Source of the DNA: a virus
Strand: one strand, 5' to 3'
Virus record (IMG/VR): IMGVR_UViG_3300046471_000128
Span: 32,001 to 96,000 of that record
DNA: 64,000 bases
Below the pieces are notes generated by a model. That model worked only from the letters and a program-made list of their open reading frames with translations. It did no database searches and was not told where the DNA came from. Within the stretch, counting starts at the first letter, position 1. Each line of letters begins with the position of its first letter. This document shows, piece after piece, positions 1 through 64,000 of this stretch. A program made the position numbers and the translations under genes.

Positions 1-29
1 CAGGTTGACGAGGGTCAGGAAGGCGTAGG

Positions 30-509
30 TCATGCGGGAACTCCTTGTGGAATGACTTCCATCGGTTTAAGGATGGCGGCGAACGTGTTCGGGTCGTAGC
101 GCCACGCTTCCGGCCAGCCGAGAGCCGCCGCGACTGCTTCGGAGCAGAACCATTTGTTCTTGTCGCCCTCCTCCCGCCGCCACACGAAGCCGAGCAAGCC
201 CAGCACGTCATACGGTTCGCCATTGTGCTGCTCGAACCAGGCGAGCGCGGCGGTCTGCTCCGCGGACGTGAGACGCAACTCGCGCACGTCCCAGTCTGCC
301 GGGTCCAGCTCGAGCTCGACCTGGCGCACGCCGTGATCGAGATAGGCCGAGGACCAGCAGATCGACTTGCCGTCGGGAGTCTCGCCCACGACCAGCTCGC
401 AGTGGCTATAGGGTCCATCAGTCCACCACTTCGTCATGACACCCAGCCAGCCCTTGACGCCCGGATGCCGCCCTTTGAAAAACGCTACCTTCATCACTGC
501 TCCTGTCAC
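30..509 (-). CDS. Permuted papain-like (YiiX/NlpC-P60-related) protein; start may be ATG 494
   Basis: Motifs YSHCELV, PYDVLG and KWFCSE match the permuted NlpC/P60 family; directly downstream of the tail fibre genes. Confidence 0.6.
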   Translation of the reverse strand: MTGAVMKVAFFKGRHPGVKGWLGVMTKWWTDGPYSHCELVVGETPDGKSICWSSAYLDHGVRQVELELDPADWDVRELRLTSAEQTAALAWFEQHNGEPYDVLGLLGFVWRREEGDKNKWFCSEAVAAALGWPEAWRYDPNTFAAILKPMEVIPQGVPA

Positions 510-991
510 TGAATGGTTGCTGCCACGGCCTCGATGGAGGCCATGATGTCGTCAAACGCGGACTGCGCCGCGGTCGCTTCGGATGCGGCGAGAACTTCGT
601 ATTTGCGCATCCGGAGCGCGCCGAGTGCCGAGAGCGCCGCATTTAAGCCGGCGGCTTGTGCGAGGATCAGGTCCGCGGCCTGCTGGTTGGTCTTGCCGGC
701 CGGCACCGCGAAGCCTGCCACCCAAGGGCCGGGATCGCCGGTATACCCGGCGTCTTTGAAGGCTTGTGCTGCGGTCTGTCGCGACAGGTATTCCTGCTGA
801 AAGCGGGTCCAGTTCGAGTAGATCTCGGCGACCCGCGCGTCGATTGCCACCGGACAGACGTTCTGCAGATACCCGAGCCAGGCCGGGTCGGTGTCGGCGA
901 CGAGCGTGCTCGTGCCGTCATCTGCCATCGCCCACACCTTGTGGGCGTCCACCTGGCTGGTTGTCGGGTCGATGGCCTTCAGATACTTCAT
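506..991 (-). CDS. Putative tail fibre assembly protein
   Basis: Overlaps the tail fibre stop codon (ATGA); size and position typical. Confidence 0.5.
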   Translation of the reverse strand: MKYLKAIDPTTSQVDAHKVWAMADDGTSTLVADTDPAWLGYLQNVCPVAIDARVAEIYSNWTRFQQEYLSRQTAAQAFKDAGYTGDPGPWVAGFAVPAGKTNQQAADLILAQAAGLNAALSALGALRMRKYEVLAASEATAAQSAFDDIMASIEAVAATIQ

Positions 992-3900
992 GCTGCTGCT
1001 CCTTCAAGTGCTGCAATGCGCGCGAGTGCGCTGTCGAGTTTGGCGGTCAGCATCTTTACCGCCTTCACCAGCGGATCGACCAGATCGGTCTTGTCCGCGA
1101 CTTCCTTGACCGCTTCGATCAGCGGGGCCACGAGGTCGGTGTAGGCGACGCCGAGGTAGTCTTCCTTACCTTGGCCCGCGCCCTGCTTGGTCACGGCGTC
1201 AGGGAAATGCGGCTGGATTTCCTGCGCGATCACGCCGTAGTGCTGCTCACCGCTCGCCTTGTAGGTGTAGCTCACGCCACGAATCTGACGAATCTTGGCG
1301 AGCGAGCCCTTGAGCGTTTTGATTTTCTTCTTCAGGCGCTTGTCCGAGCCGTTCGTGCCTACCCCGCCCGGCGAGATCGTGAAGCGGCCATACTCAACGG
1401 TGTTGCCGTTATTCACCGAACGCAGCACCCAACCGCCCGAGCCCGAGCCGGCGTTCACGGCAAGCATCCCTTCCCCGCCGCCATTCGAGTCGTTCCAACC
1501 CAGCGCTGCGCCTTGAGAGCTGCAATTAGCTCCCTGAACCGCGCGGAGGCTGTAGACGTTCACGAAATTCATGTAGGCGTTGTTGTTGACGTTGACCTGA
1601 TTCGTGAAGACCGAAGCGCCGTAGCAGGTGATACCGCCATTGACCACCAGGCCGCCGGTGATAGTGCCGCCGGACACATTGAGTTTCGCGTTCGGATCGA
1701 AGTTCCAGGTGCCGTAGACATAGCCGCCGAGGCCAGAACGCAAAATATCGGCGTTGTTGAACGTCCACGCGTTGGCCTGATTCGCGACGTGGAAGACGAT
1801 CGTCGGCTGCGTGCTCCCCGAGCCGCCTTCGTAGGCGTCGATCGCCGCAAGATGGCGACCACCCCAGCGCGTCCAGCGAACGCCGCCATAGGCAGAGGTC
1901 GCGTTGGCCGCGTCAATCTGAAGGGCATAGTTGCGGTTGTTATTCCAATCAACGAACGCACCGCCCATGTCGCCGGTCGTGCGGAAGGCCCCGCTTGAGG
2001 TGCTGCCTGACAACTGGCTAAAGACGGTGCTCCGCGCGGTGAGAGCGCCCGCATCGGTAAGGTTTACGTTGATTGCGTTGTTGGCACTGTTGACAAACTG
2101 CACTTCGCCGATGTTCGTGGCCCGCATGAACGGCGTGTAGGAGCCGGCCTTCATGAGCAGGCGGTAGCTAGTGGAGCCAACCGCCGCCAGCGTCACATCG
2201 CCGGTGAACGCATGCCCCGCGCTCGCGTAGTAATCCAGGCGCCCTTGACCGACTGTCGCGCTGCCGCCCGTCGAAATAATTCGACTGTCGTAATCGCTGC
2301 CGGTGCCCGAACTGTGGAAGTCGAGGAACGGCGTCATCGAGCTCGTCAGCGAGCCGAGCTCGATGTAGCTGGTAACCGCCAGCCCGTTGCTCACCGTCAC
2401 GAGGCCGGACGATCGCGCGATCTGGACTGGCGCGCTTTGCCAAGTTCCAGCATCGTTGTAGCGGTCGATGCTGAAGTCGGCGCCCGCGTTCGCGCTTTCG
2501 GTCGTCTGGTTCGCGCCCACCGTCCAACGGGTCACGCCGGCCGACGCGAGCTTCACGCCCTTGTAAGACGACGCGACGCCGTTGATGGTCACAAAATCCT
2601 GCACAGAGGCGTTGCCATTCACTTGCAGCACGTTCGTGTTGTCGTCCGTCGTCGTGCCGATGAGGACGCGACCGCCCCACGGCGCGAGCGCAACATTCTT
2701 TTTCGCCGTGTTGCCGGTGTTGTAGGCTTCGATCGACAAGCCGCCCGTGTAGGCCGATGGCGAGATCGATCCGACCGTGCTGTTGGCCGAGCTTGTGAGC
2801 GAAGCGGCGCCAGCGGCCGTGATGGTGCCCGCTACTTGCAGCTTGTTCGTGCCGTCGTCCGTCGCCGAGCCAATCAGCACCCGACCGCCATAGGTCAGGC
2901 GCATGACGAGGGTCTGATTCGCGTCACTCGCGGCATCGTTCGACGCCGAGTTCAGGTAGAAGTCGAGGTATTCCTTACCCCACGTTCCGGCGTTGAAGCC
3001 CGCGCGCAACGAAGCGACGAGGCGGTTTCCGAGGTCACTGCCCGACCCGAAGGTGCTATGAAAACGCAGCTTCGACTCGCGGCTGATCGCGCCGCTCGCT
3101 GCCCGGACGGCCAACTGAGCAGTCGTCACGCTCGGCGTGGTGTCGATCAGGGTTGCGCCCGTGATGGTCCCGCCGAGTGCCTTGTCGAACGGCGTGAGGT
3201 TGCCTGTATCCCACGGCGTGTAGCCGCCGAAGGTCGGGCGTTGCGAAAGCCCGAGCACGCCCGTCGAGCGCGTGATGGAGAGCGGCGAATCGATCCAGGT
3301 GCCTGTGTCGTCGTAGCGGTTCACGACCAGATTCGAGCCGGCATTGCTGCCCGACTCTGCACTGGCGCTGGCTGTGAACTCCCAGCGGTTCGAACCGGCC
3401 GTCTTCATATACAGCGAGCGGCCCGCGCCTGCTGCGCCGTCAACGTTGAATGCGCCACCGGTCGTGATGCTGCCGCTCGCCTTGGCAGTGCCCGCCACCT
3501 GCAGGAGGTTCGTGCCGTCGTCGGTCGAGGTGCCCACCATGACGCGGCCACCGCCGGTCATCAGCTGCATCGTCGTGAGCGCGACGCCACCACCGGCCGG
3601 ACGCGTGATCACCAGCGCGTTCTGCGAGGCCGAGTAGGTGTCGTCAATCGAGCGGATCGCGAAGCTGTTCGACGACGCGTGCAGGATTTCCCAATACTTT
3701 TCGTCGGTGGCCGCGCCCTCGCGCGTCAGATACATCGACGTCTGACCGGTGCCCGAGCCGTTCGAGGCTACGAGCGCCTTTTGTGCAGCGACGCCCTTCA
3801 GCACGCCATTGACCTGCAGCTTGCTATAGCCGTCGTCGGTGGTGGTGCCGACCAGCAGCTTGCCATTCAGGTGGTTGAGCGCGGTGCCGTCGTTGTAAAT

Positions 3901-6285
3901 ATTCCACTTGCCCGTGCCGGCGGCAACCTGCCCACGGAACCCATAGACCGAGCCGGGTCCAGTAATGTCCTTCGCGTTAAAGGCTGTGTAAGCCGTCACT
4001 GTCGCGGCGGCACCGATGGTCGGCGGGTTTGCGAGGAAGCCGACGAGGTTGCCGCAAGTGAATGCAGCGTCCTTCATCTTCGGCGTCGAAGCATAGGCGA
4101 CGGCTACGCCGGTCGAAGTTTCGTTAAATTCAGCGTTGAACTGGATGCCGTAGTTGGTCGTGCCGGTGCCCAGATGCGTGCCGCGCAGGTAAGCCATCAC
4201 GTTGACCGACGTGCTGCCGCCAATCGACATATAGCCATCGGGATTCAAGCCGATGCCATAGGCGCTCCATGTGCCCGGCGCAGCGGTCGTGTCATTGGCG
4301 AGCTGGATCGTGCCGCTGTCGACGAGTAGACGCGTATTCTTCGCGCTCGCGCTCGCGTCGCGGAACTGAATCGTCGGCTGAAAAGAATCGATCGATAGAC
4401 CGCCACCCGTGCCCGAGAGCGTATCCATCACACGCAGCGTCGGCGCGTTGAGCACCGCCCACGTTGCGCCGTTCGGGTTGATCTGCATCGCCGAGACGCC
4501 ATCATCGACGCTGGTGCCGACGACAACCTTGCCCGAGCCGTTCACGTAAATCTTGCCTGCAACCGTTCCGCTTGCGTTACGCCCGAAGAGCCCGAGCGTG
4601 CCGGTGCCGTCCGCGTTAGCGTAGCCGTAGACGTCTGCCGCGCTCTGGCCGGCGAGCACGTCGGAGGTGACCGACGCCCACCGGAACGTCGTGAAACCGA
4701 TGGTGGTTTGCGACGCGGGCGGCGTGGCGAGCACCACTTGTCCGTTCGTGATCACCTGATAGGGCTGGAATCCGGCCGAGTTGCGCGCAATCCCGATACG
4801 GTAGTTCGTGCCGAGCGTCTTGCCGCTCGTGCTCGCCGGGTCACCCACCCACAGGTCACCCGCCATCGTGTCACCATCCTTCGACACTGGGTTGCCGATC
4901 GTCGCGGCCACCTGGTCGGCGTGCGCGGCACTAGCCGCCGCATTCGTCTCGCTCGTCTTCGAATTGGTTTCGGAAGTCTTCGAATTCGTCTCGCTGGTTT
5001 TCGCGGCATTTTGCGAAGCGAGGGCGGCTGCGGCGGAAGTCGACGCAGCGGTGGCCGAACCTGCGGCGGCAGTCTGGGAAGCGGAGGCGGCGTTTTGCGA
5101 AGTGAGCGCAGCAGCGGCCGAAGTCGAGGCGGCCGAAGCCGATCCCGAGGCTGCGCTTGCGCTGACCGTCGCATTGGCGGCCATGTTCTCCGAGGTCAGA
5201 TCAACGTCTTGCCAGCCGGTGCTGGTGTAGACGCGCATCTGCTTGGTGGTCGAATTAAAGTATTCTGAGCCGATCGTGAGCGCAGCGTTGTTGTTGTCCT
5301 TTACCGGGTCCGACGTCTTGTTGCCGAGATAGAGCGCGTTCAGCGTAACGAGGATGCCCTGCACCGTCGCGCGGTCGGCCGCAGCCGAGCTCGCAGACCC
5401 GGAGGCCGCGGTGGCGGAAGCGGCCGCATTCGTCTCGGACGTTTTCGAATTCGTTTCGCTGGTCTTCGAATTGGTTTCGCTCGTCTTTGCCGCGTTCTGG
5501 CTGACAAGGGAAGCCGCCGCGCTCGAAGCGGAGGCAGTCGCGGAACTCGCGGCCGCGGTCTTGCTCGAAGCGGCATTCGTTTCGCTGGTTGCCGCGTTGG
5601 TCGCCGATGTGGCGGCGGCGTTCTGGCTGGCAAGGGCCGCCGAGGCGCTTCCCGAGGCGGCCGTGGCCGAACTTGCGGCAGCGGTGGCGCTACCGGCCGC
5701 TGCGGTCTTGCTGCTCGCGGAGTTGGTTTCGCTGGTCTTCGAATTCGTTTCCGACGTCTTCGAGTTCGTCTCGCTCGTCTTCGCGGCATTCTGGCTGGCA
5801 AGCGCGGCTGCGGCGCTTGTGGCGGAATTCGTTTCGCTGGTCTTCGAAGCGGTCTGCGAGGCCGCTGCAGCATCGCGCGCGGTCACTGCCGACGCGAGGC
5901 TCGCGTGGATATCGTCGACCGAGGCGACCAGACCCGTCGGGCTCACCTCCGACATGAGCGCCTGGATCTTATACATCGTGTTGGTCCAGATCGCGGCCGT
6001 GCCGACGTCGCCCTGCGAGATCAGCGGCAGCCCATCGGGCACCGTGAAGTCGGTCGCGAACACACCGTTCGCCATCGCGCCGCTCGAGCCCTGGTAGGCG
6101 CCGGTGAGCTGGACGACCGTGTTCACGCCGTCAAAGGCCGCGTCCTGAGCCACGATGTAAGGCACAAGGTCCGGCGTCGTCATAAAGACGCTGTTCTTGA
6201 GAATGCGATACGCCACATTCGTGCCAATTACCGTCACCGTTTGACTGCCGTTGGTGACGGTGCAGACCTGCTTCAATTGTGCCAT
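988..6285 (-). CDS. Tail fibre protein (1765 aa) with C-terminal intramolecular chaperone (peptidase S74-like)
   Basis: Ala/Ser-rich SETNSKT repeats; repeated GGRVLIGTTTDDG..LQV modules; C-terminal SDKRLKK...YGVIAQE...AYTDLVAPLIEAVKE chaperone signature. Confidence 0.9.
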   Translation of the reverse strand: MAQLKQVCTVTNGSQTVTVIGTNVAYRILKNSVFMTTPDLVPYIVAQDAAFDGVNTVVQLTGAYQGSSGAMANGVFATDFTVPDGLPLISQGDVGTAAIWTNTMYKIQALMSEVSPTGLVASVDDIHASLASAVTARDAAAASQTASKTSETNSATSAAAALASQNAAKTSETNSKTSETNSKTSETNSASSKTAAAGSATAAASSATAASGSASAALASQNAAATSATNAATSETNAASSKTAAASSATASASSAAASLVSQNAAKTSETNSKTSETNSKTSETNAAASATAASGSASSAAADRATVQGILVTLNALYLGNKTSDPVKDNNNAALTIGSEYFNSTTKQMRVYTSTGWQDVDLTSENMAANATVSASAASGSASAASTSAAAALTSQNAASASQTAAAGSATAASTSAAAALASQNAAKTSETNSKTSETNSKTSETNAAASAAHADQVAATIGNPVSKDGDTMAGDLWVGDPASTSGKTLGTNYRIGIARNSAGFQPYQVITNGQVVLATPPASQTTIGFTTFRWASVTSDVLAGQSAADVYGYANADGTGTLGLFGRNASGTVAGKIYVNGSGKVVVGTSVDDGVSAMQINPNGATWAVLNAPTLRVMDTLSGTGGGLSIDSFQPTIQFRDASASAKNTRLLVDSGTIQLANDTTAAPGTWSAYGIGLNPDGYMSIGGSTSVNVMAYLRGTHLGTGTTNYGIQFNAEFNETSTGVAVAYASTPKMKDAAFTCGNLVGFLANPPTIGAAATVTAYTAFNAKDITGPGSVYGFRGQVAAGTGKWNIYNDGTALNHLNGKLLVGTTTDDGYSKLQVNGVLKGVAAQKALVASNGSGTGQTSMYLTREGAATDEKYWEILHASSNSFAIRSIDDTYSASQNALVITRPAGGGVALTTMQLMTGGGRVMVGTSTDDGTNLLQVAGTAKASGSITTGGAFNVDGAAGAGRSLYMKTAGSNRWEFTASASAESGSNAGSNLVVNRYDDTGTWIDSPLSITRSTGVLGLSQRPTFGGYTPWDTGNLTPFDKALGGTITGATLIDTTPSVTTAQLAVRAASGAISRESKLRFHSTFGSGSDLGNRLVASLRAGFNAGTWGKEYLDFYLNSASNDAASDANQTLVMRLTYGGRVLIGSATDDGTNKLQVAGTITAAGAASLTSSANSTVGSISPSAYTGGLSIEAYNTGNTAKKNVALAPWGGRVLIGTTTDDNTNVLQVNGNASVQDFVTINGVASSYKGVKLASAGVTRWTVGANQTTESANAGADFSIDRYNDAGTWQSAPVQIARSSGLVTVSNGLAVTSYIELGSLTSSMTPFLDFHSSGTGSDYDSRIISTGGSATVGQGRLDYYASAGHAFTGDVTLAAVGSTSYRLLMKAGSYTPFMRATNIGEVQFVNSANNAINVNLTDAGALTARSTVFSQLSGSTSSGAFRTTGDMGGAFVDWNNNRNYALQIDAANATSAYGGVRWTRWGGRHLAAIDAYEGGSGSTQPTIVFHVANQANAWTFNNADILRSGLGGYVYGTWNFDPNAKLNVSGGTITGGLVVNGGITCYGASVFTNQVNVNNNAYMNFVNVYSLRAVQGANCSSQGAALGWNDSNGGGEGMLAVNAGSGSGGWVLRSVNNGNTVEYGRFTISPGGVGTNGSDKRLKKKIKTLKGSLAKIRQIRGVSYTYKASGEQHYGVIAQEIQPHFPDAVTKQGAGQGKEDYLGVAYTDLVAPLIEAVKEVADKTDLVDPLVKAVKMLTAKLDSALARIAALEGAAA

Positions 6286-6324
6286 GCGAGAACCCTTGTC
6301 CTAGAGACGTGTCGGGTTCGATTA

Positions 6325-6342
6325 TAAGTAACGGGTCACTTA
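6325..6342. promoter_or_regulatory. 18-bp operator-like palindrome TAAGTNAC-NN-GTNACTTA (representative of about 20 copies)
   Basis: TAAGTAACGGGTCACTTA overlapping a TATAAT upstream of the tail fibre gene. Confidence 0.75.
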
Positions 6343-6356
6343 TCCGCAATGGAAAG

Positions 6357-6545
6357 TCAAGGCTTCGGATGGCGCTCCTTGATCGCCTGGCAGTGCTCGA
6401 TCCATGCCTCGGTTGCGGCCGGCAGCGCGATTCCCTGCTCTTTCAGCGCCGCGAACCCTTTCATCAGCGCGTCCAGCTGGTCGCCGATCGCCATGTAGTC
6501 GGCCGCGCGCCGGGGCGCGACGTCAATCTTGTGGTGGATCTTCAT
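6357..6545 (-). CDS. Small tail-associated hypothetical protein (62 aa)
   Basis: ATG 6545 overlaps upstream stop; MKIHHKIDVAPRRAADYMAIGDQLDAL resembles small tail-region phage proteins. Confidence 0.6.
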   Translation of the reverse strand: MKIHHKIDVAPRRAADYMAIGDQLDALMKGFAALKEQGIALPAATEAWIEHCQAIKERHPKP

Positions 6546-6916
6546 GCTTGCGTGACCTCGAAAGTGGCGTCGAGCATCGGCCAGGCGGAGACTTTCACCT
6601 GGTAGGTGCCGGCGTGGCTGAAGGAAAGCTCGCAAGAGTCGTCCGTGCAGGCGTGATCGGTCCCGTCGAGTGTGATCGTGCACGGCACCGGTAGGTTTTG
6701 CAGCTCCATGCCCTTGAGCGTGGCGGTGTTCGCCGGCCGCTCAACGATTGCCCCGCCCTGCACGTAGTGGGTTTCCGGCGCGCCGGCGCCCGTCAGCACA
6801 GAGCCGCCTTCCGGCGCGACCTGATATTCGAGCATGAAGGCCGGCACGCTCCCGTAGAACTGGATACGTCCGCCGGCGTCGGCCACCACGTATTGCGTCT
6901 GGATCTGATCACTCAT
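6542..6916 (-). CDS. Tail-associated hypothetical protein
   Basis: Coupled to J by an ATGA overlap; phage-like codon usage. Confidence 0.65.
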   Translation of the reverse strand: MSDQIQTQYVVADAGGRIQFYGSVPAFMLEYQVAPEGGSVLTGAGAPETHYVQGGAIVERPANTATLKGMELQNLPVPCTITLDGTDHACTDDSCELSFSHAGTYQVKVSAWPMLDATFEVTQA

Positions 6917-9900
6917 CGTTTTGCCTCAAAAATGGCTGTCTGAACATTGCTCACGCCCGATCCGCTCGCCTGGATGTTCACCGCGTAGGCGCCGTTCATG
7001 CCGGTGATGCGCATGAAGGAGCAGGCTCGGTCGCCCCGGTCGTTGCCGATCACGACCTGCTGGCCGTTGACCGTGACTGATGCCTGACCGCTCTGGTTCG
7101 CGCCCGTGCTGGAGTTGTAAAGCCCCAGGTTGGCCGAAATGAACACCAGCACGTCGCCGCCCGACGCGTAGTAGGTAGGCACACCCGTGCCACCCCACGA
7201 CGCCATCGTCGAGACTGCATTCGGGCCGATGCGCAGCGTGTCGATCTGGGCCTGTCCGATGTGCGCGGTGTTGATCGCGGCATACGCGATCTTTGCCGAG
7301 TTGATCTGCGCGTCGCCGATCATCGCGTTGGCAATCGACGCGTCACCGATGAGCGCGTTGCTGATGATGACCCGCGGCTGACCGTTGACCACGCCGATCG
7401 TGAACGGCTGAATGCCCGGGTAGCCGGGAATCCACACCGAGAAGCGCTGCGCGTGGACCGCGAACTCGCTGACGATGCCGCCGTTGATCGGATAGGACGC
7501 GAGGCCGAAGCCCGAGATCAGGCCGTTGTTGTCGATCTTGACCGTGTATTGCGCGTTCAGGCCGTTGAGGCTCGACTGCTGCGTGCTGATCGAGGCCGTA
7601 TGGCTGCCGAGCGTCGAGTTGATCTGCGTAATGGAGCTCGCATTGGCGCTGTCGCCGGCCGCGCGCGCATTGATCTCGGTCTGCACGTTCGCGTTGGTCG
7701 TGCCGAGCGACGCGTTGACGCTATCGATGCGGGTCGAAAGTGCCCCGTCCGCGTTCGCGCGCGCCGTCTGCTCGGTGCTGATCGCCGCCATTGCCGGCTG
7801 AACCTGCGAGGCCGGGCGCCATTCGATGTCCGTGTAATACCAGCGATTCTTGTCGTTGTTCGAACTGGCGCCGAAGTCGATCATCACGTAGAGCTCGGCG
7901 GTCGTGTAGCCGTCAGGGATCGTGACGTTGCCCGCCATCCGGGTCCAGGTTGACGTTGCAGCCTGCGTGGCCGCGAAAACCCACGTATCGGACTTGCCCG
8001 CGCCCGTGAGGTGCAGCCCGATGCTGATCGGCACAGCGGCGACGGGCGTTGCCGCGCGCATCTCCAGGTAATGCGTTTGCCCGCCCGAAACCGGCACGGT
8101 GCGCGTCGTGTAGCTGTTGTCCCGGATGTTCTGGCGGAAGACGTAAGCGGCCGGCGCGCCGAGCGGGACGTCGCCCGTCGTGCCGCCCACTGCGGTGTTG
8201 TTGGTCCAGCCCGTCGTCAGGCCGCCGGCGGCGACCGGGTTCGCGCACAGGTTGGTCGCGTCAAAGCCGAAGCTCGCCGCCACCGTATTGATCTGCGTTG
8301 CGAGCGCCGAGTCGGCGGAGGTGCGCGCGCTTGCCTCTTGCTGCACCGCTGCGGTGTTGTTGCCCGTATTCGCGGCGAGCGTGTCGATGCGCGTGGAGAG
8401 CGCCGTGTCTGCGGTCGTGCGGGCGCTCACCTCGCTCGTGATCGCCGCGGTGTTGCCGTTCGTGGTCGCGAGCAGCGTGTCAATCCGCGTGCTGAGCGCG
8501 CCGTCCGCGTTCGCGCGCGCCGTGGTTTCGGTCTGAATCGCCGCGGTGTTGCCGTTGCTCTGTGCGACCACCGTGTCGATGCGGGTGCCAAGCGCCGAGT
8601 CGGCCGTGGTCCGGGCCGTCGTCTCACTCTGGATGGCCGCGCCGTTCGAGTTCGTCGCCGCCGACACCGTGTTGATCTGCGTGGCGAGGCTGTCGGTAGC
8701 GTTCTTGCGCGTGGTGGCCTCATTCGTGATCGCGGTCGTGAGCGAGGCGTTGAGCGCGTTCGCCGTGGCCGTCAGCGTGTCGGACGTATTCTTCAGACGG
8801 TTGTTCACCGAGCCGATGATCGTGTCCGGCGCGTCCACCAGGTCAATGCGTGTCTTGAGCGCCGGGATCAGCTGCGAGTCCTTGAGCACGCCCTCGGCGA
8901 TCGCCTCGACGTCCAGAAACGGCGTGTGGACGTGGATCTCGTTGGTCGGGATCGTCTCGTCCAGCCCGAACGCGTCATACGGCACGATCGTGATGTAGTA
9001 GTCCGCGTTGAACATCAGGCCCGAGAGCAGCACGGTTGTGTCCGGGCCGTCGTAGGCGGGTGTGGCCGGCGCGCCGACGTCGCCCGACCAGCGCAGCATG
9101 ATGCGCGCGCCCGCGTAGTCCGGGTCGTCGCTGTGGGTAAAGCTGACCGTGATGGACTCGAAGTTCGCGTTCGTCGCTGCCGTCAGCACGGTCGGCGGCG
9201 GGTTGTAGCAGTCGAGCACGGCTGCCTTGCCGACGTTGCCGAACTGGTCGCGCACGGCGATCTCAAACACAAGCTCCCGATGCAGGCCGTCGACGAAGTT
9301 CTTCTCGTAGGTGTAGATATACGAGTTGTCCGTCGTGTGCTCGGTGCGCAGGAGCCTCTGGTCCTTTGTGCCGTAGTTGGGCTTCGCGTAGACGCGGATC
9401 TCGTAGTCGAGAAAGTGCGGGTCGCGCGCGCCCGTGTCGGCGCCGTTCGGCTCGCTGCCGAATTCGAACGAGGCCGTCACCGAGTTGTAGCGCCAGAAGA
9501 GCTTGCAGTCGCGCCCGGCCCAGAGGTAATCGGCGCCCGAGACGACGGCGGTCGAGAGCGCCGTCACCGTGCCGACCACCTTGTAGCTCACCATCGGCGA
9601 CTGGTCGTAAGACGAATCCTTGCCCCAGATGTCGAACGCCTGCACTTTGATGGTCAGCTGGTCACCCTTTTGCACGCCCGGGACGATAAAGCTCGTGTCG
9701 GCCTTGACCGTGCCTGTCAGGTTGAATGCGCCGCCATTCTTCTGAACGAAGACCTTCGCGCCCGCGTAGTTGCCGGCGACCGGCTGCGCCCACGTCGTGC
9801 GCACCTGCGAGAGGATCTGCGCGCCCTGCACGTAGGTTTCCTCATACGCGCTTACGTTCTGCACGACGCCGATCGCCGCCTGCGACGGGTCGAGCATGGG

Positions 9901-12750
9901 CGGCGTGAGGGTATCCGCCACATCCTTGTAGCTCGACAGGTCGTAGACCTCGGCCACGTATTCGAGCGCCTTGATCGCGCGCGTCATGTCGGTCGAGCCG
10001 AGCGTGATGTCCGTGATGCGGAAGGACTTCTTGACCTTCTCCGTCTCGCCGAACATGTAGTTCGTGAACTGATCGGGCACAAAGCCAAGGGGGCTGCGCA
10101 GCGTGAGCGTGTCGGTGTCGCCCACGGCAAGCGTCACATCGTGGTCCTCGATCACGTCGGTGTCCCAGAACGTGATCGGCTGGCCGGCGGCGAAGCCGTT
10201 GGCCGAATCGACGTAGACGCCATCGCCTACGACCGCCGTGATGCCCGCCTCAACGCCGTTTGCGTTGCGCACGCGGCGCACGCGCATCGTGGTCGGCGTG
10301 CCCGGGATCGCGAGGAAGTTATCCCCCACGGACGTGACCGTGCCCGTGCCGCGGTTGGCGGTGTTCGCGAGCAGCAGCAGCTTGTAGGTCTTGCCGGCCG
10401 CCATCGTGACCGTCTTGTCGAGCTTGATGACCGACGCGGAGCTGCCGCCGGCAAGGCGCCCGGAATACGCCCACGCCGGCTGATCGTGCTGCACGAGCAC
10501 CACATCGCCCGCTGCGCACGCGAGCGCCTCGATGGGCGACTGCCATTCAGCGGTCTGCGTGAGGTAGCGGTTGATGTTGAGCTGGAGCGCGCCCTCTTTG
10601 TATGCGCGCTGAATGTCGACCACGCCGTAGGCGGTGATGGCCGCGGCATTCTGCGGGCGACCTTCGAGCGCGGCCGATGCGTCGGCCACCTTCACCGTCT
10701 TCGACTTGTAGTCGTCGTCCTTGTCCGAGAACGTCACGTCCACTTCGGTCGCGCGGTCGGTGCGGCTCATCCAGCTTTGCTTGAACGTGCCCTCGACGAT
10801 GTTGCCCATGCCGAACATCATCACGGGGTCGCTCGCGCGCTCGATGATGACCGAGTAGCGCGTGCCGACCGGCACGAGCTGAGCGTGGCCCGTGCGTGCG
10901 ATGTATTGGCAGGCGTCCCAGATGTTCATGTTCGTGTCGAACACGCCGTCGTAGGTCAGCCCGTTTGCATCGCAGTGCTCGGCCAGATCGAAGAAGGCGT
11001 CGCGGTTCAGGCGGCTCGTGTCGATGCCGCCGCCGTAGCGCCAGTGCGTGAGCGCGTCCCACAGCACCCAGGCCGGATTGTTGTTCGCCTTGTCGACCTG
11101 GCTGATGACGCCGCTTGAGCGCGTGAAGGTCGGGATGACGCGCCCGCCGTTGATGAAGGTGACCGACGGCACGCCCGAAATCTGGTCGTCCATCTTCACG
11201 CGAATCGCGAGCAGCGCCGTGTGGTTGTAGCCGACACCCTCGTAGAGGATCTCGTTCACGTCACCCACGTAGCAGTCGGAGCTCGCGGTCGTGCTCGTGT
11301 CGGTGGTGATCTTCGTGCCGTGCGTGTTGGCCGAATAGTCGATGTAGTTCGGGTTGCGGCGCACGCGCACTTCATACTTGCCGAGCGTGAGCTGCGGCGA
11401 GAGATAGCTGCGGCGCACGGTCGACTGGAGCTTCTCTGTCACTACGAGCGCGGCGCTGCCGGCGGGCACGGTGACGGCCACCGACACGGTGCCCGCTTTC
11501 GAGACCGGCCACTTGCTCACCTGCTGGCCCACGTAGCTGCCGTATTTCGCCATGACCGCGGCGCGCACGGTGTCGAGCACTATGCCGTTATCGGTCGAGA
11601 TATTCAGGTCCGTGATGACCTGCGTGGCGTCCCACTGGTAGTTCTCGCTGTCGTAGAGCGTGCCGGGCACGTTCCCCACGCCGATGCTCGTGATAGGCGT
11701 CACGCGCGCGTTGACGTAGCGCGGCGCGGAGTTGGTGAACGGCGTCCAATCGCTGCTGCCCACCAGCCGGTAATCGGCTTCGAGCGCCACCGAGTTGTTC
11801 TCGAAGCTGCCGCTTTTCGTGCTGACGGAATACAGGCCGCTCGGGAAGTTGAAGTCCACCCGCACGGCCTCGACGTTGCCCTGCGTGGCAAACGTAAGGT
11901 AGCTGCCGTCCTTGGGCAGCTTCACTTGCTTCGAGTAGGGCGTGATGACGGAGCTGAACCAGTCGATCGGCGCCTGCATCGGGTCGCCAAGCCGGGTCTG
12001 CACCGAGACTTCCGAGAATTCGGAGAGGTCGCGGTCATTGATCTTGATGCCCGAGATGGACGCGATCGGCCCCTCCCCGGCATTGATCAACATGTAGAGG
12101 ATCTGGTTGTTGCCGTCGGCTTCGGTATGGACGCCGATTACGTTGCCGGCGGTGCGGAACGTGCCGTAGGCGACCGGCGTCGGGATCATTTCCGCCGCGG
12201 TGTTCTTCGCGCCGTCGGCGCCGTAGGTGGAGCTGGCAGCCAGGCCGCTATTGGTGTTGACGGTGGCGACCGCCGGCGGCAGCACTGCGTTGAGCAGCAT
12301 GGAGCCGGCGATCGTGACGGCGGCGGCCACACCCGCCTGCACCATCGCGAAGGTGGTGCCCAGGCCCGCGGCGGCCGCTGCCGACGCACTGGCCGCACCC
12401 GTATAGGCGGCCGCTGCCAGCCCGCCCGTGTAGACCGAGGCGACCGCAATCGCGATCATCCCGACGATCCGGAAGATGCCCTTGCCACCGCCGCCCTGCG
12501 GGACCGGGCAGATCACGATGAAATCGTTGGGCTGAAGACGCGTCTTGGCGAAGCGCTCGCGATCGATAGCGAGGCCGTTGAGCGACACAACCACATCGGT
12601 CGCTTCGCCCAGCGGCAGATAGCGATCAAGCGTGTAGGTCTTGCGCCACTTCCATTGCTCCTCGCGCACGTCGCGCATCGGCTCGAACGGGTTGGTGATC
12701 CGTCGAACCTTCACAAACTCCGCCGCCTTCTTACCCTTCGATGTATTCAT
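6913..12750 (-). CDS. Tail tip / central fibre protein J (host specificity) with fused N-terminal gpI-like region
   Basis: 1945 aa; ubiquitin-like N-terminus ending VPQGGG; PTPVAYG, NNPAWVLWD, Fn3-like segments; TARANADSAL coiled-coil repeats; C-terminal YTVKIDNNG..SGFGL. Confidence 0.9.
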   Translation of the reverse strand: MNTSKGKKAAEFVKVRRITNPFEPMRDVREEQWKWRKTYTLDRYLPLGEATDVVVSLNGLAIDRERFAKTRLQPNDFIVICPVPQGGGGKGIFRIVGMIAIAVASVYTGGLAAAAYTGAASASAAAAAGLGTTFAMVQAGVAAAVTIAGSMLLNAVLPPAVATVNTNSGLAASSTYGADGAKNTAAEMIPTPVAYGTFRTAGNVIGVHTEADGNNQILYMLINAGEGPIASISGIKINDRDLSEFSEVSVQTRLGDPMQAPIDWFSSVITPYSKQVKLPKDGSYLTFATQGNVEAVRVDFNFPSGLYSVSTKSGSFENNSVALEADYRLVGSSDWTPFTNSAPRYVNARVTPITSIGVGNVPGTLYDSENYQWDATQVITDLNISTDNGIVLDTVRAAVMAKYGSYVGQQVSKWPVSKAGTVSVAVTVPAGSAALVVTEKLQSTVRRSYLSPQLTLGKYEVRVRRNPNYIDYSANTHGTKITTDTSTTASSDCYVGDVNEILYEGVGYNHTALLAIRVKMDDQISGVPSVTFINGGRVIPTFTRSSGVISQVDKANNNPAWVLWDALTHWRYGGGIDTSRLNRDAFFDLAEHCDANGLTYDGVFDTNMNIWDACQYIARTGHAQLVPVGTRYSVIIERASDPVMMFGMGNIVEGTFKQSWMSRTDRATEVDVTFSDKDDDYKSKTVKVADASAALEGRPQNAAAITAYGVVDIQRAYKEGALQLNINRYLTQTAEWQSPIEALACAAGDVVLVQHDQPAWAYSGRLAGGSSASVIKLDKTVTMAAGKTYKLLLLANTANRGTGTVTSVGDNFLAIPGTPTTMRVRRVRNANGVEAGITAVVGDGVYVDSANGFAAGQPITFWDTDVIEDHDVTLAVGDTDTLTLRSPLGFVPDQFTNYMFGETEKVKKSFRITDITLGSTDMTRAIKALEYVAEVYDLSSYKDVADTLTPPMLDPSQAAIGVVQNVSAYEETYVQGAQILSQVRTTWAQPVAGNYAGAKVFVQKNGGAFNLTGTVKADTSFIVPGVQKGDQLTIKVQAFDIWGKDSSYDQSPMVSYKVVGTVTALSTAVVSGADYLWAGRDCKLFWRYNSVTASFEFGSEPNGADTGARDPHFLDYEIRVYAKPNYGTKDQRLLRTEHTTDNSYIYTYEKNFVDGLHRELVFEIAVRDQFGNVGKAAVLDCYNPPPTVLTAATNANFESITVSFTHSDDPDYAGARIMLRWSGDVGAPATPAYDGPDTTVLLSGLMFNADYYITIVPYDAFGLDETIPTNEIHVHTPFLDVEAIAEGVLKDSQLIPALKTRIDLVDAPDTIIGSVNNRLKNTSDTLTATANALNASLTTAITNEATTRKNATDSLATQINTVSAATNSNGAAIQSETTARTTADSALGTRIDTVVAQSNGNTAAIQTETTARANADGALSTRIDTLLATTNGNTAAITSEVSARTTADTALSTRIDTLAANTGNNTAAVQQEASARTSADSALATQINTVAASFGFDATNLCANPVAAGGLTTGWTNNTAVGGTTGDVPLGAPAAYVFRQNIRDNSYTTRTVPVSGGQTHYLEMRAATPVAAVPISIGLHLTGAGKSDTWVFAATQAATSTWTRMAGNVTIPDGYTTAELYVMIDFGASSNNDKNRWYYTDIEWRPASQVQPAMAAISTEQTARANADGALSTRIDSVNASLGTTNANVQTEINARAAGDSANASSITQINSTLGSHTASISTQQSSLNGLNAQYTVKIDNNGLISGFGLASYPINGGIVSEFAVHAQRFSVWIPGYPGIQPFTIGVVNGQPRVIISNALIGDASIANAMIGDAQINSAKIAYAAINTAHIGQAQIDTLRIGPNAVSTMASWGGTGVPTYYASGGDVLVFISANLGLYNSSTGANQSGQASVTVNGQQVVIGNDRGDRACSFMRITGMNGAYAVNIQASGSGVSNVQTAIFEAKR

Positions 12751-13123
12751 AGAACCCGTCGATCCGTTTTTCCCACTCCGAGAGCCGCTCGACCGTCACG
12801 CCGCCCGATGGCTCCCACGCATGAATGAATAACCCGTTACTCACCGTATAGCCGACATGACACACCTCGCGGCCGATCTTGAAGAAGATCATCGAGCCGA
12901 TCTTCGGGCCCGGCAGCCGGCGCCAGAACTCGCGCGAGGTAATCATCAGCGCGTGCGTCGCGCCGCTGTCGTTCGGCGTTTTATAGTCAGGCACAACCTG
13001 GCCCGTCGCGCGGTGGATCAGAAACTTGACGAGGCCGTAACAATCGAACTCGTCGGGGCCGCGGCCGCCGCGTTTGAACGGCGTGCCGATCAGGTCAACG
13101 TAGGTAACGGGTGACTTATCCAT
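12731..13123 (-). CDS. NlpC/P60 tail tip protein (lambda K-like)
   Basis: GTPFKRGGRGPDEFDCYGLV, HVG and FIHA motifs. Confidence 0.85.
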   Translation of the reverse strand: MDKSPVTYVDLIGTPFKRGGRGPDEFDCYGLVKFLIHRATGQVVPDYKTPNDSGATHALMITSREFWRRLPGPKIGSMIFFKIGREVCHVGYTVSNGLFIHAWEPSGGVTVERLSEWEKRIDGFYEYIEG

Positions 13124-13124
13124 T

Positions 13125-13760
13125 TTACGCTACGACGAGGTTGCTTGAAACCAGATTTGGCGAGCCGCCGAAGTTGATGACGTTGTTGTGGGCGCGGCAC
13201 CCCATCGCGCCGCCGAGCGTGCGGTCGCAGCTCGCGAGGCTACCGTTGTAGCGGCAGGTGCGCGCGTCCTTGTAGACCCACTGGCAGAAGTCGCGCCGTT
13301 GCAGGCGGCGCGGGAACTGCTTGGTGAGCGCATTCTCGGCACCGAGCGTCCACGAGGCGACGTAGTTGTCCACCGCCCCCGTGACGATGACGAAGTGCTC
13401 CTCGACGTCGGGCGCCTCGTTGAGGCCGCCGGCCTGACACACGCGAATCGTCACCGGAAAGTCGGTGCCGCCGTCGTGGTCGTTCATCAGCTTGATGAGC
13501 GCGCCCGCGTAGTCGATGAGCGACACGGTGATCTGCGGCGCGCTGCCGGCCACCGTCTTGAGGTCCAGCGAGAACTGCATCGGCTCGTAGGTGATGCCCT
13601 GCCGCACGACCGACTCGGTGTTGTTCACGAGGTAACGCGTTTCGGTCACGGCGCCCGTGGTCGGATCGATCACCCCCATGTCGAGGAAGGCGAGATAGGG
13701 AACGTCAGAACCGATCCGGTTCTTCTCGATGATGCTGGCAACGGAGATTTGAGCGGGCAT
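13125..13760 (-). CDS. Minor tail protein (lambda L-like)
   Basis: C-terminal Cys pattern CQWVYK..CRYNG..CDRTL..C..FGG. Confidence 0.8.
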   Translation of the reverse strand: MPAQISVASIIEKNRIGSDVPYLAFLDMGVIDPTTGAVTETRYLVNNTESVVRQGITYEPMQFSLDLKTVAGSAPQITVSLIDYAGALIKLMNDHDGGTDFPVTIRVCQAGGLNEAPDVEEHFVIVTGAVDNYVASWTLGAENALTKQFPRRLQRRDFCQWVYKDARTCRYNGSLASCDRTLGGAMGCRAHNNVINFGGSPNLVSSNLVVA

Positions 13761-14129
13761 TTAAGCCTCCTGCAACTTGAAGGTGACGGACCAGAGCGCT
13801 ACGCCGCCCGCGCCCGAGTAGGCCCACTGCAGCGTGGAGTCCTCGGTGAAGCGCACGAGCACGAGATCCTTCGAGACGGGGTGCGTGAAGTTGAAGATCG
13901 CACTGCCCCCGTGCATGGCGTCGAAGTGCGCATCGACGGCGGCGCGCTGGGCGTCGCTGAAGTCGGTGAACCCGCAGGTGAACGTGCGCCGCGGCTTGCG
14001 CGTGTGCTTCGGGCGCGAGACGACGTAGCCGCCGTCCATCTTGGCGACCATCGCGGGGTTTTCTTTCTCCTGCTGGAATTTGCTCGAGTCCAGCAGGTCG
14101 TTGAGTGGCAAATAGCTGTAGGTGGTCAT
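13761..14129 (-). CDS. Distal tail protein (lambda M-like)
   Basis: Follows tape measure; GGSAIFNFTHP and VTFKLQE motifs. Confidence 0.75.
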   Translation of the reverse strand: MTTYSYLPLNDLLDSSKFQQEKENPAMVAKMDGGYVVSRPKHTRKPRRTFTCGFTDFSDAQRAAVDAHFDAMHGGSAIFNFTHPVSKDLVLVRFTEDSTLQWAYSGAGGVALWSVTFKLQEA

Positions 14130-17100
14130 TTCAGTGCGCCTTTCATACCGTCGCGGAAGGAACCCGGCTGGCTTGCCGCGGTGAGCACAACGTCAAGGAT
14201 CATCTTCTGGCCGTCAAAGCGCGGCGACCCCTGCTGCTGACCCTGCACGCTCTGGCCGGTCTGGTTGATAACGTTCACGACTACGCCGCCGGCGCCGCCC
14301 GACTGCTGCTGTTGCTGGCCGCCGGTGATCGTCACGGGAATGCTGCGGCCGTCGGGCAACGGCACGAACGCCTCGTTCATCGAGCCTTCGCCGTAGACCG
14401 CGACCTGCGGGCTGTCGGCGATGCCGCCGTTCGCATACTTGCGCAGCGACATCGGGCCGAACTCGGTCATGATCCCGCCGTCGGCGAACTTGTATTGGCT
14501 GCTCATCTGGCCGCCGGTGTAGTTCCAGTTGCCGAGCGTGTTGGTGCCGCCCTGCACGCCCATCAGCGTCGACGGCGCCTGCATCGAGGCGGTCTGCGAG
14601 AGCATGCCCTCGGTGGCCGAACCGGCGCCACCGAAGTAGGCCGACGCGAGCGCGCCCGCGATCGAGCCGAGCGCACCGCCGATGCCACCGCCACCGCCCG
14701 AGGTTGCCTGGATCTGCGAGAGCGCGGCCGCGGCGTATTGCGCAGCCTGCCCGAGCGTCATCAGGGAGTTTTGGGTGGTCGTCTCGGTGGTCTGCACGAC
14801 CATCAGGTTTTTCACGTTGTCTTCGAGGGTCGTGCTGTAGTGCTCGCCCGCGCCGAAGAGCTTCGTGAACATGCCCCCGACTGCATCGAGCGGACCCTTG
14901 AGCATCGCGGGGAGCGCGCTGCCGGCGCCCTCGGCGGCCGCGGTTGTGCCGCGCCCCTCGTTCTTGCCGTTGCCGCCGATTACCCCGACGAAACCCTTTG
15001 TGAGTCCGTCGAACATCTGCTGCAGGCCCCCGCCCATGCTCTTCTGGAGCGAAATCTTCAGCATGTCGGTGGCGATGCCTTCGAGCAGCTTGCCGAACTG
15101 CATCTTGCCGGTGGTCACCATCGAGACGAAGGTGTCGATGGTCGAGTTGGCCCAGCCGGTCGAGGCGTTCTCCATCTGATTGGTGGTGTCGCCCCACTTC
15201 TGCGCCAATTGCTCCATCGGCGTTTCCATCTTCTTGAGCCAGCTCGCGTGCTCAACCGCACGGCGCTGTTCAATGATAGCTTGCTCGACATCAACCTTGC
15301 CGCCGAGCTTGCGCACCGCGTCGAGCCTTGCAGCGTCTTCCTTCTCCCACGCCTCGCGGGCAATGCGGAACTCCTCCTCCAGCTGGTCCCGCTTGTTCTG
15401 GATCAGCTGCGCGTTGATGGCGGCGGTGTCCTTGCCAAGCCCGCGCGTGTAGTCGACCAGATCCTTCGTCGGCGCGACCAGCAAGAGCTTGCGTTCTTCC
15501 TCGGTGATGCTCGCGACCGCCTTCGCCGCGTTAAGCCCCGTGACGTGGATCTTGTCGAGGTAGTTGAGCATTCGCTCGTTATTGGCGCCGGGCTTGGTCG
15601 TGTAGTCGCCCGAGGCAAGCAGGTCCAGCGAGCGCTTGAGCTCGTCCTCGGCCGGTGCGAGCTTCTTCTTGATCTGCGCGAGCTGCTCCTTCGCCTTGGT
15701 GACGATTTCGAGCGCCGTCTTGTCGTCGATGAGCTCCTGGACCCTCGGGTCGCTCATGCTCGGGCTGGACTTGCCACCGCCCTTGCCGTGCGTGACGTAA
15801 TCGAGCTGGCCGGCGTCGACCATCTCCTTCACCTGGAGCTCGACGCCCTTGCGAAGTTGCTCGTAGTCGGTCGCGCCCGTCTGGATCTGACGCAGCTGCT
15901 CGGTGGCGCCCGCCAACTGCACCTTGACGTGATCGAGGCTCTTTTCGAGGAAGTCGGTCGGCGCCGCGGTGTGGCCGCCGTTGTTCTTTGGCGCGACGAA
16001 CTCGTTCGGCGCGGCGAGCGCGACGCCCTGCCCCTGTGCGTTGGCGATCTCGTCGGTCAGGCGCTTTTGCTCGCGCGCGGCGGCGATAGCCTGCGCCTGA
16101 GCTTCCTTGCCCGTGCCGAACCCTGCGGCAATCGCTGCGTTGATCCTGTCGCGGCTGGCCGTGAGCACCTTCACGCGCTCATCGGTCGCGGTGATCTGCG
16201 CGGCGTGGTTGTCGGCCGTCAGTTGCTTTTGCAGCGCGATGTATTCGGCCGAGTCCTTCTTCATGCCGGCGGTGCGCTTCTCGAACGCCTGCTGGCGCTC
16301 AGCGTTGAGCTTCGACGAGTTCGCCGTGATGTTCGAGAGCGCGGCTTCCGAGTCCTGCTCGTATTTGCTCGCGAACTTGTTGGCGTTGAGCGCCGCGTTC
16401 TGCTGGTCAACCGCACCCTGCGCCTGGTCGCGCGCAGCCTTCATGTCGCTGGCGCCCTTCTGCAGCAGCGCGATCTTTGCGCGCATCGCCTTGATCTCGG
16501 GGTCGTCCTCGCCCCGCGCGCCAATAAACTCGCCCTGCTCGTTGGCGCCCGACTTGCGCTGATTGATCTGCGACTCGAGGAGCGAAATCTCAGCCTGCTT
16601 GTTCTTCAGTGTGTCGTTGAGGTTGTCAACGGTCTTCTGGCTCGCGTCGCCCTTGGCGATGATGTTCTTGATGTTCGCGGCGTCGGCGGCGGCCTGCGCG
16701 GCGGCGCGCGCGTGGTCGCGATACTTGTCCCACAGCGCGATGCCGCCGATGATCGCCAGCGAGACGAGCCCGATCCAGCCACCCAGCGCGTTGAACGCGA
16801 ACTGCAGGCCCATGATGCCGGTCTTGAGCGCCGCCGCGCCGAAGGTCATCTCCGTCATGTTGGCGATCGCGCGGCGCTCGGCGGCGATCTTGGCAGCCAG
16901 TGCGGCGTTCGCTTCGACGAGCGCGGCGTTTCCTGCGCTGGTCGCGACGTTGAGCTCCTGCTGGGCAGCGGTAGCGGCCGTCTCTTCGGCAATCGCCTGG
17001 CGCAGCAGGTTGTTTCGCTCGGTGAGCGCGACGGCTTCCTTCTCGAGCAGCGCGATTTCAGCCCGGAACGACACCAGCCCGCGCTCCATCTCTTCGGTGA

Positions 17101-18601
17101 GGCGCGCCTGCGCGGCATACTCTGCGGCGGTGGCTGAGTTCGACGCCATGCCCATCTGGGCGCGCTTGTATTGCTCGGCGAGCAGCGCTGCGCTGTAGCC
17201 CGCTTCGGCGGCCGTGAGCTCCTCGAAGAGAGCGATCTTCGCGGCGAGCACTTTCGCGTTGCCCTCGATCTCCTTCTGGTATTCCGCCTGGCGCGCGGCG
17301 TCGATCGCGGCGTAGCGCTTGTCGTTGGCGACCATGAGTTGCTGGTTCGCCGCGATTTCGCGGGCGAGCGCTTCCTGTCGCAATTCGCTTTCCATCGCGA
17401 TCGAGTCGCGGCGCGCCTGGTCGGCGGCGAGGATCTGCTCGGTCACCGAGAGCTTCTTGGCGGCCACCACGCCCTCTGAGGCAATCGCATTCGCCGCATA
17501 CTCGCGGTAAGCGGTCACGATGCCCGCGAGCGCGTTACGCGTGCCATTCAGCCAGCTCGCGACCACCGTCACGCTGAAGGCGGCGAGCACGACCTTGCCG
17601 AGCTCAAGCAGCTGCGGCAGGTATTCCTGCAGCGTGGTGCGTCCCTCATGGAAGAGGCCAATCATCGAGACGAACTGGTCGCTTAGGCCCTTGGCCCACT
17701 CGTGCGCCTGGGGCGTGCCGAAAAGCCCCATGATGTCGTTGAGCTCGTCCTTGGTCGCCTTGAAGAAGCCGGAATCGGCCACGTCCATCTTGAACAAGTC
17801 CCAGCGCGTGTTCAGCTTTTCGAGCGTCCCGAGCCACGTCTGCATCTGCGCCGCGCCCGCGCCCGCCGAGTCGTTGGCGAACACCGCGAGCATCTTCTTG
17901 ATCGCCATTTCGGACGACACGGTGCCTTTGGAGATCGCCTTGGTGAGCTCGCCCATCGTCATGCCCATGCCCGTCGCCATCGCTTGCGCGGCGCCCGGCA
18001 CGGCCTGGGAAAGCTGCATGCGCAGTTCTTGCAGCGAGACGACGCCCTTGCCGGCCATCTGCTGAATGGCGAGCGACGCGCTCTTCAACTGTTCGGAGCC
18101 ACCGCCGTATTTCGCCACTTCATTGAGCAGCGCCGTCATCGAGCCCTTCATCGGGTCGATGCCGACCGTCTTGAACTTGACGAAGGTGTCGGTGAGCGCC
18201 TGGAGCTTGAACGGAACGTTCTGCTCAAGGTTCAGGATGAAATTCTTGCCGAGTGTCGCGTCGGCGGCGCGCCCCGCGTCGGTAGCCGCCGACGAGAGCC
18301 CCTTCAACACGACCTGAAGCTTCTCGATCTCGCCCGAGGTTTCGAGGATGGCTTTCGGGAGCGACAGGAAGACGCTATCGAGGTCCATCAGGGCGAACTT
18401 CACTGCCCCGATGGTGGTCACCCACTGGTGGAAGGTGACACCGGCCGAGTTGATCTTCGTCTCGATCGCCTTGACCGCCTGGCCGGTGCTCTCGAATTGT
18501 GCTTCGAGGGCCTTGAGCTGCGCGGAGCTTGCCTGCGCGGTGACCCGGAAGCCCGAGTCGTCAAGGATCAGGTTATAGCCAATGTTCTCGAGGGTGCTCA
18601 T
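14126..18601 (-). CDS. Tape measure protein
   Basis: 1491 aa, helical and Ala-rich; AIQQMAGKGVVSLQELRMQL TMP motif; C-terminal FADGG/YANGG..GEGSMNEAFVPL. Confidence 0.92.
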   Translation of the reverse strand: MSTLENIGYNLILDDSGFRVTAQASSAQLKALEAQFESTGQAVKAIETKINSAGVTFHQWVTTIGAVKFALMDLDSVFLSLPKAILETSGEIEKLQVVLKGLSSAATDAGRAADATLGKNFILNLEQNVPFKLQALTDTFVKFKTVGIDPMKGSMTALLNEVAKYGGGSEQLKSASLAIQQMAGKGVVSLQELRMQLSQAVPGAAQAMATGMGMTMGELTKAISKGTVSSEMAIKKMLAVFANDSAGAGAAQMQTWLGTLEKLNTRWDLFKMDVADSGFFKATKDELNDIMGLFGTPQAHEWAKGLSDQFVSMIGLFHEGRTTLQEYLPQLLELGKVVLAAFSVTVVASWLNGTRNALAGIVTAYREYAANAIASEGVVAAKKLSVTEQILAADQARRDSIAMESELRQEALAREIAANQQLMVANDKRYAAIDAARQAEYQKEIEGNAKVLAAKIALFEELTAAEAGYSAALLAEQYKRAQMGMASNSATAAEYAAQARLTEEMERGLVSFRAEIALLEKEAVALTERNNLLRQAIAEETAATAAQQELNVATSAGNAALVEANAALAAKIAAERRAIANMTEMTFGAAALKTGIMGLQFAFNALGGWIGLVSLAIIGGIALWDKYRDHARAAAQAAADAANIKNIIAKGDASQKTVDNLNDTLKNKQAEISLLESQINQRKSGANEQGEFIGARGEDDPEIKAMRAKIALLQKGASDMKAARDQAQGAVDQQNAALNANKFASKYEQDSEAALSNITANSSKLNAERQQAFEKRTAGMKKDSAEYIALQKQLTADNHAAQITATDERVKVLTASRDRINAAIAAGFGTGKEAQAQAIAAAREQKRLTDEIANAQGQGVALAAPNEFVAPKNNGGHTAAPTDFLEKSLDHVKVQLAGATEQLRQIQTGATDYEQLRKGVELQVKEMVDAGQLDYVTHGKGGGKSSPSMSDPRVQELIDDKTALEIVTKAKEQLAQIKKKLAPAEDELKRSLDLLASGDYTTKPGANNERMLNYLDKIHVTGLNAAKAVASITEEERKLLLVAPTKDLVDYTRGLGKDTAAINAQLIQNKRDQLEEEFRIAREAWEKEDAARLDAVRKLGGKVDVEQAIIEQRRAVEHASWLKKMETPMEQLAQKWGDTTNQMENASTGWANSTIDTFVSMVTTGKMQFGKLLEGIATDMLKISLQKSMGGGLQQMFDGLTKGFVGVIGGNGKNEGRGTTAAAEGAGSALPAMLKGPLDAVGGMFTKLFGAGEHYSTTLEDNVKNLMVVQTTETTTQNSLMTLGQAAQYAAAALSQIQATSGGGGGIGGALGSIAGALASAYFGGAGSATEGMLSQTASMQAPSTLMGVQGGTNTLGNWNYTGGQMSSQYKFADGGIMTEFGPMSLRKYANGGIADSPQVAVYGEGSMNEAFVPLPDGRSIPVTITGGQQQQQSGGAGGVVVNVINQTGQSVQGQQQGSPRFDGQKMILDVVLTAASQPGSFRDGMKGALK

Positions 18602-18611
18602 CTTCGTCCTG

Positions 18612-18878
18612 TTACTCGGTTGGACGGGCCACCATCGCCTTCAGCTCTGCGAAGCCCGCTTCGTCTCGCTCCGCCTTCAGCGGGTCGATCACTTCATCTT
18701 TGGCCGGGAAAACCTCGGCTCGGAGCTTGGCTTCGTATGCCTGGCAGGCTTCGCCGCTCTGCCGGTTTACGTGCAACATCAGGGCACGGAGATCAGTCTC
18801 CGCGAGCAGCCGGTTGATGTTGCGGTTGAGGGTCCAGAAAGCGCGAATGGGAAGCTGCATCACTTCCCAATAGGTCAT
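18612..18878 (-). CDS. Tail assembly chaperone, -1 frameshift extension (gpT-like)
   Basis: In the -1 frame relative to 18953..19306 and open continuously from the slippery site. Confidence 0.8.
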   Translation of the reverse strand: MTYWEVMQLPIRAFWTLNRNINRLLAETDLRALMLHVNRQSGEACQAYEAKLRAEVFPAKDEVIDPLKAERDEAGFAELKAMVARPTE

Positions 18879-18952
18879 GCCGTAGTGCAGCTGGACCCGG
18901 GTAAAGATCAGCCCGAAGTCGAGTTCTTCGGGCTTTGCCTCACCAGCTGCGG

Positions 18953-19306
18953 TTACTTTTTTTCGTCACCCTCGGCGCCGGCCGACGCGTCTTTCGCGTC
19001 GGGATCGAACATGCCGCGAATGAACGCGGTCAGGATGCCGAGCTTCTCGAGCGGCAGCTTGTTGAGCACGTCTTCCGGCACCTCCGGCACCGCGCGCTTG
19101 ATCGAGGCGATCATTTCGGCGAGTTGGATCTTCGGATCGGTCACCCCTTCGAGGCGCTCGGCCGCGAGGTTCGTTTCGATGAAGTCCTCGACATTCATTT
19201 CGCGCACGTCATATGAGACACCGCCCAGCGTGATCTGGCGTTGCGGGGCCTTCGTCGGCAGCGTGTCGAGGTTCAGAATCTTGATGTTTCCGGCATTCTT
19301 GGTCAT
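18953..19306 (-). CDS. Tail assembly chaperone (gpG-like)
   Basis: Between major tail and tape measure; ends GAA AAA AAG TAA. Confidence 0.85.
   Translation of the reverse strand: MTKNAGNIKILNLDTLPTKAPQRQITLGGVSYDVREMNVEDFIETNLAAERLEGVTDPKIQLAEMIASIKRAVPEVPEDVLNKLPLEKLGILTAFIRGMFDPDAKDASAGAEGDEKK
18956..18962 (-). other. Programmed -1 frameshift slippery site A AAA AAG
   Basis: Slipping gives AAA AAA GTA ACC..., in frame with ATG 18878 (78 nt downstream). Confidence 0.85.
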
Positions 19307-19381
19307 GGTGTTCTCGATGTAGGCAGGCCGGCATTACGCCGGCCTTGATATGTCACCCGTAACTCATCTACGGGGCAGAAC

Positions 19382-19897
19382 TTACGGCGTCGGGGCGCCG
19401 CCAATACCGAACAGCTCCTTCGTGGCCGGGTCCGGGTAACCGGTGAAGGTCACGTCGAAGATCCGTTCCTTTTCGACTTCGTAGGCGAAGTTCATGCCGC
19501 CCGACGTCGCCGCCAAGGGAATCACGAAGTCTTCGCTGTAGTCGGTCGCGTCCTTGCCGATCGGGTGCAGGCGCAGCTCGCCCGCGATCGACAGCAAGTC
19601 CACGCCGATGCCCGAGGTCACGATCGCCTTCTTGTCGCTGCCCGTGCCCGTGATCGACGCGCCCGGCATCGTTGCCACCAGGTTGTCCAGCGTGGTTTCA
19701 GCCAACGGCACCTTCACCGACACGTCGCGGGACATGATGATTTCGTTGACGGTCGACTTGCCGAACTGGTCGATGTTGACCTTGTGGGTCTGCGTCGCCA
19801 CGGTCACCTGAACGCCACCTTGTGTGTAACCCAGGTCCACGCCCTTGTAGAAGACGGCGCACACGCCCAACTTCACGTTTTTTGTATCGCTTGCCAC
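19382..19897 (-). CDS. Major tail tube protein
   Basis: KNVKLGVC...DLGYTQGGV...VKVPLAETTLDNL; position before the chaperones. Confidence 0.8.
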   Translation of the reverse strand: MASDTKNVKLGVCAVFYKGVDLGYTQGGVQVTVATQTHKVNIDQFGKSTVNEIIMSRDVSVKVPLAETTLDNLVATMPGASITGTGSDKKAIVTSGIGVDLLSIAGELRLHPIGKDATDYSEDFVIPLAATSGGMNFAYEVEKERIFDVTFTGYPDPATKELFGIGGAPTP

Positions 19898-19952
19898 TCA
19901 AAACTCCTTTGCAAAGAGGTCAGCGGCTACAGTAAGTAACCGGTGCCTTATC

Positions 19953-20333
19953 TTACGGGAGGACGAACGCGCAGTCAATGTTCGCCACGAACTCCACCAT
20001 GCCAGCGGGCGGGATCGGGTAGCCCACCGGCAGCGTGCGCGGGCGCAGATACTTGATGAGCATCGGACCGACCTGCGACTCCAGCGTGATCGTGAGCACC
20101 TGCATGGCTGCGTCGATCTGCGCCTTGGTCGCGGTGTAGCCCTTGCCGCGCGCGACGAGCGCGAACTCGGCCTTGTAATAGCCCGGCAGCTCGTAGTTGA
20201 TCCGGGTGCCCTTGTAGCTCGCCTTGAGCAAAAGCCCGGCGTCGCCCGCGCGCATTTCGTTGATGAAAATCGTCTTGCCCTTCACGCCACAGCCATTCTG
20301 CTCGAGGAGCGTGGCAATCGGTTCGAGATCCAT
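19953..20333 (-). CDS. Tail terminator / minor structural protein
   Basis: Position and size immediately upstream of the major tail gene. Confidence 0.65.
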   Translation of the reverse strand: MDLEPIATLLEQNGCGVKGKTIFINEMRAGDAGLLLKASYKGTRINYELPGYYKAEFALVARGKGYTATKAQIDAAMQVLTITLESQVGPMLIKYLRPRTLPVGYPIPPAGMVEFVANIDCAFVLP

Positions 20334-20792
20334 TTACGTCGACTCCTTCACAATCTGTTTCACACGCTTGCCCATTTCACCGATCCGGGTGTTCATTGCG
20401 CGCTCCATGAACTTGCCGCCCACCTTGCCCGAGCCGCCGTCTTTCGCGATCGACCCTTCGTCGAGGTTGAAGGCGCCCGTGCCGTAGGGTGCGAGCGCCT
20501 CGTGCATGACCCGCGCGTATTCGACCACCGGCTTGCCTTCCTTGTCGATGGCGCTCGGGTCCACCTGCACGGTCACCTGCACGCGGTTGTTGATGCCGCC
20601 GCGGTCCTCGACCACCTGGATCGCCTCTTCGAGATCGCCGTCCTTGTAAGGCGCGTTCTCGCGCGCGAGCCCGGCGATCGTGTCGCCCTCCTCCCGCATC
20701 ACGCCCAGAATGCGGCGCGCGGCGACGTCGCCCATCCGGTTGACCTTCAGCGCGAGCAGCTCCGGGTTGAAGTTGTTCTTGACTAGACCCAC
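20334..20792 (-). CDS. HK97 gp10-like neck / tail-completion protein
   Basis: ARENAPYKDGDLEEAI..EYARVMHE..GKFMERA; probable GTG start at 20792. Confidence 0.75.
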   Translation of the reverse strand: MGLVKNNFNPELLALKVNRMGDVAARRILGVMREEGDTIAGLARENAPYKDGDLEEAIQVVEDRGGINNRVQVTVQVDPSAIDKEGKPVVEYARVMHEALAPYGTGAFNLDEGSIAKDGGSGKVGGKFMERAMNTRIGEMGKRVKQIVKEST

Positions 20793-21127
20793 GGCGAACC
20801 CCCGACGAGATAGTGATCGAGGACGCCCGACGTGTTGAACTGTGGCGTGATCGCAACGATGCGCAGTTCGATCCCCGCCACCGTCAGCTTGTCGCCGAGC
20901 TTCGCCGCGCTTTTGGCGGTCAGCATCAGCTCCGCGGTGATCGCGAGATCCTCGGCGTGCGTCTGCGAGCCGGAGAGTTGCGCGCGCGAGTTGGTCGCCT
21001 GGGCGGCCGACTTCAACTCGACGATGGAGCACCCCTCGCGAACTGGCATACCCGGCTGATCCTCGCCGTAAAGGTTGCGCCCGGTGTTGGGCGCGATCCA
21101 GCAGAACATGTTGGGCTTGAACATCAC
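20783..21127 (-). CDS. Head closure / head-tail adaptor protein
   Basis: Size, position, NLYGE and LDHYLV motifs. Confidence 0.65.
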   Translation of the reverse strand: MMFKPNMFCWIAPNTGRNLYGEDQPGMPVREGCSIVELKSAAQATNSRAQLSGSQTHAEDLAITAELMLTAKSAAKLGDKLTVAGIELRIVAITPQFNTSGVLDHYLVGGSPWV

Positions 21128-21862
21128 TTACTCCGGTCGCACGAGCGTCGCGCTCGAGTTCGGGTGGAACACCTCGTCGCGCAGCGACAGGTAAGACGGG
21201 TGCGCGTCGCCCGTGAGCGATACCCGCTGCCCGTGGCCCTCGTGCGCGGGGTCCGGGTAACGCACCTCAAGCGTGGTCACACCCTCTGCTGCGGCGGCGC
21301 GCACCACCGCGTCGGCGTAGAGGCCCTGCAGCGCGCCCTTGACGGTCGCCGCGGCGAACACCGACGCCTTCCACTTGCGGCCGGCCACGTCAAACTGATG
21401 GTAGCTGATCGGCTCGCGCGTCTCGGCGATGCGGGCCGCCTCCACCGCGGCGCTGTAGCGGCGGCGCGAGGTCTGCATCAGCATGTCCACACGCAGCGAA
21501 AAGTCGCGCAGGCGCTTGACGGCCGTGATTACGTCCCGGTGCATGGCCGCGGCGAGCGTGCCGAGTGCGGCGGCCCGCTGGGCGTGCGCGTCGTTCATCA
21601 GGAGCTCGCCCAACGCGTCGCTGGCAGCGGGCGCGGCGTTCGCGAGCAGGTCGACGATGGCCGAGTCCATCAGGCCCGCGATCGTCGTGAGCACGTTGCC
21701 TTGCAGCTGCATCATCGCGGCGGTGGTCTGCGCGCGGGCGTGCGGGCCGGTCGGGCCGCGCCCGGACATGGCGTCGGCCGTCATCGCGGTGAGTGCGAGC
21801 AGGAAGGCGCGGTAGTGCGCCTCGACGGCCTGGCCGACCGTATCGATCAGGTGGTTTTTCAT
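21128..21862 (-). CDS. Putative minor head protein
   Basis: DVAGRKWK and FHPNS motifs resemble minor capsid / head morphogenesis proteins. Confidence 0.55.
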   Translation of the reverse strand: MKNHLIDTVGQAVEAHYRAFLLALTAMTADAMSGRGPTGPHARAQTTAAMMQLQGNVLTTIAGLMDSAIVDLLANAAPAASDALGELLMNDAHAQRAAALGTLAAAMHRDVITAVKRLRDFSLRVDMLMQTSRRRYSAAVEAARIAETREPISYHQFDVAGRKWKASVFAAATVKGALQGLYADAVVRAAAAEGVTTLEVRYPDPAHEGHGQRVSLTGDAHPSYLSLRDEVFHPNSSATLVRPE

Positions 21863-22647
21863 GTGCGGGAAAGCCGAATGCGTTTGACGACGTAGCGGCC
21901 GAGCTCGTGCATGGCGCGTGCGCAGATCAGCTGGCGTGCCGGGCGCACCTGGCCGAACATGGTGGTCGAGCCGCCGACGGTTTCGGAGACGATGCCCTGC
22001 GCGCGCTTGGCGAGCACCGGGTCACCGCCGAGCAGGTCGTCCGCCTCCATGATCTGGGCGCGCTCGACCGCCTGGCGAAAGTCGATCGGCAGCGTCAGGT
22101 ATTGCGCCTGAGTCATCTGGATGATCGAGTAGAGGCCGAACTCGGGCTGGATGTAGTTCTGCCAGTCCTGCGACCAGCGGTAGCGGTAGGACATCTGGCC
22201 GATGTTCAGCCGCGCCTGGATGAGTGCGGCGACCCGCTCGTCACGCGAGGCGTTGCCCCACGACGGCAGATTCGGGATGTCGAGCGCGATGAGCTCGGCC
22301 TTGTTGATGGTCTGGAATGAGTTGGTGCCGGGCACGAGCGGCTCGCTCGCCTCGATCACGTAGTTCTGGATCAGCAGGCGCGAGCCCGCGTCCGTCTTTG
22401 CCAGCACTTCGACCGTGCGCAGCGCGCGCATCGAACCGGCAGGCAGCGCGTTTTCACCGGCCCCCACCAGGATCGACACGGGGGCGCCGCCCGGGTCCAG
22501 CCACGGCACCGGAATCGTGTCGATCAGCACGGTGCCGTCTTCGTCGAGCACGCGGTAGCTCGCCGAGGATGGCGTGAACGCGTTGCCCGAACTGTCCACG
22601 AACGGGATCGTCACGGTGACGTCTGCCCCGGCGAGATACTTTTCCAT
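21859..22647 (-). CDS. Head-tail connector protein
   Basis: VPGTNSF, AALIQA, ERAQIMEA and SETVG motifs in the head-completion region. Confidence 0.65.
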   Translation of the reverse strand: MEKYLAGADVTVTIPFVDSSGNAFTPSSASYRVLDEDGTVLIDTIPVPWLDPGGAPVSILVGAGENALPAGSMRALRTVEVLAKTDAGSRLLIQNYVIEASEPLVPGTNSFQTINKAELIALDIPNLPSWGNASRDERVAALIQARLNIGQMSYRYRWSQDWQNYIQPEFGLYSIIQMTQAQYLTLPIDFRQAVERAQIMEADDLLGGDPVLAKRAQGIVSETVGGSTTMFGQVRPARQLICARAMHELGRYVVKRIRLSRT

Positions 22648-22650
22648 GCT

Positions 22651-23097
22651 TTACTCCGCAGCTTGCGTGGTGACGGCAGCCTCGGCAGGCGCAGCGGGTG
22701 CGACCGGTGCGACTTCAACCGGCGCCTGGGCAGCGAGGATCAACGCGATCAGGTCAGCGATGCCGCTTGCCTTTACGCCCAGCGGGTCGCCCACCACGCG
22801 CAGCGCCTTGATGCCACCCGTGCCGGCGATCTCTTCGAGCTCATCCTGCGTATAGGCGGCGCGCGGGGCCGGCGCGGGTTCTTCACCTTGCACCTGCATT
22901 GGCGTGCACTTGCTGTCGAGGTCCTGCTGTGAGGCGCTCGGGTTCGTGCCGTCGAGCTGCTCGATCTGCACGATGTTCGCAAGGCGCGACGCCTCGCGCG
23001 GCAGCACATCGGCGATCGATGTGCCGTCAGCGAACTCGACGCCGCCGAAGTTGCCCGTGTAGGTTTCCCAGCCGGCCTGAATCATTCGAATCTTCAT
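22651..23097 (-). CDS. Hypothetical virion-associated protein
   Basis: Directly after the capsid gene; YTGNFGGVEFADG N-terminus. Confidence 0.65.
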   Translation of the reverse strand: MKIRMIQAGWETYTGNFGGVEFADGTSIADVLPREASRLANIVQIEQLDGTNPSASQQDLDSKCTPMQVQGEEPAPAPRAAYTQDELEEIAGTGGIKALRVVGDPLGVKASGIADLIALILAAQAPVEVAPVAPAAPAEAAVTTQAAE

Positions 23098-23112
23098 ATC
23101 GTTCTCTCATGG

Positions 23113-23143
23113 AAAAAGGGCATGAACCGAAGTCCATGCCCTT
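23113..23143 (-). terminator. Intrinsic terminator after the major capsid gene
   Basis: AAGGGCATG/CATGCCCTT stem, CTTCGG in loop, U-run on minus strand. Confidence 0.7.
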
Positions 23144-23185
23144 CATTTTAAAGCAGAATAAGTCACGGATGACTTATTGTCCGCC

Positions 23186-24088
23186 TTAAACGTTGGTGAT
23201 GCCGCGCAGACGTGCCAGCGAGCGCGTGGACTTCAGCGCCGAGCCGCAATACCACTTCACGCGGATACGGTCGGCGTCCTTGTTCTGGACCGTGCCGATG
23301 TCTTCCACGCGGATGCCCGCGTCCTTGCCGCCCCACAGACCGTGGAAGCCGTCGAGCTCGTTCAGGCGAACCGCGTAGACCGAGCACGTATTCAGATTCG
23401 TGCCCATGTCTTCGTCACCTGCGAGCCAGTCGTTGCGCAGAATCGGAATCCCGTTGTGGCCGAGCACTGCCTGGCCGAAGTTGGGGATCTCGATCATCGC
23501 CGGCTGGATGCCGCCGGTTGCATACAGCAACGAGCGATATGCGCGAATCGTGCCCGCGCGCATCACGAACGCGTCAGCGCCGTTGATCACCGCGTCGGCC
23601 AGTTGGTCGAGCATGTTCAGCGTGAGCGCTGAACCGTTCACACCCGCGTCGAGCGTCATCGGGGCCGACACCAGCTGCGGCAGGCCGTCGAATTCCTTCG
23701 TGTTCACGGAGCTGTTGCCCTGTGCGATGGTCTTCTTGAACTTGCGTGCGACTGCCTTGGCCTTCAGACCGATCTGCGTTGCGCGCTGATCGTTCGTGTC
23801 CGACTCGGTTTCTTGCAGGAACTTGTCGACGTCCACGTCACCCGCGAGGATGCGCAGCTTCGACACGACTTCCGTGAACGTGCCGGCCGATTCGTTCACC
23901 GTGTCGTTCGGCGACAGGAAGTCGGCGTCCGGCAGGGTGTTTTCACGGTCATACACATACGCTTTGCCGTTGATACCCACGAACGGCAGAAGGGCGAAGA
24001 GCTCATCCTTTTCGATGATTTCCTCGATGACGCCGGCGACCAGCTGGTTATTACTCAGCTTGTCCGCTTCGACTTGCAGCAATGGCAT
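23186..24088 (-). CDS. Major capsid protein
   Basis: LVAGVIEEII..LPFVGING..ILAGDVDVDKF..EFDGL..RVKWYCG..LARLRGI. Confidence 0.9.
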   Translation of the reverse strand: MPLLQVEADKLSNNQLVAGVIEEIIEKDELFALLPFVGINGKAYVYDRENTLPDADFLSPNDTVNESAGTFTEVVSKLRILAGDVDVDKFLQETESDTNDQRATQIGLKAKAVARKFKKTIAQGNSSVNTKEFDGLPQLVSAPMTLDAGVNGSALTLNMLDQLADAVINGADAFVMRAGTIRAYRSLLYATGGIQPAMIEIPNFGQAVLGHNGIPILRNDWLAGDEDMGTNLNTCSVYAVRLNELDGFHGLWGGKDAGIRVEDIGTVQNKDADRIRVKWYCGSALKSTRSLARLRGITNV

Positions 24089-24173
24089 GGCTTTTTCCTT
24101 TCGAAAGAATCGGGATATAGTAACCCGTCACTTACTTTATCAGGAAGGTGACGGGTTTACAAGCAAAACAGCC

Positions 24174-25058
24174 TTACTTCAGGCCCGCCTTAGCCAGCCC
24201 TGCGGCGATCTTCGAGCGACCCGTGCCGACGGTTGCCGAGTTGGGCTTCGCGCCCGGCACCGAGGCCGCGTTCGTGATCGAACCGGCGCCCGCTTTGAGC
24301 TTCGACTTGCGCAGGGTGTCCTTGTCCGGGTCCAGCTCGACCAGCTTCTCGATCGCGGCTTCGAACGCGAGCGGCTCGCCCTTGCTATCGACCAGCACGT
24401 TGCGGTCTTTCGAACCCGCAGGCTTGTCGAACGCGACGACCCCACCGTCCTTGAACTCGAAGTGGCTACCGTAGACCCGGCGGGCCTTAGCAACAGAGAG
24501 AGTGAGCTCCTCGGCGATGAACTTGGAGGTGCCAAAGGCGTTGCCCACCGTCAGTTCTGCGATCTGCGAAGCCAGCTCGACTACACGCTGCTCGGCGGCG
24601 CTCTTGCCGTCGCGTTCAGCCTGCAGTTCCTTGCCGTGTTGCTCGACCATCTGGGCCTTCAACGAGTCCCATTGGCCCTTCGCTTCCAGCTGCGCGATTT
24701 CGGCGTCTTTCTTTGCCTGCACCAGCGCTCGCAGTTCCTTCGGGTCCAGACCATCGAATTCCTTCAGGCGAGCATTCGCTTGCTCGAGCTGAGTGGCGGT
24801 GGCCCTGAGCTTGTCCTTCTTATCCATCACTTCGCGCAGCAACGCGGCCTCTTCGTCGCTCGGCTTCTTGCCGCGAACACGCTCGGCCTCGGCGCGTTCA
24901 GCTTCAGCGCGCTCAGCCTCCTTGGCTGCCGCCGCAAGTTTCGCCGCTTCGTCGTCACCGCCCGACGCGCCGCCTACGCCACCGCCACCAGAGCCGCCTT
25001 CGCCCTCGGGTGCCATGTAGCCGCCGCGCATCATCAAATGCATCAGGAACTTGTTCAT
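24174..25058 (-). CDS. Capsid scaffolding protein
   Basis: Coiled-coil, charged; between portal and capsid; C-terminal KIAAGLAK. Confidence 0.8.
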   Translation of the reverse strand: MNKFLMHLMMRGGYMAPEGEGGSGGGGVGGASGGDDEAAKLAAAAKEAERAEAERAEAERVRGKKPSDEEAALLREVMDKKDKLRATATQLEQANARLKEFDGLDPKELRALVQAKKDAEIAQLEAKGQWDSLKAQMVEQHGKELQAERDGKSAAEQRVVELASQIAELTVGNAFGTSKFIAEELTLSVAKARRVYGSHFEFKDGGVVAFDKPAGSKDRNVLVDSKGEPLAFEAAIEKLVELDPDKDTLRKSKLKAGAGSITNAASVPGAKPNSATVGTGRSKIAAGLAKAGLK

Positions 25059-25134
25059 CTCTTTGCTGCCTTTACGTGTGAGCGTTCTCTCGCTCGGGTT
25101 GTGTCAGTGAGGCCGTTCACTTGGCCCGGTCGTG

Positions 25135-26700
25135 TTACGTGGACTTCAACATCTGATTCGCGACGGTTTTGCCACCCATCTTCTGAATCTCGGCGCTAGA
25201 CATAGGCGACTGTCCCGCGCCAGGTGCAGCCAGTGCGTCCACCGGCGGCCAGCTTTTCAACTCGCCTTTCATCTTCGTGATCAGGTCTTCCTTGAGCATC
25301 GGGAAGAGCTTGTCGATCACCGAGTCCATCTGCTGACGACGCACGCCCTCGGGCGCTTCAATCATCGCGAGGCGCGCGGCGATATCGAACTCGTCATACA
25401 GCCCGCGAACATCGAAGTTCTTCGGGTAGGCGACCATCTGCTTCGTCACGTCGGTGGCGGTCGCATCGGGCGCCGTGTCAATCGGCTGGCCGTTGTAGAG
25501 CGCGACCAGTTGACAGAGCTTGCGTTCGACCTGTTCCAGCGCGTCGGCCTTGGCCGCCAGCAACGAATTCACTCGCTCGAAGTCGTATGCCTTTGCCACG
25601 CCGGAGCTGTTGTCGATGCCCTGCGAGTTGTCTTCCTTGGTGCGCTCGCCGGCGAGGCCGATCGAGTGGTAAATCTCGTTGATGATCTTGGAGATCACCT
25701 TGACGATCAGGTCCGCCTGCTTGACGTCCGGACTGATGAACCCGGGTTTGTCGCCGCCCGAGGCGTCGTAGGTGAAAATCCGCTTGGTGCCCATCTCCAC
25801 CAGCTTGTCGTGCGCCTCGTCGCCGGCGGTGAGTGCCTGCGCGGGGATCACCAGCTGGCTGAAGGTCTGGTCCTGAATGATCGCGTCGAGGTTCGACAGG
25901 TAGTTCGCGACCGCGCGGTCCAGATACGCGGCGTCGGCGATCAGCGCGGGCGACGTGTAGGGGTCGTCGGAGATCACGTTGTCGGCGGCGAACACCGGCA
26001 CCACGCCCAGCCCGTGCACGATCGGATCGTTCACGACGATGGTCTTCTTGCCCTTCGAATCCACATCGACCTGGAACATCTGCGAGAAATCGCGCGTCCA
26101 CAGGCGGTAGCGGTCGATCAGCTTGCCGCTTGACTCCATCGGGTCGGCGTCATCGCGTGCCGTCTCGTAGATCAGAATCCACTGCAGCTTCGCCAGGTCG
26201 TCATAGCTCATGTCGAGCACATGCTGGGGCTTGACGATGTAGGCGTAGACGCGCGCGTCGGCGGCCTTCTCGTCGGCCTTGGTGGTGATGTCGGCGGTCT
26301 TCGTCGAATCGACCACGATCCACGGCCGGCCGTAGGTTGACGCTCGGTTGCTCACGCGCTTCATGAAGTCGTCGATGGGCGACTCATTGAGTGTGGCGCG
26401 CTTCCAGAAGCTCTTGATGCACTCGGGCGCGTCGTCGTTGCGCTTGATGTCGATCTTGAACACGTATTTGTCCAACAGATCGACCACTTCGCGCGTGTGA
26501 TTGAAGCGGTAGGCCCGCTGCAGCCGATGGCGATACTCCTGCTCGCCCTCTTTCACGTATTTGTGCAGGTTTTGCTTAAACCACGCCCGGCCACCCTCGT
26601 AAGTGGATTCCAGGAAGTCCCAATGCGCTTCCATCTCGGCAAACACCGGGTGGCGACGCTTGATGAACTGTTCGAGCTTCTTCTGCTGACTGAGTGCCAT
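25135..26700 (-). CDS. Portal protein
   Basis: About 520 aa directly after TerL; HGLGVVPV and SSGVAKAYDF motifs; ATG 26700 preferred. Confidence 0.88.
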   Translation of the reverse strand: MALSQQKKLEQFIKRRHPVFAEMEAHWDFLESTYEGGRAWFKQNLHKYVKEGEQEYRHRLQRAYRFNHTREVVDLLDKYVFKIDIKRNDDAPECIKSFWKRATLNESPIDDFMKRVSNRASTYGRPWIVVDSTKTADITTKADEKAADARVYAYIVKPQHVLDMSYDDLAKLQWILIYETARDDADPMESSGKLIDRYRLWTRDFSQMFQVDVDSKGKKTIVVNDPIVHGLGVVPVFAADNVISDDPYTSPALIADAAYLDRAVANYLSNLDAIIQDQTFSQLVIPAQALTAGDEAHDKLVEMGTKRIFTYDASGGDKPGFISPDVKQADLIVKVISKIINEIYHSIGLAGERTKEDNSQGIDNSSGVAKAYDFERVNSLLAAKADALEQVERKLCQLVALYNGQPIDTAPDATATDVTKQMVAYPKNFDVRGLYDEFDIAARLAMIEAPEGVRRQQMDSVIDKLFPMLKEDLITKMKGELKSWPPVDALAAPGAGQSPMSSAEIQKMGGKTVANQMLKST

Positions 26701-26754
26701 ATATGCCTGTGCGTGAAAAACAGGTGACAAAGTCACCTGTTACTTATTTTAAGA

Positions 26755-28041
26755 TCAAATGGATACGCCTGCAATCGTTACTTCGCGCACCGGGAACATG
26801 TATTGGATCGGGTAGCCGAGCGCATCGCCCATGTGATCCACGCCCATGCTCTTGTCGACCTCGCGGCCGCCCTCCTCATAAATCGTCTGTTCGAGCGCGC
26901 GGATCACCTCCTTGCACGGCTTGTTGACCTTCAGCTTGATCTTGCCGTCGGCCGCGCGCAGCATGCGGTTCACCGCGTTCACCCGGTCAGCCACTGGCGG
27001 GTGCTTCTTGTGATAGACGATGTGCTTGAAGCCCTTTTCCTTGAAGATGTCCAGGTCCGACTCGCCGCGTGCGTGCTGGCGATAGCCGCCGGCCGGGTCA
27101 GGGAAGATCGTCGTGCGCTTCATGAGCTTCCAGTAGAGGCGCTCGAGCTCGTTGCTGACCTCCTCGGTGTTCGAGGACTTGAGCGACAGCTCGTGCACCA
27201 CCCACACCTCGCCGTTTTCCTGCGGCTGCAAGATGCAGGAGCTCATCGGGTCGATGTTAAAGTCCTGCCCCACCCAGATCGGCAGGGCCGGATTGAACGG
27301 GAAGTCGCCAACGTGCGTCTTCCGGTCGAACGGGTAATAGACCCGGCCGCTCATCGTCTCGAACGAAGCCTCAAATTCCTGCTTGAACGACTTCTCGTCC
27401 ATGTCGGCGCGCGCAGCCTCGATTTCAGAGGCCGGGATGAACGGCGACGTGATGGTCGGGAACTGCCAGCTCTTCCAGCGGCCGAGGATCTGGTTCTTCG
27501 GGTCCTGCCCGAGCGCATACAGGTCGTAGAGGAAGTTGTAGGACTTCGGCGTGCCGATGAAGAGAGCGTGGCCGCCGGTTGACGCGAGCGTCGGGCGCAG
27601 CACCTTCTTCCAGGCTTCCGGGTTGATGTCCTGCACCTCGTCCATGACGAGAAAGTGCACGCCCACGCCGCGCAGCGAGTCAGGGTTGTCCGCGCCCTTC
27701 AGTTCGATCCGGGTGCCGTTGACCAGGATGATCGTGAGGGTCGTCTCGTTGACCTTTCGAATCCAGCGCTTTGGGATCGACGCGAGCAGGTCCGGCCACA
27801 TGATCTGCTTTGCCATCCGGTAAGACGGCGCCACATACCACACGAGGCGCTTGGGCACTTTCGCGTATTTGATGAGCGAGACTTTGGCGAGGACCGTTTT
27901 GCCCCAGCGTCGCCCCGCCACGACCACGCGAAAGCGGTGCGGCGAGCGAAACACCTCCATCTGCTTCGGATGGAGGAAAATCGTCTGCAACTCACTCGCG
28001 ATCGCCGAGATGGTCGGCAGTCCGGGCTCACGCAGGCGCAT
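26755..28041 (-). CDS. terL: Terminase large subunit
   Basis: Walker A VAGRRWGKT, Walker B LVMDE, FIGTP, nuclease GQDFN and DHMGDA. Confidence 0.95.
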   Translation of the reverse strand: MRLREPGLPTISAIASELQTIFLHPKQMEVFRSPHRFRVVVAGRRWGKTVLAKVSLIKYAKVPKRLVWYVAPSYRMAKQIMWPDLLASIPKRWIRKVNETTLTIILVNGTRIELKGADNPDSLRGVGVHFLVMDEVQDINPEAWKKVLRPTLASTGGHALFIGTPKSYNFLYDLYALGQDPKNQILGRWKSWQFPTITSPFIPASEIEAARADMDEKSFKQEFEASFETMSGRVYYPFDRKTHVGDFPFNPALPIWVGQDFNIDPMSSCILQPQENGEVWVVHELSLKSSNTEEVSNELERLYWKLMKRTTIFPDPAGGYRQHARGESDLDIFKEKGFKHIVYHKKHPPVADRVNAVNRMLRAADGKIKLKVNKPCKEVIRALEQTIYEEGGREVDKSMGVDHMGDALGYPIQYMFPVREVTIAGVSI

Positions 28042-28696
28042 CGTCGTCCTCGTCGTCGAGGCTGCCCTCACCCGGGCCCGGCAGCGCCGCCATCACCTCC
28101 GCGTCGCCCATGTCGAGGCCGGAGTCTTCCTGACGCTGCTGCATCTCGAGGATCTGGTCCGCGGTCATCTCCTGGATGCCCAGCTCCGGAAGCTCGTCTT
28201 CGTCGTTCTTCTCGCCGTCGGCGATGCCCAGCAGGATGAAGCGCTCCTCGCGCAGCGTGGAGAGCGCCTCGGCCGCGAGCTTGAGCGTCTTGATCTCGTT
28301 CTGGACGGTGGCGAACGGGCGCTTGGTCTGCTGCGCCTCGAGCAACTGCTTCTGGATCAGCCCCGCGATCACCTTCGCCGCGTTGTAATGCGACTCCTTC
28401 GTCTCGCGAATCCGCCCGGCAATCACGCCCGCGTCGCCCGTGAGTTGCTGGTGCACCTGCTGTTGAACCGCGGCATGCACTTGGGCGCGTTTAGAGCCCT
28501 TCTCAGCGCCCGCCTTCGCGAACATGAAGCTCAGCGCGCGCGGGGTGCGGTGGAAGCGCTTGGAGAGGTCGTCAAGCGTCACCTCGCCCGATTCCCAGAG
28601 CGCGATGATCTCCGCCTTCTGCTTCTCGGTGAGCGACTTGCTGCCGACCGTGCGACCCCCGCCTTTCTTCGGGGGCGTCTTCGTCTGTTCCGTCAC
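28028..28696 (-). CDS. terS: Terminase small subunit
   Basis: N-terminal HTH (LTEKQKAEIIALWESG..TLDDLSKRF); overlaps the TerL start. Confidence 0.7.
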   Translation of the reverse strand: MTEQTKTPPKKGGGRTVGSKSLTEKQKAEIIALWESGEVTLDDLSKRFHRTPRALSFMFAKAGAEKGSKRAQVHAAVQQQVHQQLTGDAGVIAGRIRETKESHYNAAKVIAGLIQKQLLEAQQTKRPFATVQNEIKTLKLAAEALSTLREERFILLGIADGEKNDEDELPELGIQEMTADQILEMQQRQEDSGLDMGDAEVMAALPGPGEGSLDDEDDDAPA

Positions 28697-28710
28697 GATT
28701 CGATTCCCGC

Positions 28711-28743
28711 AAAAAAAATGGGGCAGCCGTGTCGGTCTGCCCC
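28711..28743 (-). terminator. Intrinsic terminator immediately upstream of terS
   Basis: GGGGCAG/CTGCCCC stem followed by T8 on the minus strand. Confidence 0.6.
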
Positions 28744-28902
28744 TTGGAGGTGTTGCTTGAGGAGCAAACTATAACCCGGCCGCAGCCTTGTGTAAATAAC
28801 CCATAACTTATTTTGTGGGCCAGTCTTTCCCACCCGCGTCCTGCTACTCATGCTTCATCGTCCTTTTCCCGAGCCGGGGTCTACCTGACAGAAACCTTAC
28901 TT

Positions 28903-29004
28903 ACTTATCACTTTTTGGGGGTTCCCATAGTTTTTAAAATGTAATTAGTAGTTGTTTTTAAAAAAGGGGATATATATAGAGGGAACCCCCAAAAAGTGAT
29001 AAGT
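28903..29004. repeat. Perfect 24-bp inverted repeat around a 54-bp AT-rich spacer
   Basis: ACTTATCACTTTTTGGGGGTTCCC (28903-28926) and GGGAACCCCCAAAAAGTGATAAGT (28981-29004). Confidence 0.9.
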
Positions 29005-29032
29005 GGTAAAAACTACAAAATTTGCTTACTTT

Positions 29033-29470
29033 TTAATCAAAAACGATCTCTTCGAGAGAAATCTCCGGCTCGGGAAAAGAAAGCTCCGGGAGAGAAACCA
29101 GCTGCGGCTCGGGTAAGTTATGGCTTAGTTCCTGAGCCTCGACTTCCACAGTGACCTGCGGCTCGGGAAGAATTTCGGCCGAACCCACCGCGGCTCCCGG
29201 ACCCGGTGCCGGCCGACCGGTGCCGCCGACCACGGCCCGTCCGAGATCCGTCGGCCGAACCAGACGTCGCAGGCGGCCGCGCCGGTGCTCGGCGAAGCTG
29301 CGGTCGATCAGACCGTGCCGCTCGATCGCGCGCAGGCTGAACTGCAGGCTCTCCTTGGTCGTCTTGTAGGTGAGGCGCTCAAGAAGCTGGTCGAGGTCAA
29401 CCGCGGCGCCCTCAGAGGCCCCGGCGACGACCACCTTCATGATCTCGATCTGCTTGATGGTCAGATTCAT
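29033..29470 (-). CDS. Winged-helix DNA-binding protein with acidic PEP-repeat tail
   Basis: LTIKQIEIM..DLDQLLERL..SLQFSLRAIERHGLIDR..PTDLGRAVV wHTH pattern. Confidence 0.75.
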   Translation of the reverse strand: MNLTIKQIEIMKVVVAGASEGAAVDLDQLLERLTYKTTKESLQFSLRAIERHGLIDRSFAEHRRGRLRRLVRPTDLGRAVVGGTGRPAPGPGAAVGSAEILPEPQVTVEVEAQELSHNLPEPQLVSLPELSFPEPEISLEEIVFD

Positions 29471-29688
29471 CGCGGCCGGCAGCACCAGAAGTGATCGCCC
29501 TGCTCCGAGTGCGCGAGCGCCCGGCTGACCGTCGCGTATTCGTCCGCGCTGGGCGTGCGCACCCAGATCACGAAGTCATAGGCGCGGCCGCGGGCCTGGT
29601 CGGCCTCGTCGATCGATTCCATCGTCCAGGGCGAGAGGGCGCCCTTCGTGCCCACGATAGCGAGCGTCTTGGCGGTCGTCTTGATCAT
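29467..29688 (-). CDS. Hypothetical protein
   Basis: ATGA-coupled on both sides within the operon. Confidence 0.55.
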   Translation of the reverse strand: MIKTTAKTLAIVGTKGALSPWTMESIDEADQARGRAYDFVIWVRTPSADEYATVSRALAHSEQGDHFWCCRPR

Positions 29689-30674
29689 GCTGTCTCCTGA
29701 GTGGCGAGTAAGTCGAGGCGCAACGGTTCGTCGACGCCTTGGTTTTCGAAAGCGGCGAGCGGGATGCGCGCCGGCAGCGGGCGCATCGCCTGTGTGTTCG
29801 GATCCCAGTCGGGGTTGGTCCAGGCGGCATACACGGTCGCGCCGAACACGAGCTGCTGGGTCTGTTTGAGGAGATACCCGAGCTCCATCGTCTCGACGCG
29901 GCTGGTGCCGTTTAGCCGGTTGTCGCCCGACTTCTCCATCGAGCTGTTGCGGTAATAGAAGGCTCGGAGCTCCTTCAACGTGTGCTCGCGCAGGTAATCG
30001 GGCATCGCCTCGATCTCCGCCTTGATCGCCACGTAGTCGTAGGCCGGGCTCTTGAAGTGGCGCGCGAAGAACGCCAGGCCCGACTCGAACGCCGGCGCCG
30101 ACTTCGGCTTCACGAAGCGCATGCCGGCCTTGATCGAGAACGGGTTGTAGCGGCTCATCGAGCTGCGGCTCTCCACATACCGGAAGCCCATCAGCCGGTA
30201 GCCGATGTTCTTGAAGCGGTAGGCAATGCCGCCGCCCCGATACATCGTGTCGAGCACCGTGCGTGAGGACAGGATCAGGTTCTTGTTGATCCAGGCCATG
30301 CGCTGCACGTTGATGAGACGCGTGTCGCGGCCGTTCTGGTTCGGCCGCATGTGCGGGAACACCTGATTGCGCCCGGAATCGAGCGGCTTGGGCACCGTGA
30401 ACACCATCACGCCGATCGTGAGCGGCGGATTCTCGCCGTCGTCGATCACCAGGCGCACGTAGCGCGGGCCGATGCCGTTCTGGCTCGCCTTGTAGTGGAG
30501 CTCATGCAAGAGCTGCCAGTCCTCCAGCGTGCCGCGCTCGACATACATGTGCTTCACGAGCGACAGGGGGCGCGTGCCGGCCGCCGGGTCACGCCAGGCG
30601 ATGATCGGGCTGTCCGGATCGTCCGAGGCCGTGATCGGCCCGGCAAGGTTCAGGGCGGAGGCCGGCGCGTTCAT
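29685..30674 (-). CDS. GNAT-like acetyltransferase (ABC-ATPase-associated type)
   Basis: LHELHY; SRTVLDTMYRGGGIA acetyl-CoA-binding motif; MSRYNPFSIKAGM; start ATG 30674. Confidence 0.75.
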   Translation of the reverse strand: MNAPASALNLAGPITASDDPDSPIIAWRDPAAGTRPLSLVKHMYVERGTLEDWQLLHELHYKASQNGIGPRYVRLVIDDGENPPLTIGVMVFTVPKPLDSGRNQVFPHMRPNQNGRDTRLINVQRMAWINKNLILSSRTVLDTMYRGGGIAYRFKNIGYRLMGFRYVESRSSMSRYNPFSIKAGMRFVKPKSAPAFESGLAFFARHFKSPAYDYVAIKAEIEAMPDYLREHTLKELRAFYYRNSSMEKSGDNRLNGTSRVETMELGYLLKQTQQLVFGATVYAAWTNPDWDPNTQAMRPLPARIPLAAFENQGVDEPLRLDLLATQETA

Positions 30675-31000
30675 TCGAAATCCAGCCCGTCGGTGATGAC
30701 GTAGTTGGCCGCGAGCCACTCCTTGATCTGCGCCTTGGTGCGTGCCCCGACGAACTGGCTCCTGACGACGGTGTTCTGGAGCACCCGCACGTTCGGCACG
30801 TTGCGCACGCCAAGCGTCTGCAGCTCGGCTTCCGAGAAGTCGGTCACGCAAAGCTCGTGGTAGCCGAAGCCATAGTCGGCCTTGAGCGCCTGGAGCGCGG
30901 GCTTCACCACCTTGCAGGGGCCGCACCACGGCGCCGTGAAGATCACGACCTGCGGGCGGTGGGAGGAATCAACGAGTGCTGCGTCGTATTGCGGTTTCAT
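30671..31000 (-). CDS. Thioredoxin
   Basis: FTAPWCGPCK active site; GVRNVP. Confidence 0.9.
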   Translation of the reverse strand: MKPQYDAALVDSSHRPQVVIFTAPWCGPCKVVKPALQALKADYGFGYHELCVTDFSEAELQTLGVRNVPNVRVLQNTVVRSQFVGARTKAQIKEWLAANYVITDGLDFE

Positions 31001-31716
31001 CAGGCCATCCGTTTCAAAAGTTCAAATGCTTCGTCGCGAGTCATCGCGCGATGCCCCTCTGCCGCGTCAGCAAGCTCGCGGTGGGCTTCGATGCGTAACT
31101 TCTCCCGGTAACGCTTCTCGATGTAGAGAGACGGCTGGAGGTCTTCCACGAGGTCGAGGTGGGTCGTTGCGACGATCACCGTCGCATTGACCTTGCGGGC
31201 GGTCTTCTGCAGCGCGAACGCGATCACCTTGGCGGCGGTCCGGTCAAGCACCGCCATGAACTCGTCGGCGACCCAGACGTCGGCCTGGCTCTCGATGGCT
31301 TTGGCGAGCTTGAAGCGGTAGCGCTGGCCGTCAGAGAGCTCGCCGGGCTTACGAATGAAGAGGTAGGCGTCGTTGAGGCCGGCGATCGACAGGAGGCGAA
31401 TCGCGTCGTTGGTCGAGGTGCCGATCTGGTCGATCAGCGGCAGGTCGGGGTCGAGCGCCACCTCGTCGAGGTTGGCGACCTTCTGCCCTTCGGCAGCCAT
31501 CTGGTGCGCGAGCTCGCGCAGGAGCAGCGACTTGCCCGAGCCCGACTGGCCGGTGATGTAGACGACATCGCCCCGCACCACGTCGAGGTCGAGCTTGTCG
31601 AAGATCACGAATTCCTTGTCGTCCAGGCCCAGGCCGAACGCTTCAGCGACTTCGACGACGCGCTGGCTGCGGGCCACGCGCGTGTGGAATCGCTTGTCGA
31701 TGGTGTAGATGCTCAT
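31000..31716 (-). CDS. Soluble ABC-family ATPase (no permease partner)
   Basis: GQSGSGKS Walker A, LSDGQ signature, VADEF Walker B, TTH switch. Confidence 0.9.
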   Translation of the reverse strand: MSIYTIDKRFHTRVARSQRVVEVAEAFGLGLDDKEFVIFDKLDLDVVRGDVVYITGQSGSGKSLLLRELAHQMAAEGQKVANLDEVALDPDLPLIDQIGTSTNDAIRLLSIAGLNDAYLFIRKPGELSDGQRYRFKLAKAIESQADVWVADEFMAVLDRTAAKVIAFALQKTARKVNATVIVATTHLDLVEDLQPSLYIEKRYREKLRIEAHRELADAAEGHRAMTRDEAFELLKRMA

Positions 31717-32045
31717 GCTGGGTATGTCGGGTAGTGGCTATTGAGGCGGGAGAACCAGTCCCAGTAGCCGAGGTTGTCTTGCCAGAAGGCGCACAGGCCG
31801 TTTGCCGTGAGCGTGGTGAAGTCCTCTTCCGTGCTGGAGTTCTCCAGCCCGTAGACCCAATGGATCGCGTGCAGGCACTCGTGCAGGAAGGTGTTCGCGA
31901 GCTTCTGGGGCGTCATGCCGGGCTGCAGTCGGATGCGCTGGCCGATCGTGTTGCAGTGGCCGAACTCACGGTTGCCCTCGGCGTCGTGCTGGCTCATCAG
32001 CTCCACGACGAACCAGTAGTTGCCTACGCGCACCGCGCGGGGCAT
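31713..32045 (-). CDS. HExxH zinc metallopeptidase-like protein
   Basis: TFLHECLHAI followed by EEDF. Confidence 0.7.
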   Translation of the reverse strand: MPRAVRVGNYWFVVELMSQHDAEGNREFGHCNTIGQRIRLQPGMTPQKLANTFLHECLHAIHWVYGLENSSTEEDFTTLTANGLCAFWQDNLGYWDWFSRLNSHYPTYPA

Positions 32046-32088
32046 GTCCTTGTAAGGATCAAAAACGGCGATATCAGTCACGGGTAAC

Positions 32089-32730
32089 TTATTCCAAGGT
32101 TTGGAGGAAGGTGGACAGCGCGTCGGCGCCGGCAAGCCCGGTGACAGCCTGGGCGCGCGCCATGAAGCGCACGATGTGGATCTCGTCGGCGCCTGAGACG
32201 TCCTTGAAGCCGAACACCTTCGCGAGCGGCACGCGGCGCGCGCTCACCTCGTCGGCTTTGGCGTGCGCGGCCTCTTCCTGCATCTCGACGGCGACCGCGA
32301 CGTCCGGCACGAAGGCCGCGTCGTTCAGCTCGCCGAGGTCGGCCATCGAGAACTCGAGCTCCTTCACATCGAAAATGCCGCTCAGCAGGCCCTCAATGCC
32401 CTCGATCTCGTCGCGGAACATCATCGTGTCGATGCCGCCCTCGTTCGTGCGGTTGTCCGCCAGGCGCAGCGCCCGCTTCTGCTCATCGGTCAGGCCCGAC
32501 AGCACGACCACCGGCACTTCGGTGATTGAGAGCTTGATCGCCGCCAGGCGCCGGCCGTGGCCGGCGATGATCTCGTTGTTCTCATCGATCACGATCGGCT
32601 GGGTCCAGCCGAACTGCTGGATCGACTCGACGATCTTGGCGACCTGCGCGTCGTCGTGTTTCTTGACGTTCTTCGCGTAGGGCACGAGCGCGGCGACGGC
32701 GCGTCGCTCTTCGGTGCGGGCGGGATTCAT
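32089..32730 (-). CDS. ParB/Srx N-terminal domain protein
   Basis: LVPYAKN..SIQQFGWTQPIVID..IIAGHGRRLAA..LRLADNR. Confidence 0.9.
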   Translation of the reverse strand: MNPARTEERRAVAALVPYAKNVKKHDDAQVAKIVESIQQFGWTQPIVIDENNEIIAGHGRRLAAIKLSITEVPVVVLSGLTDEQKRALRLADNRTNEGGIDTMMFRDEIEGIEGLLSGIFDVKELEFSMADLGELNDAAFVPDVAVAVEMQEEAAHAKADEVSARRVPLAKVFGFKDVSGADEIHIVRFMARAQAVTGLAGADALSTFLQTLE

Positions 32731-32945
32731 GCGGCCTCCGGGTGTTCGAAGCGCACGCACGCGGCGGTCTTGTGGACCTTGAACCCGCCGATCCCGCAGC
32801 GCAGGTTCGTCTGGTTGACGTAGACGCTGCCACCGAAGGCGGCCTTAACCGTCACTTCCTCGAACTCGAAATGGCGGCAGCTGCCGCAGTTGTTCGGCGC
32901 GCGGCTGTAGTGCTGCGCGGCCTTGGCTTCGCTTTGTTTGCTCAT
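32727..32945 (-). CDS. Small Cys-rich protein
   Basis: CGSCRHF..C..C; translationally coupled. Confidence 0.65.
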   Translation of the reverse strand: MSKQSEAKAAQHYSRAPNNCGSCRHFEFEEVTVKAAFGGSVYVNQTNLRCGIGGFKVHKTAACVRFEHPEAA

Positions 32946-33217
32946 GCTGCTTGCAGCTCCTTCTCTTCAATGGCTGGCTCAAGTGCGTCAGGAATGCACT
33001 CGGCAGGCAGCGGGGTTTGGATCTTGCGGAAAAACCGCACGACGGCGGCCTTGCGCTGGGAAAGCTTGTCGTCGAGGTCGTCATCCGGCTCGTATTCGTC
33101 GCCGTTGTCGCAGTTCTCGCAGATGGCTGGCTCCCGGTTGTGGAAGTAGCAGCTCTGGCACTCTGGGAAAAGGAACTCGGAGCGCGGGATGCGCGCAAAA
33201 CCCGTCGGGCGTGTCAT
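32942..33217 (-). CDS. Small zinc-finger-like protein
   Basis: CQSC..CENC with acidic tail; ATG 33217. Confidence 0.6.
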   Translation of the reverse strand: MTRPTGFARIPRSEFLFPECQSCYFHNREPAICENCDNGDEYEPDDDLDDKLSQRKAAVVRFFRKIQTPLPAECIPDALEPAIEEKELQAA

Positions 33218-33576
33218 ACCGTGATCCAGTCGTCCGCGAGCATGTCGAGGTTGGTCGGAAACCAGCCCGACCAGCTGGCGCCGTCCGTCTCGCACTTGAA
33301 CAACCCATCGACGATCGCCAGTGTGTAGGTGCGCGTGAAGCCCGTTTTCCAGCCCACGCGAGAGACGCGCAGGCCCGTCTTCAATGCCTCCAGCGCCATG
33401 CCGAAGCTCATGCCGACGGCCGGCCGGTAGGCTTTCTCGAAGACCGCCTTGGGTGACCAGCTGATGTAGCCGTCCTCGTAGCGAACTGAGTAGCCCTCTT
33501 CGGCGTTGCCCGTGACCGGGTTGATCGCGGCGAGGGGCTCCGCGTGGATGATCTTGCTGCCGATGTATCGGTTCAT
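33214..33576 (-). CDS. DUF2829 / Tad2-like signalling-nucleotide sponge
   Basis: MSFGMALEALKTGLRVSRVGW...WFPTNLDMLADDW plus N-terminal YIGSK..GYSVRYEDGYISWSPKAVFEKAY. Confidence 0.7.
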   Translation of the reverse strand: MNRYIGSKIIHAEPLAAINPVTGNAEEGYSVRYEDGYISWSPKAVFEKAYRPAVGMSFGMALEALKTGLRVSRVGWKTGFTRTYTLAIVDGLFKCETDGASWSGWFPTNLDMLADDWITV

Positions 33577-34235
33577 TTGTATGCCTTCATGAGATCGACG
33601 AAGGCGTTGCCCGCGTTCGTCATGGAGTCTTCGGTGGTGAACCCTTGCTCGCGCTGGCGGCGCTCGATCGCGGAGGTGATCCAGGCGACGTCTTCGACCG
33701 GCACCTTGAAGCGCATCACCTGATGGGTGGCGCCCAGGCCCGCGCCGGACAGATCAGGCATTTCGGTCTGATCCAGCTGGTCAAGCTCGTCGATGTCTAT
33801 ACTTGACGCTGCCAGAATCGTTTCGAGTTCGGTGTCGGTGTAAGGCATGAACAGGGCGATGTCTTCGGTGCCGAGTTCCTTGAGCAAGCGCGAGAGCGCA
33901 AGCGTGTCGTCTTCGCCGTAGCGGCCGTTGTCGACCAGGCCGATCTCCTTCGCCGTGGTGTCCGAGATCGGTCCCACATCGACGATGGGCACTTCGGTGT
34001 AGCCAAGGCGCTGCGCGGCTTCCCAGCGGTGCTGACCGCCGAGGATCTGGTAACCGGTGCCGTCTGGGTGCGGGCGCACGACGATCGGCTTGTAAACGCC
34101 GAACCGCTTGATACTGATGTCCAACTTGTCCTCATTTTCGGGAGCGACATAGTTGGTGTTCCAAGGGTTCGGGCGCAGACTTGCAACTGACACCTTGCCC
34201 TGTGCGGGGTAGATCGAGGATGGCGAAGCAGCCAT
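33573..34235 (-). CDS. Second ParB/Srx domain protein
   Basis: LRPNPWNTN..SIKRFGVYKPIVVR..ILGGQHRWEAA. Confidence 0.88.
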   Translation of the reverse strand: MAASPSSIYPAQGKVSVASLRPNPWNTNYVAPENEDKLDISIKRFGVYKPIVVRPHPDGTGYQILGGQHRWEAAQRLGYTEVPIVDVGPISDTTAKEIGLVDNGRYGEDDTLALSRLLKELGTEDIALFMPYTDTELETILAASSIDIDELDQLDQTEMPDLSGAGLGATHQVMRFKVPVEDVAWITSAIERRQREQGFTTEDSMTNAGNAFVDLMKAYK

Positions 34236-34297
34236 AATGCACTCACACGTAATAAGTTACCGCTTACTATAGCGATGGAACTCCTATAAGGCAAGAA

Positions 34298-36028
34298 ATG
34301 ACGACTCCCATTACCCTCGCCGCAGGTGCGGTGAACGCCAAACTGATCGGCGCGCCGCGCGAAGCGGCGCTGCTCGTGCGCGACAAGCTCTCCTACCTGG
34401 TGGACGGCGCGAGCTACTCGCAGGCGTTCAAGGGCACCTCGTGGGACGGCACGTCAAGCTTCTACGACTTCTCGACCGGCATGTTTCCGGCGGGTTTCGT
34501 CTACAAGGTCTATTCGACGCTGCTGAAAGCCGGCTACCGGGTCAACCTCGTGAGGAAGGAAGCACCGCCGCCGCTGGGCCCGGAGCGCCCCGTGGTCGAC
34601 AGCTTCGGCTACGACCCGCGCTACGCCTATCAGCCCGAGGTGGCCGACAAGCTCGTCAAGCACCGGCAGGTGATCGCCCGCGTCGCGACGGGCGGGGGTA
34701 AATCCCGGATTGCCCGCATCTGCTACAAGCGCATCGACCGGCCGACGCTCTTTCTGACCACCCGGGGCATCCTGATGTATCAGATGGGCGAAGCCGTCGA
34801 AGAGAACCTCGGCGAGCGCGTGGGCGTCGTGGGCGACAGCCAGCGGGACTTCTCCCGCAAGTTTACGCTCGGGATGGTGCAGACGATTAGCCAGGCGATC
34901 GACAAGTGGACCGACGACGGGGAGCTCCTCGCCTACATCAAGAACCGGGATGCGGCCGAAGACCGCGAGGTCGTGAAGCTGCAGACGCGGCTCAAGAAGC
35001 AAAAGCTGCCGCTCGGCCAGGTCGCCGACGCCACCACCGCGCTCAGGAAGACGCTCGAAGCGCAGCGCCCCGCCGACGCGCAGGTCGTGGCCGACATCCA
35101 GGCGAAGGTGCGGGATCACAACCGCAAGCGCGAGGAAATGATCGCCTTCCTGGCGAAAATTGAATTCGTTATTCTCGAGGAAGCGCATGAGGCGTCCGGC
35201 GAGGGCTTCTACGAGATCATGCGGCACTGCGTGAACGCCCACTACCGGTTGGCACTCACCGCCACGCCGTTCATGAAAGACAGCCCCGAAGCGAACATGC
35301 GGCTCGAGGCGTGCTCCGGGCCCGTGGCGATCACGGTCACTGAGAAGCAGCTGATCGACCTCGGCGTGCTTGCGCGGCCGTTCTTCAAGTTCGTGCGGCT
35401 GCAGAACGCGGCGCCCTCGTATGTCGAGACGGTCGAGAGCAAGGGAATCACGCGCCAAGTCACGCACCGGCTGTTCCGCTCGACCCCGTGGCCGAAATGC
35501 CTCGAGATCGGCGTGGTCCACAACGAGGAGCGCAACCGCGCGATCGTCTATGAGGTGAGCCGCGCGAAGCAATACGGGCTGCCGTCGATGATTCTGGTCG
35601 GCCGCCAGGAGCACGGCAAGAAGCTCGTGGAGATGCTCACGCAGGCGGGCGTGCGCTGCGCATTCATCTTCGGTGAGCACAACCAGAAGGAGCGCAAGGC
35701 CGCGCTCAACGCGCTCGCACAGGGCAAGATCGACGCGCTGATCGGCTCGACCATCCTCGACGTGGGCGTCGATGTGCCCGCCGTCGGCATGATCGTGCTC
35801 GCGGGCGCGGGCAAAGCCGAGGTCCAGGCCCGCCAGCGCATCGGCCGGGGTCTGCGCGCGAAGAAGAAGGGGCCGAACGTTGCGTTCGTGGTCGATTTCA
35901 TCGAAGCAGCCAACAGCACGCTGCGGGACCACCAGAACGAGCGCCTGTCGATCATTCAGAGCACGCCGGGCTTTGCCGAGAACATCGTGAGCGACTTCGA
36001 CTACTCGATTTTCAGGGAGGCGGCGTGA
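34298..36028 (+). CDS. Superfamily 2 DNA helicase
   Basis: ATGGGKS, LEEAH, LTATP, ILDVGVDVP, QRIGRGLR. Confidence 0.92.
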   Translation: MTTPITLAAGAVNAKLIGAPREAALLVRDKLSYLVDGASYSQAFKGTSWDGTSSFYDFSTGMFPAGFVYKVYSTLLKAGYRVNLVRKEAPPPLGPERPVVDSFGYDPRYAYQPEVADKLVKHRQVIARVATGGGKSRIARICYKRIDRPTLFLTTRGILMYQMGEAVEENLGERVGVVGDSQRDFSRKFTLGMVQTISQAIDKWTDDGELLAYIKNRDAAEDREVVKLQTRLKKQKLPLGQVADATTALRKTLEAQRPADAQVVADIQAKVRDHNRKREEMIAFLAKIEFVILEEAHEASGEGFYEIMRHCVNAHYRLALTATPFMKDSPEANMRLEACSGPVAITVTEKQLIDLGVLARPFFKFVRLQNAAPSYVETVESKGITRQVTHRLFRSTPWPKCLEIGVVHNEERNRAIVYEVSRAKQYGLPSMILVGRQEHGKKLVEMLTQAGVRCAFIFGEHNQKERKAALNALAQGKIDALIGSTILDVGVDVPAVGMIVLAGAGKAEVQARQRIGRGLRAKKKGPNVAFVVDFIEAANSTLRDHQNERLSIIQSTPGFAENIVSDFDYSIFREAA

Positions 36029-36030
36029 TG

Positions 36031-36813
36031 TTAAGTCCAGTTTCGTTCCAGTGCCAACGCTTCTCCTTGCTTCGTCAAACCGAGTGTATCCACCGCATAA
36101 CCCGGCAATACCGTAACGTAGCTAGCCAGCTTGTCGACAGAGTGAGCAAATCGCAGCTTCGACACCTTCAAGTCGCGCATAAGATCGACCGAAGCGATCG
36201 CTCCATAATGGGCAAGCAGCCTGATCATTTTCTCCTCGACCGGTGAAAATGCATGCTCGGCAGGAGCTGCTGGCGTTGCGCGAGCGGCCGGCTCGGCGAA
36301 GTCAGTTTGCGCGGGAGCGGGCTGAACCTTATCGAACGCCTTCGCAACGCCGCCCTCCAGTCCCGTCCACCCTCGCTCGAAGCGTTCTCGCAACGCCGAC
36401 TCCTTTTCTGGGGCTTCGTTGGCAGTGTTGATCGCTATGACCAGGGCGAGAAAGTCCTCTTTCTCGAACACCGTAGCTTGGAACTGTGCAAGCGGGGAGG
36501 GCAATCTGCTCTTGTCGACGCGAAGGCACAGTGGATGGATCGCCGCGTTAGCCATTGACTTTGAGAGCGCGCCCGCTTCGAAATGAAGCCACGGTTCCTG
36601 CATGTTGTCCTGCGTGACGCATATGATGCCGACGTTCGTGCTGTCGAGTTCCTGCGCGAGTTGCAGCCCCCACCGCCGCCCCTTCTGAAGATCGGCATCA
36701 GACACCCAAACGTCGGCCGTGCGAAGCGTCATTTCGAGAAAGTGCTTCAGCTCCACAGCGATCGTTTTCGCCGGCTCTTTGGACCAGCTTACGAATATCT
36801 TCATGGACCCCAT
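36031..36813 (-). CDS. TIR domain protein with C-terminal winged helix
   Basis: KIFVSWS..VWVSDADLQKGRRW..GIICVT..PWLHFEAGAL with catalytic Glu; lower GC than its neighbours. Confidence 0.85.
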   Translation of the reverse strand: MGSMKIFVSWSKEPAKTIAVELKHFLEMTLRTADVWVSDADLQKGRRWGLQLAQELDSTNVGIICVTQDNMQEPWLHFEAGALSKSMANAAIHPLCLRVDKSRLPSPLAQFQATVFEKEDFLALVIAINTANEAPEKESALRERFERGWTGLEGGVAKAFDKVQPAPAQTDFAEPAARATPAAPAEHAFSPVEEKMIRLLAHYGAIASVDLMRDLKVSKLRFAHSVDKLASYVTVLPGYAVDTLGLTKQGEALALERNWT

Positions 36814-36894
36814 CCGAACGATTAATGCGGCAATATTCGGATTATACCGGCCACTGACCGCCGTTCTTATGTGGTGTCATTCGGCGGCTTCGGA

Positions 36895-36918
36895 TAAAGT
36901 AAGCTATAGCTTACTTTA
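36895..36918. promoter_or_regulatory. Perfect 24-bp palindrome TAAAGTAAGCTATAGCTTACTTTA
   Basis: Read directly; lies in a divergent intergenic region and resembles the 18-bp operator family. Confidence 0.75.
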
Positions 36919-36929
36919 AAGGAGAAGCC

Positions 36930-37160
36930 ATGTTCCCCTCGCGCGTTCCGGTGCTGTATCTGTTTCACATCGCCTGCGTCATCGGCATCATCGCGCTCGT
37001 GGTCATCTGGACCAGCAACCCTCTGGCCCTGCTCGCGCTGAACTTCCTGCCCGACGTGCCGCTCATGCAAGACCCCGAGCAGGTCGCCCGTATTGGAGCC
37101 ATCGAGCGTGAGCTCGAGGATGCCGACGGCGGCTCTGGGAATCCGATTGGGTTCATGTAG
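36930..37160 (+). CDS. Small membrane protein
   Basis: AAGGAG RBS; hydrophobic N-terminus; followed by a terminator. Confidence 0.65.
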   Translation: MFPSRVPVLYLFHIACVIGIIALVVIWTSNPLALLALNFLPDVPLMQDPEQVARIGAIERELEDADGGSGNPIGFM

Positions 37161-37180
37161 CCCAAGCCCCACCCTTCCCG

Positions 37181-37204
37181 AACGGCGCGCAATGCGCCGT
37201 TTTT
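37181..37204 (+). terminator. Intrinsic terminator
   Basis: AACGGCGC gcaat GCGCCGTT followed by TTTT. Confidence 0.7.
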
Positions 37205-37266
37205 CGTTTGGATCTGCCGCGTTGCCTATAATTATAAATATGACATAACCATAGGGTCGCATAACA

Positions 37267-37551
37267 ATGACCGATCGCCTTCGCACCGCCATCGCCCTCA
37301 CCGACACCTCGCGGGAGCGCCTCGCACGGATGGCCGAGGTCGCCGGGCTCTCCCAGAACGCCACTCTCGAGTCGATTATCCTCGGCATCACCGACGACGA
37401 ACTGCGCACGATTGCCGCCCGGGGCAACGTCGTGGTGAAGGCAGAGAAACGGGAGCGTCTCGCCCAGAAGCGGGCCATTCGCGAGAAGCTCGCCGCGCTC
37501 ACGCCGGCCGAGCAGGAGCGTCTTTTCAAACTAGCCAAGGACGAAAAATGA
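37267..37551 (+). CDS. Ribbon-helix-helix-like DNA-binding protein
   Basis: RTAIALTDTSRERLARMAEVAGLSQNATLESII. Confidence 0.6.
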   Translation: MTDRLRTAIALTDTSRERLARMAEVAGLSQNATLESIILGITDDELRTIAARGNVVVKAEKRERLAQKRAIREKLAALTPAEQERLFKLAKDEK

Positions 37552-38051
37552 GCCTTTATTCCGAGGTGATGGACTACGCGAAGGCCAACCTGCCCGAGAT
37601 CGCGGGTGACATCGACGTCACCAGTTACATCGTCGCGGTGGCCGAGCTGATGCGCCGGATCAACTACTGCCCGAACGCCGCGGACCTGGGCGACACGCAC
37701 AAGTCTTGGGCCTGGCAGTTGAAGGAGCCGATCAAAGACCCGAAGGCGGCGCGGCGCACGTATCGGCGGTTCGCCGAGGCGATGAACGCGGACATGGTGA
37801 AAGCGCTCAAGCACACGCTGGAGCTGCGCGCGGCGAAGAACGCGGGCCTGCCGCCGCCGGCACCGCCTGTCCGGTTGGGTGAGGATGGCGACACCGCGCT
37901 GCCAGTGCTAAGCCCGGCAGGGGCGCTCGAACACACGGTGGATGACGGGCCGGTGATGGTGGTCGCGCCCGTCGATGAGGCGATTGAGGCGATCGTGGGC
38001 AGGTTGCTCGACGAGCAGCCGCTCGACAATGAGGCGTGGGCCGCGTGGTGA
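37548..38051 (+). CDS. Hypothetical protein
   Basis: ATGA-coupled ORF. Confidence 0.65.
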   Translation: MSLYSEVMDYAKANLPEIAGDIDVTSYIVAVAELMRRINYCPNAADLGDTHKSWAWQLKEPIKDPKAARRTYRRFAEAMNADMVKALKHTLELRAAKNAGLPPPAPPVRLGEDGDTALPVLSPAGALEHTVDDGPVMVVAPVDEAIEAIVGRLLDEQPLDNEAWAAW

Positions 38052-38087
38052 GATAGAATCGCGCACCAATCATCGGGGGAATCAAAA

Positions 38088-38402
38088 ATGAAGAAATGGG
38101 GAATGATGCTGTTGCTGGCGGTCGCAGGTAGCGCGCATGCGTATTCAGAAGGGTCGGCGGAGGAGCTCACGAAGCGCGTTCGCGTGTGCAAGGTCTACGC
38201 CGACCTCGGCGATCTGTATTACCGGATGGCGCTGCAGGGGAAGAAGCCGACCGCGCAGAAGGACGACTGGGCCGAGCCGATGCGCCAGCACATCGAGGAT
38301 GAGATTTTCGGGAACGTTGCCTCGTATGACCGGCAGTCGGCAGCAGAGATGGCAGGCACTTACTGCCTTGACAACATCGTGCGCCTGTCGCACGGCGCTT
38401 GA
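38088..38402 (+). CDS. Exported hypothetical protein
   Basis: Sec signal peptide MKKWGMMLLLAVAGSAHA; two Cys. Confidence 0.7.
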   Translation: MKKWGMMLLLAVAGSAHAYSEGSAEELTKRVRVCKVYADLGDLYYRMALQGKKPTAQKDDWAEPMRQHIEDEIFGNVASYDRQSAAEMAGTYCLDNIVRLSHGA

Positions 38403-38737
38403 TCGACGGGCACGGACGGTAGCTGCGGGGCGCGCCAGCGCCCCTAGCGCCGTCTGCCTGGGCCCGCAGGGCCGCGAGGGTGCGATTCCCCATGTGGACA
38501 CACTCAAAGCCCCACAGCCCCTTCCCCACGTCCCACCTTCCACTTTCCCGCTGCCCCACTCCCCGCTTTGCCACGGCCCTATAAGGATCTCGGATTCGCC
38601 GAGGCCCGGCTGTATAAGGATCGGGTCTGGATCGGAAAAAAATTTCCAACGAGGCCCCACCACTATTGCGCGCCGTTCTAAGACCACCGACGTGCCGCAT
38701 GGTCGGTGATCAGTGGGCGGGGCGGGGTCGGTGCGTC

Positions 38738-38757
38738 CGCCCATCGTTAGATGGGCG
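38738..38757. other. Hairpin at the left edge of the HGGM-free island
   Basis: CGCCCATC GTTA GATGGGCG. Confidence 0.55.
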
Positions 38758-38771
38758 AACTATGACGATAG

Positions 38772-38960
38772 TTAGGTTAGCGTATCAATCGACAGACTGA
38801 ACCGGTCGATTGCATGCGCGTGCATATCGCTCTGTTCGTAAGCGCGCGAATCGTAGCGCGTGGGTTGAAACACTGCATCGAATGCATCGAAGGTTTCACT
38901 GTGCGCACGTTCCCCGTGCTGGGCAATGCGGGCAAAATGAGCGCTCTGCAAGGTTTTCAT
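38772..38960 (-). CDS. Small hypothetical protein in the motif-free island
   Basis: 62-aa ORF starting MKTLQ, downstream of a sigma70 promoter. Confidence 0.55.
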   Translation of the reverse strand: MKTLQSAHFARIAQHGERAHSETFDAFDAVFQPTRYDSRAYEQSDMHAHAIDRFSLSIDTLT

Positions 38961-39024
38961 GGTCTGGTAGGTCGTCAGGTAGCAGGTAGAGAACGCGGGC
39001 GCTTTGTGCGCCCGCTATGCGCGT

Positions 39025-39207
39025 TTAGCGCGACGCGTTCAAGTGAGCACGGGCACGCGCGCGACGCATGCGGGCACGCGTTGCCCGTGTGCGGTGCGGT
39101 GCGTTATTGATGGGTTCGGGCAATGCGTGAAAAGCGAGCACGACAGCAAGCGCGACCAGCAAGACAGACAGCAAGGGTAAAAGGTATTGATTCATCGTTA
39201 GCATCAA
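39025..39207 (-). CDS. Possible small membrane protein
   Basis: Single hydrophobic helix; weak support. Confidence 0.35.
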   Translation of the reverse strand: MMLTMNQYLLPLLSVLLVALAVVLAFHALPEPINNAPHRTRATRARMRRARARAHLNASR

Positions 39208-39261
39208 TCGAAGGGTTAGAAACCCGGGCGCACCGTGCGCCCGGTAAAAGTCACAGGTTCC

Positions 39262-39933
39262 TTATTCTTTCTTCGCGCCCTTTACGAGTGAGAGGGTATC
39301 GCTAGAAGCTTGTTCTACCATCTTTGCAATTGCAGCGACAAAGGGAGATTTAGCATTCACTTCGAGCACTGCGCTTTTACCCTTAACCTTAACCATTTGA
39401 CCCATATTGAGATACTTACAGAAACCATTCACACCGAACGAGCGTGAAACCTTGGTTTCTTCGCTAGTAACACCGACGCCCGGTATCACGCGACGCAGTT
39501 TCGAAACCAGCGACAGGTCTTTAACGATATCGCTAGTCGATTCGTCTCCCTTGCCCGTGTTAGCAAAGTAAAGCGCTTCGCGCGACACTGCGCCCGCATG
39601 CACTGCGCTAAGCAGGGAAAGCGCGGTAACACCGTCAAGCTTGCTGTAGTCTTTCGCATGCAGACAAGCGAAAAATTCTGATACGCGCTTGCAAGCTTTC
39701 ACGCCCATGTTATCTGCAATGGTTGCAAGAAACGTTGTTTCGTCAATGCGCGCTTTTTTCAGCATGCCCGAAGCGAAAACACAAAGCGCGTCATCCCAAT
39801 ATGCGAGAGCGGTTTTGATATCGTCTTGCAAGTGAGCGCTGCCCGTCTTTGTGTTGTAACGATCGTTTGCGCGGTTGAATGCGATTGAAACATTTTCGAG
39901 CGTGAAAATCGTTTCTTTAACTTGTGCGTTCAT
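39262..39933 (-). CDS. Hypothetical protein, candidate immediate-early gene (possible wHTH-like C-terminus)
   Basis: ATG 39933 with AAGGT RBS; canonical sigma70 promoter; atypical codon usage lacking HGGM. Confidence 0.8.
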   Translation of the reverse strand: MNAQVKETIFTLENVSIAFNRANDRYNTKTGSAHLQDDIKTALAYWDDALCVFASGMLKKARIDETTFLATIADNMGVKACKRVSEFFACLHAKDYSKLDGVTALSLLSAVHAGAVSREALYFANTGKGDESTSDIVKDLSLVSKLRRVIPGVGVTSEETKVSRSFGVNGFCKYLNMGQMVKVKGKSAVLEVNAKSPFVAAIAKMVEQASSDTLSLVKGAKKE

Positions 39934-39993
39934 TTTGATTACCTTTGATTGAGTGTTGGTCTGTTTGCCCGGTCTCGCTGAACCGGTAGAGAA

Positions 39994-40022
39994 ATAGTAA
40001 CCGCACACCTAGCCCGGTGCAA
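39994..40022 (-). promoter_or_regulatory. Sigma70-type promoter TTGCAC-N17-TACTAT
   Basis: -35 at 40022-40017 and -10 at 39999-39994. Confidence 0.65.
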
Positions 40023-40260
40023 TAAGTATGCGAAAAAAAACGTATGGCTTTTCTATTCGCGTTGTTTTTCAGAGGAGTGCTTGAAAGGTGTTTTTGACTG
40101 TGCTATTTGCGCGGGCGCACCTGCATGCATGCTCAATAGGGAGCGCGCATATCGAATGCTTAGATAGGGATACGATGTATCGTGGATCTGATTAATCGAT
40201 CATAGGGAGTTCGAACTATGTGATTGTTCGTGGACCCGATTAACCGGTCGTTAGCGGAGC

Positions 40261-40320
40261 GACGCTTCGTGGCCCGACGCTTCGTGGCCCGATGCTTCGT
40301 GGAGCGATGATTCGTGGAAC
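40261..40320. repeat. Four tandem 15-bp repeats GA(C/T)G(C/A)TTCGTGG(A/C)NC
   Basis: Read directly; degenerate copies near 40180 and 40228. Confidence 0.85.
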
Positions 40321-40535
40321 CGATGACCACGGCGCCCAGCGGGCGCCGGTGCCCGAACCGCGCCATCCCTGCCCTGCCCGCAGCCGGTGCCGGTTTCTGC
40401 CAATCCGCCCTTACCTGGCCCGGGTTTTTCCAAAAATTGCCACGGATTTGAACGGAACCCGGGCGCCCGCCCCACAGCAAGCCACGGCACGCCATCCGAG
40501 CGCTTACGGGCACCCAGCCACGGCAGTGTAGAACG

Positions 40536-40568
40536 AAAAAAGGGCTGGCACCCGAAGGTGGCAGCCCA
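40536..40568 (-). terminator. Intrinsic terminator with cUUCGg loop
   Basis: GGGCTG-GCACC cgaa GGTG-GCAGCCC with T-run on the minus strand. Confidence 0.65.
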
Positions 40569-40628
40569 AAAGTCTTACGTATCACAGTAGGACTCACTCA
40601 GGTAAATCGAGGCGAAGCATACAGCAGG

Positions 40629-40796
40629 TCAGTCCCAGCGTGCGCGCTCTTCAACAAACGGACGACGGCGGCGCGTGGTGAGCGTGCGGAGTTCCCGCTG
40701 CTCTTCGAATTCTTGGAAAAGCTCCAGCTCCGTGAGCTCCGCATCGAGGTGGTCATCGGACAGCAACGATTCGACATGGATCTGACGGACTTGCAT
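40629..40796 (-). CDS. Small acidic hypothetical protein
   Basis: AGGAGAG RBS before MQVRQ; preceded by the repeated promoter element. Confidence 0.6.
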   Translation of the reverse strand: MQVRQIHVESLLSDDHLDAELTELELFQEFEEQRELRTLTTRRRRPFVEERARWD

Positions 40797-41191
40797 GGTT
40801 CTCTCCTGGGTAGGTCGGTGCAGCGCTCGTTGCGCTGCGACAGAAGAGAGTTTGACGGGCAAGTCTTGGATCACGCGTGCTGCGCTGCAGGCTCTTTATA
40901 GCCCCGCCACGGCCCCTGCAAGCAGCAGGTGCGCGTGAGCACACCCGCTGGCCCTGCTAGGGCGACCGATGGCGTCGACGCGCTTCGACACTGCGGCGGT
41001 GCTTTGCACGGCTCAGACGACAGACGAATGAATCAAGGAACAACACGAGCAGGAAGATCAAGATAAACAGCGCACCGTGGATCGGAATCAGCCACAGCCC
41101 GCCTTCATAGAGCAGCTTCATGGCTGGTCCCTGTGAGTGGTCAAGTGATTATCGTATTGACGCACTCACGGACCCGGGCGCTAGGAAGTCA

Positions 41192-41581
41192 TCAGGCCAG
41201 GTGGATCAGGTGTCCAAGGGCCGGCATCAGCTTGGCGACGTGGTGCGAGAGGCTCATCACGGAGAACCCGTCATCGAAGCCGATCACCGCAAGGGCCAGC
41301 GCACCGAAGGCGGCGCCCCGCTCGATCAGCTTGCCGCCGCGGCCCGCCATCCACTGCAGCGCCGCGTTCGAGACGGTCGGCTGCTTGCGCTCCGGCGCAT
41401 ACAGATTAACGTCTACCACCACCTCTTCAATGCGCGTCGCCGAGATCACCTCGATGCCATCGCGTTTATATGCCTGCACCATTGCCGCTACTACCCCTTC
41501 GATGGCCGCATTGTCGGAGCTCGTCGACACCGTAAATAGCTCGCCTTCCTGGTCTACACACTCGAATGTGATCCTGCTCAT
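41192..41581 (-). CDS. Hypothetical protein
   Basis: RBS and ORF with C-terminal hydrophobic segment. Confidence 0.6.
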   Translation of the reverse strand: MSRITFECVDQEGELFTVSTSSDNAAIEGVVAAMVQAYKRDGIEVISATRIEEVVVDVNLYAPERKQPTVSNAALQWMAGRGGKLIERGAAFGALALAVIGFDDGFSVMSLSHHVAKLMPALGHLIHLA

Positions 41582-42058
41582 TTCCCTACGACTCCAGATT
41601 CTTATTGATGAAGTGCCGATTGGATGCGGAGACGTTGGTGTCCCCTGCGCATGGGTCGAGATTGTCCATCAAACGTTTGCTGTCCAACAGATCAGGATTC
41701 AGCGTCATCTGCTAAGCAATCTTTTCCGATTCCTTATCTGGCAAGGGTTTTCACTGACATAAGTGTCAGATACATCGCTCCGCCATCGGTAAAAAATGTT
41801 AAAAAGGTAACATTTTGTAGCCGGAGGGCAACACTTAGTCGGTAAAAAGACCGGGATACCCAATTTGGCAGTAGATATCCCTTGCGTCCGCGTTAGAAGT
41901 GGTGTCGGCGTGCGCGTCGCTCTTCAGCCCGTTGCGTCTGACGCGCCATGCGATACGCTTCCCGCGGCTCAGCCCCTGCCGAGCGTGCACCCAGATAGAC
42001 CGCCCGCTCGATGAACGTGCGCAGCGTCCCGGCAGCGTAGTGTGTGGTTGCTGGCATC

Positions 42059-42235
42059 TCAGTGACCCCGCATCAGGTTGGCGATACGCTTGGGCATCGC
42101 ACAGCGCTTCAGACGGGCGGCGCGCTTCAGACCACCCGTGAAGAGGTCGATCAAGAACCAGAATGCGGCACCTATCACGACCGCGGCGAGAATCACGAGC
42201 AGCACGGCAAAGAACCACTGCAACTGTTCGAACAT
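42059..42235 (-). CDS. Small membrane protein (58 aa)
   Basis: GAGGT RBS; MFEQLQWFFAVLLVILAAVVIGAAFWFLI; repeated promoter element upstream. Confidence 0.55.
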   Translation of the reverse strand: MFEQLQWFFAVLLVILAAVVIGAAFWFLIDLFTGGLKRAARLKRCAMPKRIANLMRGH

Positions 42236-42394
42236 GGGACACCTCGTTGATGGGAGAGACTTCAGTCTCCCGACGAGGCTTCGGATGACACCCGGATACG
42301 TTTGCCCTCACGTGGCCGTGTGATATCACCTGGCCGTGGTAACCCAGGCTGCTTTCGGTCCTCCGATACACTATCCGCACCGGGAGGGCCATCT

Positions 42395-42706
42395 ATGACG
42401 TTGCTCGACTATCTGTCGATCGCCGCCACGCTTATAGGCTTTGCCATCTTTGTCACCCAACTTGTGCTGCTCGAACGCGAGCGCCGGATAACGCTTGCTC
42501 GATTGACCAAGTGGGCTTTGCTCCACGCATCGATTGTCGGCACCGGTCTGAGCGTCCTGATGCTCTCTAAATCATCTCCTTGGCTCATCGAAGATCCTGA
42601 CGCCTCTTCTCCCGTGCGTCTAAACATGCTCTCCACGAAGGATTTCATCGCCTTTGCGGTCATCTATATCTTCGTCGCGTGGCGCTCGTTGAAGTCATTG
42701 GAGTAG
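42395..42706 (+). CDS. Membrane protein with three predicted TM helices
   Basis: GGAGG RBS before ATG 42395; hydrophobic helices; lower GC. Confidence 0.55.
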   Translation: MTLLDYLSIAATLIGFAIFVTQLVLLERERRITLARLTKWALLHASIVGTGLSVLMLSKSSPWLIEDPDASSPVRLNMLSTKDFIAFAVIYIFVAWRSLKSLE

Positions 42707-42771
42707 GCAATCCACGGCGTGCCACGGCAACGAGCACACAAAGAACAACGGGCACACGGCCCGTCATCGGA

Positions 42772-43056
42772 TCAACCGAGGTCGCTGAAGTCGTGCCCGG
42801 AGCAATCGATGATCTCGACACGGCGCACCTGCGCAACCCGGCACTCACCGACGGGGATCATCATGAGGTGCGCCATCAGACGCCCGAACTGCGCTTCGGA
42901 CAGAAAGACAGGCGTCATGTGATACATCGAGCGGAGGTGCGCGTCGACAAAATCCTTCGACTCTTTGAGGCCCATCCCGGTGGTCGCACGGATCAGCTTG
43001 ATGAGCGGAATGCGATCGGTCGTGTTCGATTCGAGATAGGCTTTGATCTTCTTCAT
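42772..43056 (-). CDS. Protein with ribosomal L7/L12 C-terminal-like motif
   Basis: RIPLIKLIRATTGMGLKESKDFVD resembles bL12 [24 protein letters not shown]. Confidence 0.65.
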   Translation of the reverse strand: MKKIKAYLESNTTDRIPLIKLIRATTGMGLKESKDFVDAHLRSMYHMTPVFLSEAQFGRLMAHLMMIPVGECRVAQVRRVEIIDCSGHDFSDLG

Positions 43057-43119
43057 GCTGCGCTCCCTGCGCTGGTTGGTGAGCTTCTATTTTCTCGACC
43101 AACACATGGCCCAGACTTG

Positions 43120-43460
43120 GATACTTATAGGGCGCCAAGGGACTACTTTCCATAGGGCCACCGTCCGCGGCGGGCCAATCTTATACGTGGCAGGTGCCTA
43201 TACTTATACGTAGCACGGGCCAATCTTATAGAGCGCCAGCCGATACTTATACGAGCCACGGCGCGCCTTACGGGCCTGCAGCCACGGCAATTTGGCCAAG
43301 GATTTGAACGGATTCTGGGAGGGTGGCACGCCGCGGCCCTTGCTGGGCTTGGCTTTGAGCGAACATGGCTCGGGTTGGCTTGGCGAGTTCCCATAAGAAA
43401 ATTCTGTGGCGTGTCGATTGAAAGACAATGAAGCGCCGCAACAGCATGGAGCTCTTATAG
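43120..43460. repeat. Phased CTTATA(C/G) repeat array
   Basis: CTTATA at 43124, 43180, 43203, 43225, 43246 and 43454. Confidence 0.8.
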
Positions 43461-43938
43461 AGCCGAAGCGTATGTCTTGTGTCTCCATACCGGATCATCT
43501 ATGTGCATGAGTGTCGTTTAGGGCTTCCCTAGCCGTGATCTCTCTTACGGGATTGTCGTCCTCGGCGTTTCCGCCACAAGCATCATTCTTTCCTTTCTCT
43601 CTACTGGTAAAAGGGTTTGCGCCCGATCTGGTGGTTCGGACTCTAGCGTTGCGCTTCTCAGATCGCTTGGCATCGGGCTTGTTTGCGTTGCGGGTTGTCT
43701 GCTTACCTGTCGGGAAATGGAACGCTCGGCGCGGGCTTAGCGTTCTCTCTGGGCGGGCGTAATGGCGCTGCAATTGGGTCGAAAGTGCGGGCCTTACGGA
43801 AATACGCTAATACTGTTTACTATCAATGACTTACGGGCGTTTCGATCCGTGGCTGTCTCGGGGACGAAATAACACCCTGTATTTCCTAGTTTTCGTGCCG
43901 TTATCATGCGTGCGAATCGGATAACTAGAGGAACGAGA

Positions 43939-44322
43939 ATGCTGAGGAAATGGGTGGTTTGCGGCGCGCTCGCGTGTGCGGCTAGCAGCGCGTCCGCTGC
44001 GAATTGGGTCGTCTTGGATCGACAACCGGATATCACGAAAAGCGTGGATCTCTCTACCGTTGTCGTCAACGGCATCTATCGCAAGGTGTGGGTGCGATCC
44101 GACTACACGAACGGGTTGAAGATGCCAGGCGGGCAGAACATTGGGCAAATATTCTTGCGCTACACGCTGCGCTGCTCGGATCGTGAGTATGCGTCAGGTC
44201 AGCTCATTGCCTATGACCGTGGTGGGCAAATGGTGCATTCGGAAGACGGCGACCCGAACAAGTTCGAGGAAGCGGTGCCGGGCTCATTTGGGGAAGCCAT
44301 GCTTATCTCTCAATGCAAATGA
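43939..44322 (+). CDS. Exported protein (surface-adhesin-E-like)
   Basis: Signal peptide ending ASA-ANW; RKVWVR, Cys, VPGSFGEAM..C motifs. Confidence 0.6.
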   Translation: MLRKWVVCGALACAASSASAANWVVLDRQPDITKSVDLSTVVVNGIYRKVWVRSDYTNGLKMPGGQNIGQIFLRYTLRCSDREYASGQLIAYDRGGQMVHSEDGDPNKFEEAVPGSFGEAMLISQCK

Positions 44323-44335
44323 GACGGCACCGTCG

Positions 44336-44983
44336 CTAGCGCGTGCGGCCCCATCCGAGCGCTGCTGGCCGGCTGTAGTCGGCGAACTTCACCTTGAGCC
44401 AATCCTTTGAGCGACCGCGCTGATACGGCGCGTCGAGTCGCTTGCCTACCATCCCTTCAAAGTCGTGCTGTTTCACCTGATCGAACACCCATGCCCCTGC
44501 CGAGACGACTCCGGTCACGTAGACGAGCACGGCGGTGTTCTCGAATGAGTCGCGCAACAGCTCTTTTCGTTCGACGAGTGGCAGCTGCCTAATGTCGCGC
44601 TCACCATCGGCGAGCATGTCGAACACGTAGAGACGCGCCGGGTGCAGCTTCATGGCGGCGCGCACGCGTGTTGCGACCGATGTGCGGGCACGGATCTGCA
44701 GACGCTCGAACGAGGACTGGCCGGTTGGCTCGTCGACCGTGAGCTCCGCATCCCACACGAAGTTGCCATACACGTTCTCGACCGCCGCGACCACATCAGG
44801 AAACGAGCGATTCATGAGGTTGCCCTGCCGCGAGATCAGCTCGACCCGCGAGCCGACCTTGCGCACCAGACAGCGGAACCCGTCGTATTTAAGTTCGAAC
44901 AGCCAATCCTCACGGGAAAACGGCGCGCGGTTGAGCGTGGCGAGCATCAGGTCGCCCGCGTCGATCAGCGGGATGGCACTCAC
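44336..44983 (-). CDS. ATP-dependent DNA ligase, adenylation domain only (LigD-like)
   Basis: WLFELKYDGFR, DAEL, YVFDML, EGMVGK, WLKVK. Confidence 0.88.
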   Translation of the reverse strand: MSAIPLIDAGDLMLATLNRAPFSREDWLFELKYDGFRCLVRKVGSRVELISRQGNLMNRSFPDVVAAVENVYGNFVWDAELTVDEPTGQSSFERLQIRARTSVATRVRAAMKLHPARLYVFDMLADGERDIRQLPLVERKELLRDSFENTAVLVYVTGVVSAGAWVFDQVKQHDFEGMVGKRLDAPYQRGRSKDWLKVKFADYSRPAALGWGRTR

Positions 44984-45180
44984 AACTTTGAGATCCGCGC
45001 GCTGACGAAGGCGAGCTTCGCCCAGGCATAGGCTTGGGCGCTAACTTCACTGCGATTGCAGCCCGAGTAGGCGCAGAAGTGGTCGAAGTCGTCGAGCACC
45101 GTGTGGCCGTGCTCGTCCGGTGTCAGCGGGCGCGCAGCAAGGATGTCGGCGAGCATTTCGTCTGGATTTCCATAGCACAT
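44980..45180 (-). CDS. Hypothetical protein
   Basis: GGAGG RBS; coupled to the ligase gene. Confidence 0.6.
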   Translation of the reverse strand: MCYGNPDEMLADILAARPLTPDEHGHTVLDDFDHFCAYSGCNRSEVSAQAYAWAKLAFVSARISKL

Positions 45181-45251
45181 GGGAGCCTCCGTGGAGTGTC
45201 AAACCCTTGAGCATAAAGGATTCCCGGTCGCTGGACCGGGAAGCTGGCGCG

Positions 45252-45551
45252 TTACCAGTCGTATTGCGGCAGGTCCGCGACCACGCTCTGATCACAGTCC
45301 ATGCGCAACCACTTGAGGTTGTGCCGGTTGCCCCACTCCATCACTTCGCGCAGGTCCGCCGGCAGGTTCAGTTCGTCGAGCAGGTCGCTCGGCTGCACCC
45401 AGAGGAACCAGCCGTGCTCATACGCGGCGACGATCGTCCACGGGCATTGAGCGTCGCCCTTGTCCAGTTGCTCCGCCGTCTCTCTCGTGACGTGGCACGT
45501 CGAGATCGCTGGGATGATGTCCACGTTGAAAATTTCTACGTTGCTGCTCAT
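45252..45551 (-). CDS. Hypothetical protein (DUF5983-like)
   Basis: ISTCHVT..YEHGWF..WLRMDCD..LPQYDW. Confidence 0.6.
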   Translation of the reverse strand: MSSNVEIFNVDIIPAISTCHVTRETAEQLDKGDAQCPWTIVAAYEHGWFLWVQPSDLLDELNLPADLREVMEWGNRHNLKWLRMDCDQSVVADLPQYDW

Positions 45552-45596
45552 GTGCTTCTCCAAGCTGCGCCCGGGCGCTCGGCCCGGGCTGTGGTG

Positions 45597-46112
45597 TTAT
45601 TCGGGCAGGAGCTCGTCGCTCAGCATTTCGAGCAGCGTCTCGCTGTCATGGCACACCAGCGTGGTGATGTCGTCATCGACCGGCACGCCCGCGTCGCGCA
45701 GAATCTTGAGCACGGTTTGCGCGCGCGCAACGACGTCGGCATCGACCTCATCGTCATCGACGTGTCCGTCTTGCGTCTCGACCAGGCGACGCGCAAAGCA
45801 CACGGCCCACTCTTCGGGCGTGGCGCAGGTGTATTCCCACGGTGACGCACCTGCGGCGCCCATATCGCCCGACAGGTCGAAAACCCACTTGTGGTCAGGA
45901 CCGCGCCCGATGATGACCTTCGCGGCTGCGTAGACCATCGAGACGGACTCGACGCAGATCGCGTGTTTGTGGAACTGGTCGATCACGAACCCGTAGGCGT
46001 CGAGATACAGGTTGTCGAGCGTCTGGTTGGACTCTTGCACGAGCTGCTCGGCGGAGGGCTTGAACTCGGACGTGTCGACAGTCGCGAGGATTTCTTCGTA
46101 GGTGATGGACAT
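45597..46112 (-). CDS. Acidic hypothetical protein
   Basis: ATG 46112 downstream of the promoter element. Confidence 0.65.
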   Translation of the reverse strand: MSITYEEILATVDTSEFKPSAEQLVQESNQTLDNLYLDAYGFVIDQFHKHAICVESVSMVYAAAKVIIGRGPDHKWVFDLSGDMGAAGASPWEYTCATPEEWAVCFARRLVETQDGHVDDDEVDADVVARAQTVLKILRDAGVPVDDDITTLVCHDSETLLEMLSDELLPE

Positions 46113-46132
46113 GGTGTGTCTGGGTGGTTGTG

Positions 46133-46180
46133 GTTGCGATGAAGTCATTCTCCCGACCCGGGTGTGGCCCGGGCCCGGAT
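46133..46180 (-). promoter_or_regulatory. Repeated hairpin-promoter element (representative copy)
   Basis: Plus strand GTTGCGAT..ATTCT-N13-TGGC-N7-CGGAT; about 17 copies between 40.8 and 62.5 kb. Confidence 0.8.
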
Positions 46181-46187
46181 CGGTTGA

Positions 46188-46580
46188 TCAGTGGGCGGAC
46201 GTAAGCATTTCGGGAATGACCATCGGCAAGCTGGTCGAGCACGGCTCGTCGAGATTCAGAATGTCGAACGCTTCGGCGACAGGGCGGCCCGGGTGCGCGT
46301 AGGCGTTCAGCGTCGCGGTCACGCACGCTTCAAGGTGGTCGGCGTCACGGTAGTGCGGCGACACGCCCGCGTCGAAGGATTCGACGATCACCGTGTTCCC
46401 GTGCAGGATCACCTTACCGACGCACGGGATCGGCCCGGTGTGGTCAGGATGCTCGAACTTCACGACCAGGACGACACCACCGTCGGCACGGGTGCGCAGA
46501 CGGTAAAGGCGCGTGTGGTGCACGTTGCGGTAGGCGTGAGCATGGGCACGGCGCTGCTCGGGATTCAGGTTGAGGCTCAT
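46188..46580 (-). CDS. Hypothetical protein
   Basis: ATG 46580 after element 46598-46645. Confidence 0.6.
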   Translation of the reverse strand: MSLNLNPEQRRAHAHAYRNVHHTRLYRLRTRADGGVVLVVKFEHPDHTGPIPCVGKVILHGNTVIVESFDAGVSPHYRDADHLEACVTATLNAYAHPGRPVAEAFDILNLDEPCSTSLPMVIPEMLTSAH

Positions 46581-46621
46581 GATGTTTCTCATGTGTCGTT
46601 TCGATAGACACAGTTTCCCGA

Positions 46622-46918
46622 TCACGCACTGGCGCGCTGTCGGATCGTTTGTGCGGTGTGCGGCACCGGGTAGCGGGCGACCAGCCACTCGGTGAACTGC
46701 TGTTGTTCGGCGAACCCCATCTCTGCTCGGACCGTTGCGTGCACATCGCACCAGAGCTTCGCCTGGTGGCCGATCCAGTAGACATAGGGCCGCGTGTGGT
46801 GCGTGCCGTAGCGCGCCATGTCCTTCGCAAGCTGCTCCGCCGGCGACCCTGCCCCGTGCGCGATACAGTAGGCGGCGTAGCGCGGCGTCGCGCCCTTGAA
46901 CGGGCCGCGCGCGATCAC
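46622..46918 (-). CDS. Hypothetical protein
   Basis: Coupled ORF. Confidence 0.55.
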   Translation of the reverse strand: MIARGPFKGATPRYAAYCIAHGAGSPAEQLAKDMARYGTHHTRPYVYWIGHQAKLWCDVHATVRAEMGFAEQQQFTEWLVARYPVPHTAQTIRQRASA

Positions 46919-47181
46919 CAGCAGACCTCGATCTGTTCCACCTGCTCGGGGTCGATGAGGACATGGCGCCCGGTGGGTGCGAGATCGGCATCAGGGCGGG
47001 GCTCCCACAGCTCCAGCTCCAGCAGCAGCCCGCCTTTGTGCACGCGCATTTCGCCGCCGTAGACCGAGCCGTGCACCTGCCGACCCGAGCGCAGCCACAG
47101 GTTCACGGTGTAGCCGTTCCCGTCGTTCTTCTCGTCGTTCGCGTCAGCGAGCGCGTAGGCAACGATCGTGCGCCCGCTCAT
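46915..47181 (-). CDS. Small Sm/LSm-like beta protein
   Basis: VNLWLRSGRQVHGSV..VLIDPEQVEQIE. Confidence 0.5.
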   Translation of the reverse strand: MSGRTIVAYALADANDEKNDGNGYTVNLWLRSGRQVHGSVYGGEMRVHKGGLLLELELWEPRPDADLAPTGRHVLIDPEQVEQIEVCW

Positions 47182-47468
47182 CGTTGGCTATCCTTCACCG
47201 CTGCGTCGAGCTCGCGCACGGCGGCCGCCAGCCCGCTGCTGCCCTCTTCTATCGCGCCCACGACCTTAATCGCGGCGGCGCGCAGGTTGTCCAGTTTGTC
47301 GCCCTGCTTGTTCATCTTCAGGACCGCATCGAACGGTGCTTCGGAAAGCTGCGCTTGGATGCCCTGATTGTTGAACTCGTTCGAGAGGAACGAGAACATG
47401 TCGAATTCCCGGTCCTGCCCGTAGTTCGTGTCGGCGGGGCGAATGAGGATGGTGTGAATCTTGGGCAT
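47178..47468 (-). CDS. Hypothetical protein
   Basis: After element 47484-47531. Confidence 0.6.
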   Translation of the reverse strand: MPKIHTILIRPADTNYGQDREFDMFSFLSNEFNNQGIQAQLSEAPFDAVLKMNKQGDKLDNLRAAAIKVVGAIEEGSSGLAAAVRELDAAVKDSQR

Positions 47469-47558
47469 GGTTGGTGTCCCGTGGTTGCGATGTGTTCAGT
47501 GTCCCGACCGATCGTTGGACCGGTCGCGGCTTTCGTTACGGGTGACTTATTCGCCCGC

Positions 47559-48071
47559 TTATTGCGCGCCCCCGAGCCCGATGGCGATCGAGATACGCTC
47601 GTCGGACACCAGCGCGCGAATCCGCTTGGCGACCATATCGGGCGTGACGAGCGGAATGCCGTCGTCAAACATGACATCTGGCTCGTCATCGTATGATTCC
47701 GCGTTGAACAGGTATTGAGCCCATGAGTCATTCAGACCGAAGAAGTTCTCGATGGCGGCCCAGCCCTCACGGCCCTCGTAAAATGGCTGCGCGTGCCGCG
47801 CGCCCCAGACCGGAACGACCAGCTTGAGCCCTTGGGATTGGAACTCGGGCATCAAGGCGGCGTGCCCGCACGCGCACGCGGCGGCACCACACTGCACCTT
47901 GACGGGATCGACCACGATGGACTTGGCACCACCGAGCAGCTGGACAACTTCTCCCGTGGAGGGCAGATCCGCAGGCGCTTTCAACCAGTGGTCGAGGTGG
48001 AATGCGGCGGGCGCTGCGAATGTCTGCTGCTCAAGCACAGTGGCGAGCAGCTCAAGGCGTTCGATGTTCAT
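47559..48071 (-). CDS. Hypothetical protein, CGxxAC family (paralog of 59570..59977)
   Basis: CGAAACACGHAALMPEFQSQGL. Confidence 0.7.
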   Translation of the reverse strand: MNIERLELLATVLEQQTFAAPAAFHLDHWLKAPADLPSTGEVVQLLGGAKSIVVDPVKVQCGAAACACGHAALMPEFQSQGLKLVVPVWGARHAQPFYEGREGWAAIENFFGLNDSWAQYLFNAESYDDEPDVMFDDGIPLVTPDMVAKRIRALVSDERISIAIGLGGAQ

Positions 48072-48099
48072 GTTTGTGTGTGTGGTTGGTTGCGACAGG

Positions 48100-48513
48100 T
48101 CAATTGTCGTGATCGTCTGCTGGCGTGTGCACGTCGGTGCGTGGATGGTTTTCGAAAATCTGCTGCGGCGTGCCGCGGTAGTCGTCGAAGCGGCTAATCT
48201 CGCGACGGCAGTCCGAGCAGTAGAAGGCGCGCATCGGGCGGTTCCACCACTTCACGTCCTCACCGCGCGTCTCACATGCCGTGACGTTGCACTTGCCGCC
48301 GAACTGGCCCTTGCCGGTCTGATCGATGTGCCCATACGGATCGTCGGGCAGCTCGCGCGGCGCACGGAGAACGTCCGCGACCGCCTGGATCTGTTCCCGC
48401 GACGGCATGCGGCCGCGCGCACCGGGATAGACGCGATTCAAGGACACGCGCTGCGTCGTGTTCAGGGACGGTGCCGTCTTCATGAGACGGCGTTCTTTCT
48501 TGGTCAGGTGCAT
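48100..48513 (-). CDS. Hypothetical protein with Cys cluster
   Basis: KGQFGGKCNVTAC..YCSDC. Confidence 0.6.
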   Translation of the reverse strand: MHLTKKERRLMKTAPSLNTTQRVSLNRVYPGARGRMPSREQIQAVADVLRAPRELPDDPYGHIDQTGKGQFGGKCNVTACETRGEDVKWWNRPMRAFYCSDCRREISRFDDYRGTPQQIFENHPRTDVHTPADDHDN

Positions 48514-48704
48514 CGAGCGCTCCATCCCCGCCCGTCGAATCCGAGCGAGTCGTCAAAGTAGTTATCGTCCACGAAGCGCACAGCGGCGAACCACTGCGCG
48601 TCCGATTCGAGGTGGACCGTGTTGCCGAAGTCATCGACCGTCGTGCCGCTTAGCGCGATGGCGAACGGCATGGGTCGTGCGGAATTGAAGTGAATCAGGC
48701 GCAT
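48504..48704 (-). CDS. Hypothetical protein
   Basis: GGAG RBS; coupled ORF. Confidence 0.45.
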   Translation of the reverse strand: MRLIHFNSARPMPFAIALSGTTVDDFGNTVHLESDAQWFAAVRFVDDNYFDDSLGFDGRGWSARCT

Positions 48705-49009
48705 GGCGCGCTCCAGTTGATGTTGGAGTAGCCCTCGCCGAACATCGCGACCAGGCGGTCGTGTTGCTCTTCGTCGAGCGGCAGCTTCCAGCGCATCACC
48801 GCCGTCAGATAAATCTCCTGCGCGTTCTCGGTCATTTCCTCGAAGCACGAACCCATGCTCGGGCGGAACTGGATTCGATGGAGCTGCACGCCGCACGACT
48901 CGCGGCGGCGCTGATTGCTCGGGCGCTCCCGCAACCAGCCGCCCATGTTGTAGTCCGACTCGAGGATCGAGTAGGCTTCGCAGATGTCAAAGCGATCCCA
49001 AGTCGCCAT
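48695..49009 (-). CDS. Hypothetical protein
   Basis: MATWDRFDICEAY; TGATG overlap with upstream gene. Confidence 0.6.
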   Translation of the reverse strand: MATWDRFDICEAYSILESDYNMGGWLRERPSNQRRRESCGVQLHRIQFRPSMGSCFEEMTENAQEIYLTAVMRWKLPLDEEQHDRLVAMFGEGYSNINWSAPCA

Positions 49010-49341
49010 CAGAGCGTCTCCCACTTCGTGTCGCCAACCTTCCGATACTGCATGGTCGTGCAGCCCGCGTGCCCTTCGGCCCAATCGAGCGGCTCGAACG
49101 CCGTTTCTTGAATAGCGTCGTGCAGGTCAACACAGCGGCCCGTGTAGTAGAGCTCGGCGTCGTCATCGAGCAACTGGAACTCGAAGTTGAAGCGCTCGCT
49201 GTGGAGCGTGATGAATTGGTCAACCGCGTCGCGGCGCCGCAGCGGATCGCGGATCGCAACCAGCGGCGAGTTGCGGTTGTCGTAGCGGCCCGTGCCCACC
49301 TGGCCGTCGGAGATGTGGTCCTTTGTGATGATCCACTGCAT
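49009..49341 (-). CDS. Hypothetical protein
   Basis: MQWIITKDH..FQLLDDDAELYYTG..AGCT; after element 49360-49408. Confidence 0.65.
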   Translation of the reverse strand: MQWIITKDHISDGQVGTGRYDNRNSPLVAIRDPLRRRDAVDQFITLHSERFNFEFQLLDDDAELYYTGRCVDLHDAIQETAFEPLDWAEGHAGCTTMQYRKVGDTKWETL

Positions 49342-49407
49342 GTTGCGCTCCCTGTGCGCGTTGTCGATATGAAGATTGTCCCGACCGGGCATTGGCGCCC
49401 GGTTGGA

Positions 49408-49614
49408 TTAGTCACTGCCCCACTTGCGATCCTCTGCGATCTCCGCGAGGGCCATCTCCTGCACGCGATCAAGATCGGCTTGCAGGGCGCGACGCCGGCG
49501 ACGGGCGCGCAGGATCATGCGCAAGATGTTCTTGGCGTGGGCCTCAGTCATATCGTCAACCGCGATGCGACGGCCGTCTTGACAGCGCCAGATTTCGTCG
49601 GGTGGCGTGCTCAT
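49408..49614 (-). CDS. Hypothetical protein
   Basis: WRCQDGRRIAVDDMTEAHAKNILRM. Confidence 0.6.
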   Translation of the reverse strand: MSTPPDEIWRCQDGRRIAVDDMTEAHAKNILRMILRARRRRRALQADLDRVQEMALAEIAEDRKWGSD

Positions 49615-50084
49615 GCCGGCACGCTGACGGGCCAATGCCATTCGCCCGAGGTCACCGCGGCGGGATTCGGGGCGTTCCGCTCATTCTTGAGAATGTCGCG
49701 CATCCTGTCGCCGAAGCTGAAAAGGCTATAGGCGCGGTTCGACAGGAAGTCGAAGTCGCTCTGGATCACGCGGGCGACGCCGATCTCCAACCCTGTCATG
49801 GCTTCGAAGTTTTCAGGACCGATCGCGTGCGCCAGCCCGTGAACGTCCAGTCTGTTGTAGCGGGCGTTCACGATTTGATCCAACTGCTCATCGGTGAAGA
49901 ACGTGCCGATCGCGCACACGCACGTCGAAATGGTTGGGGTGACCCGGGCGCTGCGATAGCGCCCGTGTGCCCGGGTGCCGATGCGGCCCGTCGAGAGGTC
50001 GTGCAGGATCTTCTTGATGGCGTCGTGACGCGTGGCGGGCACGACGAAACCATTGACGCGGATCAGGTTGTAAGGACGGGTCAT
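49611..50084 (-). CDS. Hypothetical protein
   Basis: Coupled ORF with CAIG motif. Confidence 0.6.
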   Translation of the reverse strand: MTRPYNLIRVNGFVVPATRHDAIKKILHDLSTGRIGTRAHGRYRSARVTPTISTCVCAIGTFFTDEQLDQIVNARYNRLDVHGLAHAIGPENFEAMTGLEIGVARVIQSDFDFLSNRAYSLFSFGDRMRDILKNERNAPNPAAVTSGEWHWPVSVPA

Positions 50085-50275
50085 TGCTGTCTCATGTTCA
50101 GACTGTTCGATGACGGGAGCACGTAGCCCCCGAGCTTTTCCATTGCCTTGTAGGCGTCGTCGGACGTGTGGAACCGCTCGACCGAGGTGAGGCGCCCGGG
50201 CGCGTCATCGACGCGCGTCCACAGCGTGTCGTGCCACAGGGGCATCGGGTTCTGCTGCTGGTGCCAGGTGCTCAT
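50081..50275 (-). CDS. Hypothetical protein
   Basis: Coupled ORF from ATG 50275. Confidence 0.5.
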   Translation of the reverse strand: MSTWHQQQNPMPLWHDTLWTRVDDAPGRLTSVERFHTSDDAYKAMEKLGGYVLPSSNSLNMRQQ

Positions 50276-50511
50276 GTGCCACCCGACTTGAACGACCAGC
50301 AGGACCAGCCCTTGCCGTCGGTCATCTGCACGATCACGCGGCCCGCATCGGCGCGCGTGAACGCGTAGCTCCGATGGTTGTGCCCGAGGTAGTGCAGCCG
50401 CGTCGCGCCCGCGTCGTCGGCTTCGACCTCGAACTCTTGGTGGAAGGTGGTCGAATAGCCACCCCATGCGTTGCGCGCGACGACGCGCGTCGGCTCGGTG
50501 AGCTTTCTCAT
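50272..50511 (-). CDS. Hypothetical protein
   Basis: Coupled ORF. Confidence 0.55.
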   Translation of the reverse strand: MRKLTEPTRVVARNAWGGYSTTFHQEFEVEADDAGATRLHYLGHNHRSYAFTRADAGRVIVQMTDGKGWSCWSFKSGGT

Positions 50512-51053
50512 GCCGTCTCCTTCTGCTTGCCGCGCTTCTTGAGAGTGTCGGCGACCAGATCCCCGATCACGTCGAGGAAGCGCGCGCCCTGCTTCGGATC
50601 GAGTTGCGGCAGCCCGAAGATCCCGTCCGCGAGCAGGTCACCGTCGCGGTCGCGCGGCCCTTGGTTGAACGTGCGCTCAGCGAACACCGTGCGAATGCCC
50701 GATGCGACCAGCACCCGGCGCGCGAACTCGGCGAAGTTGTTGTCGGGCACATAGCCGAGCTCGAGCTCCATCTTCTTGAGCTTGCGGGCAATGCCGGTCA
50801 TCACCTTCATCGTGGCTTCGAGCTCGTCCATCTCGACGTAAGGACCGGGCTCGCGCATGGCGAACTTGGTGGCGTAGCTGTAGTCCCATTCACCGTTGAC
50901 CGAGGTGCGGATCACAAGGTCGGTGGAGAAGAGATACCCTTGCGCGCTCTTGACCAGGCGGCGCAGCTGGATCTCGATGTGTGCGTAGCCCGGCGTGCTC
51001 TCACGAGCGCAGGCGTAGGCATACGGGGCATCGTTCTTAGCGGTCGGAAACAT
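50508..51053 (-). CDS. Hypothetical protein
   Basis: ATG 51053 after element 51071-51118. Confidence 0.65.
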   Translation of the reverse strand: MFPTAKNDAPYAYACARESTPGYAHIEIQLRRLVKSAQGYLFSTDLVIRTSVNGEWDYSYATKFAMREPGPYVEMDELEATMKVMTGIARKLKKMELELGYVPDNNFAEFARRVLVASGIRTVFAERTFNQGPRDRDGDLLADGIFGLPQLDPKQGARFLDVIGDLVADTLKKRGKQKETA

Positions 51054-51419
51054 GGTCGTTTCTCTGTGTGGTTGCGATGAATTCATTTTCCCGAGCGCCC
51101 GTAGGCGCATCGGTGGACTTATTTCGCATGGGTTTTACTGGCTGGTTGCGGTGAAGTAAATTGTGCTCGCGCCCCTTTGGCAAGCTAAGTTACCGCTTAT
51201 TTATCCATTATAGCCACGCGGAAAGATCGGGCGCGTGAAAACGTGCAAGATGTTGCGCGATTTGTGCAACTTTTTACCGGGGGTGCCGAACCCTTGCCTA
51301 CCCGTAGATAGACGGTCGGTGCTGTGGGAAGGGTAATTTTGGGCGCGGTGGCCCGCCCGAGGGCGCCGTGGCAGCGCGCGGGCACGAACAAAGCGGGCCG
51401 AAGCCCGCTTCGCTGACGG

Positions 51420-52505
51420 TCATTCAGCCGCCGTCGTTTCTTCCGCCGTCACTTCTTCGACGACCGGCTCTTCAACCGTCGGCTCTTCAACCGTCGGCTC
51501 TTCAACCGTCGGCTCGACGGTCGGTTCTTCCGCAACCGGTTCTTCGGGCAGCGGTTCGCTTGCCGGGTTCATCGCTTGCTGCGCCATCATGAGGAACAGC
51601 GAGTTCGGGTTGGGAACAAATTCGCCCTTGCCCGTCTGGACGATCATCTTCGTCTTCTCCATCACCGTCACCGTGTTGCGGCCCATCGCGCGCGCAGCGC
51701 TCGGGCTATACGGCTTGCTCAGCAGGTTCTTGTGGAGGTTCCCGTTGTCGCCCGTCTGGATCTTCCCGTCGGCGGCGAGCACGTCGAGGGCACGCTTGAA
51801 AATCTCGTTCGGCTTGTTCGTTTTGCCCGACAACCAGTCCATCAGGAGCGAGGCGCGATTCTTGACCTTGACGGACATCGCGTCGATCACCGCGAGCGTC
51901 TCGTCCTGCTTCGCTTTCAGCGCATCGCCCTCCAGCCCAGCGTCAGCGATCTCCAGCACGAGGTAGTCACCGAGCGACGCACCCAGGCGCGCTACGATGC
52001 GATCCGTCTTGTTCTGGTAGTGCGTGCGCGGGGCGCGGACCTTCTTCGCTGCTGCGGCGGTGGGCTCTGCTGCGCTCATTTCGGTCGCAAGCGCTTCTTC
52101 GGCGAGCAGACGCTCTTTCTCGGCTTCTTCGTCCGTGACGCCCTCGTGGGCAGGCGCATCAGCGGGCACCAGCGCGTAGGCTTCTTGCACTTCGATGTTG
52201 GCGAGCGCAGCTTCGAGCGCTTCCCCGTGCGCTTCTTCGGACGGGAGTGCGGACTCGGCTGCGACTTCGAGCAACGGCGGCACGTCGAGAACTTCGACCG
52301 TCCCGGAGTCGAGCAGGACTTCTTCGCTCGATTCGACCAGTGCGGCGACCGACGCTTCGAACGTCTCGACCGGCGCTGCGCCCATGTTCGGCTCGCCCAG
52401 CACATCGAGGAGCGCTGCGAGTTCGGGGTCCATCGGGGCTGCTTCGCTCGCGCCCAGCATGTTGATGTTGAGGACGGCTGCGACTGCGTTTTTCTTGGCG
52501 TTCAT
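51420..52505 (-). CDS. Acidic protein with wHTH-like core and EEPTV repeats
   Basis: AGGAGAG RBS before ATG 52505; two promoter elements upstream; tandem 15-bp repeats at 51460-51530. Confidence 0.75.
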   Translation of the reverse strand: MNAKKNAVAAVLNINMLGASEAAPMDPELAALLDVLGEPNMGAAPVETFEASVAALVESSEEVLLDSGTVEVLDVPPLLEVAAESALPSEEAHGEALEAALANIEVQEAYALVPADAPAHEGVTDEEAEKERLLAEEALATEMSAAEPTAAAAKKVRAPRTHYQNKTDRIVARLGASLGDYLVLEIADAGLEGDALKAKQDETLAVIDAMSVKVKNRASLLMDWLSGKTNKPNEIFKRALDVLAADGKIQTGDNGNLHKNLLSKPYSPSAARAMGRNTVTVMEKTKMIVQTGKGEFVPNPNSLFLMMAQQAMNPASEPLPEEPVAEEPTVEPTVEEPTVEEPTVEEPVVEEVTAEETTAAE

Positions 52506-52803
52506 GATGCTCTCCTGAGTGAGATTGGGTAACGCGTTCATCGCGTCAGATTCAATTTTGTCGATCAGGTAGAGGCGCGTATCGCATGAGTCAGGATCGT
52601 TTCTCTGCCCGGTCTGGGTGTCGTGCACTGCATCGACTAGAGAAATTCTAGGGAGCGGGTTGTGGCGTAAATCCTGTGCGTTTGGATATGTGCTTGCTAG
52701 AAAGAAAGGTGCGCGCGCCCGCGCGAATAGCACCGGGCTTCTGGCTCGGGCCCGGAAAATAGAAAGGGCGCCCGAAGGCGCCCTGTCATGGGGTTGGAGG
52801 CTA

Positions 52804-53055
52804 TCACCAGCTACCCGCCAATTCGCTGCCAATCTCCGCGATCCGTGCCCGCGACTTGCGGTCGTCCACTTCCTCACTTGAGTTCTGGTAAAGGGCTTCG
52901 GCGACGTTCGAACGGATCACGGCCGTCACCCCGGGCATCTCCGCGCACACGAAGCGCTCGGCGGCGTAGTGACTCAGTTCTCGCTCCTCTGCGGCGAGCC
53001 ATGCGAAGAAGGCGTCCCGCATCGTCGCTGCCAATTCATCGCACTCCGTCATCAC
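52804..53055 (-). CDS. Hypothetical protein
   Basis: Coupled ORF ending LAGSW, as does its neighbour. Confidence 0.5.
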   Translation of the reverse strand: MMTECDELAATMRDAFFAWLAAEERELSHYAAERFVCAEMPGVTAVIRSNVAEALYQNSSEEVDDRKSRARIAEIGSELAGSW

Positions 53056-53528
53056 CAGCTCCCCGCCAGGTCTGCAATGTCCTCGTCCATCCCGCGTGTG
53101 TCGGGCACATCGGGCGGGGGTGGCACGAGAATGTTGCCCTTCTCGACGAACTGGCGCCCGCTCTCACCCCTGCTTGAGGGCAGCCATTCGCAGTCGGCGT
53201 AGCGCACGAGGATGTCCTCGTAGGCGTCGATCGCCTCCTGCTCGGTGCGAAACTCGCGCGTCGCCTGCGGATCGGGTGAGCGCCGCGGTGCGTCGAGCGG
53301 ACGGCCCTCGCCATCGGTCGTGACGATGTTCTCGACGTCCAGACGGTAGAGCTTCCAGTGCTGCTTCGGAATCGTTTTGGCGTTCTTCTGGAAGCCAAGC
53401 CACTCGCAGGTGACGCGGATCTTTTCGTTCTCGAACTCCCGGAAGAACCGGTAGGCGTGATTTTTTTGCAGCGCTACCCACGCTGCCTGCGTGATCGAGC
53501 CGCCATCTCTGTTGACGAATGCGAGCAT
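53052..53528 (-). CDS. Hypothetical protein
   Basis: AGGA RBS; phage codon usage. Confidence 0.65.
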   Translation of the reverse strand: MLAFVNRDGGSITQAAWVALQKNHAYRFFREFENEKIRVTCEWLGFQKNAKTIPKQHWKLYRLDVENIVTTDGEGRPLDAPRRSPDPQATREFRTEQEAIDAYEDILVRYADCEWLPSSRGESGRQFVEKGNILVPPPPDVPDTRGMDEDIADLAGSW

Positions 53529-53531
53529 GTC

Positions 53532-53699
53532 CTACTCCTGAAAGACGTTGAATCGCTGTCCACAGGCCGGCCGCAGACATTGCTCTTCGGTGTGATCCTC
53601 ATGGGACGCGAGCCAGTCGGTGCGCGCGCCACAAAACGAGCAGGTTGTCGGCTGCTCGTCGGCGATAAGGTTGATCGGTGGTTCGTTTTCTCGGCTCAT
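53532..53699 (-). CDS. Small zinc-ribbon protein (55 aa)
   Basis: PTTCSFCGART..QCLRPACG; ATGA overlap. Confidence 0.55.
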   Translation of the reverse strand: MSRENEPPINLIADEQPTTCSFCGARTDWLASHEDHTEEQCLRPACGQRFNVFQE

Positions 53700-54046
53700 A
53701 GTCCTTTGGCGAACGTGACGGGCACGCCCGCTTCCTTTGCTTGTCCCACCATGTTGAGGGTGCCCCGTCCACCGGGCAGCGCGAACACATGGTCGGGTTT
53801 GCCCTCGCGGAGCATCTGCGCATTGCGTGTCGGCCCAGCGGCGTTACGCAAGCGCGACCAGTCGGCGGGGAACCGCACAAATTCGATTCCCCGCGCGACT
53901 GCCCATTCTTCCCCGATGGTGTCGGCACCGCGCGCTGCACCGTGGATCACGAGGGTCACGGTGTGCGCACGGGCGAACCGATCGAGCTTGGCGAACGCCC
54001 ACTCCCGCTCGTCGAAGTCTCGGCCGCCGCAGATCAGTAGACGCAT
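53696..54046 (-). CDS. SLOG family (DUF2493/YspA-like) nucleotide-binding protein
   Basis: MRLLICGGRDF..VIHGAARGAD..AGPTRNAQML..PGGRGT. Confidence 0.85.
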   Translation of the reverse strand: MRLLICGGRDFDEREWAFAKLDRFARAHTVTLVIHGAARGADTIGEEWAVARGIEFVRFPADWSRLRNAAGPTRNAQMLREGKPDHVFALPGGRGTLNMVGQAKEAGVPVTFAKGL

Positions 54047-54055
54047 GGTCGCTCC

Positions 54056-54607
54056 TTACTTCGCCGCGACGCGCAGGCTCGGCGGCTGCTCGCCCACCGT
54101 GCCCGACGGATCGATCTGCGCCATCGCCTCGCCCTTCACGAGCCGGTGGCGCGTGAGGATGATGCGGACCTTCGGATCGACTTCGGCCAGGATCTCGAGC
54201 GCGGCGGCGCGCAGCTCGGCGGCGTTAGCCGGGTCCGATGCAGCGGCTTGCTGGACGCGCTCGAACGTGCGCAGGAATCGGCAGGTGTCGTCGAACTTCG
54301 GCGCACCGCCCGATACCGAGAAGCCCGGCCCGCCTACCGCGACCCCAGCCGTCCCGCCGCAATAGTCCGACGAGAACGAGCCCGCGAACCCGCTGACGAC
54401 CGCCTGACCCGTCGTGCGCGCGGTGTAGGAGCCAGAGTAGTGCTGGTCGCCCGGATTGTTGAACACGATCTGCTGCGCATTCCCGGCGTTGTTCGCGCCC
54501 GCAGTGGATGCGGTGCTCGCCAAGCTGGTCGAGTCCACTGCGGTCTGTGCGTGTGCCGAGACAGCGGCGACCAGGAGCAGCGATGCAAAGACTGCCTTTA
54601 GTTTCAT
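54056..54607 (-). CDS. Exported protein with paired Cys
   Basis: Signal peptide ending AHA-Q; SSDYCGG..DDTCR. Confidence 0.7.
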   Translation of the reverse strand: MKLKAVFASLLLVAAVSAHAQTAVDSTSLASTASTAGANNAGNAQQIVFNNPGDQHYSGSYTARTTGQAVVSGFAGSFSSDYCGGTAGVAVGGPGFSVSGGAPKFDDTCRFLRTFERVQQAAASDPANAAELRAAALEILAEVDPKVRIILTRHRLVKGEAMAQIDPSGTVGEQPPSLRVAAK

Positions 54608-54684
54608 GGAATCAAGCTCCTCAAAAAGATTGCCCCGGCCGAAGCCGGGGCTCTTGTTATGTGACGGCCCCCTTCGCGCTGCTC

Positions 54685-55167
54685 TTAGAAGCGCGTGCTA
54701 CCGATCGCTGCGACGCCGCCGATGCCCGCGACACCACCGACTGCCGTCGCACCGAAGGTGGCACCGACCGCGGCCGCGTTGTCGACCTTGCCGAAGCCGG
54801 TCGTGCCGTTCACGATCGAGTCGCCGTCCTTCCCCGGAGCGTTGCCGGTCGTGGTCCCGTAGCTGTGGATCTCCGACAGCTGCGAGGTTTGGCTGCCCAC
54901 CGTCGCACCGTGCAGGTTGATGTTGCCGCCGACGCTCGCGCTGCCCTGCGAGAGTCCGTCGGTGTGCTGGAACGACGTGCCGTTGCCGATCACCTCGGTC
55001 GTGCTGATGGCGTTGCCCGTGCTGATGCTCGACGCGCTGCCGTTGATCGTGCCGCCGTAGGTGTTTGCGAAGCCGCCGACGACTGCGCCGCCGCCTACTG
55101 CTGCACCACTTGCGAAAGCTGCCGATGCGCCCAATGCCAGGATTGCTGCGATGATGGTCTTTTTCAT
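54685..55167 (-). CDS. Exported Gly/Ser/Thr-rich protein
   Basis: Signal peptide MKKTIIAAILALGASAAFA; GAGGAG RBS; low-complexity beta-rich body. Confidence 0.75.
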   Translation of the reverse strand: MKKTIIAAILALGASAAFASGAAVGGGAVVGGFANTYGGTINGSASSISTGNAISTTEVIGNGTSFQHTDGLSQGSASVGGNINLHGATVGSQTSQLSEIHSYGTTTGNAPGKDGDSIVNGTTGFGKVDNAAAVGATFGATAVGGVAGIGGVAAIGSTRF

Positions 55168-55321
55168 GTTTTAGAACTCCTCAATTTGTATGTCCGGAAC
55201 CCGCCGGACGCGGTTTGTTTAAACCTGCCCGGTATCGCTTCGTTTTCTGCGTTGCGTTACCGTATTAGTATTCTGACTTGCGATTCTTGGCGTCGTTTTG
55301 GATCATTGCGACGCGTTCAAA

Positions 55322-55579
55322 TCACGTCAGGATCGGGACCGGCGCGTTCATGATGCGCACGGCGGTCGGATCGTAGATTGCGCCACCCTTGATGTCATGG
55401 TCGATCGGGCCGAACTGGACCTGGAGCGCGACCGTGTTCTTCAGCAGCTTCTTCGCGTCCTCTTCGCACTGGAGATAGATGCGCTCCGCAAGCTTCTTGT
55501 TGCCGTCGGTGAGCGCCGCATGCAGCTGGCTCCCCGGCGCGGCCCATGTGTCCTTGTATCGGATGCATCTGCGGTTCAT
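55322..55579 (-). CDS. Hypothetical protein
   Basis: ATG 55579 with AAGGA RBS. Confidence 0.55.
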   Translation of the reverse strand: MNRRCIRYKDTWAAPGSQLHAALTDGNKKLAERIYLQCEEDAKKLLKNTVALQVQFGPIDHDIKGGAIYDPTAVRIMNAPVPILT

Positions 55580-55770
55580 TCCTTCTCCTTTGTTACGGCG
55601 GGCACCCACTCGTAGCGGGGTTTCCCGCCCGTGCAGTCCCACCCGATGATGTTCCCGTGAAAGTCTCGGACCCTCTTGAACTTTCGAACGTGCACCACGC
55701 CACCGATCAGCTTCCGATCGCCGACCTGTGGCTTCGGCCGGCGCGGCGCGGTCGTGATGGTGATCCTCAC
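55576..55770 (-). CDS. Hypothetical protein
   Basis: Coupled ORF. Confidence 0.5.
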   Translation of the reverse strand: MRITITTAPRRPKPQVGDRKLIGGVVHVRKFKRVRDFHGNIIGWDCTGGKPRYEWVPAVTKEKE

Positions 55771-56057
55771 CGCGGCACCCCGCGCGCGGCACGCACTTTC
55801 GCGACGAGACGCTCGGCCTCGTCCGAAAGACAGCCGAGCTCCTTCAGCCGCGTGGTGAAGAACTCATCCACCGCTTTAAGCGCCTCGCCCTGCACCTCCG
55901 CGTGCATCAGGAGCCGCCGCACGTCGCGCTGTGGATCGCCTTTCCCGCCCAGATAGGCGAGCTTGTTGAGGTGCTCGATCTCGGCGTCGGTCAGGACTTT
56001 AGGCACGCGTATCTCCCACGGTGGCTGCGAGGTGCGCTTCATATGCTTCTGCGCCAT
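55767..56057 (-). CDS. Hypothetical protein
   Basis: GGAG RBS before ATG 56057. Confidence 0.55.
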   Translation of the reverse strand: MAQKHMKRTSQPPWEIRVPKVLTDAEIEHLNKLAYLGGKGDPQRDVRRLLMHAEVQGEALKAVDEFFTTRLKELGCLSDEAERLVAKVRAARGVPR

Positions 56058-56562
56058 CGAACTCCGGCGAGCCGGGCTGTGTTGCCGGGTCATACGCCCC
56101 GTCTACGGTGGCCGTCATGAGCGCCCACGCTTCGGTGAACGCTCGGTATTCCGGAAATTGCGAGGTGTCCACGTCGAAGACGCGGCGCATGAAGATCGCT
56201 GCGCCCTCATTGCCGAGCCGGTGCTTGTCAGCGGCGTTGGTGCCCGCATCGACCACCGCCATCGCGATGTTGCAGTGCCAGGACCACGCATACGCGTCGC
56301 CACCTTTGAGGGCGGCCTTCAACGCGTCGAGTGCCGCAGGCGCCTGCTGGGCTTCGTGGAGCTTCACCAGCAGGTGGCCCACGAGATCGATCAGATCGGA
56401 CTTCGCGTGACGCTCACCCACGAGAATCGCGGCCGCGTCGAACGCCGGGTAGTGCGGGAAAAGGTTCACGCCGCTCGGGTGCGACGCCAAAATCGTCTCT
56501 TGATCGACGTAAAATTGCTGAGCCCGCGGCGCGAGGTGATGCTTGTGATTCGGAATGGTCAT
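55999..56562 (-). CDS. Hypothetical protein
   Basis: YAWSWHCNIAMAVVDAG..FMRRVFDVDTS; after element 56594-56627. Confidence 0.65.
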   Translation of the reverse strand: MTIPNHKHHLAPRAQQFYVDQETILASHPSGVNLFPHYPAFDAAAILVGERHAKSDLIDLVGHLLVKLHEAQQAPAALDALKAALKGGDAYAWSWHCNIAMAVVDAGTNAADKHRLGNEGAAIFMRRVFDVDTSQFPEYRAFTEAWALMTATVDGAYDPATQPGSPEFDGAEAYEAHLAATVGDTRA

Positions 56563-57029
56563 GCTTGGTTCCCCGTGTTTTTGCATTGATTTGATTGTCC
56601 CGACGCACTCTCGGCGGTGCGCTGGATCTCTTCGACCGTGTAACCGCACTTGCATGCGATGCTCGCTTTGGCGCTGCTGTGCACGACGTATTGGCGCCCG
56701 TTCGGCTGCGTGATGAGCCATTCGCCTTCGAGCGTGGGCGGCACTTGCACCACCTGAGCGGCTTCGAGAAAGCGCCGCTGCATCTCTTCGCCCTGTTTCC
56801 AACGCGTGCCGAGCGCCCTCTCGATCGCTCTTAGCGCATTACTCGCAGCCGCAGCGCCGTGCGCGCGCAGGTCGAGCGCGAGGTGGTAGTCGCCAATCGC
56901 CTGACGAATGGCAGCCAACTGCTCGTCTGGGCGGTGCGAATTCGCGATTTCGGTGATCGCGAATATCGGCACTTCGATAGCTTTTTGCTTTTCAGGCAGA
57001 GGATTTATCAGTCTCTCAATATTTTTCAA
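56559..57029 (-). CDS. Hypothetical protein
   Basis: DYHLALDLRAHG..AIERALGTRWKQG; TTG start overlapping the upstream stop. Confidence 0.55.
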   Translation of the reverse strand: MKNIERLINPLPEKQKAIEVPIFAITEIANSHRPDEQLAAIRQAIGDYHLALDLRAHGAAAASNALRAIERALGTRWKQGEEMQRRFLEAAQVVQVPPTLEGEWLITQPNGRQYVVHSSAKASIACKCGYTVEEIQRTAESASGQSNQCKNTGNQA

Positions 57030-57250
57030 TCCAACTTCTCCCTCAATTCAAAGATCCAGCCAGGCTTATCAAGCTTTAGCTGCTCACATTTGGCTTTTAA
57101 CCGGCTAACCTGCGATTCGGTCCTAGCCCAATAAACTGTGGCTTTACTTAACTGTGTTACCTGGACCATATGATCCATGTCCATCGCCTTGAAACGCTTC
57201 TCCCTCGGGGCTCTACCGTAAATCCGGTAGTCCTTCAGACGCGTGCTCAT
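57026..57250 (-). CDS. Hypothetical protein
   Basis: GGAGAGG RBS; lower GC. Confidence 0.55.
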   Translation of the reverse strand: MSTRLKDYRIYGRAPREKRFKAMDMDHMVQVTQLSKATVYWARTESQVSRLKAKCEQLKLDKPGWIFELREKLD

Positions 57251-57531
57251 CGGCCTCTCCTTTGATTATAGGATGAGTTACCTCTTACTTATGTTGAAGG
57301 ACTAAAAAAAAGCGCCCTTCTCCCGCCCTGCTGCTTTTCAGATTACCGATCACTTATTGGACCGACTTCAATCTCTTTGCGAGCTCCTCGATTGTCACGT
57401 TCTCCGAGGTCACACCGCCCAGCAAACCAAGAATCGGTAACTTAATCAGGAGACTGATAGTCGACCAGAGCCGATATAGAAGCGTCGATGGACGCGCGAG
57501 ACTCGGAATGATCAGATTAAACAGCAGAATC

Positions 57532-58245
57532 TCAGGCAAGGTCAGGAATGCCCATACCGACCCGAGCCACAAGCTGTTCAGCCGGTTCTTGTTCTTCCCA
57601 AGGCGGTATTGATGAAAGCCGGGGGTCCATAACATAGTTGTTCCACTCCTCTTCATTGAAGCCAAACGCGAACGTGCGCCTGTTGTTCTGGTCGAGCATC
57701 CTATCCGCTTTCCGCGATTCTCGCTTTTTCGAGCATTCGTCTGCGCTAGGCTTAGGGCGCTTAGGGCGCGTGAAAAGCTCGGGCAGCGGCTCTACACGGG
57801 CCTGTGCGCGTGCCTCGCGCATTCCCATCTTAGCTAGGTGATCGCATTGATTATTGACCCACAGACGCGGCTGCTCCCCGTTTGTGTGCCCTTTGACGTG
57901 CTTCCAACGCACGGTTGCGTTTTTGATCTGAAGGAGTGCGACCAACCCGTCAACGATAATCCTCTCGTCTTCCTGCAGGATACGCTTTCGCTCGAAGGCT
58001 GCAATAGCCGCGGTGCAGTCGGTCTGAATGAGTATCGTGTCGCCCGGCCATGCAATCAAGTGCACGAATGTCATGTGCAGAGCGTTTAGACACGCCATCA
58101 TTTCCGCGATGCCGCTGTTACGGGCAAGGGACTTAAAAGGCCCGCCTCCCGAGTGTTGCCCGCGCAAGGACTTCGACCAGTAGCCAAAGCCGCCCGCGCG
58201 AGTTTCAGGATCGAACGACGCGTCGGCGAATACGCTTACGAGCAT
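57532..58245 (-). CDS. Ribonuclease HI-like protein
   Basis: VFADAS, AEMMA, IQTDC, WKHVKGH, NNQCDHLAK. Confidence 0.88.
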   Translation of the reverse strand: MLVSVFADASFDPETRAGGFGYWSKSLRGQHSGGGPFKSLARNSGIAEMMACLNALHMTFVHLIAWPGDTILIQTDCTAAIAAFERKRILQEDERIIVDGLVALLQIKNATVRWKHVKGHTNGEQPRLWVNNQCDHLAKMGMREARAQARVEPLPELFTRPKRPKPSADECSKKRESRKADRMLDQNNRRTFAFGFNEEEWNNYVMDPRLSSIPPWEEQEPAEQLVARVGMGIPDLA

Positions 58246-58424
58246 GCGCAGCCCTCCCTGATCCCGCCAACCGCCTTGATGTGATCCGCATACTGGATCG
58301 GCAGCCCAAGCTCCCTTGAGATCCGCGCGTGCAGGTGCGTGTCGTCGTCCCACGGTTTTTCCGTGATGTGTTCAAGCGCCTCGCGCAGCAGCCCCCGAAG
58401 GCGGTCTTCGGTCGCGGTGCTCAT
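58236..58424 (-). CDS. Hypothetical protein
   Basis: Coupled ORF. Confidence 0.55.
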   Translation of the reverse strand: MSTATEDRLRGLLREALEHITEKPWDDDTHLHARISRELGLPIQYADHIKAVGGIREGCACS

Positions 58425-58906
58425 GCGGGCACCTTGCGCTTCGTCGGCGGGATATGCCCGTTCCCGTTGGGGGTGAAGCGCTCGTAGACTTCGAGGAATG
58501 CCTCTGCGGCCGCGAGCGGTGACTTTCGCGCGATGCGGGCGCGCTCCTCACCCTCGGGTTGCCGACCCCAGCACCAGAAGTAATAGAGGCCGTCCTTCTC
58601 GTGCATCGGTAGCCCCGTCATGCGCCGCCCGCGGTGCTCCTGCACCAACGTCCACTCCTCGTCGGTGATGGCGCGCTCGGTCGCTTTGTCGGGCTCTGCC
58701 ACCTCGACGCGCGGCTCTTGCACGACCTTGATCTTCACGCGATGGCCCATGCCGCTATAGACCACGCCGTTGCCCGCGCGCAGCGCATCAAGGCTATCGA
58801 CATTGATCTTCGCGCCCGCACGGTCGAGCGTGTGGAGGATCGCTTCTGCGACACGGTGATGCCCGGAACCGACCTGACCCTTCACGATGACTTTGATTTT
58901 GCTCAT
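58421..58906 (-). CDS. Hypothetical protein
   Basis: Coupled ORF. Confidence 0.6.
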   Translation of the reverse strand: MSKIKVIVKGQVGSGHHRVAEAILHTLDRAGAKINVDSLDALRAGNGVVYSGMGHRVKIKVVQEPRVEVAEPDKATERAITDEEWTLVQEHRGRRMTGLPMHEKDGLYYFWCWGRQPEGEERARIARKSPLAAAEAFLEVYERFTPNGNGHIPPTKRKVPA

Positions 58907-59478
58907 GCTGCCTCCAGAACTGCGGGCACCGGCTGCACGATGTGCGGGCCGAAGAAGCCCATCGCGCGCGCAGCGAAGTAAGCCTGCATATTTACCGAAA
59001 TATCGTATTCAGCGGCATGGGCCAGCGCCGGGTTGTAGTCCACGCCGCAGGCGAAGCACAACTCGCCCAAGTTCGGCAGCTTGCCGAGCGGGGTCGCCCA
59101 GCGCGCCTCTTCCATCGTGTCGATCAGTTCGAGCTTCGGCACGGCCATCCCGATGCGCTGGAACTCGCCCGACAGGAACGGCCAGTCGAACCCGCGCACG
59201 TTGTGCCCGCCCATGTATTGCGCCGCGGTGAGAATGCGATGCACGTTTGGAGCGACCTGCTCCCACGTCGGCTCATTCGCTAGCATGTCGAACGTGATCC
59301 CGTGCACCGCCTGGGCGGCTGCGTCAATCGGCCGTTGCGGATTCACGCGCTGCACGTATTTGCCCATGAAGCGCGCGGACTCGAGCTCATAGAGCAAGGC
59401 GGCAACTTCGATGATGCGGTGGCCGGCGGACTGGTCTAGCCCGGTCGTCTCTAAATCCAGACCTACAAGAAGGGTCAT
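58903..59478 (-). CDS. DEDDh 3'-5' exonuclease (DnaQ-like)
   Basis: GLDLETTGL, HNVRGFD, AHAAEYD. Confidence 0.92.
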   Translation of the reverse strand: MTLLVGLDLETTGLDQSAGHRIIEVAALLYELESARFMGKYVQRVNPQRPIDAAAQAVHGITFDMLANEPTWEQVAPNVHRILTAAQYMGGHNVRGFDWPFLSGEFQRIGMAVPKLELIDTMEEARWATPLGKLPNLGELCFACGVDYNPALAHAAEYDISVNMQAYFAARAMGFFGPHIVQPVPAVLEAA

Positions 59479-59569
59479 AAGAACCTCACATTTAATAACT
59501 GTTCGCTTACTTATTATAGCGCCCGCTCTTTGGCGGGCACGTTTTAGAACTAATGGGCGATCTTGCGTT

Positions 59570-59977
59570 TCATGCGGCGGCCCACGCGGCGAGTTGACTC
59601 TTCAACTGCCCGTGCCTCGCCAGGAAGTCGCGAATGCGCTTGAGAGCGATCTTCTTGTGGCTCCGCTTCGTCGTGTGCGCCGGTCTGAACAGTGCCCACG
59701 CGATCGTAGAGTTGATTCCGAAGAGCTTTTCGAGCGCCGCGTAACCCCGCTCGTCGCCAACTGCGATCATGTCGTAGCCAGGCTGCGCTCCGTCATATCG
59801 CAGACCGAGCGCCTGGAACTTCGGGTGCAACGTCAGCCACCCGATCGTGCAGGCGACCGTGCCGCAGTTCATACCGTTGTCGCGCGCCCGCCAGTTGTCC
59901 AGGTCGATGTTCTCTGCGGGGATTCCGTCGATGATTTCGTAGGCGTCTTTCAACAGTTCGAAGTTCGGGCGTTGCAT
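59570..59977 (-). CDS. Hypothetical protein, CGxxAC family
   Basis: CGTVACTIGWLTLHPKFQALGL. Confidence 0.7.
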   Translation of the reverse strand: MQRPNFELLKDAYEIIDGIPAENIDLDNWRARDNGMNCGTVACTIGWLTLHPKFQALGLRYDGAQPGYDMIAVGDERGYAALEKLFGINSTIAWALFRPAHTTKRSHKKIALKRIRDFLARHGQLKSQLAAWAAA

Positions 59978-60066
59978 GGGCTCTCCTGAATGGTCTCAAT
60001 GCGACCGGGTTGCGATTGAGTCATTCTCCCGACCGCGCATTGGCGGTCGGGCGGATACAGCGGGTG

Positions 60067-60450
60067 TTACGTGAGTGCGAGTTGGTGCTCGGCGGCGATA
60101 GGCGAACCCACCTGCTCACCTTGCACCGGCTCCCCTGCGAGAGCAGCATCCAGCGCAGCGTCTTCCTCGGGCGTCATCGGTGCGGCGGCCGACTTCGCAC
60201 GCTTCGGGAGGATCTCGCGCAGCGCGTCGGCGTTGTCCACGATGAAGCAGGCGACTTGGTTCACCGTCACCGCGTCGAGATACTGCATGCTGTCCTCGCT
60301 GTTCGGCAGCTGTGCAGCAACGAGCTCCATGACCTTGCGCACGCGGTCCAGGTCAGCCTGGTGCTTCATCGCGTCAACCTTGCTCTCGAAGGTTTGGCCG
60401 TCGCTGGTTTCGTATTGGGCCTTGACGATGCGCTTGATGAGGTTTGCCAT
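60067..60450 (-). CDS. Hypothetical protein (phage dsDNA-binding-like N-terminus)
   Basis: YETSDGQTFESKVDAMKHQ. Confidence 0.6.
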   Translation of the reverse strand: MANLIKRIVKAQYETSDGQTFESKVDAMKHQADLDRVRKVMELVAAQLPNSEDSMQYLDAVTVNQVACFIVDNADALREILPKRAKSAAAPMTPEEDAALDAALAGEPVQGEQVGSPIAAEHQLALT

Positions 60451-60517
60451 GATGTGTAGATCCTTATAGGGAGTGGAAAATCGGGTCCGCGCTGGCGCGG
60501 ATTTCTCGGTTTGGGTT

Positions 60518-60985
60518 TTACAGCTTCACGCGGCCGGTTTCACGCAGGGTGTCGGCCAGTTGCAGCGTGGACATTTCGATCAGCAGCACGTCGCGGTTGC
60601 GGGCCGGGTCGAACTTGCGGAGCGAACTGGGCGCAGCGCCGTTCACGCGTTCGAGCGCTTCGACGAGCTCCTCGCGCAGGTGCAGCAGCGTGCGGGCTTC
60701 GGCGAGCACCGGGTGCGGCGCGAACATGCAGGAGATGCTGTCCGTCTCCATCACGCCCGGAATGTATTCGACGATGTGGCCGGGGAAGTGCTTGCTCTCA
60801 AAGAGGATCACCCCGCCGCCCCGGCGGGATTGCGCGAAGATCGCCTTCTTCTGTTCGTCGGTGCGGTTCTGAAGCTCCCCCAGGATGGTGTAGAGCTTGT
60901 CCTCGTCGCGAATGATCTGGATCTCGTTCGCACGGGCGACGAGATTGGCGACGTCAAGACGAATGGCTGAAATGGTGGTGCTCAT
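60518..60985 (-). CDS. Hypothetical protein
   Basis: GAGG RBS; operator copy upstream. Confidence 0.65.
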   Translation of the reverse strand: MSTTISAIRLDVANLVARANEIQIIRDEDKLYTILGELQNRTDEQKKAIFAQSRRGGGVILFESKHFPGHIVEYIPGVMETDSISCMFAPHPVLAEARTLLHLREELVEALERVNGAAPSSLRKFDPARNRDVLLIEMSTLQLADTLRETGRVKL

Positions 60986-61049
60986 GTTCCCTCAAAGGTT
61001 GTTAAGTTTCTCGTTACTAATCATTATAGTAACGAGAAAAGATCGGCGA

Positions 61050-61352
61050 TCAGAACTGCTGCTTGATCGAATCCGCGAGCTTGTCGTAAGCGCGCAGGCG
61101 CGTGAGGACGTGGTAGATCGAACGATCCGAAGTGCTGCTGTCCTTCATGCCGGCGATCAGCTCGTCGGCGTTCTCAGCCCACTGGAACTCCCCGCCGTGC
61201 GTGACGGTGAGAATCGACTGGTTGATTCCGCCGTAGAAGTGCACGCTCGGCTTCAGGAACTCGGGCGACAGCGTGAGAGTGCCGACGAACCCGTCATCGG
61301 GTGCTTGTGCGCCGCTCGGGGTGAGCGGCGGCACGTATTGACCGCTTTCCAT
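61050..61352 (-). CDS. Hypothetical protein
   Basis: GAGGAG RBS before ATG 61352. Confidence 0.55.
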   Translation of the reverse strand: MESGQYVPPLTPSGAQAPDDGFVGTLTLSPEFLKPSVHFYGGINQSILTVTHGGEFQWAENADELIAGMKDSSTSDRSIYHVLTRLRAYDKLADSIKQQF

Positions 61353-61362
61353 CAGGTTCTCC

Positions 61363-61803
61363 TCAGAGGGCGATAGCGCCCGGTTGATCACGGAATTTCT
61401 TCGCGGTGGTCAGGAACAGGCGCAGCGCGGACGCGGAGGAGTCGTCCTCGACGCGGGTTTCCTTCGACACCAGCGCGACGCCCGGCTTCTTCAGGGTCGT
61501 CTCGACCGTCAGGCTGCCGACGAGCCACCGCACGACGACGACCACCTCGCCGATCACCGTGACCGAGCGCTGGACCTCGCTCACCCCGCCCAGATACTCC
61601 TTGCGGGCCGCGCTGATGATCTCCATCGACTCTTTGCTCACCAGGCCCGCCACACCGCCCCACAGCCCTTCGAGGGTCTGGTGGTAGGCGTAGCTGGTGA
61701 TCTTGCCGGCGCGCACCGCCAAAAACGCGCGCTCGATCTCCTCGACGACCTTGCGTTCGAGCTCCTCGCGAATGGTCGGCGGCTCGCCGTTGAGCGTGCT
61801 CAT
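61363..61803 (-). CDS. Hypothetical protein
   Basis: Coupled ORF. Confidence 0.6.
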   Translation of the reverse strand: MSTLNGEPPTIREELERKVVEEIERAFLAVRAGKITSYAYHQTLEGLWGGVAGLVSKESMEIISAARKEYLGGVSEVQRSVTVIGEVVVVVRWLVGSLTVETTLKKPGVALVSKETRVEDDSSASALRLFLTTAKKFRDQPGAIAL

Positions 61804-62432
61804 GCTGCGACGGGAACGATGGCGAGGGCGGGCGCCGGCTTCGCGGGCTTGATTACGCCCACCTTGATGCCGGCGTCGCGCAGCGCCGCGTTCAGGTCAT
61901 CGACCGGCAGCGCGGGCAGCATGGGCTTCGGGGCAGTCAGATCGGACGGGAGGAAGCCTTCGACCTCGGGCCACATTTCGATCAGCTTGTTGAGCGAGGA
62001 CGTCGCATAGACGGTGAGCCGGATGCTTTCCGCAAGCTCACCGCGCTTCTTGTCCAGGGCGGCGCGCTCATCGTCGAGCGTGCGATAGGCGAGATACACG
62101 TCGCGGTCATAGACCGACAAATAGCCGAGACTTTCGCGTGAGAAGAATGGCAGCGGCTTGGCTACCTCGACGCTTCGCTCGGTCTTGAGATGACTTTTCG
62201 TGTCCACGTCATAGAAGCGCAGCGTCAGGCTGTTGGTCAGACTGAGAAACTCTTCGGGCGCCTGACGCGCTGCCTTCTCCTTCGCGGCGGGCACCACCGA
62301 GCGGTAGCAGTCCATCGCGATCTTGGCGAGGCGCTTCTTGATGTCCGCATACTCTTTTTCGAAAGCGCCGCGCAGTGCATTGGAAATGATCTGGTCGCGG
62401 GCGTGGTTGGTCAGCTTAACGTTCTTCGTCAT
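61800..62432 (-). CDS. Nucleotide modification-associated domain 5 (Nmad5)-like protein
   Basis: VKLTNHARDQIISNAL ... SLNKLIEMWPE ... LPALPVDDLNAAL. Confidence 0.65.
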   Translation of the reverse strand: MTKNVKLTNHARDQIISNALRGAFEKEYADIKKRLAKIAMDCYRSVVPAAKEKAARQAPEEFLSLTNSLTLRFYDVDTKSHLKTERSVEVAKPLPFFSRESLGYLSVYDRDVYLAYRTLDDERAALDKKRGELAESIRLTVYATSSLNKLIEMWPEVEGFLPSDLTAPKPMLPALPVDDLNAALRDAGIKVGVIKPAKPAPALAIVPVAA

Positions 62433-62538
62433 GGAGAAATCCTCTAATTGTTTGATTTGAAAGGGACAACCGACACTTAGAAGTGTAGTCGTCCCTGTTT
62501 GGCAATTTGTAACCGGTGACTTATCGTAACCGGTTTTC

Positions 62539-63165
62539 CTAGTGCAGCACAAGGCCCGCTTCGTGCATCGACTGCATGGCGGCGTTGTGACGCACCGCGG
62601 ACTTGCTCACCCCGTGCGCCACCGCTGCGACGCGCTGCTTGAGATCCGTGCAGCTGCGCGGCATGCTGAAGTGGTCGCACTTGAGCGCCCCGCCCGCCAT
62701 CAGGCCCAGCATCAGCGCGTTTAAATGCTCGACATACGCTGGGTTCGCCGGCGCCTTCCCTTCCGCGTCGACCAGCTGAATGCCCGGCTGCACGAGGATC
62801 AACGTGGTGAAGTGCCGGTTGGCGCATTCGTAGCAGTCGTGCATGTAGCGTTGCAAATCCGCGACAAGCGGCATGGGCACGTTTTCGCGCGTCACGTCGG
62901 CGAGCGTGTAGCCCAGCAGGTCGATCGGCGTGCGGTCGGTGATGAACTGCATGCCGCTCTTCTCGTAGAGCGTGTTCACGTCCTTGAGGATCTCCCGCTG
63001 GATCAGGAGGCGGGTTGCGAAGTCGTAGTCCTTCTTCGGGTCGAAGCCGAGGCGCTCGAAGGTCGCCGAAGCACCGGTCGCCACATACTTGACGCCCGAG
63101 TGCTCCGAAAACGCCCGTGCGAGGGTCGATTTGCCGGATCGATGCGAACCGCACAGGCCGAGCAT
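62539..63165 (-). CDS. P-loop nucleotide kinase (NadR/AAA_28-like)
   Basis: GLCGSHRSGKSTLA, ITDRTPID. Confidence 0.8.
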   Translation of the reverse strand: MLGLCGSHRSGKSTLARAFSEHSGVKYVATGASATFERLGFDPKKDYDFATRLLIQREILKDVNTLYEKSGMQFITDRTPIDLLGYTLADVTRENVPMPLVADLQRYMHDCYECANRHFTTLILVQPGIQLVDAEGKAPANPAYVEHLNALMLGLMAGGALKCDHFSMPRSCTDLKQRVAAVAHGVSKSAVRHNAAMQSMHEAGLVLH

Positions 63166-63833
63166 TACGCTGCTACCTGTTCAGCGCCGGCTTCTAGGAG
63201 CGTGCGCTCGGCGGCGACGTCACGCTGCACCGCGGCGTTCGGATCGAACGCGCCCGCCTGGTAGCGGCCCGCCTTCTTGTCCTTCAGCTTCTTGATGTTG
63301 GTGAAATTGCACTGCTCGCGGGTGTAGCCGAGCGCGTCGAGCGCGATCTCGCCATACCAGGAAGCGTCGCCCTGTTCTTCCAAAGCGTTCACCTTGTCGA
63401 CCGGCTGGCCGAAGAACGTCGGGATCAGCGCGGCGACAAACTCCGTCGACTCGGTGAACTGACCGAGCGCCGCGTGCAAGAGCCGCACGTCCACGCCCTG
63501 CAGCGACAACGCTTCGCGCGCTTCCTTCTCGATGCCGGGGAAGAAGTCGGCGTCGCGCTGGTCACGGTAGCGGCCGGTCGCGAGCGGGAACGTCAGATCC
63601 TTCATGATCCCGGGGATCGCCTGCAGAGCTTGGCCCGTGATCTGCGGGTCGAGGTCCTTGCCGTAGAACACGGCGCGCTTGACCTGATCGAGCAGGTTGC
63701 CGGCCTGGACCGCGAGGTTCAGTGCCATCACGAGCGTGGCCGGGCCGAAGTTGATCGCGTCGGGCTTCGATTCCGTCGAGAGGACTTCGGTGCGGTAGGT
63801 GGCGTTGTCCATCGTGTTTTGTGCTTGCGTCAT
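63165..63833 (-). CDS. MazG-like nucleotide pyrophosphohydrolase with duplicated domain
   Basis: QAGNLLDQVKRAVFYGK; LLHAALGQFTESTEF; EEQGDASWY; NIKKL..RY. Confidence 0.8.
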   Translation of the reverse strand: MTQAQNTMDNATYRTEVLSTESKPDAINFGPATLVMALNLAVQAGNLLDQVKRAVFYGKDLDPQITGQALQAIPGIMKDLTFPLATGRYRDQRDADFFPGIEKEAREALSLQGVDVRLLHAALGQFTESTEFVAALIPTFFGQPVDKVNALEEQGDASWYGEIALDALGYTREQCNFTNIKKLKDKKAGRYQAGAFDPNAAVQRDVAAERTLLEAGAEQVAA

Positions 63834-63884
63834 GGTTCGTTACTCCTTGGTTTGGGTGGTCGATAAGTGTTCAATTACTTATCA

Positions 63885-64000
63885 TTATAGTGAGGCAAAA
63901 GGTTCAGTCAGACGTGAACTGCGACGGAGCGGACCTTTCTTCGCAACCGCCTCTGCTTCAGCCTGCTTCTTCGCGCGCTCGATGCGCAGCTCCACGTCGC
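63885..64000 (-). CDS. 3' end of a gene truncated by the window edge
   Basis: Open frame DVELRIERAKK...FASL ending at TAA 63885. Confidence 0.5.
   Translation of the reverse strand, partial: DVELRIERAKKQAEAEAVAKKGPLRRSSRLTEPFASL

What the first reader, a model, noticed from the sequence alone, without database searches (positions are those of the whole stretch)
29033..43460. Candidate undescribed system: a motif-specific DNA mark or reader that times gene expression
Inference joining separate observations: (a) a packaging-adjacent ParB/ParB/ABC-ATPase/thioredoxin/GNAT operon of the kind proposed to modify phage DNA; (b) an HGGM-free island with a host-type promoter; (c) early promoters that use HGGM in place of -35; (d) HGGM-pair arrays bordering the island. 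Model 1: virion DNA is modified (possibly acylated) at HGGM/KCCD, the unmodified island is transcribed first, and its product reads or removes the mark to activate the HGGM promoters. Model 2: no chemistry; a single low-specificity DNA-binding protein coats or activates HGGM sites and is excluded from the island. Neither model is proven by sequence.
Basis: inference. Interest (0 to 1): 0.85.

Follow-up and report, generated by a model that had tools for sequence, protein, structure and literature searches.

The report
GG-word-free early gene in phage-plasmids
One small, host-promoter-driven gene unit of this 107-kb phage-plasmid is completely free, on both DNA strands, of the very common word HGGM, and relatives keep the same unit free of a GG-centred word whose flanking rule differs by clade, which points to an undescribed sequence-specific enzyme (most likely a DNA modification) that the first-expressed genes must avoid.

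Summary
Window 38737..40044 (1308 bp) holds one HGGM/KCCD site where about 65-80 are expected. It is the only such gap in the 107.5-kb genome. It spans one unit: a sigma70-like promoter, three minus-strand genes and terminators. Shuffling synonymous codons never reproduces the gap, so selection acts on the DNA word itself.

All nine homologous viral loci are void or strongly depleted. At least 15 more distant loci (GC 40-64%) carry the same HGGM void. The SSU5 enterobacterial clade purges a different set (roughly VGGB). Pseudomonas and Rhizobium relatives purge every GG/CC. Some early units here lack HGGM on the sense strand only.

- The operon beside the terminase does contain a GNAT-fold protein, with Mu Mom, NAT10 and TmcA among its structural matches, plus an ABC ATPase, a thioredoxin and two ParB_N proteins.
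- The island is HGGM-free behind a host-type promoter.
- The early promoters carry two KCCD words.
- Repeat arrays border the island.

The link between them is still inference. My best reading (about 0.4) is that a phage-made strand-specific mark at the GG/CC word on virion DNA blocks RNA polymerase, so pre-replicative units are purged. The coating-protein model is unlikely. I found no prior description.

The parts
38737..40044 (.). HGGM/KCCD-free island: 1308 bp, GC 51.7% against 62% for the genome, one site only (TCCT at 39259)
   Evidence: conserved in relatives
39262..39933 (-). Main island gene (223 aa, P0001). No Pfam or PHROG family. The C-terminal half (about residues 94-213) resembles a winged helix. 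GC3 is 0.51 against about 0.8 in other genes.
39025..39195 (-). Small ORF (56 aa, P0002): one hydrophobic helix and an Arg-rich tail. No tblastn match in any of the five relatives; an ORF of similar make-up (hydrophobic helix, basic tail) lies at the same position in G005.
38772..38960 (-). Small acidic, His-rich ORF (62 aa, P0003). tblastn finds counterparts in G001 and G004; ORFs of similar size lie at the same position in G002, G003 and G005.
39994..40022 (-). Sigma70-like promoter of the island: -35 TTGCAC (40022..40017), 17-nt spacer, -10 TACTAT (39999..39994), with an A/T-rich stretch upstream
   Evidence: read; the same TTGCAC-type promoter heads the void of phage nickie
38738..38757 (.). 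Hairpin CGCCCATC-GTTA-GATGGGCG at the downstream edge of the void. Two further hairpins lie at 39223..39244 and 38995..39015 between the island genes.
   Evidence: read
38575..38621 (+). Two tandem boxes GGCYnTATAAGGATC, 33 bp apart, facing into the island from its downstream side. They are conserved in all six close genomes. Probably a face-to-face promoter or an operator pair.
40183..40345 (-). Array of about seven KCCACGA(A/T) boxes, four to five of them at 15-bp spacing, upstream of the island promoter. Arrays lie at the same position in relatives.
45559..46684 (-). Two-gene unit with one HGGM on the sense strand (about 36 expected) but normal KCCD. It runs from promoter 46612..46644 to a hairpin near 45570. 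The G005 orthologue of 45597..46148 keeps the pattern (1 HGGM against 23 KCCD).
41978..42315 (-). Sense-strand-only HGGM gap over the 58-aa membrane-protein gene 42059..42235 and its promoter
50827..51204 (-). Sense-strand-only HGGM gap over promoters 51085 and 51160 and the start of gene 50508..51110
51420..52877 (-). 485-aa early protein (phrog_3932) with sense-strand HGGM depleted: 23 against 47 KCCD here, 7 against 61 in G005
46147..46179 (-). Example of the phage-type promoter ATCCR-N7/8-GCCA-N8/9-GGTCGGG-AnAAT, followed by ATCGCAACC. Other copies: 42264..42296, 43089..43121, 46612..46644, 49375..49407, 51085..51117, 56594..56626, 60023..60055.
29688..30677 (-). GNAT-fold protein (330 aa, phrog_886; JGI calls relatives 'ABC-type ATPase with predicted acetyltransferase domain'). 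81-86% identical in the five close relatives.
30671..31000 (-). Thioredoxin (109 aa)
31000..31716 (-). Soluble ABC-type ATPase (238 aa), among the most conserved proteins of the genome (87-95% identity in relatives)
31713..32135 (-). Small protein with weak SprT/metallopeptidase-like matches, below Pfam cut-offs
32089..32760 (-). ParB_N-domain protein (phrog_930)
33214..33576 (-). Tad2-like (DUF2829) protein
33573..34235 (-). ParB_N-domain protein (phrog_723), first gene of the operon
34298..36028 (+). SF2 (UvsW/ResIII-type) helicase, first gene of the plus-strand operon that converges on the island. The same helicase/ParB divergent layout is seen in SSU5, RHEph10 and ANB28.

Best explanation
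The phage lineage encodes an enzyme that marks DNA at a short GG/CC-centred word. The mark is a base modification or another strand-specific lesion, and in this clade the word is KCCD/HGGM. The best candidate is the conserved operon beside the terminase: two ParB_N proteins, an ABC ATPase, a thioredoxin and a GNAT-fold protein. It would act on DNA that is about to be packaged. A mark on the template strand hinders RNA polymerase, so the units that must be read from incoming, not yet replicated virion DNA have been purged of the word.

The island lies between two face-to-face promoters and is read in both directions, so both strands are purged. Other immediate-early units are purged only on the template strand, which means no HGGM on the sense strand. 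After replication the daughter DNA is unmarked, so the rest of the genome needs no purge.

The island's winged-helix-like protein is probably the first regulator made: a repressor, or an activator of the KCCD-bearing phage promoters.

Shown: the voids, their conservation, their strand pattern, the change of word between clades, and the folds. Inferred: that a mark exists, that the operon writes it, that it blocks transcription, and the timing.
For: 1. Every site is removed, which is what an agent acting site by site would select for. Permuting synonymous codons shows the selection is on the word and not on codon usage.
2. The same word is purged in relatives with GC 40-64%, hence different hosts. 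The word changes between phage clades around a fixed GG/CC core. This fits an agent inherited with the phage whose specificity drifts, as in DNA-modifying enzymes.
3. The voids coincide with transcription units, and outside the island they are confined to the sense strand. That is the pattern expected if only template-strand sites matter. The G005 orthologue keeps it at 56% identity.
4. The island void spans the stretch from the sigma70-like promoter to two conserved inward-facing TATAAG boxes. In the three integrase-type relatives each strand is purged only on its promoter-proximal side.
5. The operon protein has a GNAT fold. Mu Mom (a DNA base acyl-modifying enzyme), NAT10 and TmcA (ATP-dependent cytidine acetyltransferases) are among its matches, and an ATPase gene lies two genes upstream. 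The block is syntenic with the void in every clade examined.
6. The genome has no N6/N4 or C5 methyltransferase and no TGT/DpdA, so no ordinary writer competes.
7. Genome-wide the word is at its expected frequency, so it is not avoided as a restriction site would be.
Against: 1. No modification was observed, and nothing ties the GNAT operon to the word.
2. Known acyl marks do not stop RNA polymerase: Mom's carbamoylmethyl-adenine and N4-acetylcytosine (my knowledge).
3. Three HGGM sites lie within about 30 nt downstream of the putative antisense TATAAG start, and similar sites occur in relatives.
4. The plasmid maintenance genes (ParA, Rep3) are not purged.
5. Neighbouring early genes such as 41192..41581 carry normal HGGM counts.
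6. A second candidate modification module exists (Nmad5, a P-loop kinase, a MazG-like protein and ThyX).
7. The void genes of the nickie and Rhizobium clades show no detectable homology to P0001, so a universal 'reader' is not supported.
Confidence: 0.4

Rival explanations
1. RNA-level avoidance. A sequence-specific endoribonuclease cuts RNA at the GG-centred word. It could be a phage host-shutoff enzyme or a conserved toxin-type RNase. The first phage transcripts are kept free of the word, as with ACA-less mRNAs and MazF, or T4 RegB cutting GGAG.
For: Several units are purged on the sense strand only, over whole units. Removal of every site fits a single cut being lethal to an mRNA. The void genes use no canonical GGAG Shine-Dalgarno sequence.
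Against: The island, the most conserved void, is purged on both strands and across its untranscribed promoter. An antisense RNA that only interferes by polymerase collision would not need to stay intact. No RNase family was found among the proteins scanned.
Confidence: 0.15
2. Escape from duplex DNA cutting by first-entering or first-needed DNA. A nuclease or nickase with a GG/CC-centred site acts early: a host enzyme, or a phage enzyme such as one of the ParB-like nuclease-domain proteins. The segment that must function meanwhile has no sites, as proposed for the EcoRI-free first-step-transfer region of T5. Chlorella-virus Nt.CviPII, which nicks at CCD, shows that such frequent-site enzymes exist.
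For: The void is on both strands and includes the promoter. The island is bounded by repeat arrays that could mark a physical end. Two ParB_N proteins sit beside the GNAT, like a nuclease-modifier pair. Two ATP-dependent ligases are encoded.
Against: A cut anywhere else in the genome would still kill it unless entry is stepwise, and the virion ends are unknown. One-strand voids in other units are not predicted. The assembly is circular, with only a 127-bp assembly overlap.
Confidence: 0.15
3. A DNA-binding protein, possibly P0001 itself, binds the word and silences or blocks transcription wherever it occurs. Its own unit is kept free of sites.
For: P0001 has a winged-helix-like half. The phage promoters and the flanking arrays are built from KCCD-containing boxes. 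A gene that escapes its own product by lacking the target is a familiar logic.
Against: A 4-bp word, or a bare GG in nickie, gives no useful discrimination. The host chromosome holds hundreds of thousands of copies. The same GG/CC core is purged in clades whose void genes show no detectable homology. Strand-specific voids would need a polar block.
Confidence: 0.1
4. Mutational origin. A context-specific deaminase or other mutator acts on transcribed single-stranded DNA and has erased the word.
For: Island GC drops from 62% to 52% and GC3 to 0.51. The voids follow transcription units.
Against: The proteins are under purifying selection (70-76% identity). The purge is complete in several lineages that have diverged a great deal. 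GCG/CGC and GGGC/CGGG are enriched rather than lost. The one-strand voids remove G-words from the sense strand, which is not what C-deamination of the exposed strand would do.
Confidence: 0.05

Closest known systems
Phage Mu Mom (GNAT-fold DNA adenine carbamoylmethyl-transferase)
   Same: GNAT fold: 8bv8_B is among the Foldseek matches (TM 0.49 on the Mom chain). Both are phage genes. Mom targets a short degenerate DNA word that occurs very often (my knowledge).
   Different: No sequence family is shared: there is no Pfam hit. This protein is larger and is encoded near an ABC ATPase, a thioredoxin and two ParB_N proteins. Mom is not known to force any motif-free gene in Mu. The base targeted here would be G or C, not A.
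NAT10 / TmcA (ATP-dependent RNA cytidine N4-acetyltransferases)
   Same: A GNAT domain that works with an ATPase. Structural matches include 9aym_A, 9b0e_A and 2zpa_A. Their consensus site is CCG (my knowledge), which shares the CC core.
   Different: Those enzymes act on RNA, are single polypeptides and carry a helicase-type ATPase. Here the ATPase is a separate ABC-type protein. Nothing shows cytidine acetylation.
T5 first-step-transfer region lacking EcoRI sites
   Same: A local, not genome-wide, absence of a cleavable word in the DNA that is expressed first (my knowledge).
   Different: There a few 6-bp sites of one host enzyme are missing. Here about 65-140 occurrences of a 2- to 4-bp word are missing, the word follows the phage clade rather than the host, and some units are purged on one strand only.
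MazF and ACA-less mRNAs; T4 RegB (GGAG)
   Same: Complete removal of a short word from particular transcripts, and the sense-strand-only voids at 45559..46684.
   Different: The main island is purged on both strands and in its promoter. No RNase was identified.
Chlorella-virus Nt.CviPII / M.CviPII (site CCD)
   Same: A virus-encoded enzyme pair that recognises CCD, nearly the KCCD word found here (my knowledge).
   Different: No C5 methyltransferase is present in this genome. No nickase homologue was identified.
Salmonella phage SSU5 and related phage-plasmids
   Same: Same supergroup. The helicase / ParB / ParB / ABC / GNAT block is syntenic, with the GNAT 38% identical. Genome size, the presence of partition and replication genes, and the nucleotide-metabolism genes are alike.
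   Different: The SSU5 clade purges a different word (about VGGB) from SSU5_120 and its small neighbour. It also carries a DNA methyltransferase, which this phage lacks.

Membership tests
GNAT-superfamily acyltransferases (Mom-like) | GNAT alpha/beta fold | tested here: met
   AlphaFold2 model with pLDDT 86 and pTM 0.77. The listed Foldseek matches are almost all GNAT enzymes, among them Mom 8bv8_B, NAT10 and TmcA, with E-values from 3e-4 to 3e-2.
GNAT-superfamily acyltransferases (Mom-like) | Match to a curated GNAT sequence family | tested here: not met
   No Pfam family at E <= 0.05 for 29685..30650 or for the 414-aa reading. phmmer against PDB sequences found nothing.
GNAT-superfamily acyltransferases (Mom-like) | Acyl-CoA binding and transfer to a DNA base | not testable with these tools
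   Needs biochemistry.
COG2401-type 'ABC ATPase fused to predicted acetyltransferase' | ABC ATPase together with the acetyltransferase-like domain | tested here: met
   ABC_tran, 6.5e-13, for 31000..31716. JGI gives relatives of 29688..30677 that name. Here the two parts are separate genes with a thioredoxin gene between them.
SSU5-supergroup phage-plasmids | Syntenic helicase / ParB / ParB / ABC / GNAT block, and homologues in SSU5-like phages | tested here: met
   tblastn of the GNAT protein finds SSU5, Klebsiella and Escherichia phage-plasmids, nickie, RHEph10 and ANB28. Annotation shows the same block.
SSU5-supergroup phage-plasmids | Plasmid maintenance genes instead of an integrase | tested here: met
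   ParA (CbiA/MipZ) and a Rep_3 initiator at genome 13854..16060. Integrase is absent from G004, G005 and G008 and present in G001-G003. I did not run the integrase family search on this genome itself.
Winged-helix regulators (PadR/MarR/ArsR type), for P0001 | Winged helix-turn-helix fold | tested here: inconclusive
   VIA-align Z of 5.0-6.1 over residues about 94-213; nearly all of the top 50 rows are winged-helix domains, mostly DNA-binding regulators. Z is below the level that excludes a common helical arrangement. Foldseek found nothing. There is no Pfam or PHROG match.
Restriction-site avoidance of the T5 first-step-transfer type | The avoided word is the site of a nuclease met on entry, and the segment enters first | not testable with these tools
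   The host and the virion ends are unknown. Only assembled contigs of the source run are held.
RNase-site-free mRNA (MazF/RegB logic) | Avoidance confined to the transcribed (sense) strand | tested here: not met
   The island is void on both strands. The feature is met only by the secondary units, such as 45559..46684.
Thymidine hypermodification cassette (M6/SN1 type) | Nmad5, 5-hmdU DNA kinase, aGPT-Pplase and a pyrimidine hydroxymethylase together | tested here: inconclusive
   Nmad5 (2.5e-21) and an adjacent P-loop kinase-like protein are present, with a MazG-like protein and ThyX nearby. No aGPT-Pplase was seen among the proteins scanned, and the neighbouring small ORFs have no family. 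The cassette composition is taken from PMC9476957.
DNA methyltransferase or DpdA-type writers | Presence of an N6/N4 MTase, a C5 MTase or a TGT/DpdA homologue | tested here: not met
   Six-frame searches of the whole genome with PF01555, PF00145 and PF01702 found nothing, while the controls responded.

The most novel reading that the evidence does not exclude
SSU5-supergroup phages write a strand-specific covalent mark on a GG/CC-centred word of their packaged DNA with a GNAT/ABC-ATPase/ParB machine. The mark makes virion DNA unreadable to RNA polymerase. The order of gene expression after entry, and perhaps the choice between lytic growth and the plasmid state, is then set by which units are free of the word. 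The mark-free island would encode the first regulator. This would be a new kind of epigenetic timing device whose word evolves with the enzyme.
Probability: 0.3. Interest if true: 0.95.

Novelty: categorically new. Interest (0 to 1): 0.86.

Why it matters
A word that occurs every 15 bp, or in some clades the bare dinucleotide GG/CC, has been removed completely from one transcription unit. This holds in many phages of different hosts, and the word changes with the phage clade. I know of no described enzyme, defence system or regulatory mechanism that predicts this.

The finding makes several questions directly testable:
- whether this large and medically relevant group of phage-plasmids (SSU5, Klebsiella and E. 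coli elements, pHCM2-like plasmids) carries an unknown DNA modification;
- what the widespread 'ABC ATPase plus acetyltransferase' phage operon does;
- whether DNA marks can programme the timing of phage gene expression.

The void also gives a purely computational read-out of an enzyme's specificity in each clade. That read-out could be used to map specificity determinants.

Tried and rejected
Tools and searches that gave nothing:
- Megablast of 29000..44000 against phages found only a 254-bp ParB match.
- The scan of genome contigs for P0001 relatives found none.
- Foldseek of the P0001 model against PDB and BFVD gave no significant match. The ESM Atlas gave only unnamed clusters and a weak DUF3102 lead.
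- No RNA holder was listed among sequencing runs, and only contigs of a rhizosphere metagenome are held. Read laying was therefore not used, and virion ends and expression could not be examined.
- Literature searches for the operon name and for SSU5 DNA modification returned nothing.
- phmmer of the GNAT protein and of 51420..52877 against PDB sequences found nothing.
- hhalign found no significant homology between the P0001 family and the void genes of nickie, RHEph10/RHph_N1_10 or SSU5_120. SSU5_120 shares only a short TQ...L.LC..KG motif.
- Complex prediction was not used: no binding claim is made.

Explanations considered and rejected:
- Codon bias: rejected by permutation.
- Foreign origin of the island: the void is conserved in orthologues.
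- CRISPR PAM avoidance: a CC or NGG PAM could fit nickie but not the H/M or V/B flank rules.
- Type III restriction strand bias, as in T7 and EcoP15I: local one-orientation stretches give no protection while the rest of the genome has both orientations.
- DarT1 ADP-ribosylation of G in single-stranded DNA: no defined motif (PMC11543638), and a sporadically distributed host system would not fix one word across hosts.
- CsrA GGA binding, Rho sites and oxidation-prone GG: these fail because GGC is purged too, and because GGG runs are kept or enriched.
- Gene-content difference between complete-void and staggered-void genomes: the GNAT, ABC, ParB and Nmad5 modules are present in all. Only the lifestyle genes differ.

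Full report
**What the window is.** The window is bases 32001-96000 of a 107,509-bp contig. The contig has 62% GC and a 127-bp end overlap, so it is a circular assembly. Nearly all genes lie on the minus strand.

The gene content is that of an SSU5-type phage-plasmid:
- siphovirus-type tail proteins, a terminase large subunit and a probable portal gene (no Pfam match);
- a DnaE polymerase fused to a UDG-like domain, RecA, a gp32-like protein, CobS/CobT-like proteins, and ParA plus a Rep_3 initiator;
- DnaG, DnaB, PhoH and two ATP-dependent ligases;
- ribonucleotide reductase, SbcCD, RuvC, ThyX, a MazG-like protein, a P-loop kinase and an Nmad5 protein.

tblastn of the GNAT-like protein finds Salmonella phage SSU5, Klebsiella and Escherichia phage-plasmids, Pseudomonas phage nickie, Rhizobium phage RHEph10 and Stenotrophomonas phages at 33-44% identity. 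The source sample is a rhizosphere metagenome.

**The observation.** HGGM and its complement occur about 64 times per kb in the window, which is the frequency expected from base composition. Between 38736 and 40045 there is a single site, TCCT at 39259, just past a stop codon. Local composition predicts about 65 sites. No other two-strand gap in the genome exceeds 191 bp.

Within the island, GGGA, GGGC, NGGT and NGGG are present or enriched, and GCG/CGC is 2.5-fold enriched. The rule is therefore specific: GG followed by A or C is forbidden unless a G precedes it.

The island is one unit, read and translated:
- a sigma70-like promoter TTGCAC-17-TACTAT (40022..39994);
- three minus-strand genes: 39933..39262, 39195..39025 and 38960..38772;
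- hairpins between the genes, and a hairpin at 38738..38757 exactly at the edge of the void.

Shuffling the synonymous codons of the main gene among their own positions gave on average 13.6 HGGM and 6.3 KCCD, and never fewer than 6 and 1, in 2000 trials. The observed counts are 0 and 0. The purge therefore acts on the DNA word in all frames and not on codon choice.

**Conservation in close relatives.** The main protein (P0001) has no Pfam or PHROG family. It has about 18 homologues at 42-76% identity. Nine viral loci were fetched, and five whole relatives (G001-G005, 73-77% nucleotide identity) were retrieved.

Each genome has exactly one large void, at the homologous unit:
- G004 has 1137 bp and G005 has 1703 bp free on both strands. 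L006 and L009 are also complete.
- G001, G002 and G003 have staggered voids. The promoter-proximal part lacks HGGM on the sense strand, and the distal part plus its downstream flank lacks it on the antisense strand.

Complete voids go with ParA and no integrase (G004, G005 and both halves of G008; this genome has ParA and Rep_3 but was not searched for integrase). Staggered voids go with an integrase and no ParA (G001-G003). That amounts to only two to four independent contrasts and is a lead, not a result.

**One-strand voids.** Several minus-strand units in the 40-53 kb region lack HGGM on the sense strand only. The clearest is 46684..45559. It runs from a phage-type promoter to a hairpin, contains two genes, and has one HGGM where about 36 are expected. 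KCCD is normal, and GGGC and CGGG are enriched. The G005 orthologue of 45597..46148 is 56% identical and keeps 1 HGGM against 23 KCCD. The 485-aa protein 51420..52877 has 23 against 47 here and 7 against 61 in G005. Late genes and the ParA/Rep genes show no such bias.

**Promoters and arrays.** On the coding strand a conserved element recurs: ATCCR-N7/8-GCCA-N8/9-GGTCGGG-AnAAT-N6-ATCGCAACC. A loose pattern finds 10 copies, all on the coding strand, against 1-4 on both strands in simulated sequence. It finds 3-6 copies, again all on the coding strand, in each relative. Between the two KCCD words lies an inverted repeat whose sequence varies while its complementarity is kept.

Upstream of the island promoter lies an array of about seven KCCACGA(A/T) boxes. 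At the downstream border two tandem boxes GGCYnTATAAGGATC face into the island. They are conserved in all six genomes. They look like a face-to-face promoter, or an operator pair. On that reading, the two-strand void is the stretch between convergent promoters, and the staggered voids are the promoter-proximal parts of each direction.

**The operon.** From 34235 down to 29033 the genes encode:
- ParB_N (33573..34235), a Tad2-like protein (33214..33576) and a second ParB_N (32089..32760);
- a weak SprT-like protein (31713..32135), an ABC ATPase (31000..31716) and a thioredoxin (30671..31000);
- a 330-aa protein (29688..30677) and two small proteins.

The 330-aa protein has no Pfam match. Its model (pLDDT 86) matches GNAT enzymes almost exclusively, among them Mu Mom, NAT10 and TmcA. 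JGI names its relatives 'ABC-type ATPase with predicted acetyltransferase domain'. It and the ATPase are among the most conserved proteins of the genome. The genome has no N6/N4 or C5 methyltransferase and no TGT/DpdA.

Its link to the void remains inference.

**The island protein.** The AlphaFold2 model is confident (pTM 0.82). Foldseek finds nothing. VIA-align lists winged-helix domains, mostly DNA-binding regulators of PadR, MarR and ArsR type, in nearly all of the top 50 rows for residues about 94-213, at Z 5-6. That suggests a DNA-binding regulator but does not prove it.

**The wider family.** The GNAT alignment retrieved 274 viral loci, of which 80 were kept. At least 15 of them have 50-77% GNAT identity and GC from 40 to 64%. 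They carry an HGGM/KCCD void of 570-1710 bp, about 5-9 kb upstream of the GNAT gene, with GGGM, NGGT and NGGG present. The genes in these voids form a family remotely related to P0001 (hhalign probability 69%, E 4e-5, plus synteny).

SSU5 has no HGGM void. Its syntenic unit (SSU5_120 and a small neighbour) and the orthologous units of three Klebsiella and Escherichia phages lack AGGC, AGGG, AGGT, CGGC, CGGG, CGGT, GGGG and GGGT. The counts are 0, 0, 0 and 1 against about 34 expected in each, while TGGN, CGGA, AGGA and GGGC are present.

Phage nickie has 1137 bp, and phage hairong 1125 bp, without a single GG or CC, against 105-121 per kb elsewhere. The two regions are only about 66% identical. 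RHEph10 and RHph_N1_10 have 973 bp (one site) and 840 bp of the same kind.

The purge is thus a trait of the whole supergroup. It has a constant GG/CC core and clade-specific flank rules. The void genes of the nickie and Rhizobium clades show no detectable homology to P0001.

**Interpretation.** Removal of every site argues for an agent that acts on single sites, that is an enzyme, and not for a coating protein. Constancy of the word across hosts of very different GC, together with its change between phage clades, argues that the agent is inherited with the phage. Voids limited to transcription units, and often to one strand, argue that the damage is to transcription or to the transcript, not to the integrity of the genome.

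A strand-specific mark on virion DNA that stops RNA polymerase when it lies in the template strand accounts for four things:
- the one-strand voids;
- the two-strand void between convergent promoters;
- the staggered voids;
- the absence of any purge in late genes, which can be read from replicated, unmarked DNA.

The GNAT/ABC/ParB operon next to the terminase is the obvious candidate writer. I put this reading at about 0.4.

An RNase explains the one-strand voids but not the two-strand island or its promoter (0.15). A nuclease met by first-entering DNA explains the island but not the one-strand voids, and it needs stepwise entry (0.15). A binding protein is implausible for a 2- to 4-bp word (0.1). 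A mutational origin conflicts with purifying selection and with the enrichment of GC-rich neighbours of the word (0.05).

**Weak points.** No modified base has been seen. Known acyl marks do not block polymerase. A few HGGM sites lie just downstream of the putative antisense start. A second candidate modification module, built around Nmad5, exists.

**Prior knowledge.** I found no description of this feature. Earlier first-stage notes of this scan recorded the same void on this genome and on another genome. Those notes are unchecked and are not independent evidence.

Noticed in passing
window 61800-64000 and L046:3-1034 (genome 93800-96934): A nucleotide-modification-type cluster: an Nmad5 protein (61800..62552), a P-loop kinase-like protein (62539..63165), a MazG-like pyrophosphatase (63165..63833) and ThyX, next to ribonucleotide reductase. 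It resembles part of the thymidine-hypermodification cassette of phages M6 and SN1, but no aGPT-Pplase was seen. It is a second candidate for non-canonical DNA.
   Followed up: partly
L044:4098-7442 (genome, outside the window): The DnaE-type polymerase (1114 aa) carries a C-terminal uracil-DNA-glycosylase-superfamily domain (PF03167, 3e-13). This is an unusual fusion that may relate to uracil or modified pyrimidines in the DNA.
   Followed up: no
genomes G000-G005 and G008: Complete two-strand voids occur in the genomes with ParA and no integrase. Staggered one-strand voids occur in the three genomes with an integrase and no ParA. This is a possible link between the purge and the plasmid lifestyle, with few independent cases.
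   Followed up: partly
window 42264-60055, minus strand: In the phage-type promoters, the inverted repeat between the GCCA box and the -10 element changes sequence from copy to copy but keeps its complementarity (for example CCCGACC/GGTCGGG and CCGGGC/GCCCGG). This suggests a hairpin in DNA or RNA and not a protein-binding palindrome.
   Followed up: no
window 42772-43056, minus strand: A 94-aa early protein whose middle part (IKLIRATTGMGLKESKDFVD) looks like the C-terminal domain of ribosomal protein L7/L12. It has no homologue in the five relatives, and its sense-strand HGGM is nearly absent (2 against 10 KCCD).
   Followed up: no
window 38500-38560: A run rich in C-tracts (CCCCAC, CCCC, TCCC repeats at about 10-bp spacing) lies just outside the downstream TATAAG boxes. 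Similar tracts occur in all relatives. On the other strand it could form a G-quadruplex.
   Followed up: no
L044:8081-8770 (genome): A 229-aa protein with a weak sigma70 region-2 match (E 8e-4). It may be a phage sigma factor for the late genes that carry the 20-bp quasi-palindrome noted by another first-stage reader.
   Followed up: no
viral record behind L008 and L009 (G008, 215,656 bp): One contig holds two different genomes of this phage type, each with its own void island and ParA. It is either a cointegrate or a chimeric assembly.
   Followed up: no
window 33214-33576: A Tad2-like (Thoeris anti-defence 2, DUF2829) gene sits inside the ParB/ABC/GNAT operon. RHEph10 and RHph_N1_10 have a DUF2829 gene in the same block.
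   Followed up: no
void units in window 39933, 46580 and 46111, and L133:6069: Genes inside the voids start without a canonical GGAG-type Shine-Dalgarno sequence. They have AAGGT, AGGGAG or nothing, so their translation start must work differently from that of the late genes.
   Followed up: no

What the first reader, a model, noticed from the sequence alone, without database searches (positions are those of the whole stretch)
38740..40182. 1.4-kb island almost devoid of the tetranucleotide HGGM/KCCD
Seen: reading 38740-40182 base by base, GG followed by A or C occurs essentially only when preceded by G (GGGC, GGGA; on the other strand GCCC, TCCC), while GGT/ACC is common. I found 3 HGGM/KCCD hits: TCCT at ~39259, TGGC at 40045 and AGGA at 40073. 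Uniform composition predicts about 65 (0.75 x 0.25 x 0.25 x 0.5 x 2 strands x 1440). The rest of the window is full of GCCG, CGGC and TGGC. The avoidance shapes the coding sequence: the 223-aa gene uses GCC or GGC only in GCCC/GGGC contexts, and its one Trp codon is followed by G. The edges are sharp (hairpin at 38738; TCGTGG array from 40180). The island holds a canonical sigma70 promoter. Inference: this is a first-injected or immediate-early segment that must stay free of a motif-specific DNA mark, binding protein or nuclease, loosely analogous to restriction-site-poor first-step-transfer DNA of T5 but for a degenerate 4-mer.
Basis: partly seen in the sequence, partly recalled or inferred. 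Interest (0 to 1): 0.92.

Follow-up and report, generated by a model that had tools for sequence, protein, structure and literature searches.

The report
Gene cassette purged of one DNA word
One small gene cassette of this 107-kb soil phage, and of dozens of distant relatives, is written almost without a four-letter DNA word (core GG/CC) that occurs every 16 bases elsewhere and forms the phage's own promoter boxes, so something unidentified reads that word and must be kept off this cassette.

Summary
Window 38737-40182 holds 3 HGGM/KCCD words. About 92 are expected from the genome, 62 from the island's own dinucleotide make-up, and no other 1446-bp window has fewer than 63.

GGGM, HGGG and HGGT stay at background and both strands are purged, so the constraint is on DNA and is word-specific.

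The void is family-wide. It lies at the same place downstream of a conserved helicase in 35 non-redundant relatives (GC 41-67%), including isolated Pseudomonas phage nickie and Rhizobium phages RHEph10 and B1VFA. Pooled, HGGM is seen 11 times against 2488 expected.

Lineages use nested "dialects": HGGM only, then GGV, then every GG/CC. In the last, the encoded proteins have no or almost no Gly, Pro or Trp.

32 of 35 voids encode one uncharacterised ~200-270 aa family with a weak winged-helix match.

The void is read from a conserved -35/-10 promoter. The phage's other early promoters replace the -35 with two KCCD boxes (10/10 and 9/10 copies).

A DNA mark, nick or nuclease remains possible. 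First injection is untested.

This scan has noted the same phenomenon before on other DNA.

The parts
38737..40182 (.). HGGM/KCCD void: 3 sites in 1446 bp, 51% GC against 62% for the genome
39262..39933 (-). 223-aa gene of an uncharacterised phage protein family (called F here). Its C-terminal half gives a weak winged-helix match. The conserved core reads roughly STxxTQxSS.
   Evidence: Homologues. AlphaFold model pLDDT 83. Winged-helix matches at Z 5.5-6.5. Family found in 32 of 35 voids. Motif. No Pfam, PHROG or NCBIfam hit.
39994..40040 (-). Conserved host-type promoter: T-tract at 40040-40033, -35 TTGCAC at 40022-40017, a 17-nt spacer, and -10 TACTAT at 39999-39994
   Evidence: Alignment of five relatives' upstream regions; sequence read
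39223..39244 (-). GC-rich hairpin after the F stop codon, with a weak T-tail; probable terminator
   Evidence: D4/I1
39025..39207 (-). Small ORF (about 56-60 aa) with a hydrophobic N-terminal segment. No relative was detected in the fetched loci.
38772..38960 (-). 62-aa ORF, conserved at 34-49% identity inside the voids of relatives
38735..38760 (.). Hairpin at the low-coordinate edge of the void
   Evidence: I12
40174..40324 (.). Array of six TTCGTGG-type repeats immediately upstream of the cassette. The central four are in a 15-bp register. Each repeat carries one KCCD word.
   Evidence: D1-D3
42240..60060 (-). Ten copies of the phage-specific promoter: TCCR-N7-GCCA-N8-TCGGGAnAAT-N8-ATCGCAACC. 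Core starts are at 42273, 43098, 46156, 46621, 47507, 48112, 49384, 51094, 56603 and 60032. This is context for the void, not part of it.

Best explanation
The cassette is the phage's factor-independent start-up unit. Unmodified host RNA polymerase reads it from an ordinary -35/-10 promoter. It encodes a probable winged-helix DNA-binding protein (F) plus one or two small proteins.

Elsewhere, the phage's early promoters have no -35. They carry two KCCD words one helical turn apart, centred near -28 and -39, often in or beside a hairpin loop. I infer that F, or a complex containing it, reads this short word, docks on phased copies of it (the promoter boxes and the TTCGTGG array upstream of its own gene), and redirects or represses transcription there.

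Selection has therefore removed every copy on both strands, from upstream of the promoter to the terminators.

Shown: the purge, its conservation, its nested dialects, the two promoter classes and the protein family.
For: - The purge is absolute and word-specific on both strands, including intergenic DNA, the promoter and the terminators.
- It is conserved in 35 non-redundant relatives with 47-84% helicase identity and 41-67% GC. Pooled, HGGM is 11 observed against 2488 expected. It is also present in isolated phages nickie, RHEph10 and B1VFA.
- 32 of 35 voids encode the same protein family in the same orientation. All of the top 50 structural matches but a few are winged-helix regulators (MarR, PadR, ArsR) at Z 5.5-6.5.
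- In this genome, all 10 copies of the early-promoter core carry KCCD at -12 and 9 of 10 carry it at -23 from the core. The background is about 3% per position.
- A relative with 52% helicase identity (L029) has the same architecture. TCCW, GCCT or CCCA sits at the -30 box in 8 of 8 copies. Its two in-void promoters keep the same -10 and initial transcribed sequence but use TTGCAT as a -35 instead of the box.
- In the dialect that also bans CCC, the boxes include CCC words. In a lineage that bans all GG/CC (L057), the docking arrays include ACCATGG.
- A phased direct-repeat array carrying the word sits directly upstream of the cassette. This resembles StbA and its stbDR repeats (bioRxiv 10.1101/2022.04.29.490116).
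- No methylase or DpdA is present to write a mark.
Against: - A reader that needs two phased boxes should tolerate isolated words, yet every single copy is removed. That looks more like an enzyme or a tight single-site block.
- The rest of the phage genome carries 63 words per kb and is presumably expressed, so the model must explain why only this unit is sensitive.
- The winged-helix match is weak (Z below 8). DNA binding by F is not shown.
- For nickie, RHEph10 and B1VFA, the void protein shows no detectable sequence similarity to F.
- The box-to-dialect correlation rests on a few lineages inspected by eye.
- The timing of expression is inferred from promoter type alone.
Confidence: 0.4

Rival explanations
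1. Exemption from a covalent mark or nick. Virion DNA carries a modification, or strand breaks, at HGGM (GG in other lineages). These would be written late by an uncharacterised phage enzyme, for example the ParB-like nuclease/ABC ATPase/thioredoxin module beside the terminase. Marked DNA cannot be read by naive host RNA polymerase. The word-free cassette is the only template usable at once, and its product then unlocks the marked promoters.
For: - Removal of single sites on both strands across whole transcription units fits an enzyme acting at every site.
- The same word sits in the promoter boxes, as expected if the mark times promoter use.
- A conserved ParB_N x2 / ABC ATPase / thioredoxin module lies next to the packaging genes in all relatives.
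- T5-like phages carry site-specific nicks in virion DNA (PMC10644984).
Against: - No C5, N4/N6 methylase or TGT/DpdA family is found in the complete genome.
- No GNAT is seen in the operon, and one member is Tad2-like, which suggests anti-defence rather than DNA chemistry.
- No modification data exist.
- A mark every 16 bp that blocks polymerase is unprecedented.
Confidence: 0.22
2. Immunity of first-expressed DNA to a nuclease that reads a short word, as in T5 first-step-transfer DNA. A phage-borne host-DNA-degrading nuclease, or a host defence, cuts at HGGM/GG. The cassette lies in the DNA that enters first and must survive while the rest is still outside or is protected later.
For: - A single cut would kill the unit, which explains the absolute purge.
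- Relatives package with long direct terminal repeats, like T5 (PMC12509600, PMC11256456).
- T5 resists restriction only if sites are absent from its first-step-transfer region, and how it spares its own DNA is unknown (PMC10644984).
- Enzymes that read three letters exist (Nt.CviPII at CCD; own knowledge).
Against: - The position of the void relative to the physical ends is unknown. In the GenBank records of nickie, RHEph10 and B1VFA it is not at a record end.
- It does not explain why the purged word is also the invariant core of the promoter boxes.
- The rest of the genome has normal word density and no known protection.
- Hosts span alpha-, beta- and gamma-proteobacteria, so a shared host nuclease is unlikely.
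Confidence: 0.13
3. A composition artefact: a foreign low-GC insert, codon or amino-acid bias, a hypermutation footprint, an RNA-level constraint or CRISPR PAM avoidance.
For: The island is 11 GC points below the genome. A CC/GG PAM is used by type I-F CRISPR systems (own knowledge).
Against: - The island's own dinucleotide model still predicts 62 sites.
- GGGM, HGGG and HGGT are at background.
- Both strands and non-coding DNA are purged, which excludes RNA or codon effects.
- ORFs are intact and conserved across 35 divergent lineages of 41-67% GC, which excludes a one-off insert or hypermutation.
- PAM avoidance in one kilobase cannot protect a 107-kb genome, and HGGM is not a known PAM.
Confidence: 0.03

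Closest known systems
First-step-transfer (pre-early) DNA of phage T5/BF23
   Same: A small, host-promoter-driven gene set whose freedom from recognition sites decides survival. T5 resists R-M, CRISPR and Ssp systems only if their sites are absent from the first-step-transfer region (PMC10644984). The phage is also large, siphovirus-like, and has long terminal repeats in relatives.
   Different: T5's region lacks ordinary 5-7 bp sites largely by chance or weak selection. Here a 2-4 nt word expected 60-150 times per kb is removed completely, at the cost of Gly, Pro and Trp in some lineages. A terminal location and two-step injection are not shown.
T4 MotA-dependent middle promoters (own knowledge)
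   Same: A sigma70-type -10 with the -35 replaced by an activator box about 12 bp upstream. An early gene read from ordinary promoters supplies the activator.
   Different: There are two boxes with a 4-nt core one helical turn apart, often in a hairpin loop. No MotA or AsiA homologue was detected. T4 shows no purge of the box word from motA.
StbA and stbDR repeats of plasmid R388 (bioRxiv 10.1101/2022.04.29.490116)
   Same: A small protein with a PadR-like HTH binds phased direct repeats upstream of its own operon, cooperatively, to repress transcription and organise DNA. F's best structural matches include PadR and MarR proteins. A 15-bp-register repeat array sits upstream of its gene.
   Different: No sequence similarity was found. 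F's HTH-like part is C-terminal. No word-free gene is known for StbA.
Genome-wide restriction-site avoidance
   Same: Selection removes a recognition word from phage DNA. This same genome has 0 GTAC against 169 expected and 0 CCATGG against 20.5 expected.
   Different: That avoidance is genome-wide and palindromic. The HGGM purge is local to 1.4 kb, non-palindromic and degenerate, and the word is at normal density everywhere else.
Chlorella-virus Nt.CviPII / M.CviPII, recognising CCD (own knowledge)
   Same: This viral enzyme pair reads a three-letter word almost identical to KCCD, showing that proteins can act on such short words.
   Different: No methylase family is present here. No local void is described for chloroviruses.

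Membership tests
T5-type first-step-transfer region | Lies in the terminal repeat at the end of the DNA that enters first | not testable with these tools
   The source is a metagenome held only as contigs. The 127-bp end overlap is an assembly feature. Relatives have long DTRs, but their position is not given (PMC12509600, PMC11256456).
T5-type first-step-transfer region | Host-type promoters, expressed before the other phage genes | tested here: inconclusive
   There is a conserved TTGCAC-N17-TACTAT promoter with a T-tract, against a box-type promoter class elsewhere. No expression data exist.
T5-type first-step-transfer region | Free of sites for the relevant nuclease or reader | tested here: met
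   3 HGGM sites against 62-96 expected
Classical restriction-site avoidance | A palindromic 4-6 bp site depleted across the whole genome | tested here: not met
   HGGM is at 63 per kb genome-wide, as composition predicts. Only 38737-40182 is purged. GTAC does meet this feature.
Motif-specific base modification (methylase or DpdA type) | A writer enzyme encoded by the phage | tested here: not met
   PF00145, PF01555 and PF01702 give no match in the complete genome, and the control genomes respond. Unknown enzyme classes are not excluded.
Activator-dependent (MotA-like) promoter cascade | A -10 element with a box near -30 in place of the -35 | tested here: met
   Ten copies carry KCCD 12 bp upstream of the core (10/10) and a second copy 11 bp further upstream (9/10). 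The layout is the same in L029.
Activator-dependent (MotA-like) promoter cascade | The activator binds the box and RNA polymerase | not testable with these tools
   F is only a candidate. Winged-helix matches are at Z 5.5-6.5.
StbA / PadR-like repeat-binding regulators | PadR-type winged HTH domain | tested here: inconclusive
   VIA-align top hits include PadR, MarR and ArsR at Z 5.5-6.5, rmsd 3-6 A, over 80-100 residues. Foldseek against PDB gives nothing. A profile search of PDB gives nothing.
StbA / PadR-like repeat-binding regulators | Phased direct repeats upstream of its own operon | tested here: met
   TTCGTGG repeats at 40174-40324, the central four spaced 15 bp apart

The most novel reading that the evidence does not exclude
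A whole superfamily of large siphophages and phage-plasmids of proteobacteria runs its gene expression on an undescribed DNA reader with only 2-4 nt of specificity (core GG/CC, in lineage-specific dialects). The ban is strong enough to rewrite its proteins in a 17-letter alphabet without Gly, Pro or Trp.
Probability: 0.35. Interest if true: 0.9.

Novelty: new variant of a known kind. Interest (0 to 1): 0.85.

Why it matters
Avoidance of recognition words is a classic signature of what attacks or reads phage DNA. The known cases concern 4-8 bp sites and whole genomes. Here a word expected every 8-16 bp is banned absolutely from one transcription unit, across phages of alpha-, beta- and gamma-proteobacteria, and it reshapes the amino-acid content of proteins.

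This points to an unidentified molecular reader, whether a regulator, a mark or a nuclease.

The void also offers:
- a simple sequence diagnostic for the family's first-expressed cassette;
- a natural experiment in protein evolution without Gly, Pro or Trp.

Tried and rejected
- The island's DNA and the 223-aa protein have no match in the phage or plasmid collections or in genome contigs.
- Pfam, PHROGs and NCBIfam give nothing for the three cassette proteins. A PDB profile search gives nothing. Foldseek against PDB gives nothing below E 0.8. The Atlas gives only unnamed phage clusters.
- BLASTP and hhalign do not link the nickie, RHEph10 or B1VFA void proteins to the family. Only a Foldseek BFVD hit to 188-aa and 194-aa phage proteins (TM about 0.5) hints at a shared fold.
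- Broad family alignments were too diverse for the search for related loci, so I anchored on the helicase instead.
- Contig ends are not enriched near the void, so they give no clue to termini.
- Only contig-level runs hold the sequence. Read laying was not used because contigs cannot show ends.
- No normally encoded paralogue of F exists in this genome.
- The promoter core of this genome is rare in the short early regions fetched for close relatives, so the promoter class is documented only here and in L029.
- Repeated words in nickie's early region turned out to be coding.
- A literature search for a described motif-free early gene found nothing relevant.

Full report
**Observation**

A scripted count finds exactly three HGGM/KCCD words between the flanking hits at 38736 and 40183, at 39259, 40045 and 40073. 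The window averages 63.8 per kb. The two site-free gaps are 523 and 786 bp. The next-largest gap in the whole genome is 191 bp. That genome is a single 107,509-bp virus record, 62% GC, rated complete.

Markov simulations expect 94-96 sites from genome statistics and 62.5 from the island's own dinucleotides. Even the island's own trinucleotides predict 22.1. None of 2000 runs reached 3 or fewer, and no other 1446-bp window has fewer than 63.

The depletion is confined to the six words AGGA, AGGC, CGGA, CGGC, TGGA and TGGC and their complements. GGGA, GGGC, NGGG and NGGT are at background. Both strands are purged, as are the promoter, the intergenic DNA and the terminator hairpins. The constraint therefore acts on double-stranded DNA, not on codons or mRNA.

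**Anatomy**

All cassette genes lie on the minus strand.
- A conserved promoter comes first: a T-tract, TTGCAC, a 17-nt spacer, then TACTAT. It is followed by a strong ribosome-binding site.
- Next is a 223-aa gene at 39262-39933, followed by a GC hairpin.
- Then come a short hydrophobic ORF, a second hairpin, and a 62-aa ORF that relatives conserve inside their own voids.
- Directly upstream of the promoter lies an array of TTCGTGG repeats, partly in a 15-bp register.

The promoter matches only 7 of 12 consensus positions, so 'canonical' is too strong. It is, however, conserved across relatives.

**The phage**

Flanking genes place the phage with Rhizobium phage RHEph10 and Pseudomonas phage nickie. 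These are 105-122 kb siphophages, some called phage-plasmids. They share a helicase and a ParB/ParB/ABC-ATPase module next to the terminase.

**Conservation**

Five IMG/VR loci encode the 223-aa protein at 71-75% identity. Three of them show gaps of 1006-1521 bp, and two closely related ones show a leaky void.

RHEph10, nickie and B1VFA have a void at the syntenic place. There, essentially every GG/CC dinucleotide is missing. Nickie has 1137 bp with none, against about 120 per kb around it.

Anchoring on the helicase retrieved 80 further loci out of 280 relatives.
- 43 of 84 loci, and 35 after removing near-duplicates, hold an HGGM gap of at least 700 bp. It always lies a few kb downstream of the helicase.
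- The genomes range from 41 to 67% GC. The void is always 4-25 points lower.
- Many of the remaining loci are simply too short, and several show partial voids at the same place.
- Pooled, HGGM is seen 11 times against 2488 expected.

Three nested dialects appear:
- HGGM only, as here;
- GGV, where only GGT after a non-G survives;
- all GG/CC.

Protein composition follows the dialect. Void proteins have 6-21 Gly in the first dialect, 3-6 in the second and 0-4 in the third. Nickie gp019 has no Gly, Pro or Trp.

This same genome also shows ordinary genome-wide site avoidance: 0 GTAC against 169 expected and 0 CCATGG against 20.5. That underlines how different the local purge is.

**The encoded protein**

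The 223-aa protein has no Pfam, PHROG or NCBIfam match. It belongs to a family with 79 clusters at 50% identity among 1.8 billion proteins.

Iterative search finds a member in 32 of 35 voids, always in the same orientation. Nickie, RHEph10 and B1VFA carry a protein of similar size without detectable sequence similarity. In RHEph10 the annotated gp097 is a shadow ORF, and the plausible gene is on the other strand.

The AlphaFold model has a mean pLDDT of 83. It has no Foldseek match in PDB. A full structural scan aligns residues of about 94-216 to MarR, PadR and ArsR winged-helix regulators at Z 5.5-6.5. These matches are consistent but weak. The family-wide conserved core (roughly STxxTQxSS, then R..L) lies just upstream of the predicted beta-hairpin wing, which is where a recognition helix would be expected.

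**Link to the phage's own promoters**

Following a note on this window, I checked the early region. Ten minus-strand copies of a core TCGGGAnAAT, a -10-like element, are followed by a conserved ATCGCAACC. All ten have KCCD 12 bp upstream of the core, and nine have a second KCCD 11 bp further upstream. The background is 3% per position. In eight of the ten, a stable hairpin with varying stem sequence holds the proximal box in or beside its loop.

The layout is a -10 plus a box about 12 bp upstream and no -35. This is the layout of activator-dependent promoters such as T4 middle promoters (own knowledge).

A relative with only 52% helicase identity (L029, 46% GC) has the same architecture. Its two promoters inside the void keep the same -10 and initial transcribed sequence, but carry TTGCAT at -35 instead of the box.

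So the banned word is the word that something reads at the phage's own promoters. The void is the unit that does without it. In lineages whose ban is wider, the box or array words are wider too: CCC words in L029 and ACCATGG arrays in L057. I inspected this only by eye.

**Mechanism**

The best-supported reading (about 0.4) is a bootstrap cassette. Host polymerase reads it unaided.

The main weakness is that a cooperative reader should tolerate isolated words, yet every copy is removed. That favours an agent acting at single sites.

The rivals:
- A covalent mark or nick at the word (about 0.22). It explains single-site removal and the promoter link. It lacks a writer: there is no C5, N4/N6 methylase or DpdA. 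The ParB/ABC operon shows thioredoxin, ABC, ParB_N and Tad2-like domains, but no GNAT.
- A short-word nuclease with T5-like first-step DNA (about 0.13). It fits the absolute purge and the long terminal repeats of relatives (PMC12509600, PMC11256456, PMC10644984). It does not explain the promoter link, and the void's position relative to the ends is unknown.
- Composition, hypermutation, RNA-level and PAM explanations are contradicted.

**Limits**

- No expression, modification or terminus data could be obtained. The source is a rhizosphere metagenome kept as contigs.
- Earlier notes of this scan describe the same kind of void on other DNA, including an HGGM dialect. They also gave the StbA lead (bioRxiv 10.1101/2022.04.29.490116). 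I treated these as leads only. Their claims that the void sits at a DNA tip and has a normally written paralogue were either not testable or not found here.

Noticed in passing
window 42240-60060, minus strand: A phage-specific promoter class in ten copies: TCCR-N7-GCCA-N8-TCGGGAnAAT-N8-ATCGCAACC. In eight of the ten, a hairpin with varying stem sequence encloses the proximal box. Lineage L029 has the same layout.
   Followed up: partly
whole genome (G000): GTAC is absent (0 against 169 expected). CCATGG (0 against 20.5), CACGTG (1 against 30), TGGCCA, AGGCCT, GGATCC and AGATCT are strongly depleted. This is ordinary genome-wide restriction-site avoidance. GTAC is also absent from the RHEph10 and B1VFA stretches, but not from nickie.
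   Followed up: partly
window 38737-40182 and the voids of close relatives: GATC is also depleted in the HGGM-dialect voids: 0-1 sites against 7-12 expected from the flanks. Pooled over four voids it is 3 sites against about 14 from a Markov model. In the flanks GATC is over-represented. The depletion is not clear in nickie or RHEph10.
   Followed up: partly
L006 15258-15938 (RHEph10 gp097): The annotated 226-aa CDS looks like a shadow ORF rich in Cys, Arg and Leu. The plausible gene is on the opposite strand (L006 15282-15848, 188 aa), with its own promoter, ribosome-binding site and terminator.
   Followed up: partly
window 33214-33576, minus strand: A Tad2-like (Thoeris anti-defence 2, DUF2829) domain protein sits inside the ParB/ABC/thioredoxin operon next to the packaging genes. 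This suggests the operon may serve counter-defence rather than DNA modification.
   Followed up: no
G000:C1:8489-8677, minus strand (outside the window): A weak sigma70 region-2 match (E 8e-4, below the cut-off) lies in a 245-aa ORF. It may be a phage sigma factor.
   Followed up: no
window 38574-38622: Two copies of a TATAAGGATC element lie just beyond the low edge of the void. Related CCTATAAGG elements are repeated many times near the voids of L079, L080 and L059.
   Followed up: no
L057, about 16.3-21.6 kb: Dense arrays of CCATGG-type sites lie in the early region of a lineage that bans all GG/CC in its void. The same hexamer is completely absent from the genome studied here.
   Followed up: no

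Follow-up and report, generated by a model that had tools for sequence, protein, structure and literature searches.

The window, a 64,000-nucleotide stretch of viral DNA, carries a conserved, one-stranded family of promoter-like elements that have a -10 box and two short upstream boxes, lack a -35 hexamer and lie ahead of small genes of unknown function. The replicon hosting them is a temperate, SSU5-like phage-plasmid of Burkholderiaceae (~107 kb) with ParA and Rep genes. Many of the genes downstream are purged of the word HGGM, and the family and the purge together appear to represent a novel level of control over phage genes. A sequence-only reading had proposed about 17 hairpin-forming promoters dependent on an activator or a DNA modification, and taken as a whole this interpretation is partly supported.

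Motif, geometry and conservation

Between 40834 and 62503, the pattern KCCD-N13-ANAMT occurs 19 times on the minus (coding) strand and twice on the plus strand, against an expectation of 2.85 +/- 1.69 (maximum 8) from 200 dinucleotide shuffles. The two-box pattern KCCD-N7-KCCD-N13-ANAMT occurs 10 times on the minus strand and never on the plus strand (0.10 +/- 0.32 expected). All 17 positions listed in the sequence-only reading fit the one-box pattern on the minus strand, confirming both that the motif recurs and that its frequency exceeds background. Looser matches beyond this region were found at genome positions 96997, 105541 and 106661. Nine sites form a core, termed class B, with the fixed geometry ATCC-N8-GCCA-N8-TCGG-GAnAMT-N6-ATCGMAAC, with the start codon ~25 nt beyond its end. 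A further six or seven are looser variants that retain box 2 and a -10-like hexamer. The sites are as follows.

60009..60056, minus strand: core, site 60023; ATCC, GCCA, GTCGG, GAGAAT and ATCGCAAC; 9-bp hairpin (dG -19.7, z -4.5); orthologue in G001
56580..56627, minus strand: core, site 56594; GACAAT, leader CAATGCAAAAACACGGGGAACC; stems differ in the G002, G003a and G003b orthologues
51071..51118, minus strand: core, site 51085; GAAAAT and ATCGCAAC; one-bulge hairpin, with compensated changes in both stem arms in the G001 and G002 orthologues
49361..49408, minus strand: core, site 49375; GACAAT and ATCGACAA; hairpin
47484..47531, minus strand: core, site 47498; GACACT and ATCGCAAC; 9-bp hairpin with one G-T pair
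46598..46645, minus strand: core, site 46612; GAAACT and ATCGAAAC; opens an HGGM-free run over two cassettes
46133..46180, minus strand: core, site 46147; GAGAAT and ATCGCAAC; strongest hairpin of the window (dG -21.9)
43075..43122, minus strand: core, site 43089; GAAAAT, leader CTCACCAAC; the gene behind it, whose product resembles the C-terminal domain of ribosomal L7/L12, is followed by a T-tailed terminator (42744-42768)
42250..42297, minus strand: core, site 42264; GAGACT, leader TCTCCCAT; no hairpin (z +0.5)
59499..59546, minus strand: variant, site 59513; GCCA-N12-TATAAT with hairpin, lacking ATCC and TCGG; ahead of an RNase T/DnaQ-like exonuclease gene; KCCA-N12-TATAAT/TATACT retained in G001 and G003a
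55256..55303, minus strand: variant, site 55270; ATCC-N8-GCCA-N12-CAGAAT
52541..52678, minus strand: two tandem variants, sites 52555 and 52645; GCCA-N12-TAGAAT and GCCT-N12-CAAAAT, 5' of a 361-aa gene; phylogenetic footprint across four genomes
51146..51202, minus strand: hybrid, site 51160; class A palindrome half, GCCA-N12-CACAAT and CACCGCAAC; orthologues in G001-G003 and a Cupriavidus plasmid
48089..48136, minus strand: variant, site 48103; GCCA-N12-GACAAT-N6-GTCGCAAC, box 1 displaced; its G003a and G003b orthologues are core copies
40835..40882, minus strand: weak variant, site 40849; TCCA-N12-CAAACT
62463..62495, minus strand: false member, site 62482; intrinsic-terminator-like hairpin GGGACGAC...GTCGGTTGTCCC followed by TTT

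Site 62482 was rejected as a promoter: its supposed -10 is the loop of the hairpin before TTT, and the same architecture is found in G003a. The proposed count of about 17 thus reduces to the nine core copies and six or seven looser variants. Core copies keep strictly to the claimed spacing, 11 bp between the boxes (K to K) and 12 bp separating box 2 from the hexamer. The distance from hexamer to start codon is mostly 30-36 nt, with a ribosome-binding site in between. A common downstream word held for part of the set only, with an exact ATCGCAAC after six copies and ATCGAAAC, ATCGACAA, CTCACCAAC or TCTCCCAT in the remainder.

The same element is present in four related viral genomes (G001, G002, G003a and G003b). 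Across the five genomes, the core pattern matches 37 times on the coding strand and never on the opposite one. The hexamer-N6-ATCGMAAC module gives 29 and 0 matches, seven of them in the Cupriavidus metallidurans plasmid NZ_CP090528.1; these counts overstate the sample size, since orthologous copies are not independent. The Cupriavidus element is reduced, lacking the ATCC and TCGG blocks, and its best-conserved part is GACACT-agaccc-ATCGMAAC. In a set of 34 core elements from the five genomes, C never follows the CC of either box, bearing out the remark that GGGM never occurs, and conservation extends to columns outside the search pattern (T ahead of CC in 33 of 34; TCGG; CATCG). The elements are conserved among relatives while their flanks have diverged, and the genes behind them comprise seven orthologue groups and 14 unrelated genes. 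The absence of a -35 hexamer was upheld, supporting a distinct, phage-lineage-specific promoter-like class, and the region holds few canonical -35/-10 promoters (1 vs 4.2 expected). Where a variant has lost ATCC and TCGG, it has gained a canonical TATAAT or TAGAAT, and its KCCA at N12 is retained in relatives as the flanks diverge.

Hairpins and the downstream HGGM purge

The four stems quoted in the sequence-only reading are all present. Folding clearly beats shuffled sequences in 19 of 34 core copies, with a mean energy of -12.7 vs -7.4 kcal/mol for the shuffles, and energies of -10 or lower occur in 65% of copies vs 10% of random 30-mers. About two thirds of the copies carry a hairpin. The idea that it is part of the promoter was not borne out: about one third of copies do without it, and it goes with an upstream gene that abuts the element, the fold being stronger where that gene's stop is no more than 40 nt away (-15.2 vs -8.8, p = 0.0016). 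Sense and antisense folding energies do not differ (p = 0.24).

On the sense strand, HGGM is depleted in the first gene after many core elements (median observed/expected 0.54 vs 1.00, p = 2e-9), and the purge extends from the element through the stop codon. This purge is a new observation of the present analysis. The purged cassettes and the neighbouring island are listed below.

45597..46645, minus strand: two consecutive cassettes with one HGGM on the sense strand vs ~29 expected; the same in the G003a and G003b orthologues
38740..40182, both strands void: HGGM/KCCD-void island, real and conserved, including in the Cupriavidus plasmid
39262-39933, minus strand: conserved 223-aa gene within the island, with a canonical sigma70-type promoter (TTGCAC-N17-TACTAT)
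40256..40323, minus strand: 15-bp iteron-like array, KCCACGAAGCRTCGG, ~4.5 copies, then an AT-rich stretch; just 5' of the island gene

The suggestion that the boxes are the word missing from the island is right in that HGGM/KCCD matters in this lineage. As an identity of boxes and purged word it is too simple, because the strand-specific purge downstream concerns the complement of the box word.

Promoter reading and its alternatives

We consider it rather probable that the class B elements are lineage-specific promoters at which a specificity factor takes over the role of -35 recognition. The -10-type hexamer would be GAnAMT, with A2 and T6 kept and GTCGG as an upstream extension, and the place of the -35 would be taken by a direct repeat of KCC(D), with boxes near -40 and -28 and a spacing of 11 bp. 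The predicted start site is the A of ATCGMAAC or a base adjoining it, 7 nt past the hexamer, which would give a G-poor leader of 22-28 nt with a GGGA-type ribosome-binding site. With no -35 to recognise, RNA polymerase most likely depends for open-complex formation on a box-reading specificity factor, which could be a phage-coded activator comparable to T4 MotA or lambda CII, or else a sigma-like protein of the phage itself. A G at hexamer position 1 and the missing TGn suit sigma70 poorly and count against promoter activity. Of the proposed activator-dependent phage promoter class, the strand-specific, conserved class without -35 stands, and we infer the activator dependence solely from the missing -35. 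The GC-rich hairpin, located between box 1 and the hexamer, would fall outside promoter recognition. The conserved GTCGG block forms its 3' arm, and the 5' arm has probably evolved to pair with this block at elements that closely follow the end of an upstream gene. There the hairpin probably serves to mark or protect the 3' end of that gene's message, or to shield the promoter from read-through.

Homologues of MotA, AsiA and CII were not found; neither was a TGT/DpdA homologue, and there is no evidence for the DNA modification that had been considered. One candidate factor is a sigma-like 229-aa protein (phrog_351, JGI name sigma24) with sigma2- and sigma4-like halves, whose Sigma70_r2 score of 14-16 bits is under the Pfam cut-off and whose top Foldseek hits are all sigma chains. 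No pair of conserved element blocks has the 16-17-bp spacing expected for a sigma of this type. The other candidate is the 223-aa island protein, which has a canonical promoter and adjoins the region; in its predicted structure (pLDDT 83.7), the C-terminal half resembles winged-helix DNA binders (Z 5-6).

The elements might instead be ordinary host sigma70 promoters working through the -10 alone, with ATCC, GCCA and GTCGG as repressor operators that silence accessory genes in the plasmid (lysogenic) state. This would suit a temperate phage-plasmid with ParA and Rep genes, and the boxes overlap the region that RNA polymerase must occupy. In addition, TATAAT boxes elsewhere in the genome are overlapped by another family, of palindromes that clearly resemble operators (17 vs 0.9 expected), so that repression through multiple operators is the style of this genome. 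Yet for sigma70 acting alone, elements with G at -12 and neither TGn nor a -35 would be very weak, the boxes repeat directly and form no dyad, and ATCC and TCGG are missing from the variants with the best -10, a pattern that suggests compensation for a poor -10 rather than an operator. We regard this explanation as unlikely. Marginally less likely still is an RNA-level intercistronic element, in which long read-through transcripts are processed at or after the hairpin and the AUCGMAAC leader controls downstream stability or translation. Hairpins are kept despite different sequences, some with G-T pairs, and their strength tracks the upstream gene end; the deepest conservation lies at and past the presumed start, and the HGGM purge spans leader and gene, as a feature of the mRNA would. 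Conservation of GACACT-agaccc-ATCGMAAC in the Cupriavidus relative could equally mean an RNA-level or a start-site-proximal function. However, A2, T6 and the exact 6-nt distance from hexamer to ATCG fit a -10 and start site and are unneeded for an RNA role, the variants come closer to TATAAT, one third of copies have no hairpin, and folding energies are alike in sense and antisense. Some elements also lie behind T-tailed terminators or long gaps, where read-through RNA is not expected, and a search of the element against Rfam matched no family.

Recombination sites for gene-cassette exchange, whether PeSL-like homologous linkers or attC-like folded sites that mainly shuffle small genes, are a far less probable explanation. 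The elements do lie between small, co-oriented ORFan genes, many unrelated genes are preceded by the same element, and some homology blocks shared with relatives begin or end at one. Nevertheless, homology breakpoints against the four relatives are as frequent at element-free gene junctions (1.26 per junction) as at element junctions (1.22), and the idea of cassette shuffling is not supported because mosaic breakpoints are not enriched at elements. Moreover, there is no attC-style inverse-core/core pair (GTTGCGAT has no inverted partner), and the full -35/-10 promoter of PeSLs is absent.

Comparison with known phage promoters

T4 middle promoters join a MotA box to a sigma70 -10 and work by sigma appropriation with AsiA. 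Like them, these elements lack a -35 hexamer, have a box ~12 bp 5' of the -10 (here GCCA-N12-hexamer) and occur in many copies ahead of early or accessory genes; hairpin-linked middle promoters (PmSL) have been described in T4-like phages (PMC4122927). The proposed likeness to MotA-dependent promoters holds for the geometry; a MotA or AsiA homologue was not found. The T4 box is TGCTT rather than KCCD, and here a second box lies 11 bp further 5', the -10 begins with G and carries a GTCGG extension, and hosts and phage lineages are unrelated. Lambda CII promoters have a TTGC-N6-TTGC direct repeat around the -35 region (PMC4651098). The CII-dependent pRE, pI and pAQ share with KCCD-N7-KCCD a tetranucleotide direct repeat flanking a non-functional -35, and a weak -10. 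They differ in words and period (10 bp vs 11 bp here) and in being three copies for lysogeny functions, against 10-17 copies for accessory genes here, where no Phage_CII domain was found. PeSLs, the composite terminator/promoter cassettes of T4-type phages, are like the present elements in being stem-loop and promoter units that recur among small non-essential genes of a variable region and whose stem-loop goes with the upstream gene end; they combine a near-consensus TTGACA-N17-TATAAT with a separate stem-loop (PMC2839356, PMC4122927). Here, by contrast, there is no -35, the upstream blocks of the promoter themselves make up the stem-loop, breakpoints are not in excess and hairpins have no T tails.

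The late promoters of P1 are dependent on Lpa and consist of a -10 and an inverted repeat, with no -35. They share with our elements a phage-plasmid setting and a large number of -35-less promoters that need, in our case probably, a phage factor, but their repeat is inverted, whereas class B has direct boxes and no dyad. They better match the other family of this genome, the AAGTNAC-N2-GTNACTT palindrome with TATAAT.

A family of promoter-like elements

The sequence-only reading had proposed about 17 promoter elements built around the word HGGM, whose complement on the coding (minus) strand is KCCD. Each of the listed coordinates fits the proposed pattern on the minus strand, and the motif stands above background. 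In the element region, the coding strand carried 19 occurrences of KCCD-N13-ANAMT and the opposite strand two, against 2.85 +/- 1.69 in dinucleotide shuffles; for the two-box form KCCD-N7-KCCD-N13-ANAMT the counts were 10 and 0, with 0.10 expected. Nine copies, hereafter core copies, share the rigid layout ATCC-N8-GCCA-N8-TCGG-GAnAMT-N6-ATCGMAAC or a related word. In seven variants, only box 2 (at N12) and a hexamer resembling a -10 were kept, the remaining blocks being lost. Site 62482 was discarded as a terminator hairpin, with the supposed hexamer in its loop and the same arrangement in a relative. We refer to the family as class B; in its core copies the distance from hexamer to start codon is 30-36 nt.

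The full viral record has 107,509 bp, with the window at bases 32001-96000, and its ends overlap by 127 bp, so the assembly is circular. The GC content is 62%, and nearly all genes, as called by a simple in-house model, are on the minus strand. Portal, capsid, and terminase affiliate it to the SSU5-like siphoviruses/phage-plasmids, with about 50% amino-acid identity to SSU5-type elements of Klebsiella, E. coli, and Salmonella, to Rhizobium RHph_N1_10, and to Pseudomonas nickie. ParA-like, Arc-like, and Rep genes are also present. SSU5-like phage-plasmids are common large plasmid-prophages of Proteobacteria and, to our knowledge, their gene control is essentially unstudied. Two proteins of the genome have homologues in Paraburkholderia sp. 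RCC_158, Burkholderia sp. MSMB1072, and Cupriavidus metallidurans plasmids; therefore, the host is likely a member of Burkholderiaceae. Megablast of the element region against GenBank phages gave no match, and a protein-based scan detected three relatives in IMG/VR. Among these, G003 (IMGVR_UViG_3300046694_000296, 215,656 bp) is not a single large genome: it consists of two related genomes of ~107.8 kb, with 75-90% nucleotide identity in blocks and a shared 127-mer at their junction. Since one of the three relatives is two joined genomes, five genomes entered the comparison.

Across these genomes the core regex had 37 coding-strand matches and none on the opposite strand, and the module hexamer-N6-ATCGMAAC, counted with the plasmid of C. 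metallidurans ZM16 included, occurred 29 times on the coding strand against 0 on the opposite (counts inflated by orthologous copies). Seven of these modules are in that plasmid, with the consensus GACACT-agaccc-ATCGMAAC and without ATCC or TCGG. Among 34 copies, the conserved columns include positions outside the search constraints, and the base after CC is never C in either box, in agreement with the claim that the boxes are never GGGM. Class B elements are found in front of 7 orthologue groups and 14 unrelated genes. Upstream of the gene for a 361-aa protein, which is preceded by two tandem variants, phylogenetic footprints made boxes and hexamers stand out amid diverged sequence, and the TATAAT/TAGAAT variants retained KCCA at N12 in the relatives.

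Degenerate regexes and anchors were used because a PWM from 8 seeds was overfitted and found nothing new. Of the 39 ATCGMAAC anchors, 18 carry the hexamer at exactly the right distance; the anchor alone was too common to define the family (39 vs 13). The exact pattern TCGGGANAAT-N6-ATCGCAAC had three matches in IMG/VR, all in unrelated lower-GC contigs and attributable to chance. A core-like match with KCC boxes and GATCCCGAAAAT also lies within a coding region at genome position 22271 (window -9729), and is kept in the relatives (G001 9557, G003a 31937, G003b 32473); possible explanations are an internal promoter and a coincidental effect of peptide conservation.

Class B most likely represents promoters: its position and strand, the A2/T6 hexamer, a conserved A at a distance of 7 nt, and the short leader containing a ribosome-binding site all belong to promoter anatomy. 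The hexamer is GAnAMT in all core copies and TATAAT, TAGAAT, CAGAAT, or CACAAT in the variants, A2 and T6 being present partly by construction because the search pattern demanded them. The reported absence of a -35 was confirmed: columns -35 to -30 are unconserved, no consensus promoter is present at any element, and no TTGACA-like hexamer was found 16-18 bp upstream of the -10 at the elements. Consensus sigma70 promoters are scarce throughout the 20-kb region (1 found vs 4.2 expected). Since position -12 is a G and TGn is lacking, poor recognition by sigma70 alone is expected. These features, together with the missing -35 and the scarcity of consensus promoters, point to a specificity factor that would recognize the two direct boxes at ~-40 and ~-28. 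Boxes, hexamer, and leader provide sequence handles toward the factor that would replace -35 recognition.

Several known systems were weighed against this layout. In T4 MotA middle promoters, 11-13 bp separate the -10 from an upstream box centred near -30, which reads (a/t)(a/t)(a/t)TGCTT(t/c)A, and the motA/asiA genes are needed. The likeness to them that had been suggested extends to geometry alone: the gap between GCCA and the downstream hexamer is exactly 12 bp in core copies and variants, but the box sequence is KCCD, and neither MotCF (PF09158) nor AsiA (PF09010) had a match at E <= 1 in the whole genome. ECF-type sigma promoters have two conserved blocks with a spacer of 16-17 bp. The class B gaps (ATCC-GTCGG 19-20 bp, GCCA-hexamer 12 bp, hexamer-ATCG 6 bp) do not fit this well, though the expectation itself may not hold for a sigma-like protein as divergent as the one in this genome. 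The direct repeat KCCD-N7-KCCD at the two box positions is reminiscent of lambda CII promoters, in which a tetranucleotide repeat flanks the -35 (PMC4651098). Phage_CII (PF05269) gave no match at E <= 1. A 7-deazaguanine-type modification was rejected, as no TGT/DpdA was found.

The HGGM word and candidate factors

The near absence of HGGM and KCCD from one stretch of the window, the void island, is real: three occurrences in 1443 nt, compared to 88 +/- 14 per 1400 nt genome-wide. The features discussed in this section are:

38740-40182: void island; GC drops to 51%; conservation extends to four relatives and to the C. metallidurans plasmid NZ_CP090528.1
40190-40335, minus-strand reading: iteron-like array of the 15-bp unit KCCACGAAGCRTCGG, ~4.5 copies plus degenerate ones
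45597-46645, 42059-42297, 42772-43122, 47559-48136, and 51420-52588, minus: stretches purged of HGGM on the sense strand

Motif-free gaps in the relatives span 1137, 1521, and 1475 nt, and the Cupriavidus plasmid NZ_CP090528.1 has an 836-nt gap around a gene (32710-33300) that is a distant homologue of the island gene (39262-39933, minus; 223 aa).

Counting HGGM on each strand separately showed that, behind many core elements, the sense strand of the first gene is poor in this word. In this genome, observed/expected values of such genes included 0/12.7, 1/16.6, 0/5.7, 2/9.2, and 5/16.5. Over the five genomes, the median ratio of first genes was 0.54, against 1.00 in background windows, and 11 of 34 genes were at or below 0.3, compared to 2.9% of windows (p = 2e-9). 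The purge runs from 15-45 nt before ATCC to the stop codon or just beyond. Within it, every surviving GGC or GGA is part of a GGGC or GGGA, and ribosome-binding sites are GGGA-type. The purged genes are not G-poor in base composition, and KCCD is not depleted on their sense strand. Core cassettes 60023 and 56594 are unpurged. The gene at 42772-43056 (minus), whose small product carries a ribosomal L7/L12 C-terminal domain (PF00542, 1.7e-07), forms a single-gene unit: a class B promoter-like element, the HGGM-poor gene itself, and a T-tailed terminator.

HGGM/KCCD is thus a word of consequence for this lineage, and there is a link between its purge and class B cassettes. The proposal that the boxes are the word missing from the island is only partly upheld, as the island is real but the downstream purge hits the complement of the box word. 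We know of no mechanism that would connect class B promoters with the conserved loss of a degenerate four-letter word from one strand only. One reading, which we consider unlikely as a whole, is that class B cassettes (promoter, leader, and first gene), HGGM-free on the sense strand, would escape an activity directed at reading or cleaving HGGM on one strand. The agent could be a phage or host endoribonuclease, with inter-cassette hairpins shielding 3' ends; an orientation-dependent DNA reader is another candidate. The 223-aa winged-helix-like gene, purged on both strands and with a sigma70-type promoter, would be the first-expressed component. Under the endoribonuclease reading, HGGM-free messages would be comparable to the ACA-less mRNAs that survive MazF. 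The purge is open to bench study because it is also present in the plasmid of an isolate, Cupriavidus metallidurans ZM16.

The 223-aa protein adjoins the class B region. Its gene is read from a promoter-like TTGCAC-N17-TACTAT, preceded by the iteron-like array and then an AT-rich stretch, an arrangement that looks like an origin or initiator module. At the iteron position the relatives display different, GGGCCACA-type repeats. Likeness of the iterons to box 2 (KCCAC) was seen in 8/34 copies, not above expectation. In the C-terminal half of the protein, the modelled likeness to winged-helix DNA binders (Z 5-6) is suggestive only. VIA-align returned middling winged-helix matches only, Foldseek gave no match, and a scan of genome contigs with this protein as query found no relative. 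Paralogy of the purged 223-aa and 361-aa genes was unsupported (BLASTP E = 0.05).

A 229-aa sigma-like protein is encoded outside the window (genome 8081-8770, minus; L034:8081-8770), between an AAA/CbbQ-type ATPase gene and a DNA polymerase III alpha gene. It had weak matches to Sigma70_r2 and phrog_351 and the JGI name 'sigma24', and its Foldseek list consisted almost solely of sigma chains. Homologues are found on Paraburkholderia, Cupriavidus, Methylobacterium, and Acinetobacter plasmids of 106-117 kb. Both proteins are candidate factors for the class B boxes.

Hairpins and the proposed gene shuffling

The elements had been described as hairpin-forming promoters. Stems are indeed present in about two thirds of the copies: the 30 nt from ATCC to GGGA folded at a mean of -12.7 kcal/mol compared to -7.4 kcal/mol for shuffles, with z < -2 in 19/34 copies and energies <= -10 in 65%, against 10% of random 30-mers. 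Stem sequences vary, with concerted changes of both arms in one orthologue set. A role of the hairpin in promoter recognition is disfavoured because it is missing in one third of the copies and the stem centre shifts by up to 2 nt. Folding was stronger where an upstream stop codon lay within 40 nt (-15.2 vs -8.8, p = 0.0016). Sense and antisense energies did not differ (p = 0.24), so this comparison failed to discriminate RNA from DNA hairpins. Class B hairpins have no T tail, and nearby T-tailed terminators are separate hairpins. Since strength tracks the upstream stop, both strands fold alike, and no T tail is present, we set the hairpin apart from promoter recognition; in our view it either belongs to the 3' end of the upstream gene or acts as an insulator, and it makes use of the promoter's GTCGG block. 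An Rfam search found no family.

N4-type promoters have an obligatory hairpin with a 5-7 bp stem and a 3-nt loop, and are used by a phage single-subunit RNA polymerase. Class B hairpins are absent from about a third of copies, have loops of 4-6 nt, and shift in register by 2 nt; a search for a T7-like RNA polymerase (PF00940) had no match in the genome, but was uninformative because the control also matched nowhere. Intrinsic terminators are different, as class B hairpins run into GAnAAT and not into a T run, site 62482 excepted. Integron attC sites pair an inverse core (RYYYAAC) with a core (GTTRRRY) in an imperfect palindrome, whereas each class B element has one CGCAAC-like word, outside the hairpin and with no inverted partner. 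PeSLs combine a near-consensus -35/-10 promoter with a terminator stem-loop; class B has no -35, and its stem-loop does not occur in every copy. The suggested PeSL-like gene shuffling also found no support. Homology with the relatives in the class B region is a mosaic, with 1.22 HSP ends per element junction and 1.26 per other gene junction in four relatives; the analogy therefore fails on its functional point, as breakpoints are equally frequent without elements.

A second motif family and other genes

The window contains 17 copies of the palindrome AAGTNAC-N2-GTNACTT, with 0.9 expected. Most copies adjoin a TATAAT before structural, packaging, and replication genes, and a few fall inside the class B region. 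The palindrome looks like an operator or activator site, and control via many sites is reminiscent of P1. The genome is therefore split between two promoter classes, both without a -35: the palindrome-TATAAT class serves replication, packaging, and structural genes, and class B serves ~20 kb of small unknown genes. These two regulons provide a concrete, testable map of the temporal programme. The features concerned, with two other genes, are:

mainly 6326-39263, also 47533, 51187, 57275, and 62507: AAGTNAC-N2-GTNACTT palindromes
36031-36804, minus: TIR-domain protein (PF13676, 2.8e-08)
33214-33576, minus: protein with a Tad2-like (Thoeris anti-defence 2) domain (1.5e-11)

An operon linked to the terminase encodes ParB_N (twice), ABC ATPase, thioredoxin, SprT-like, and Tad2-like domains; its 329-aa member had no Pfam match, GNAT included. 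The TIR-domain and Tad2-like genes are candidate defence or counter-defence genes.
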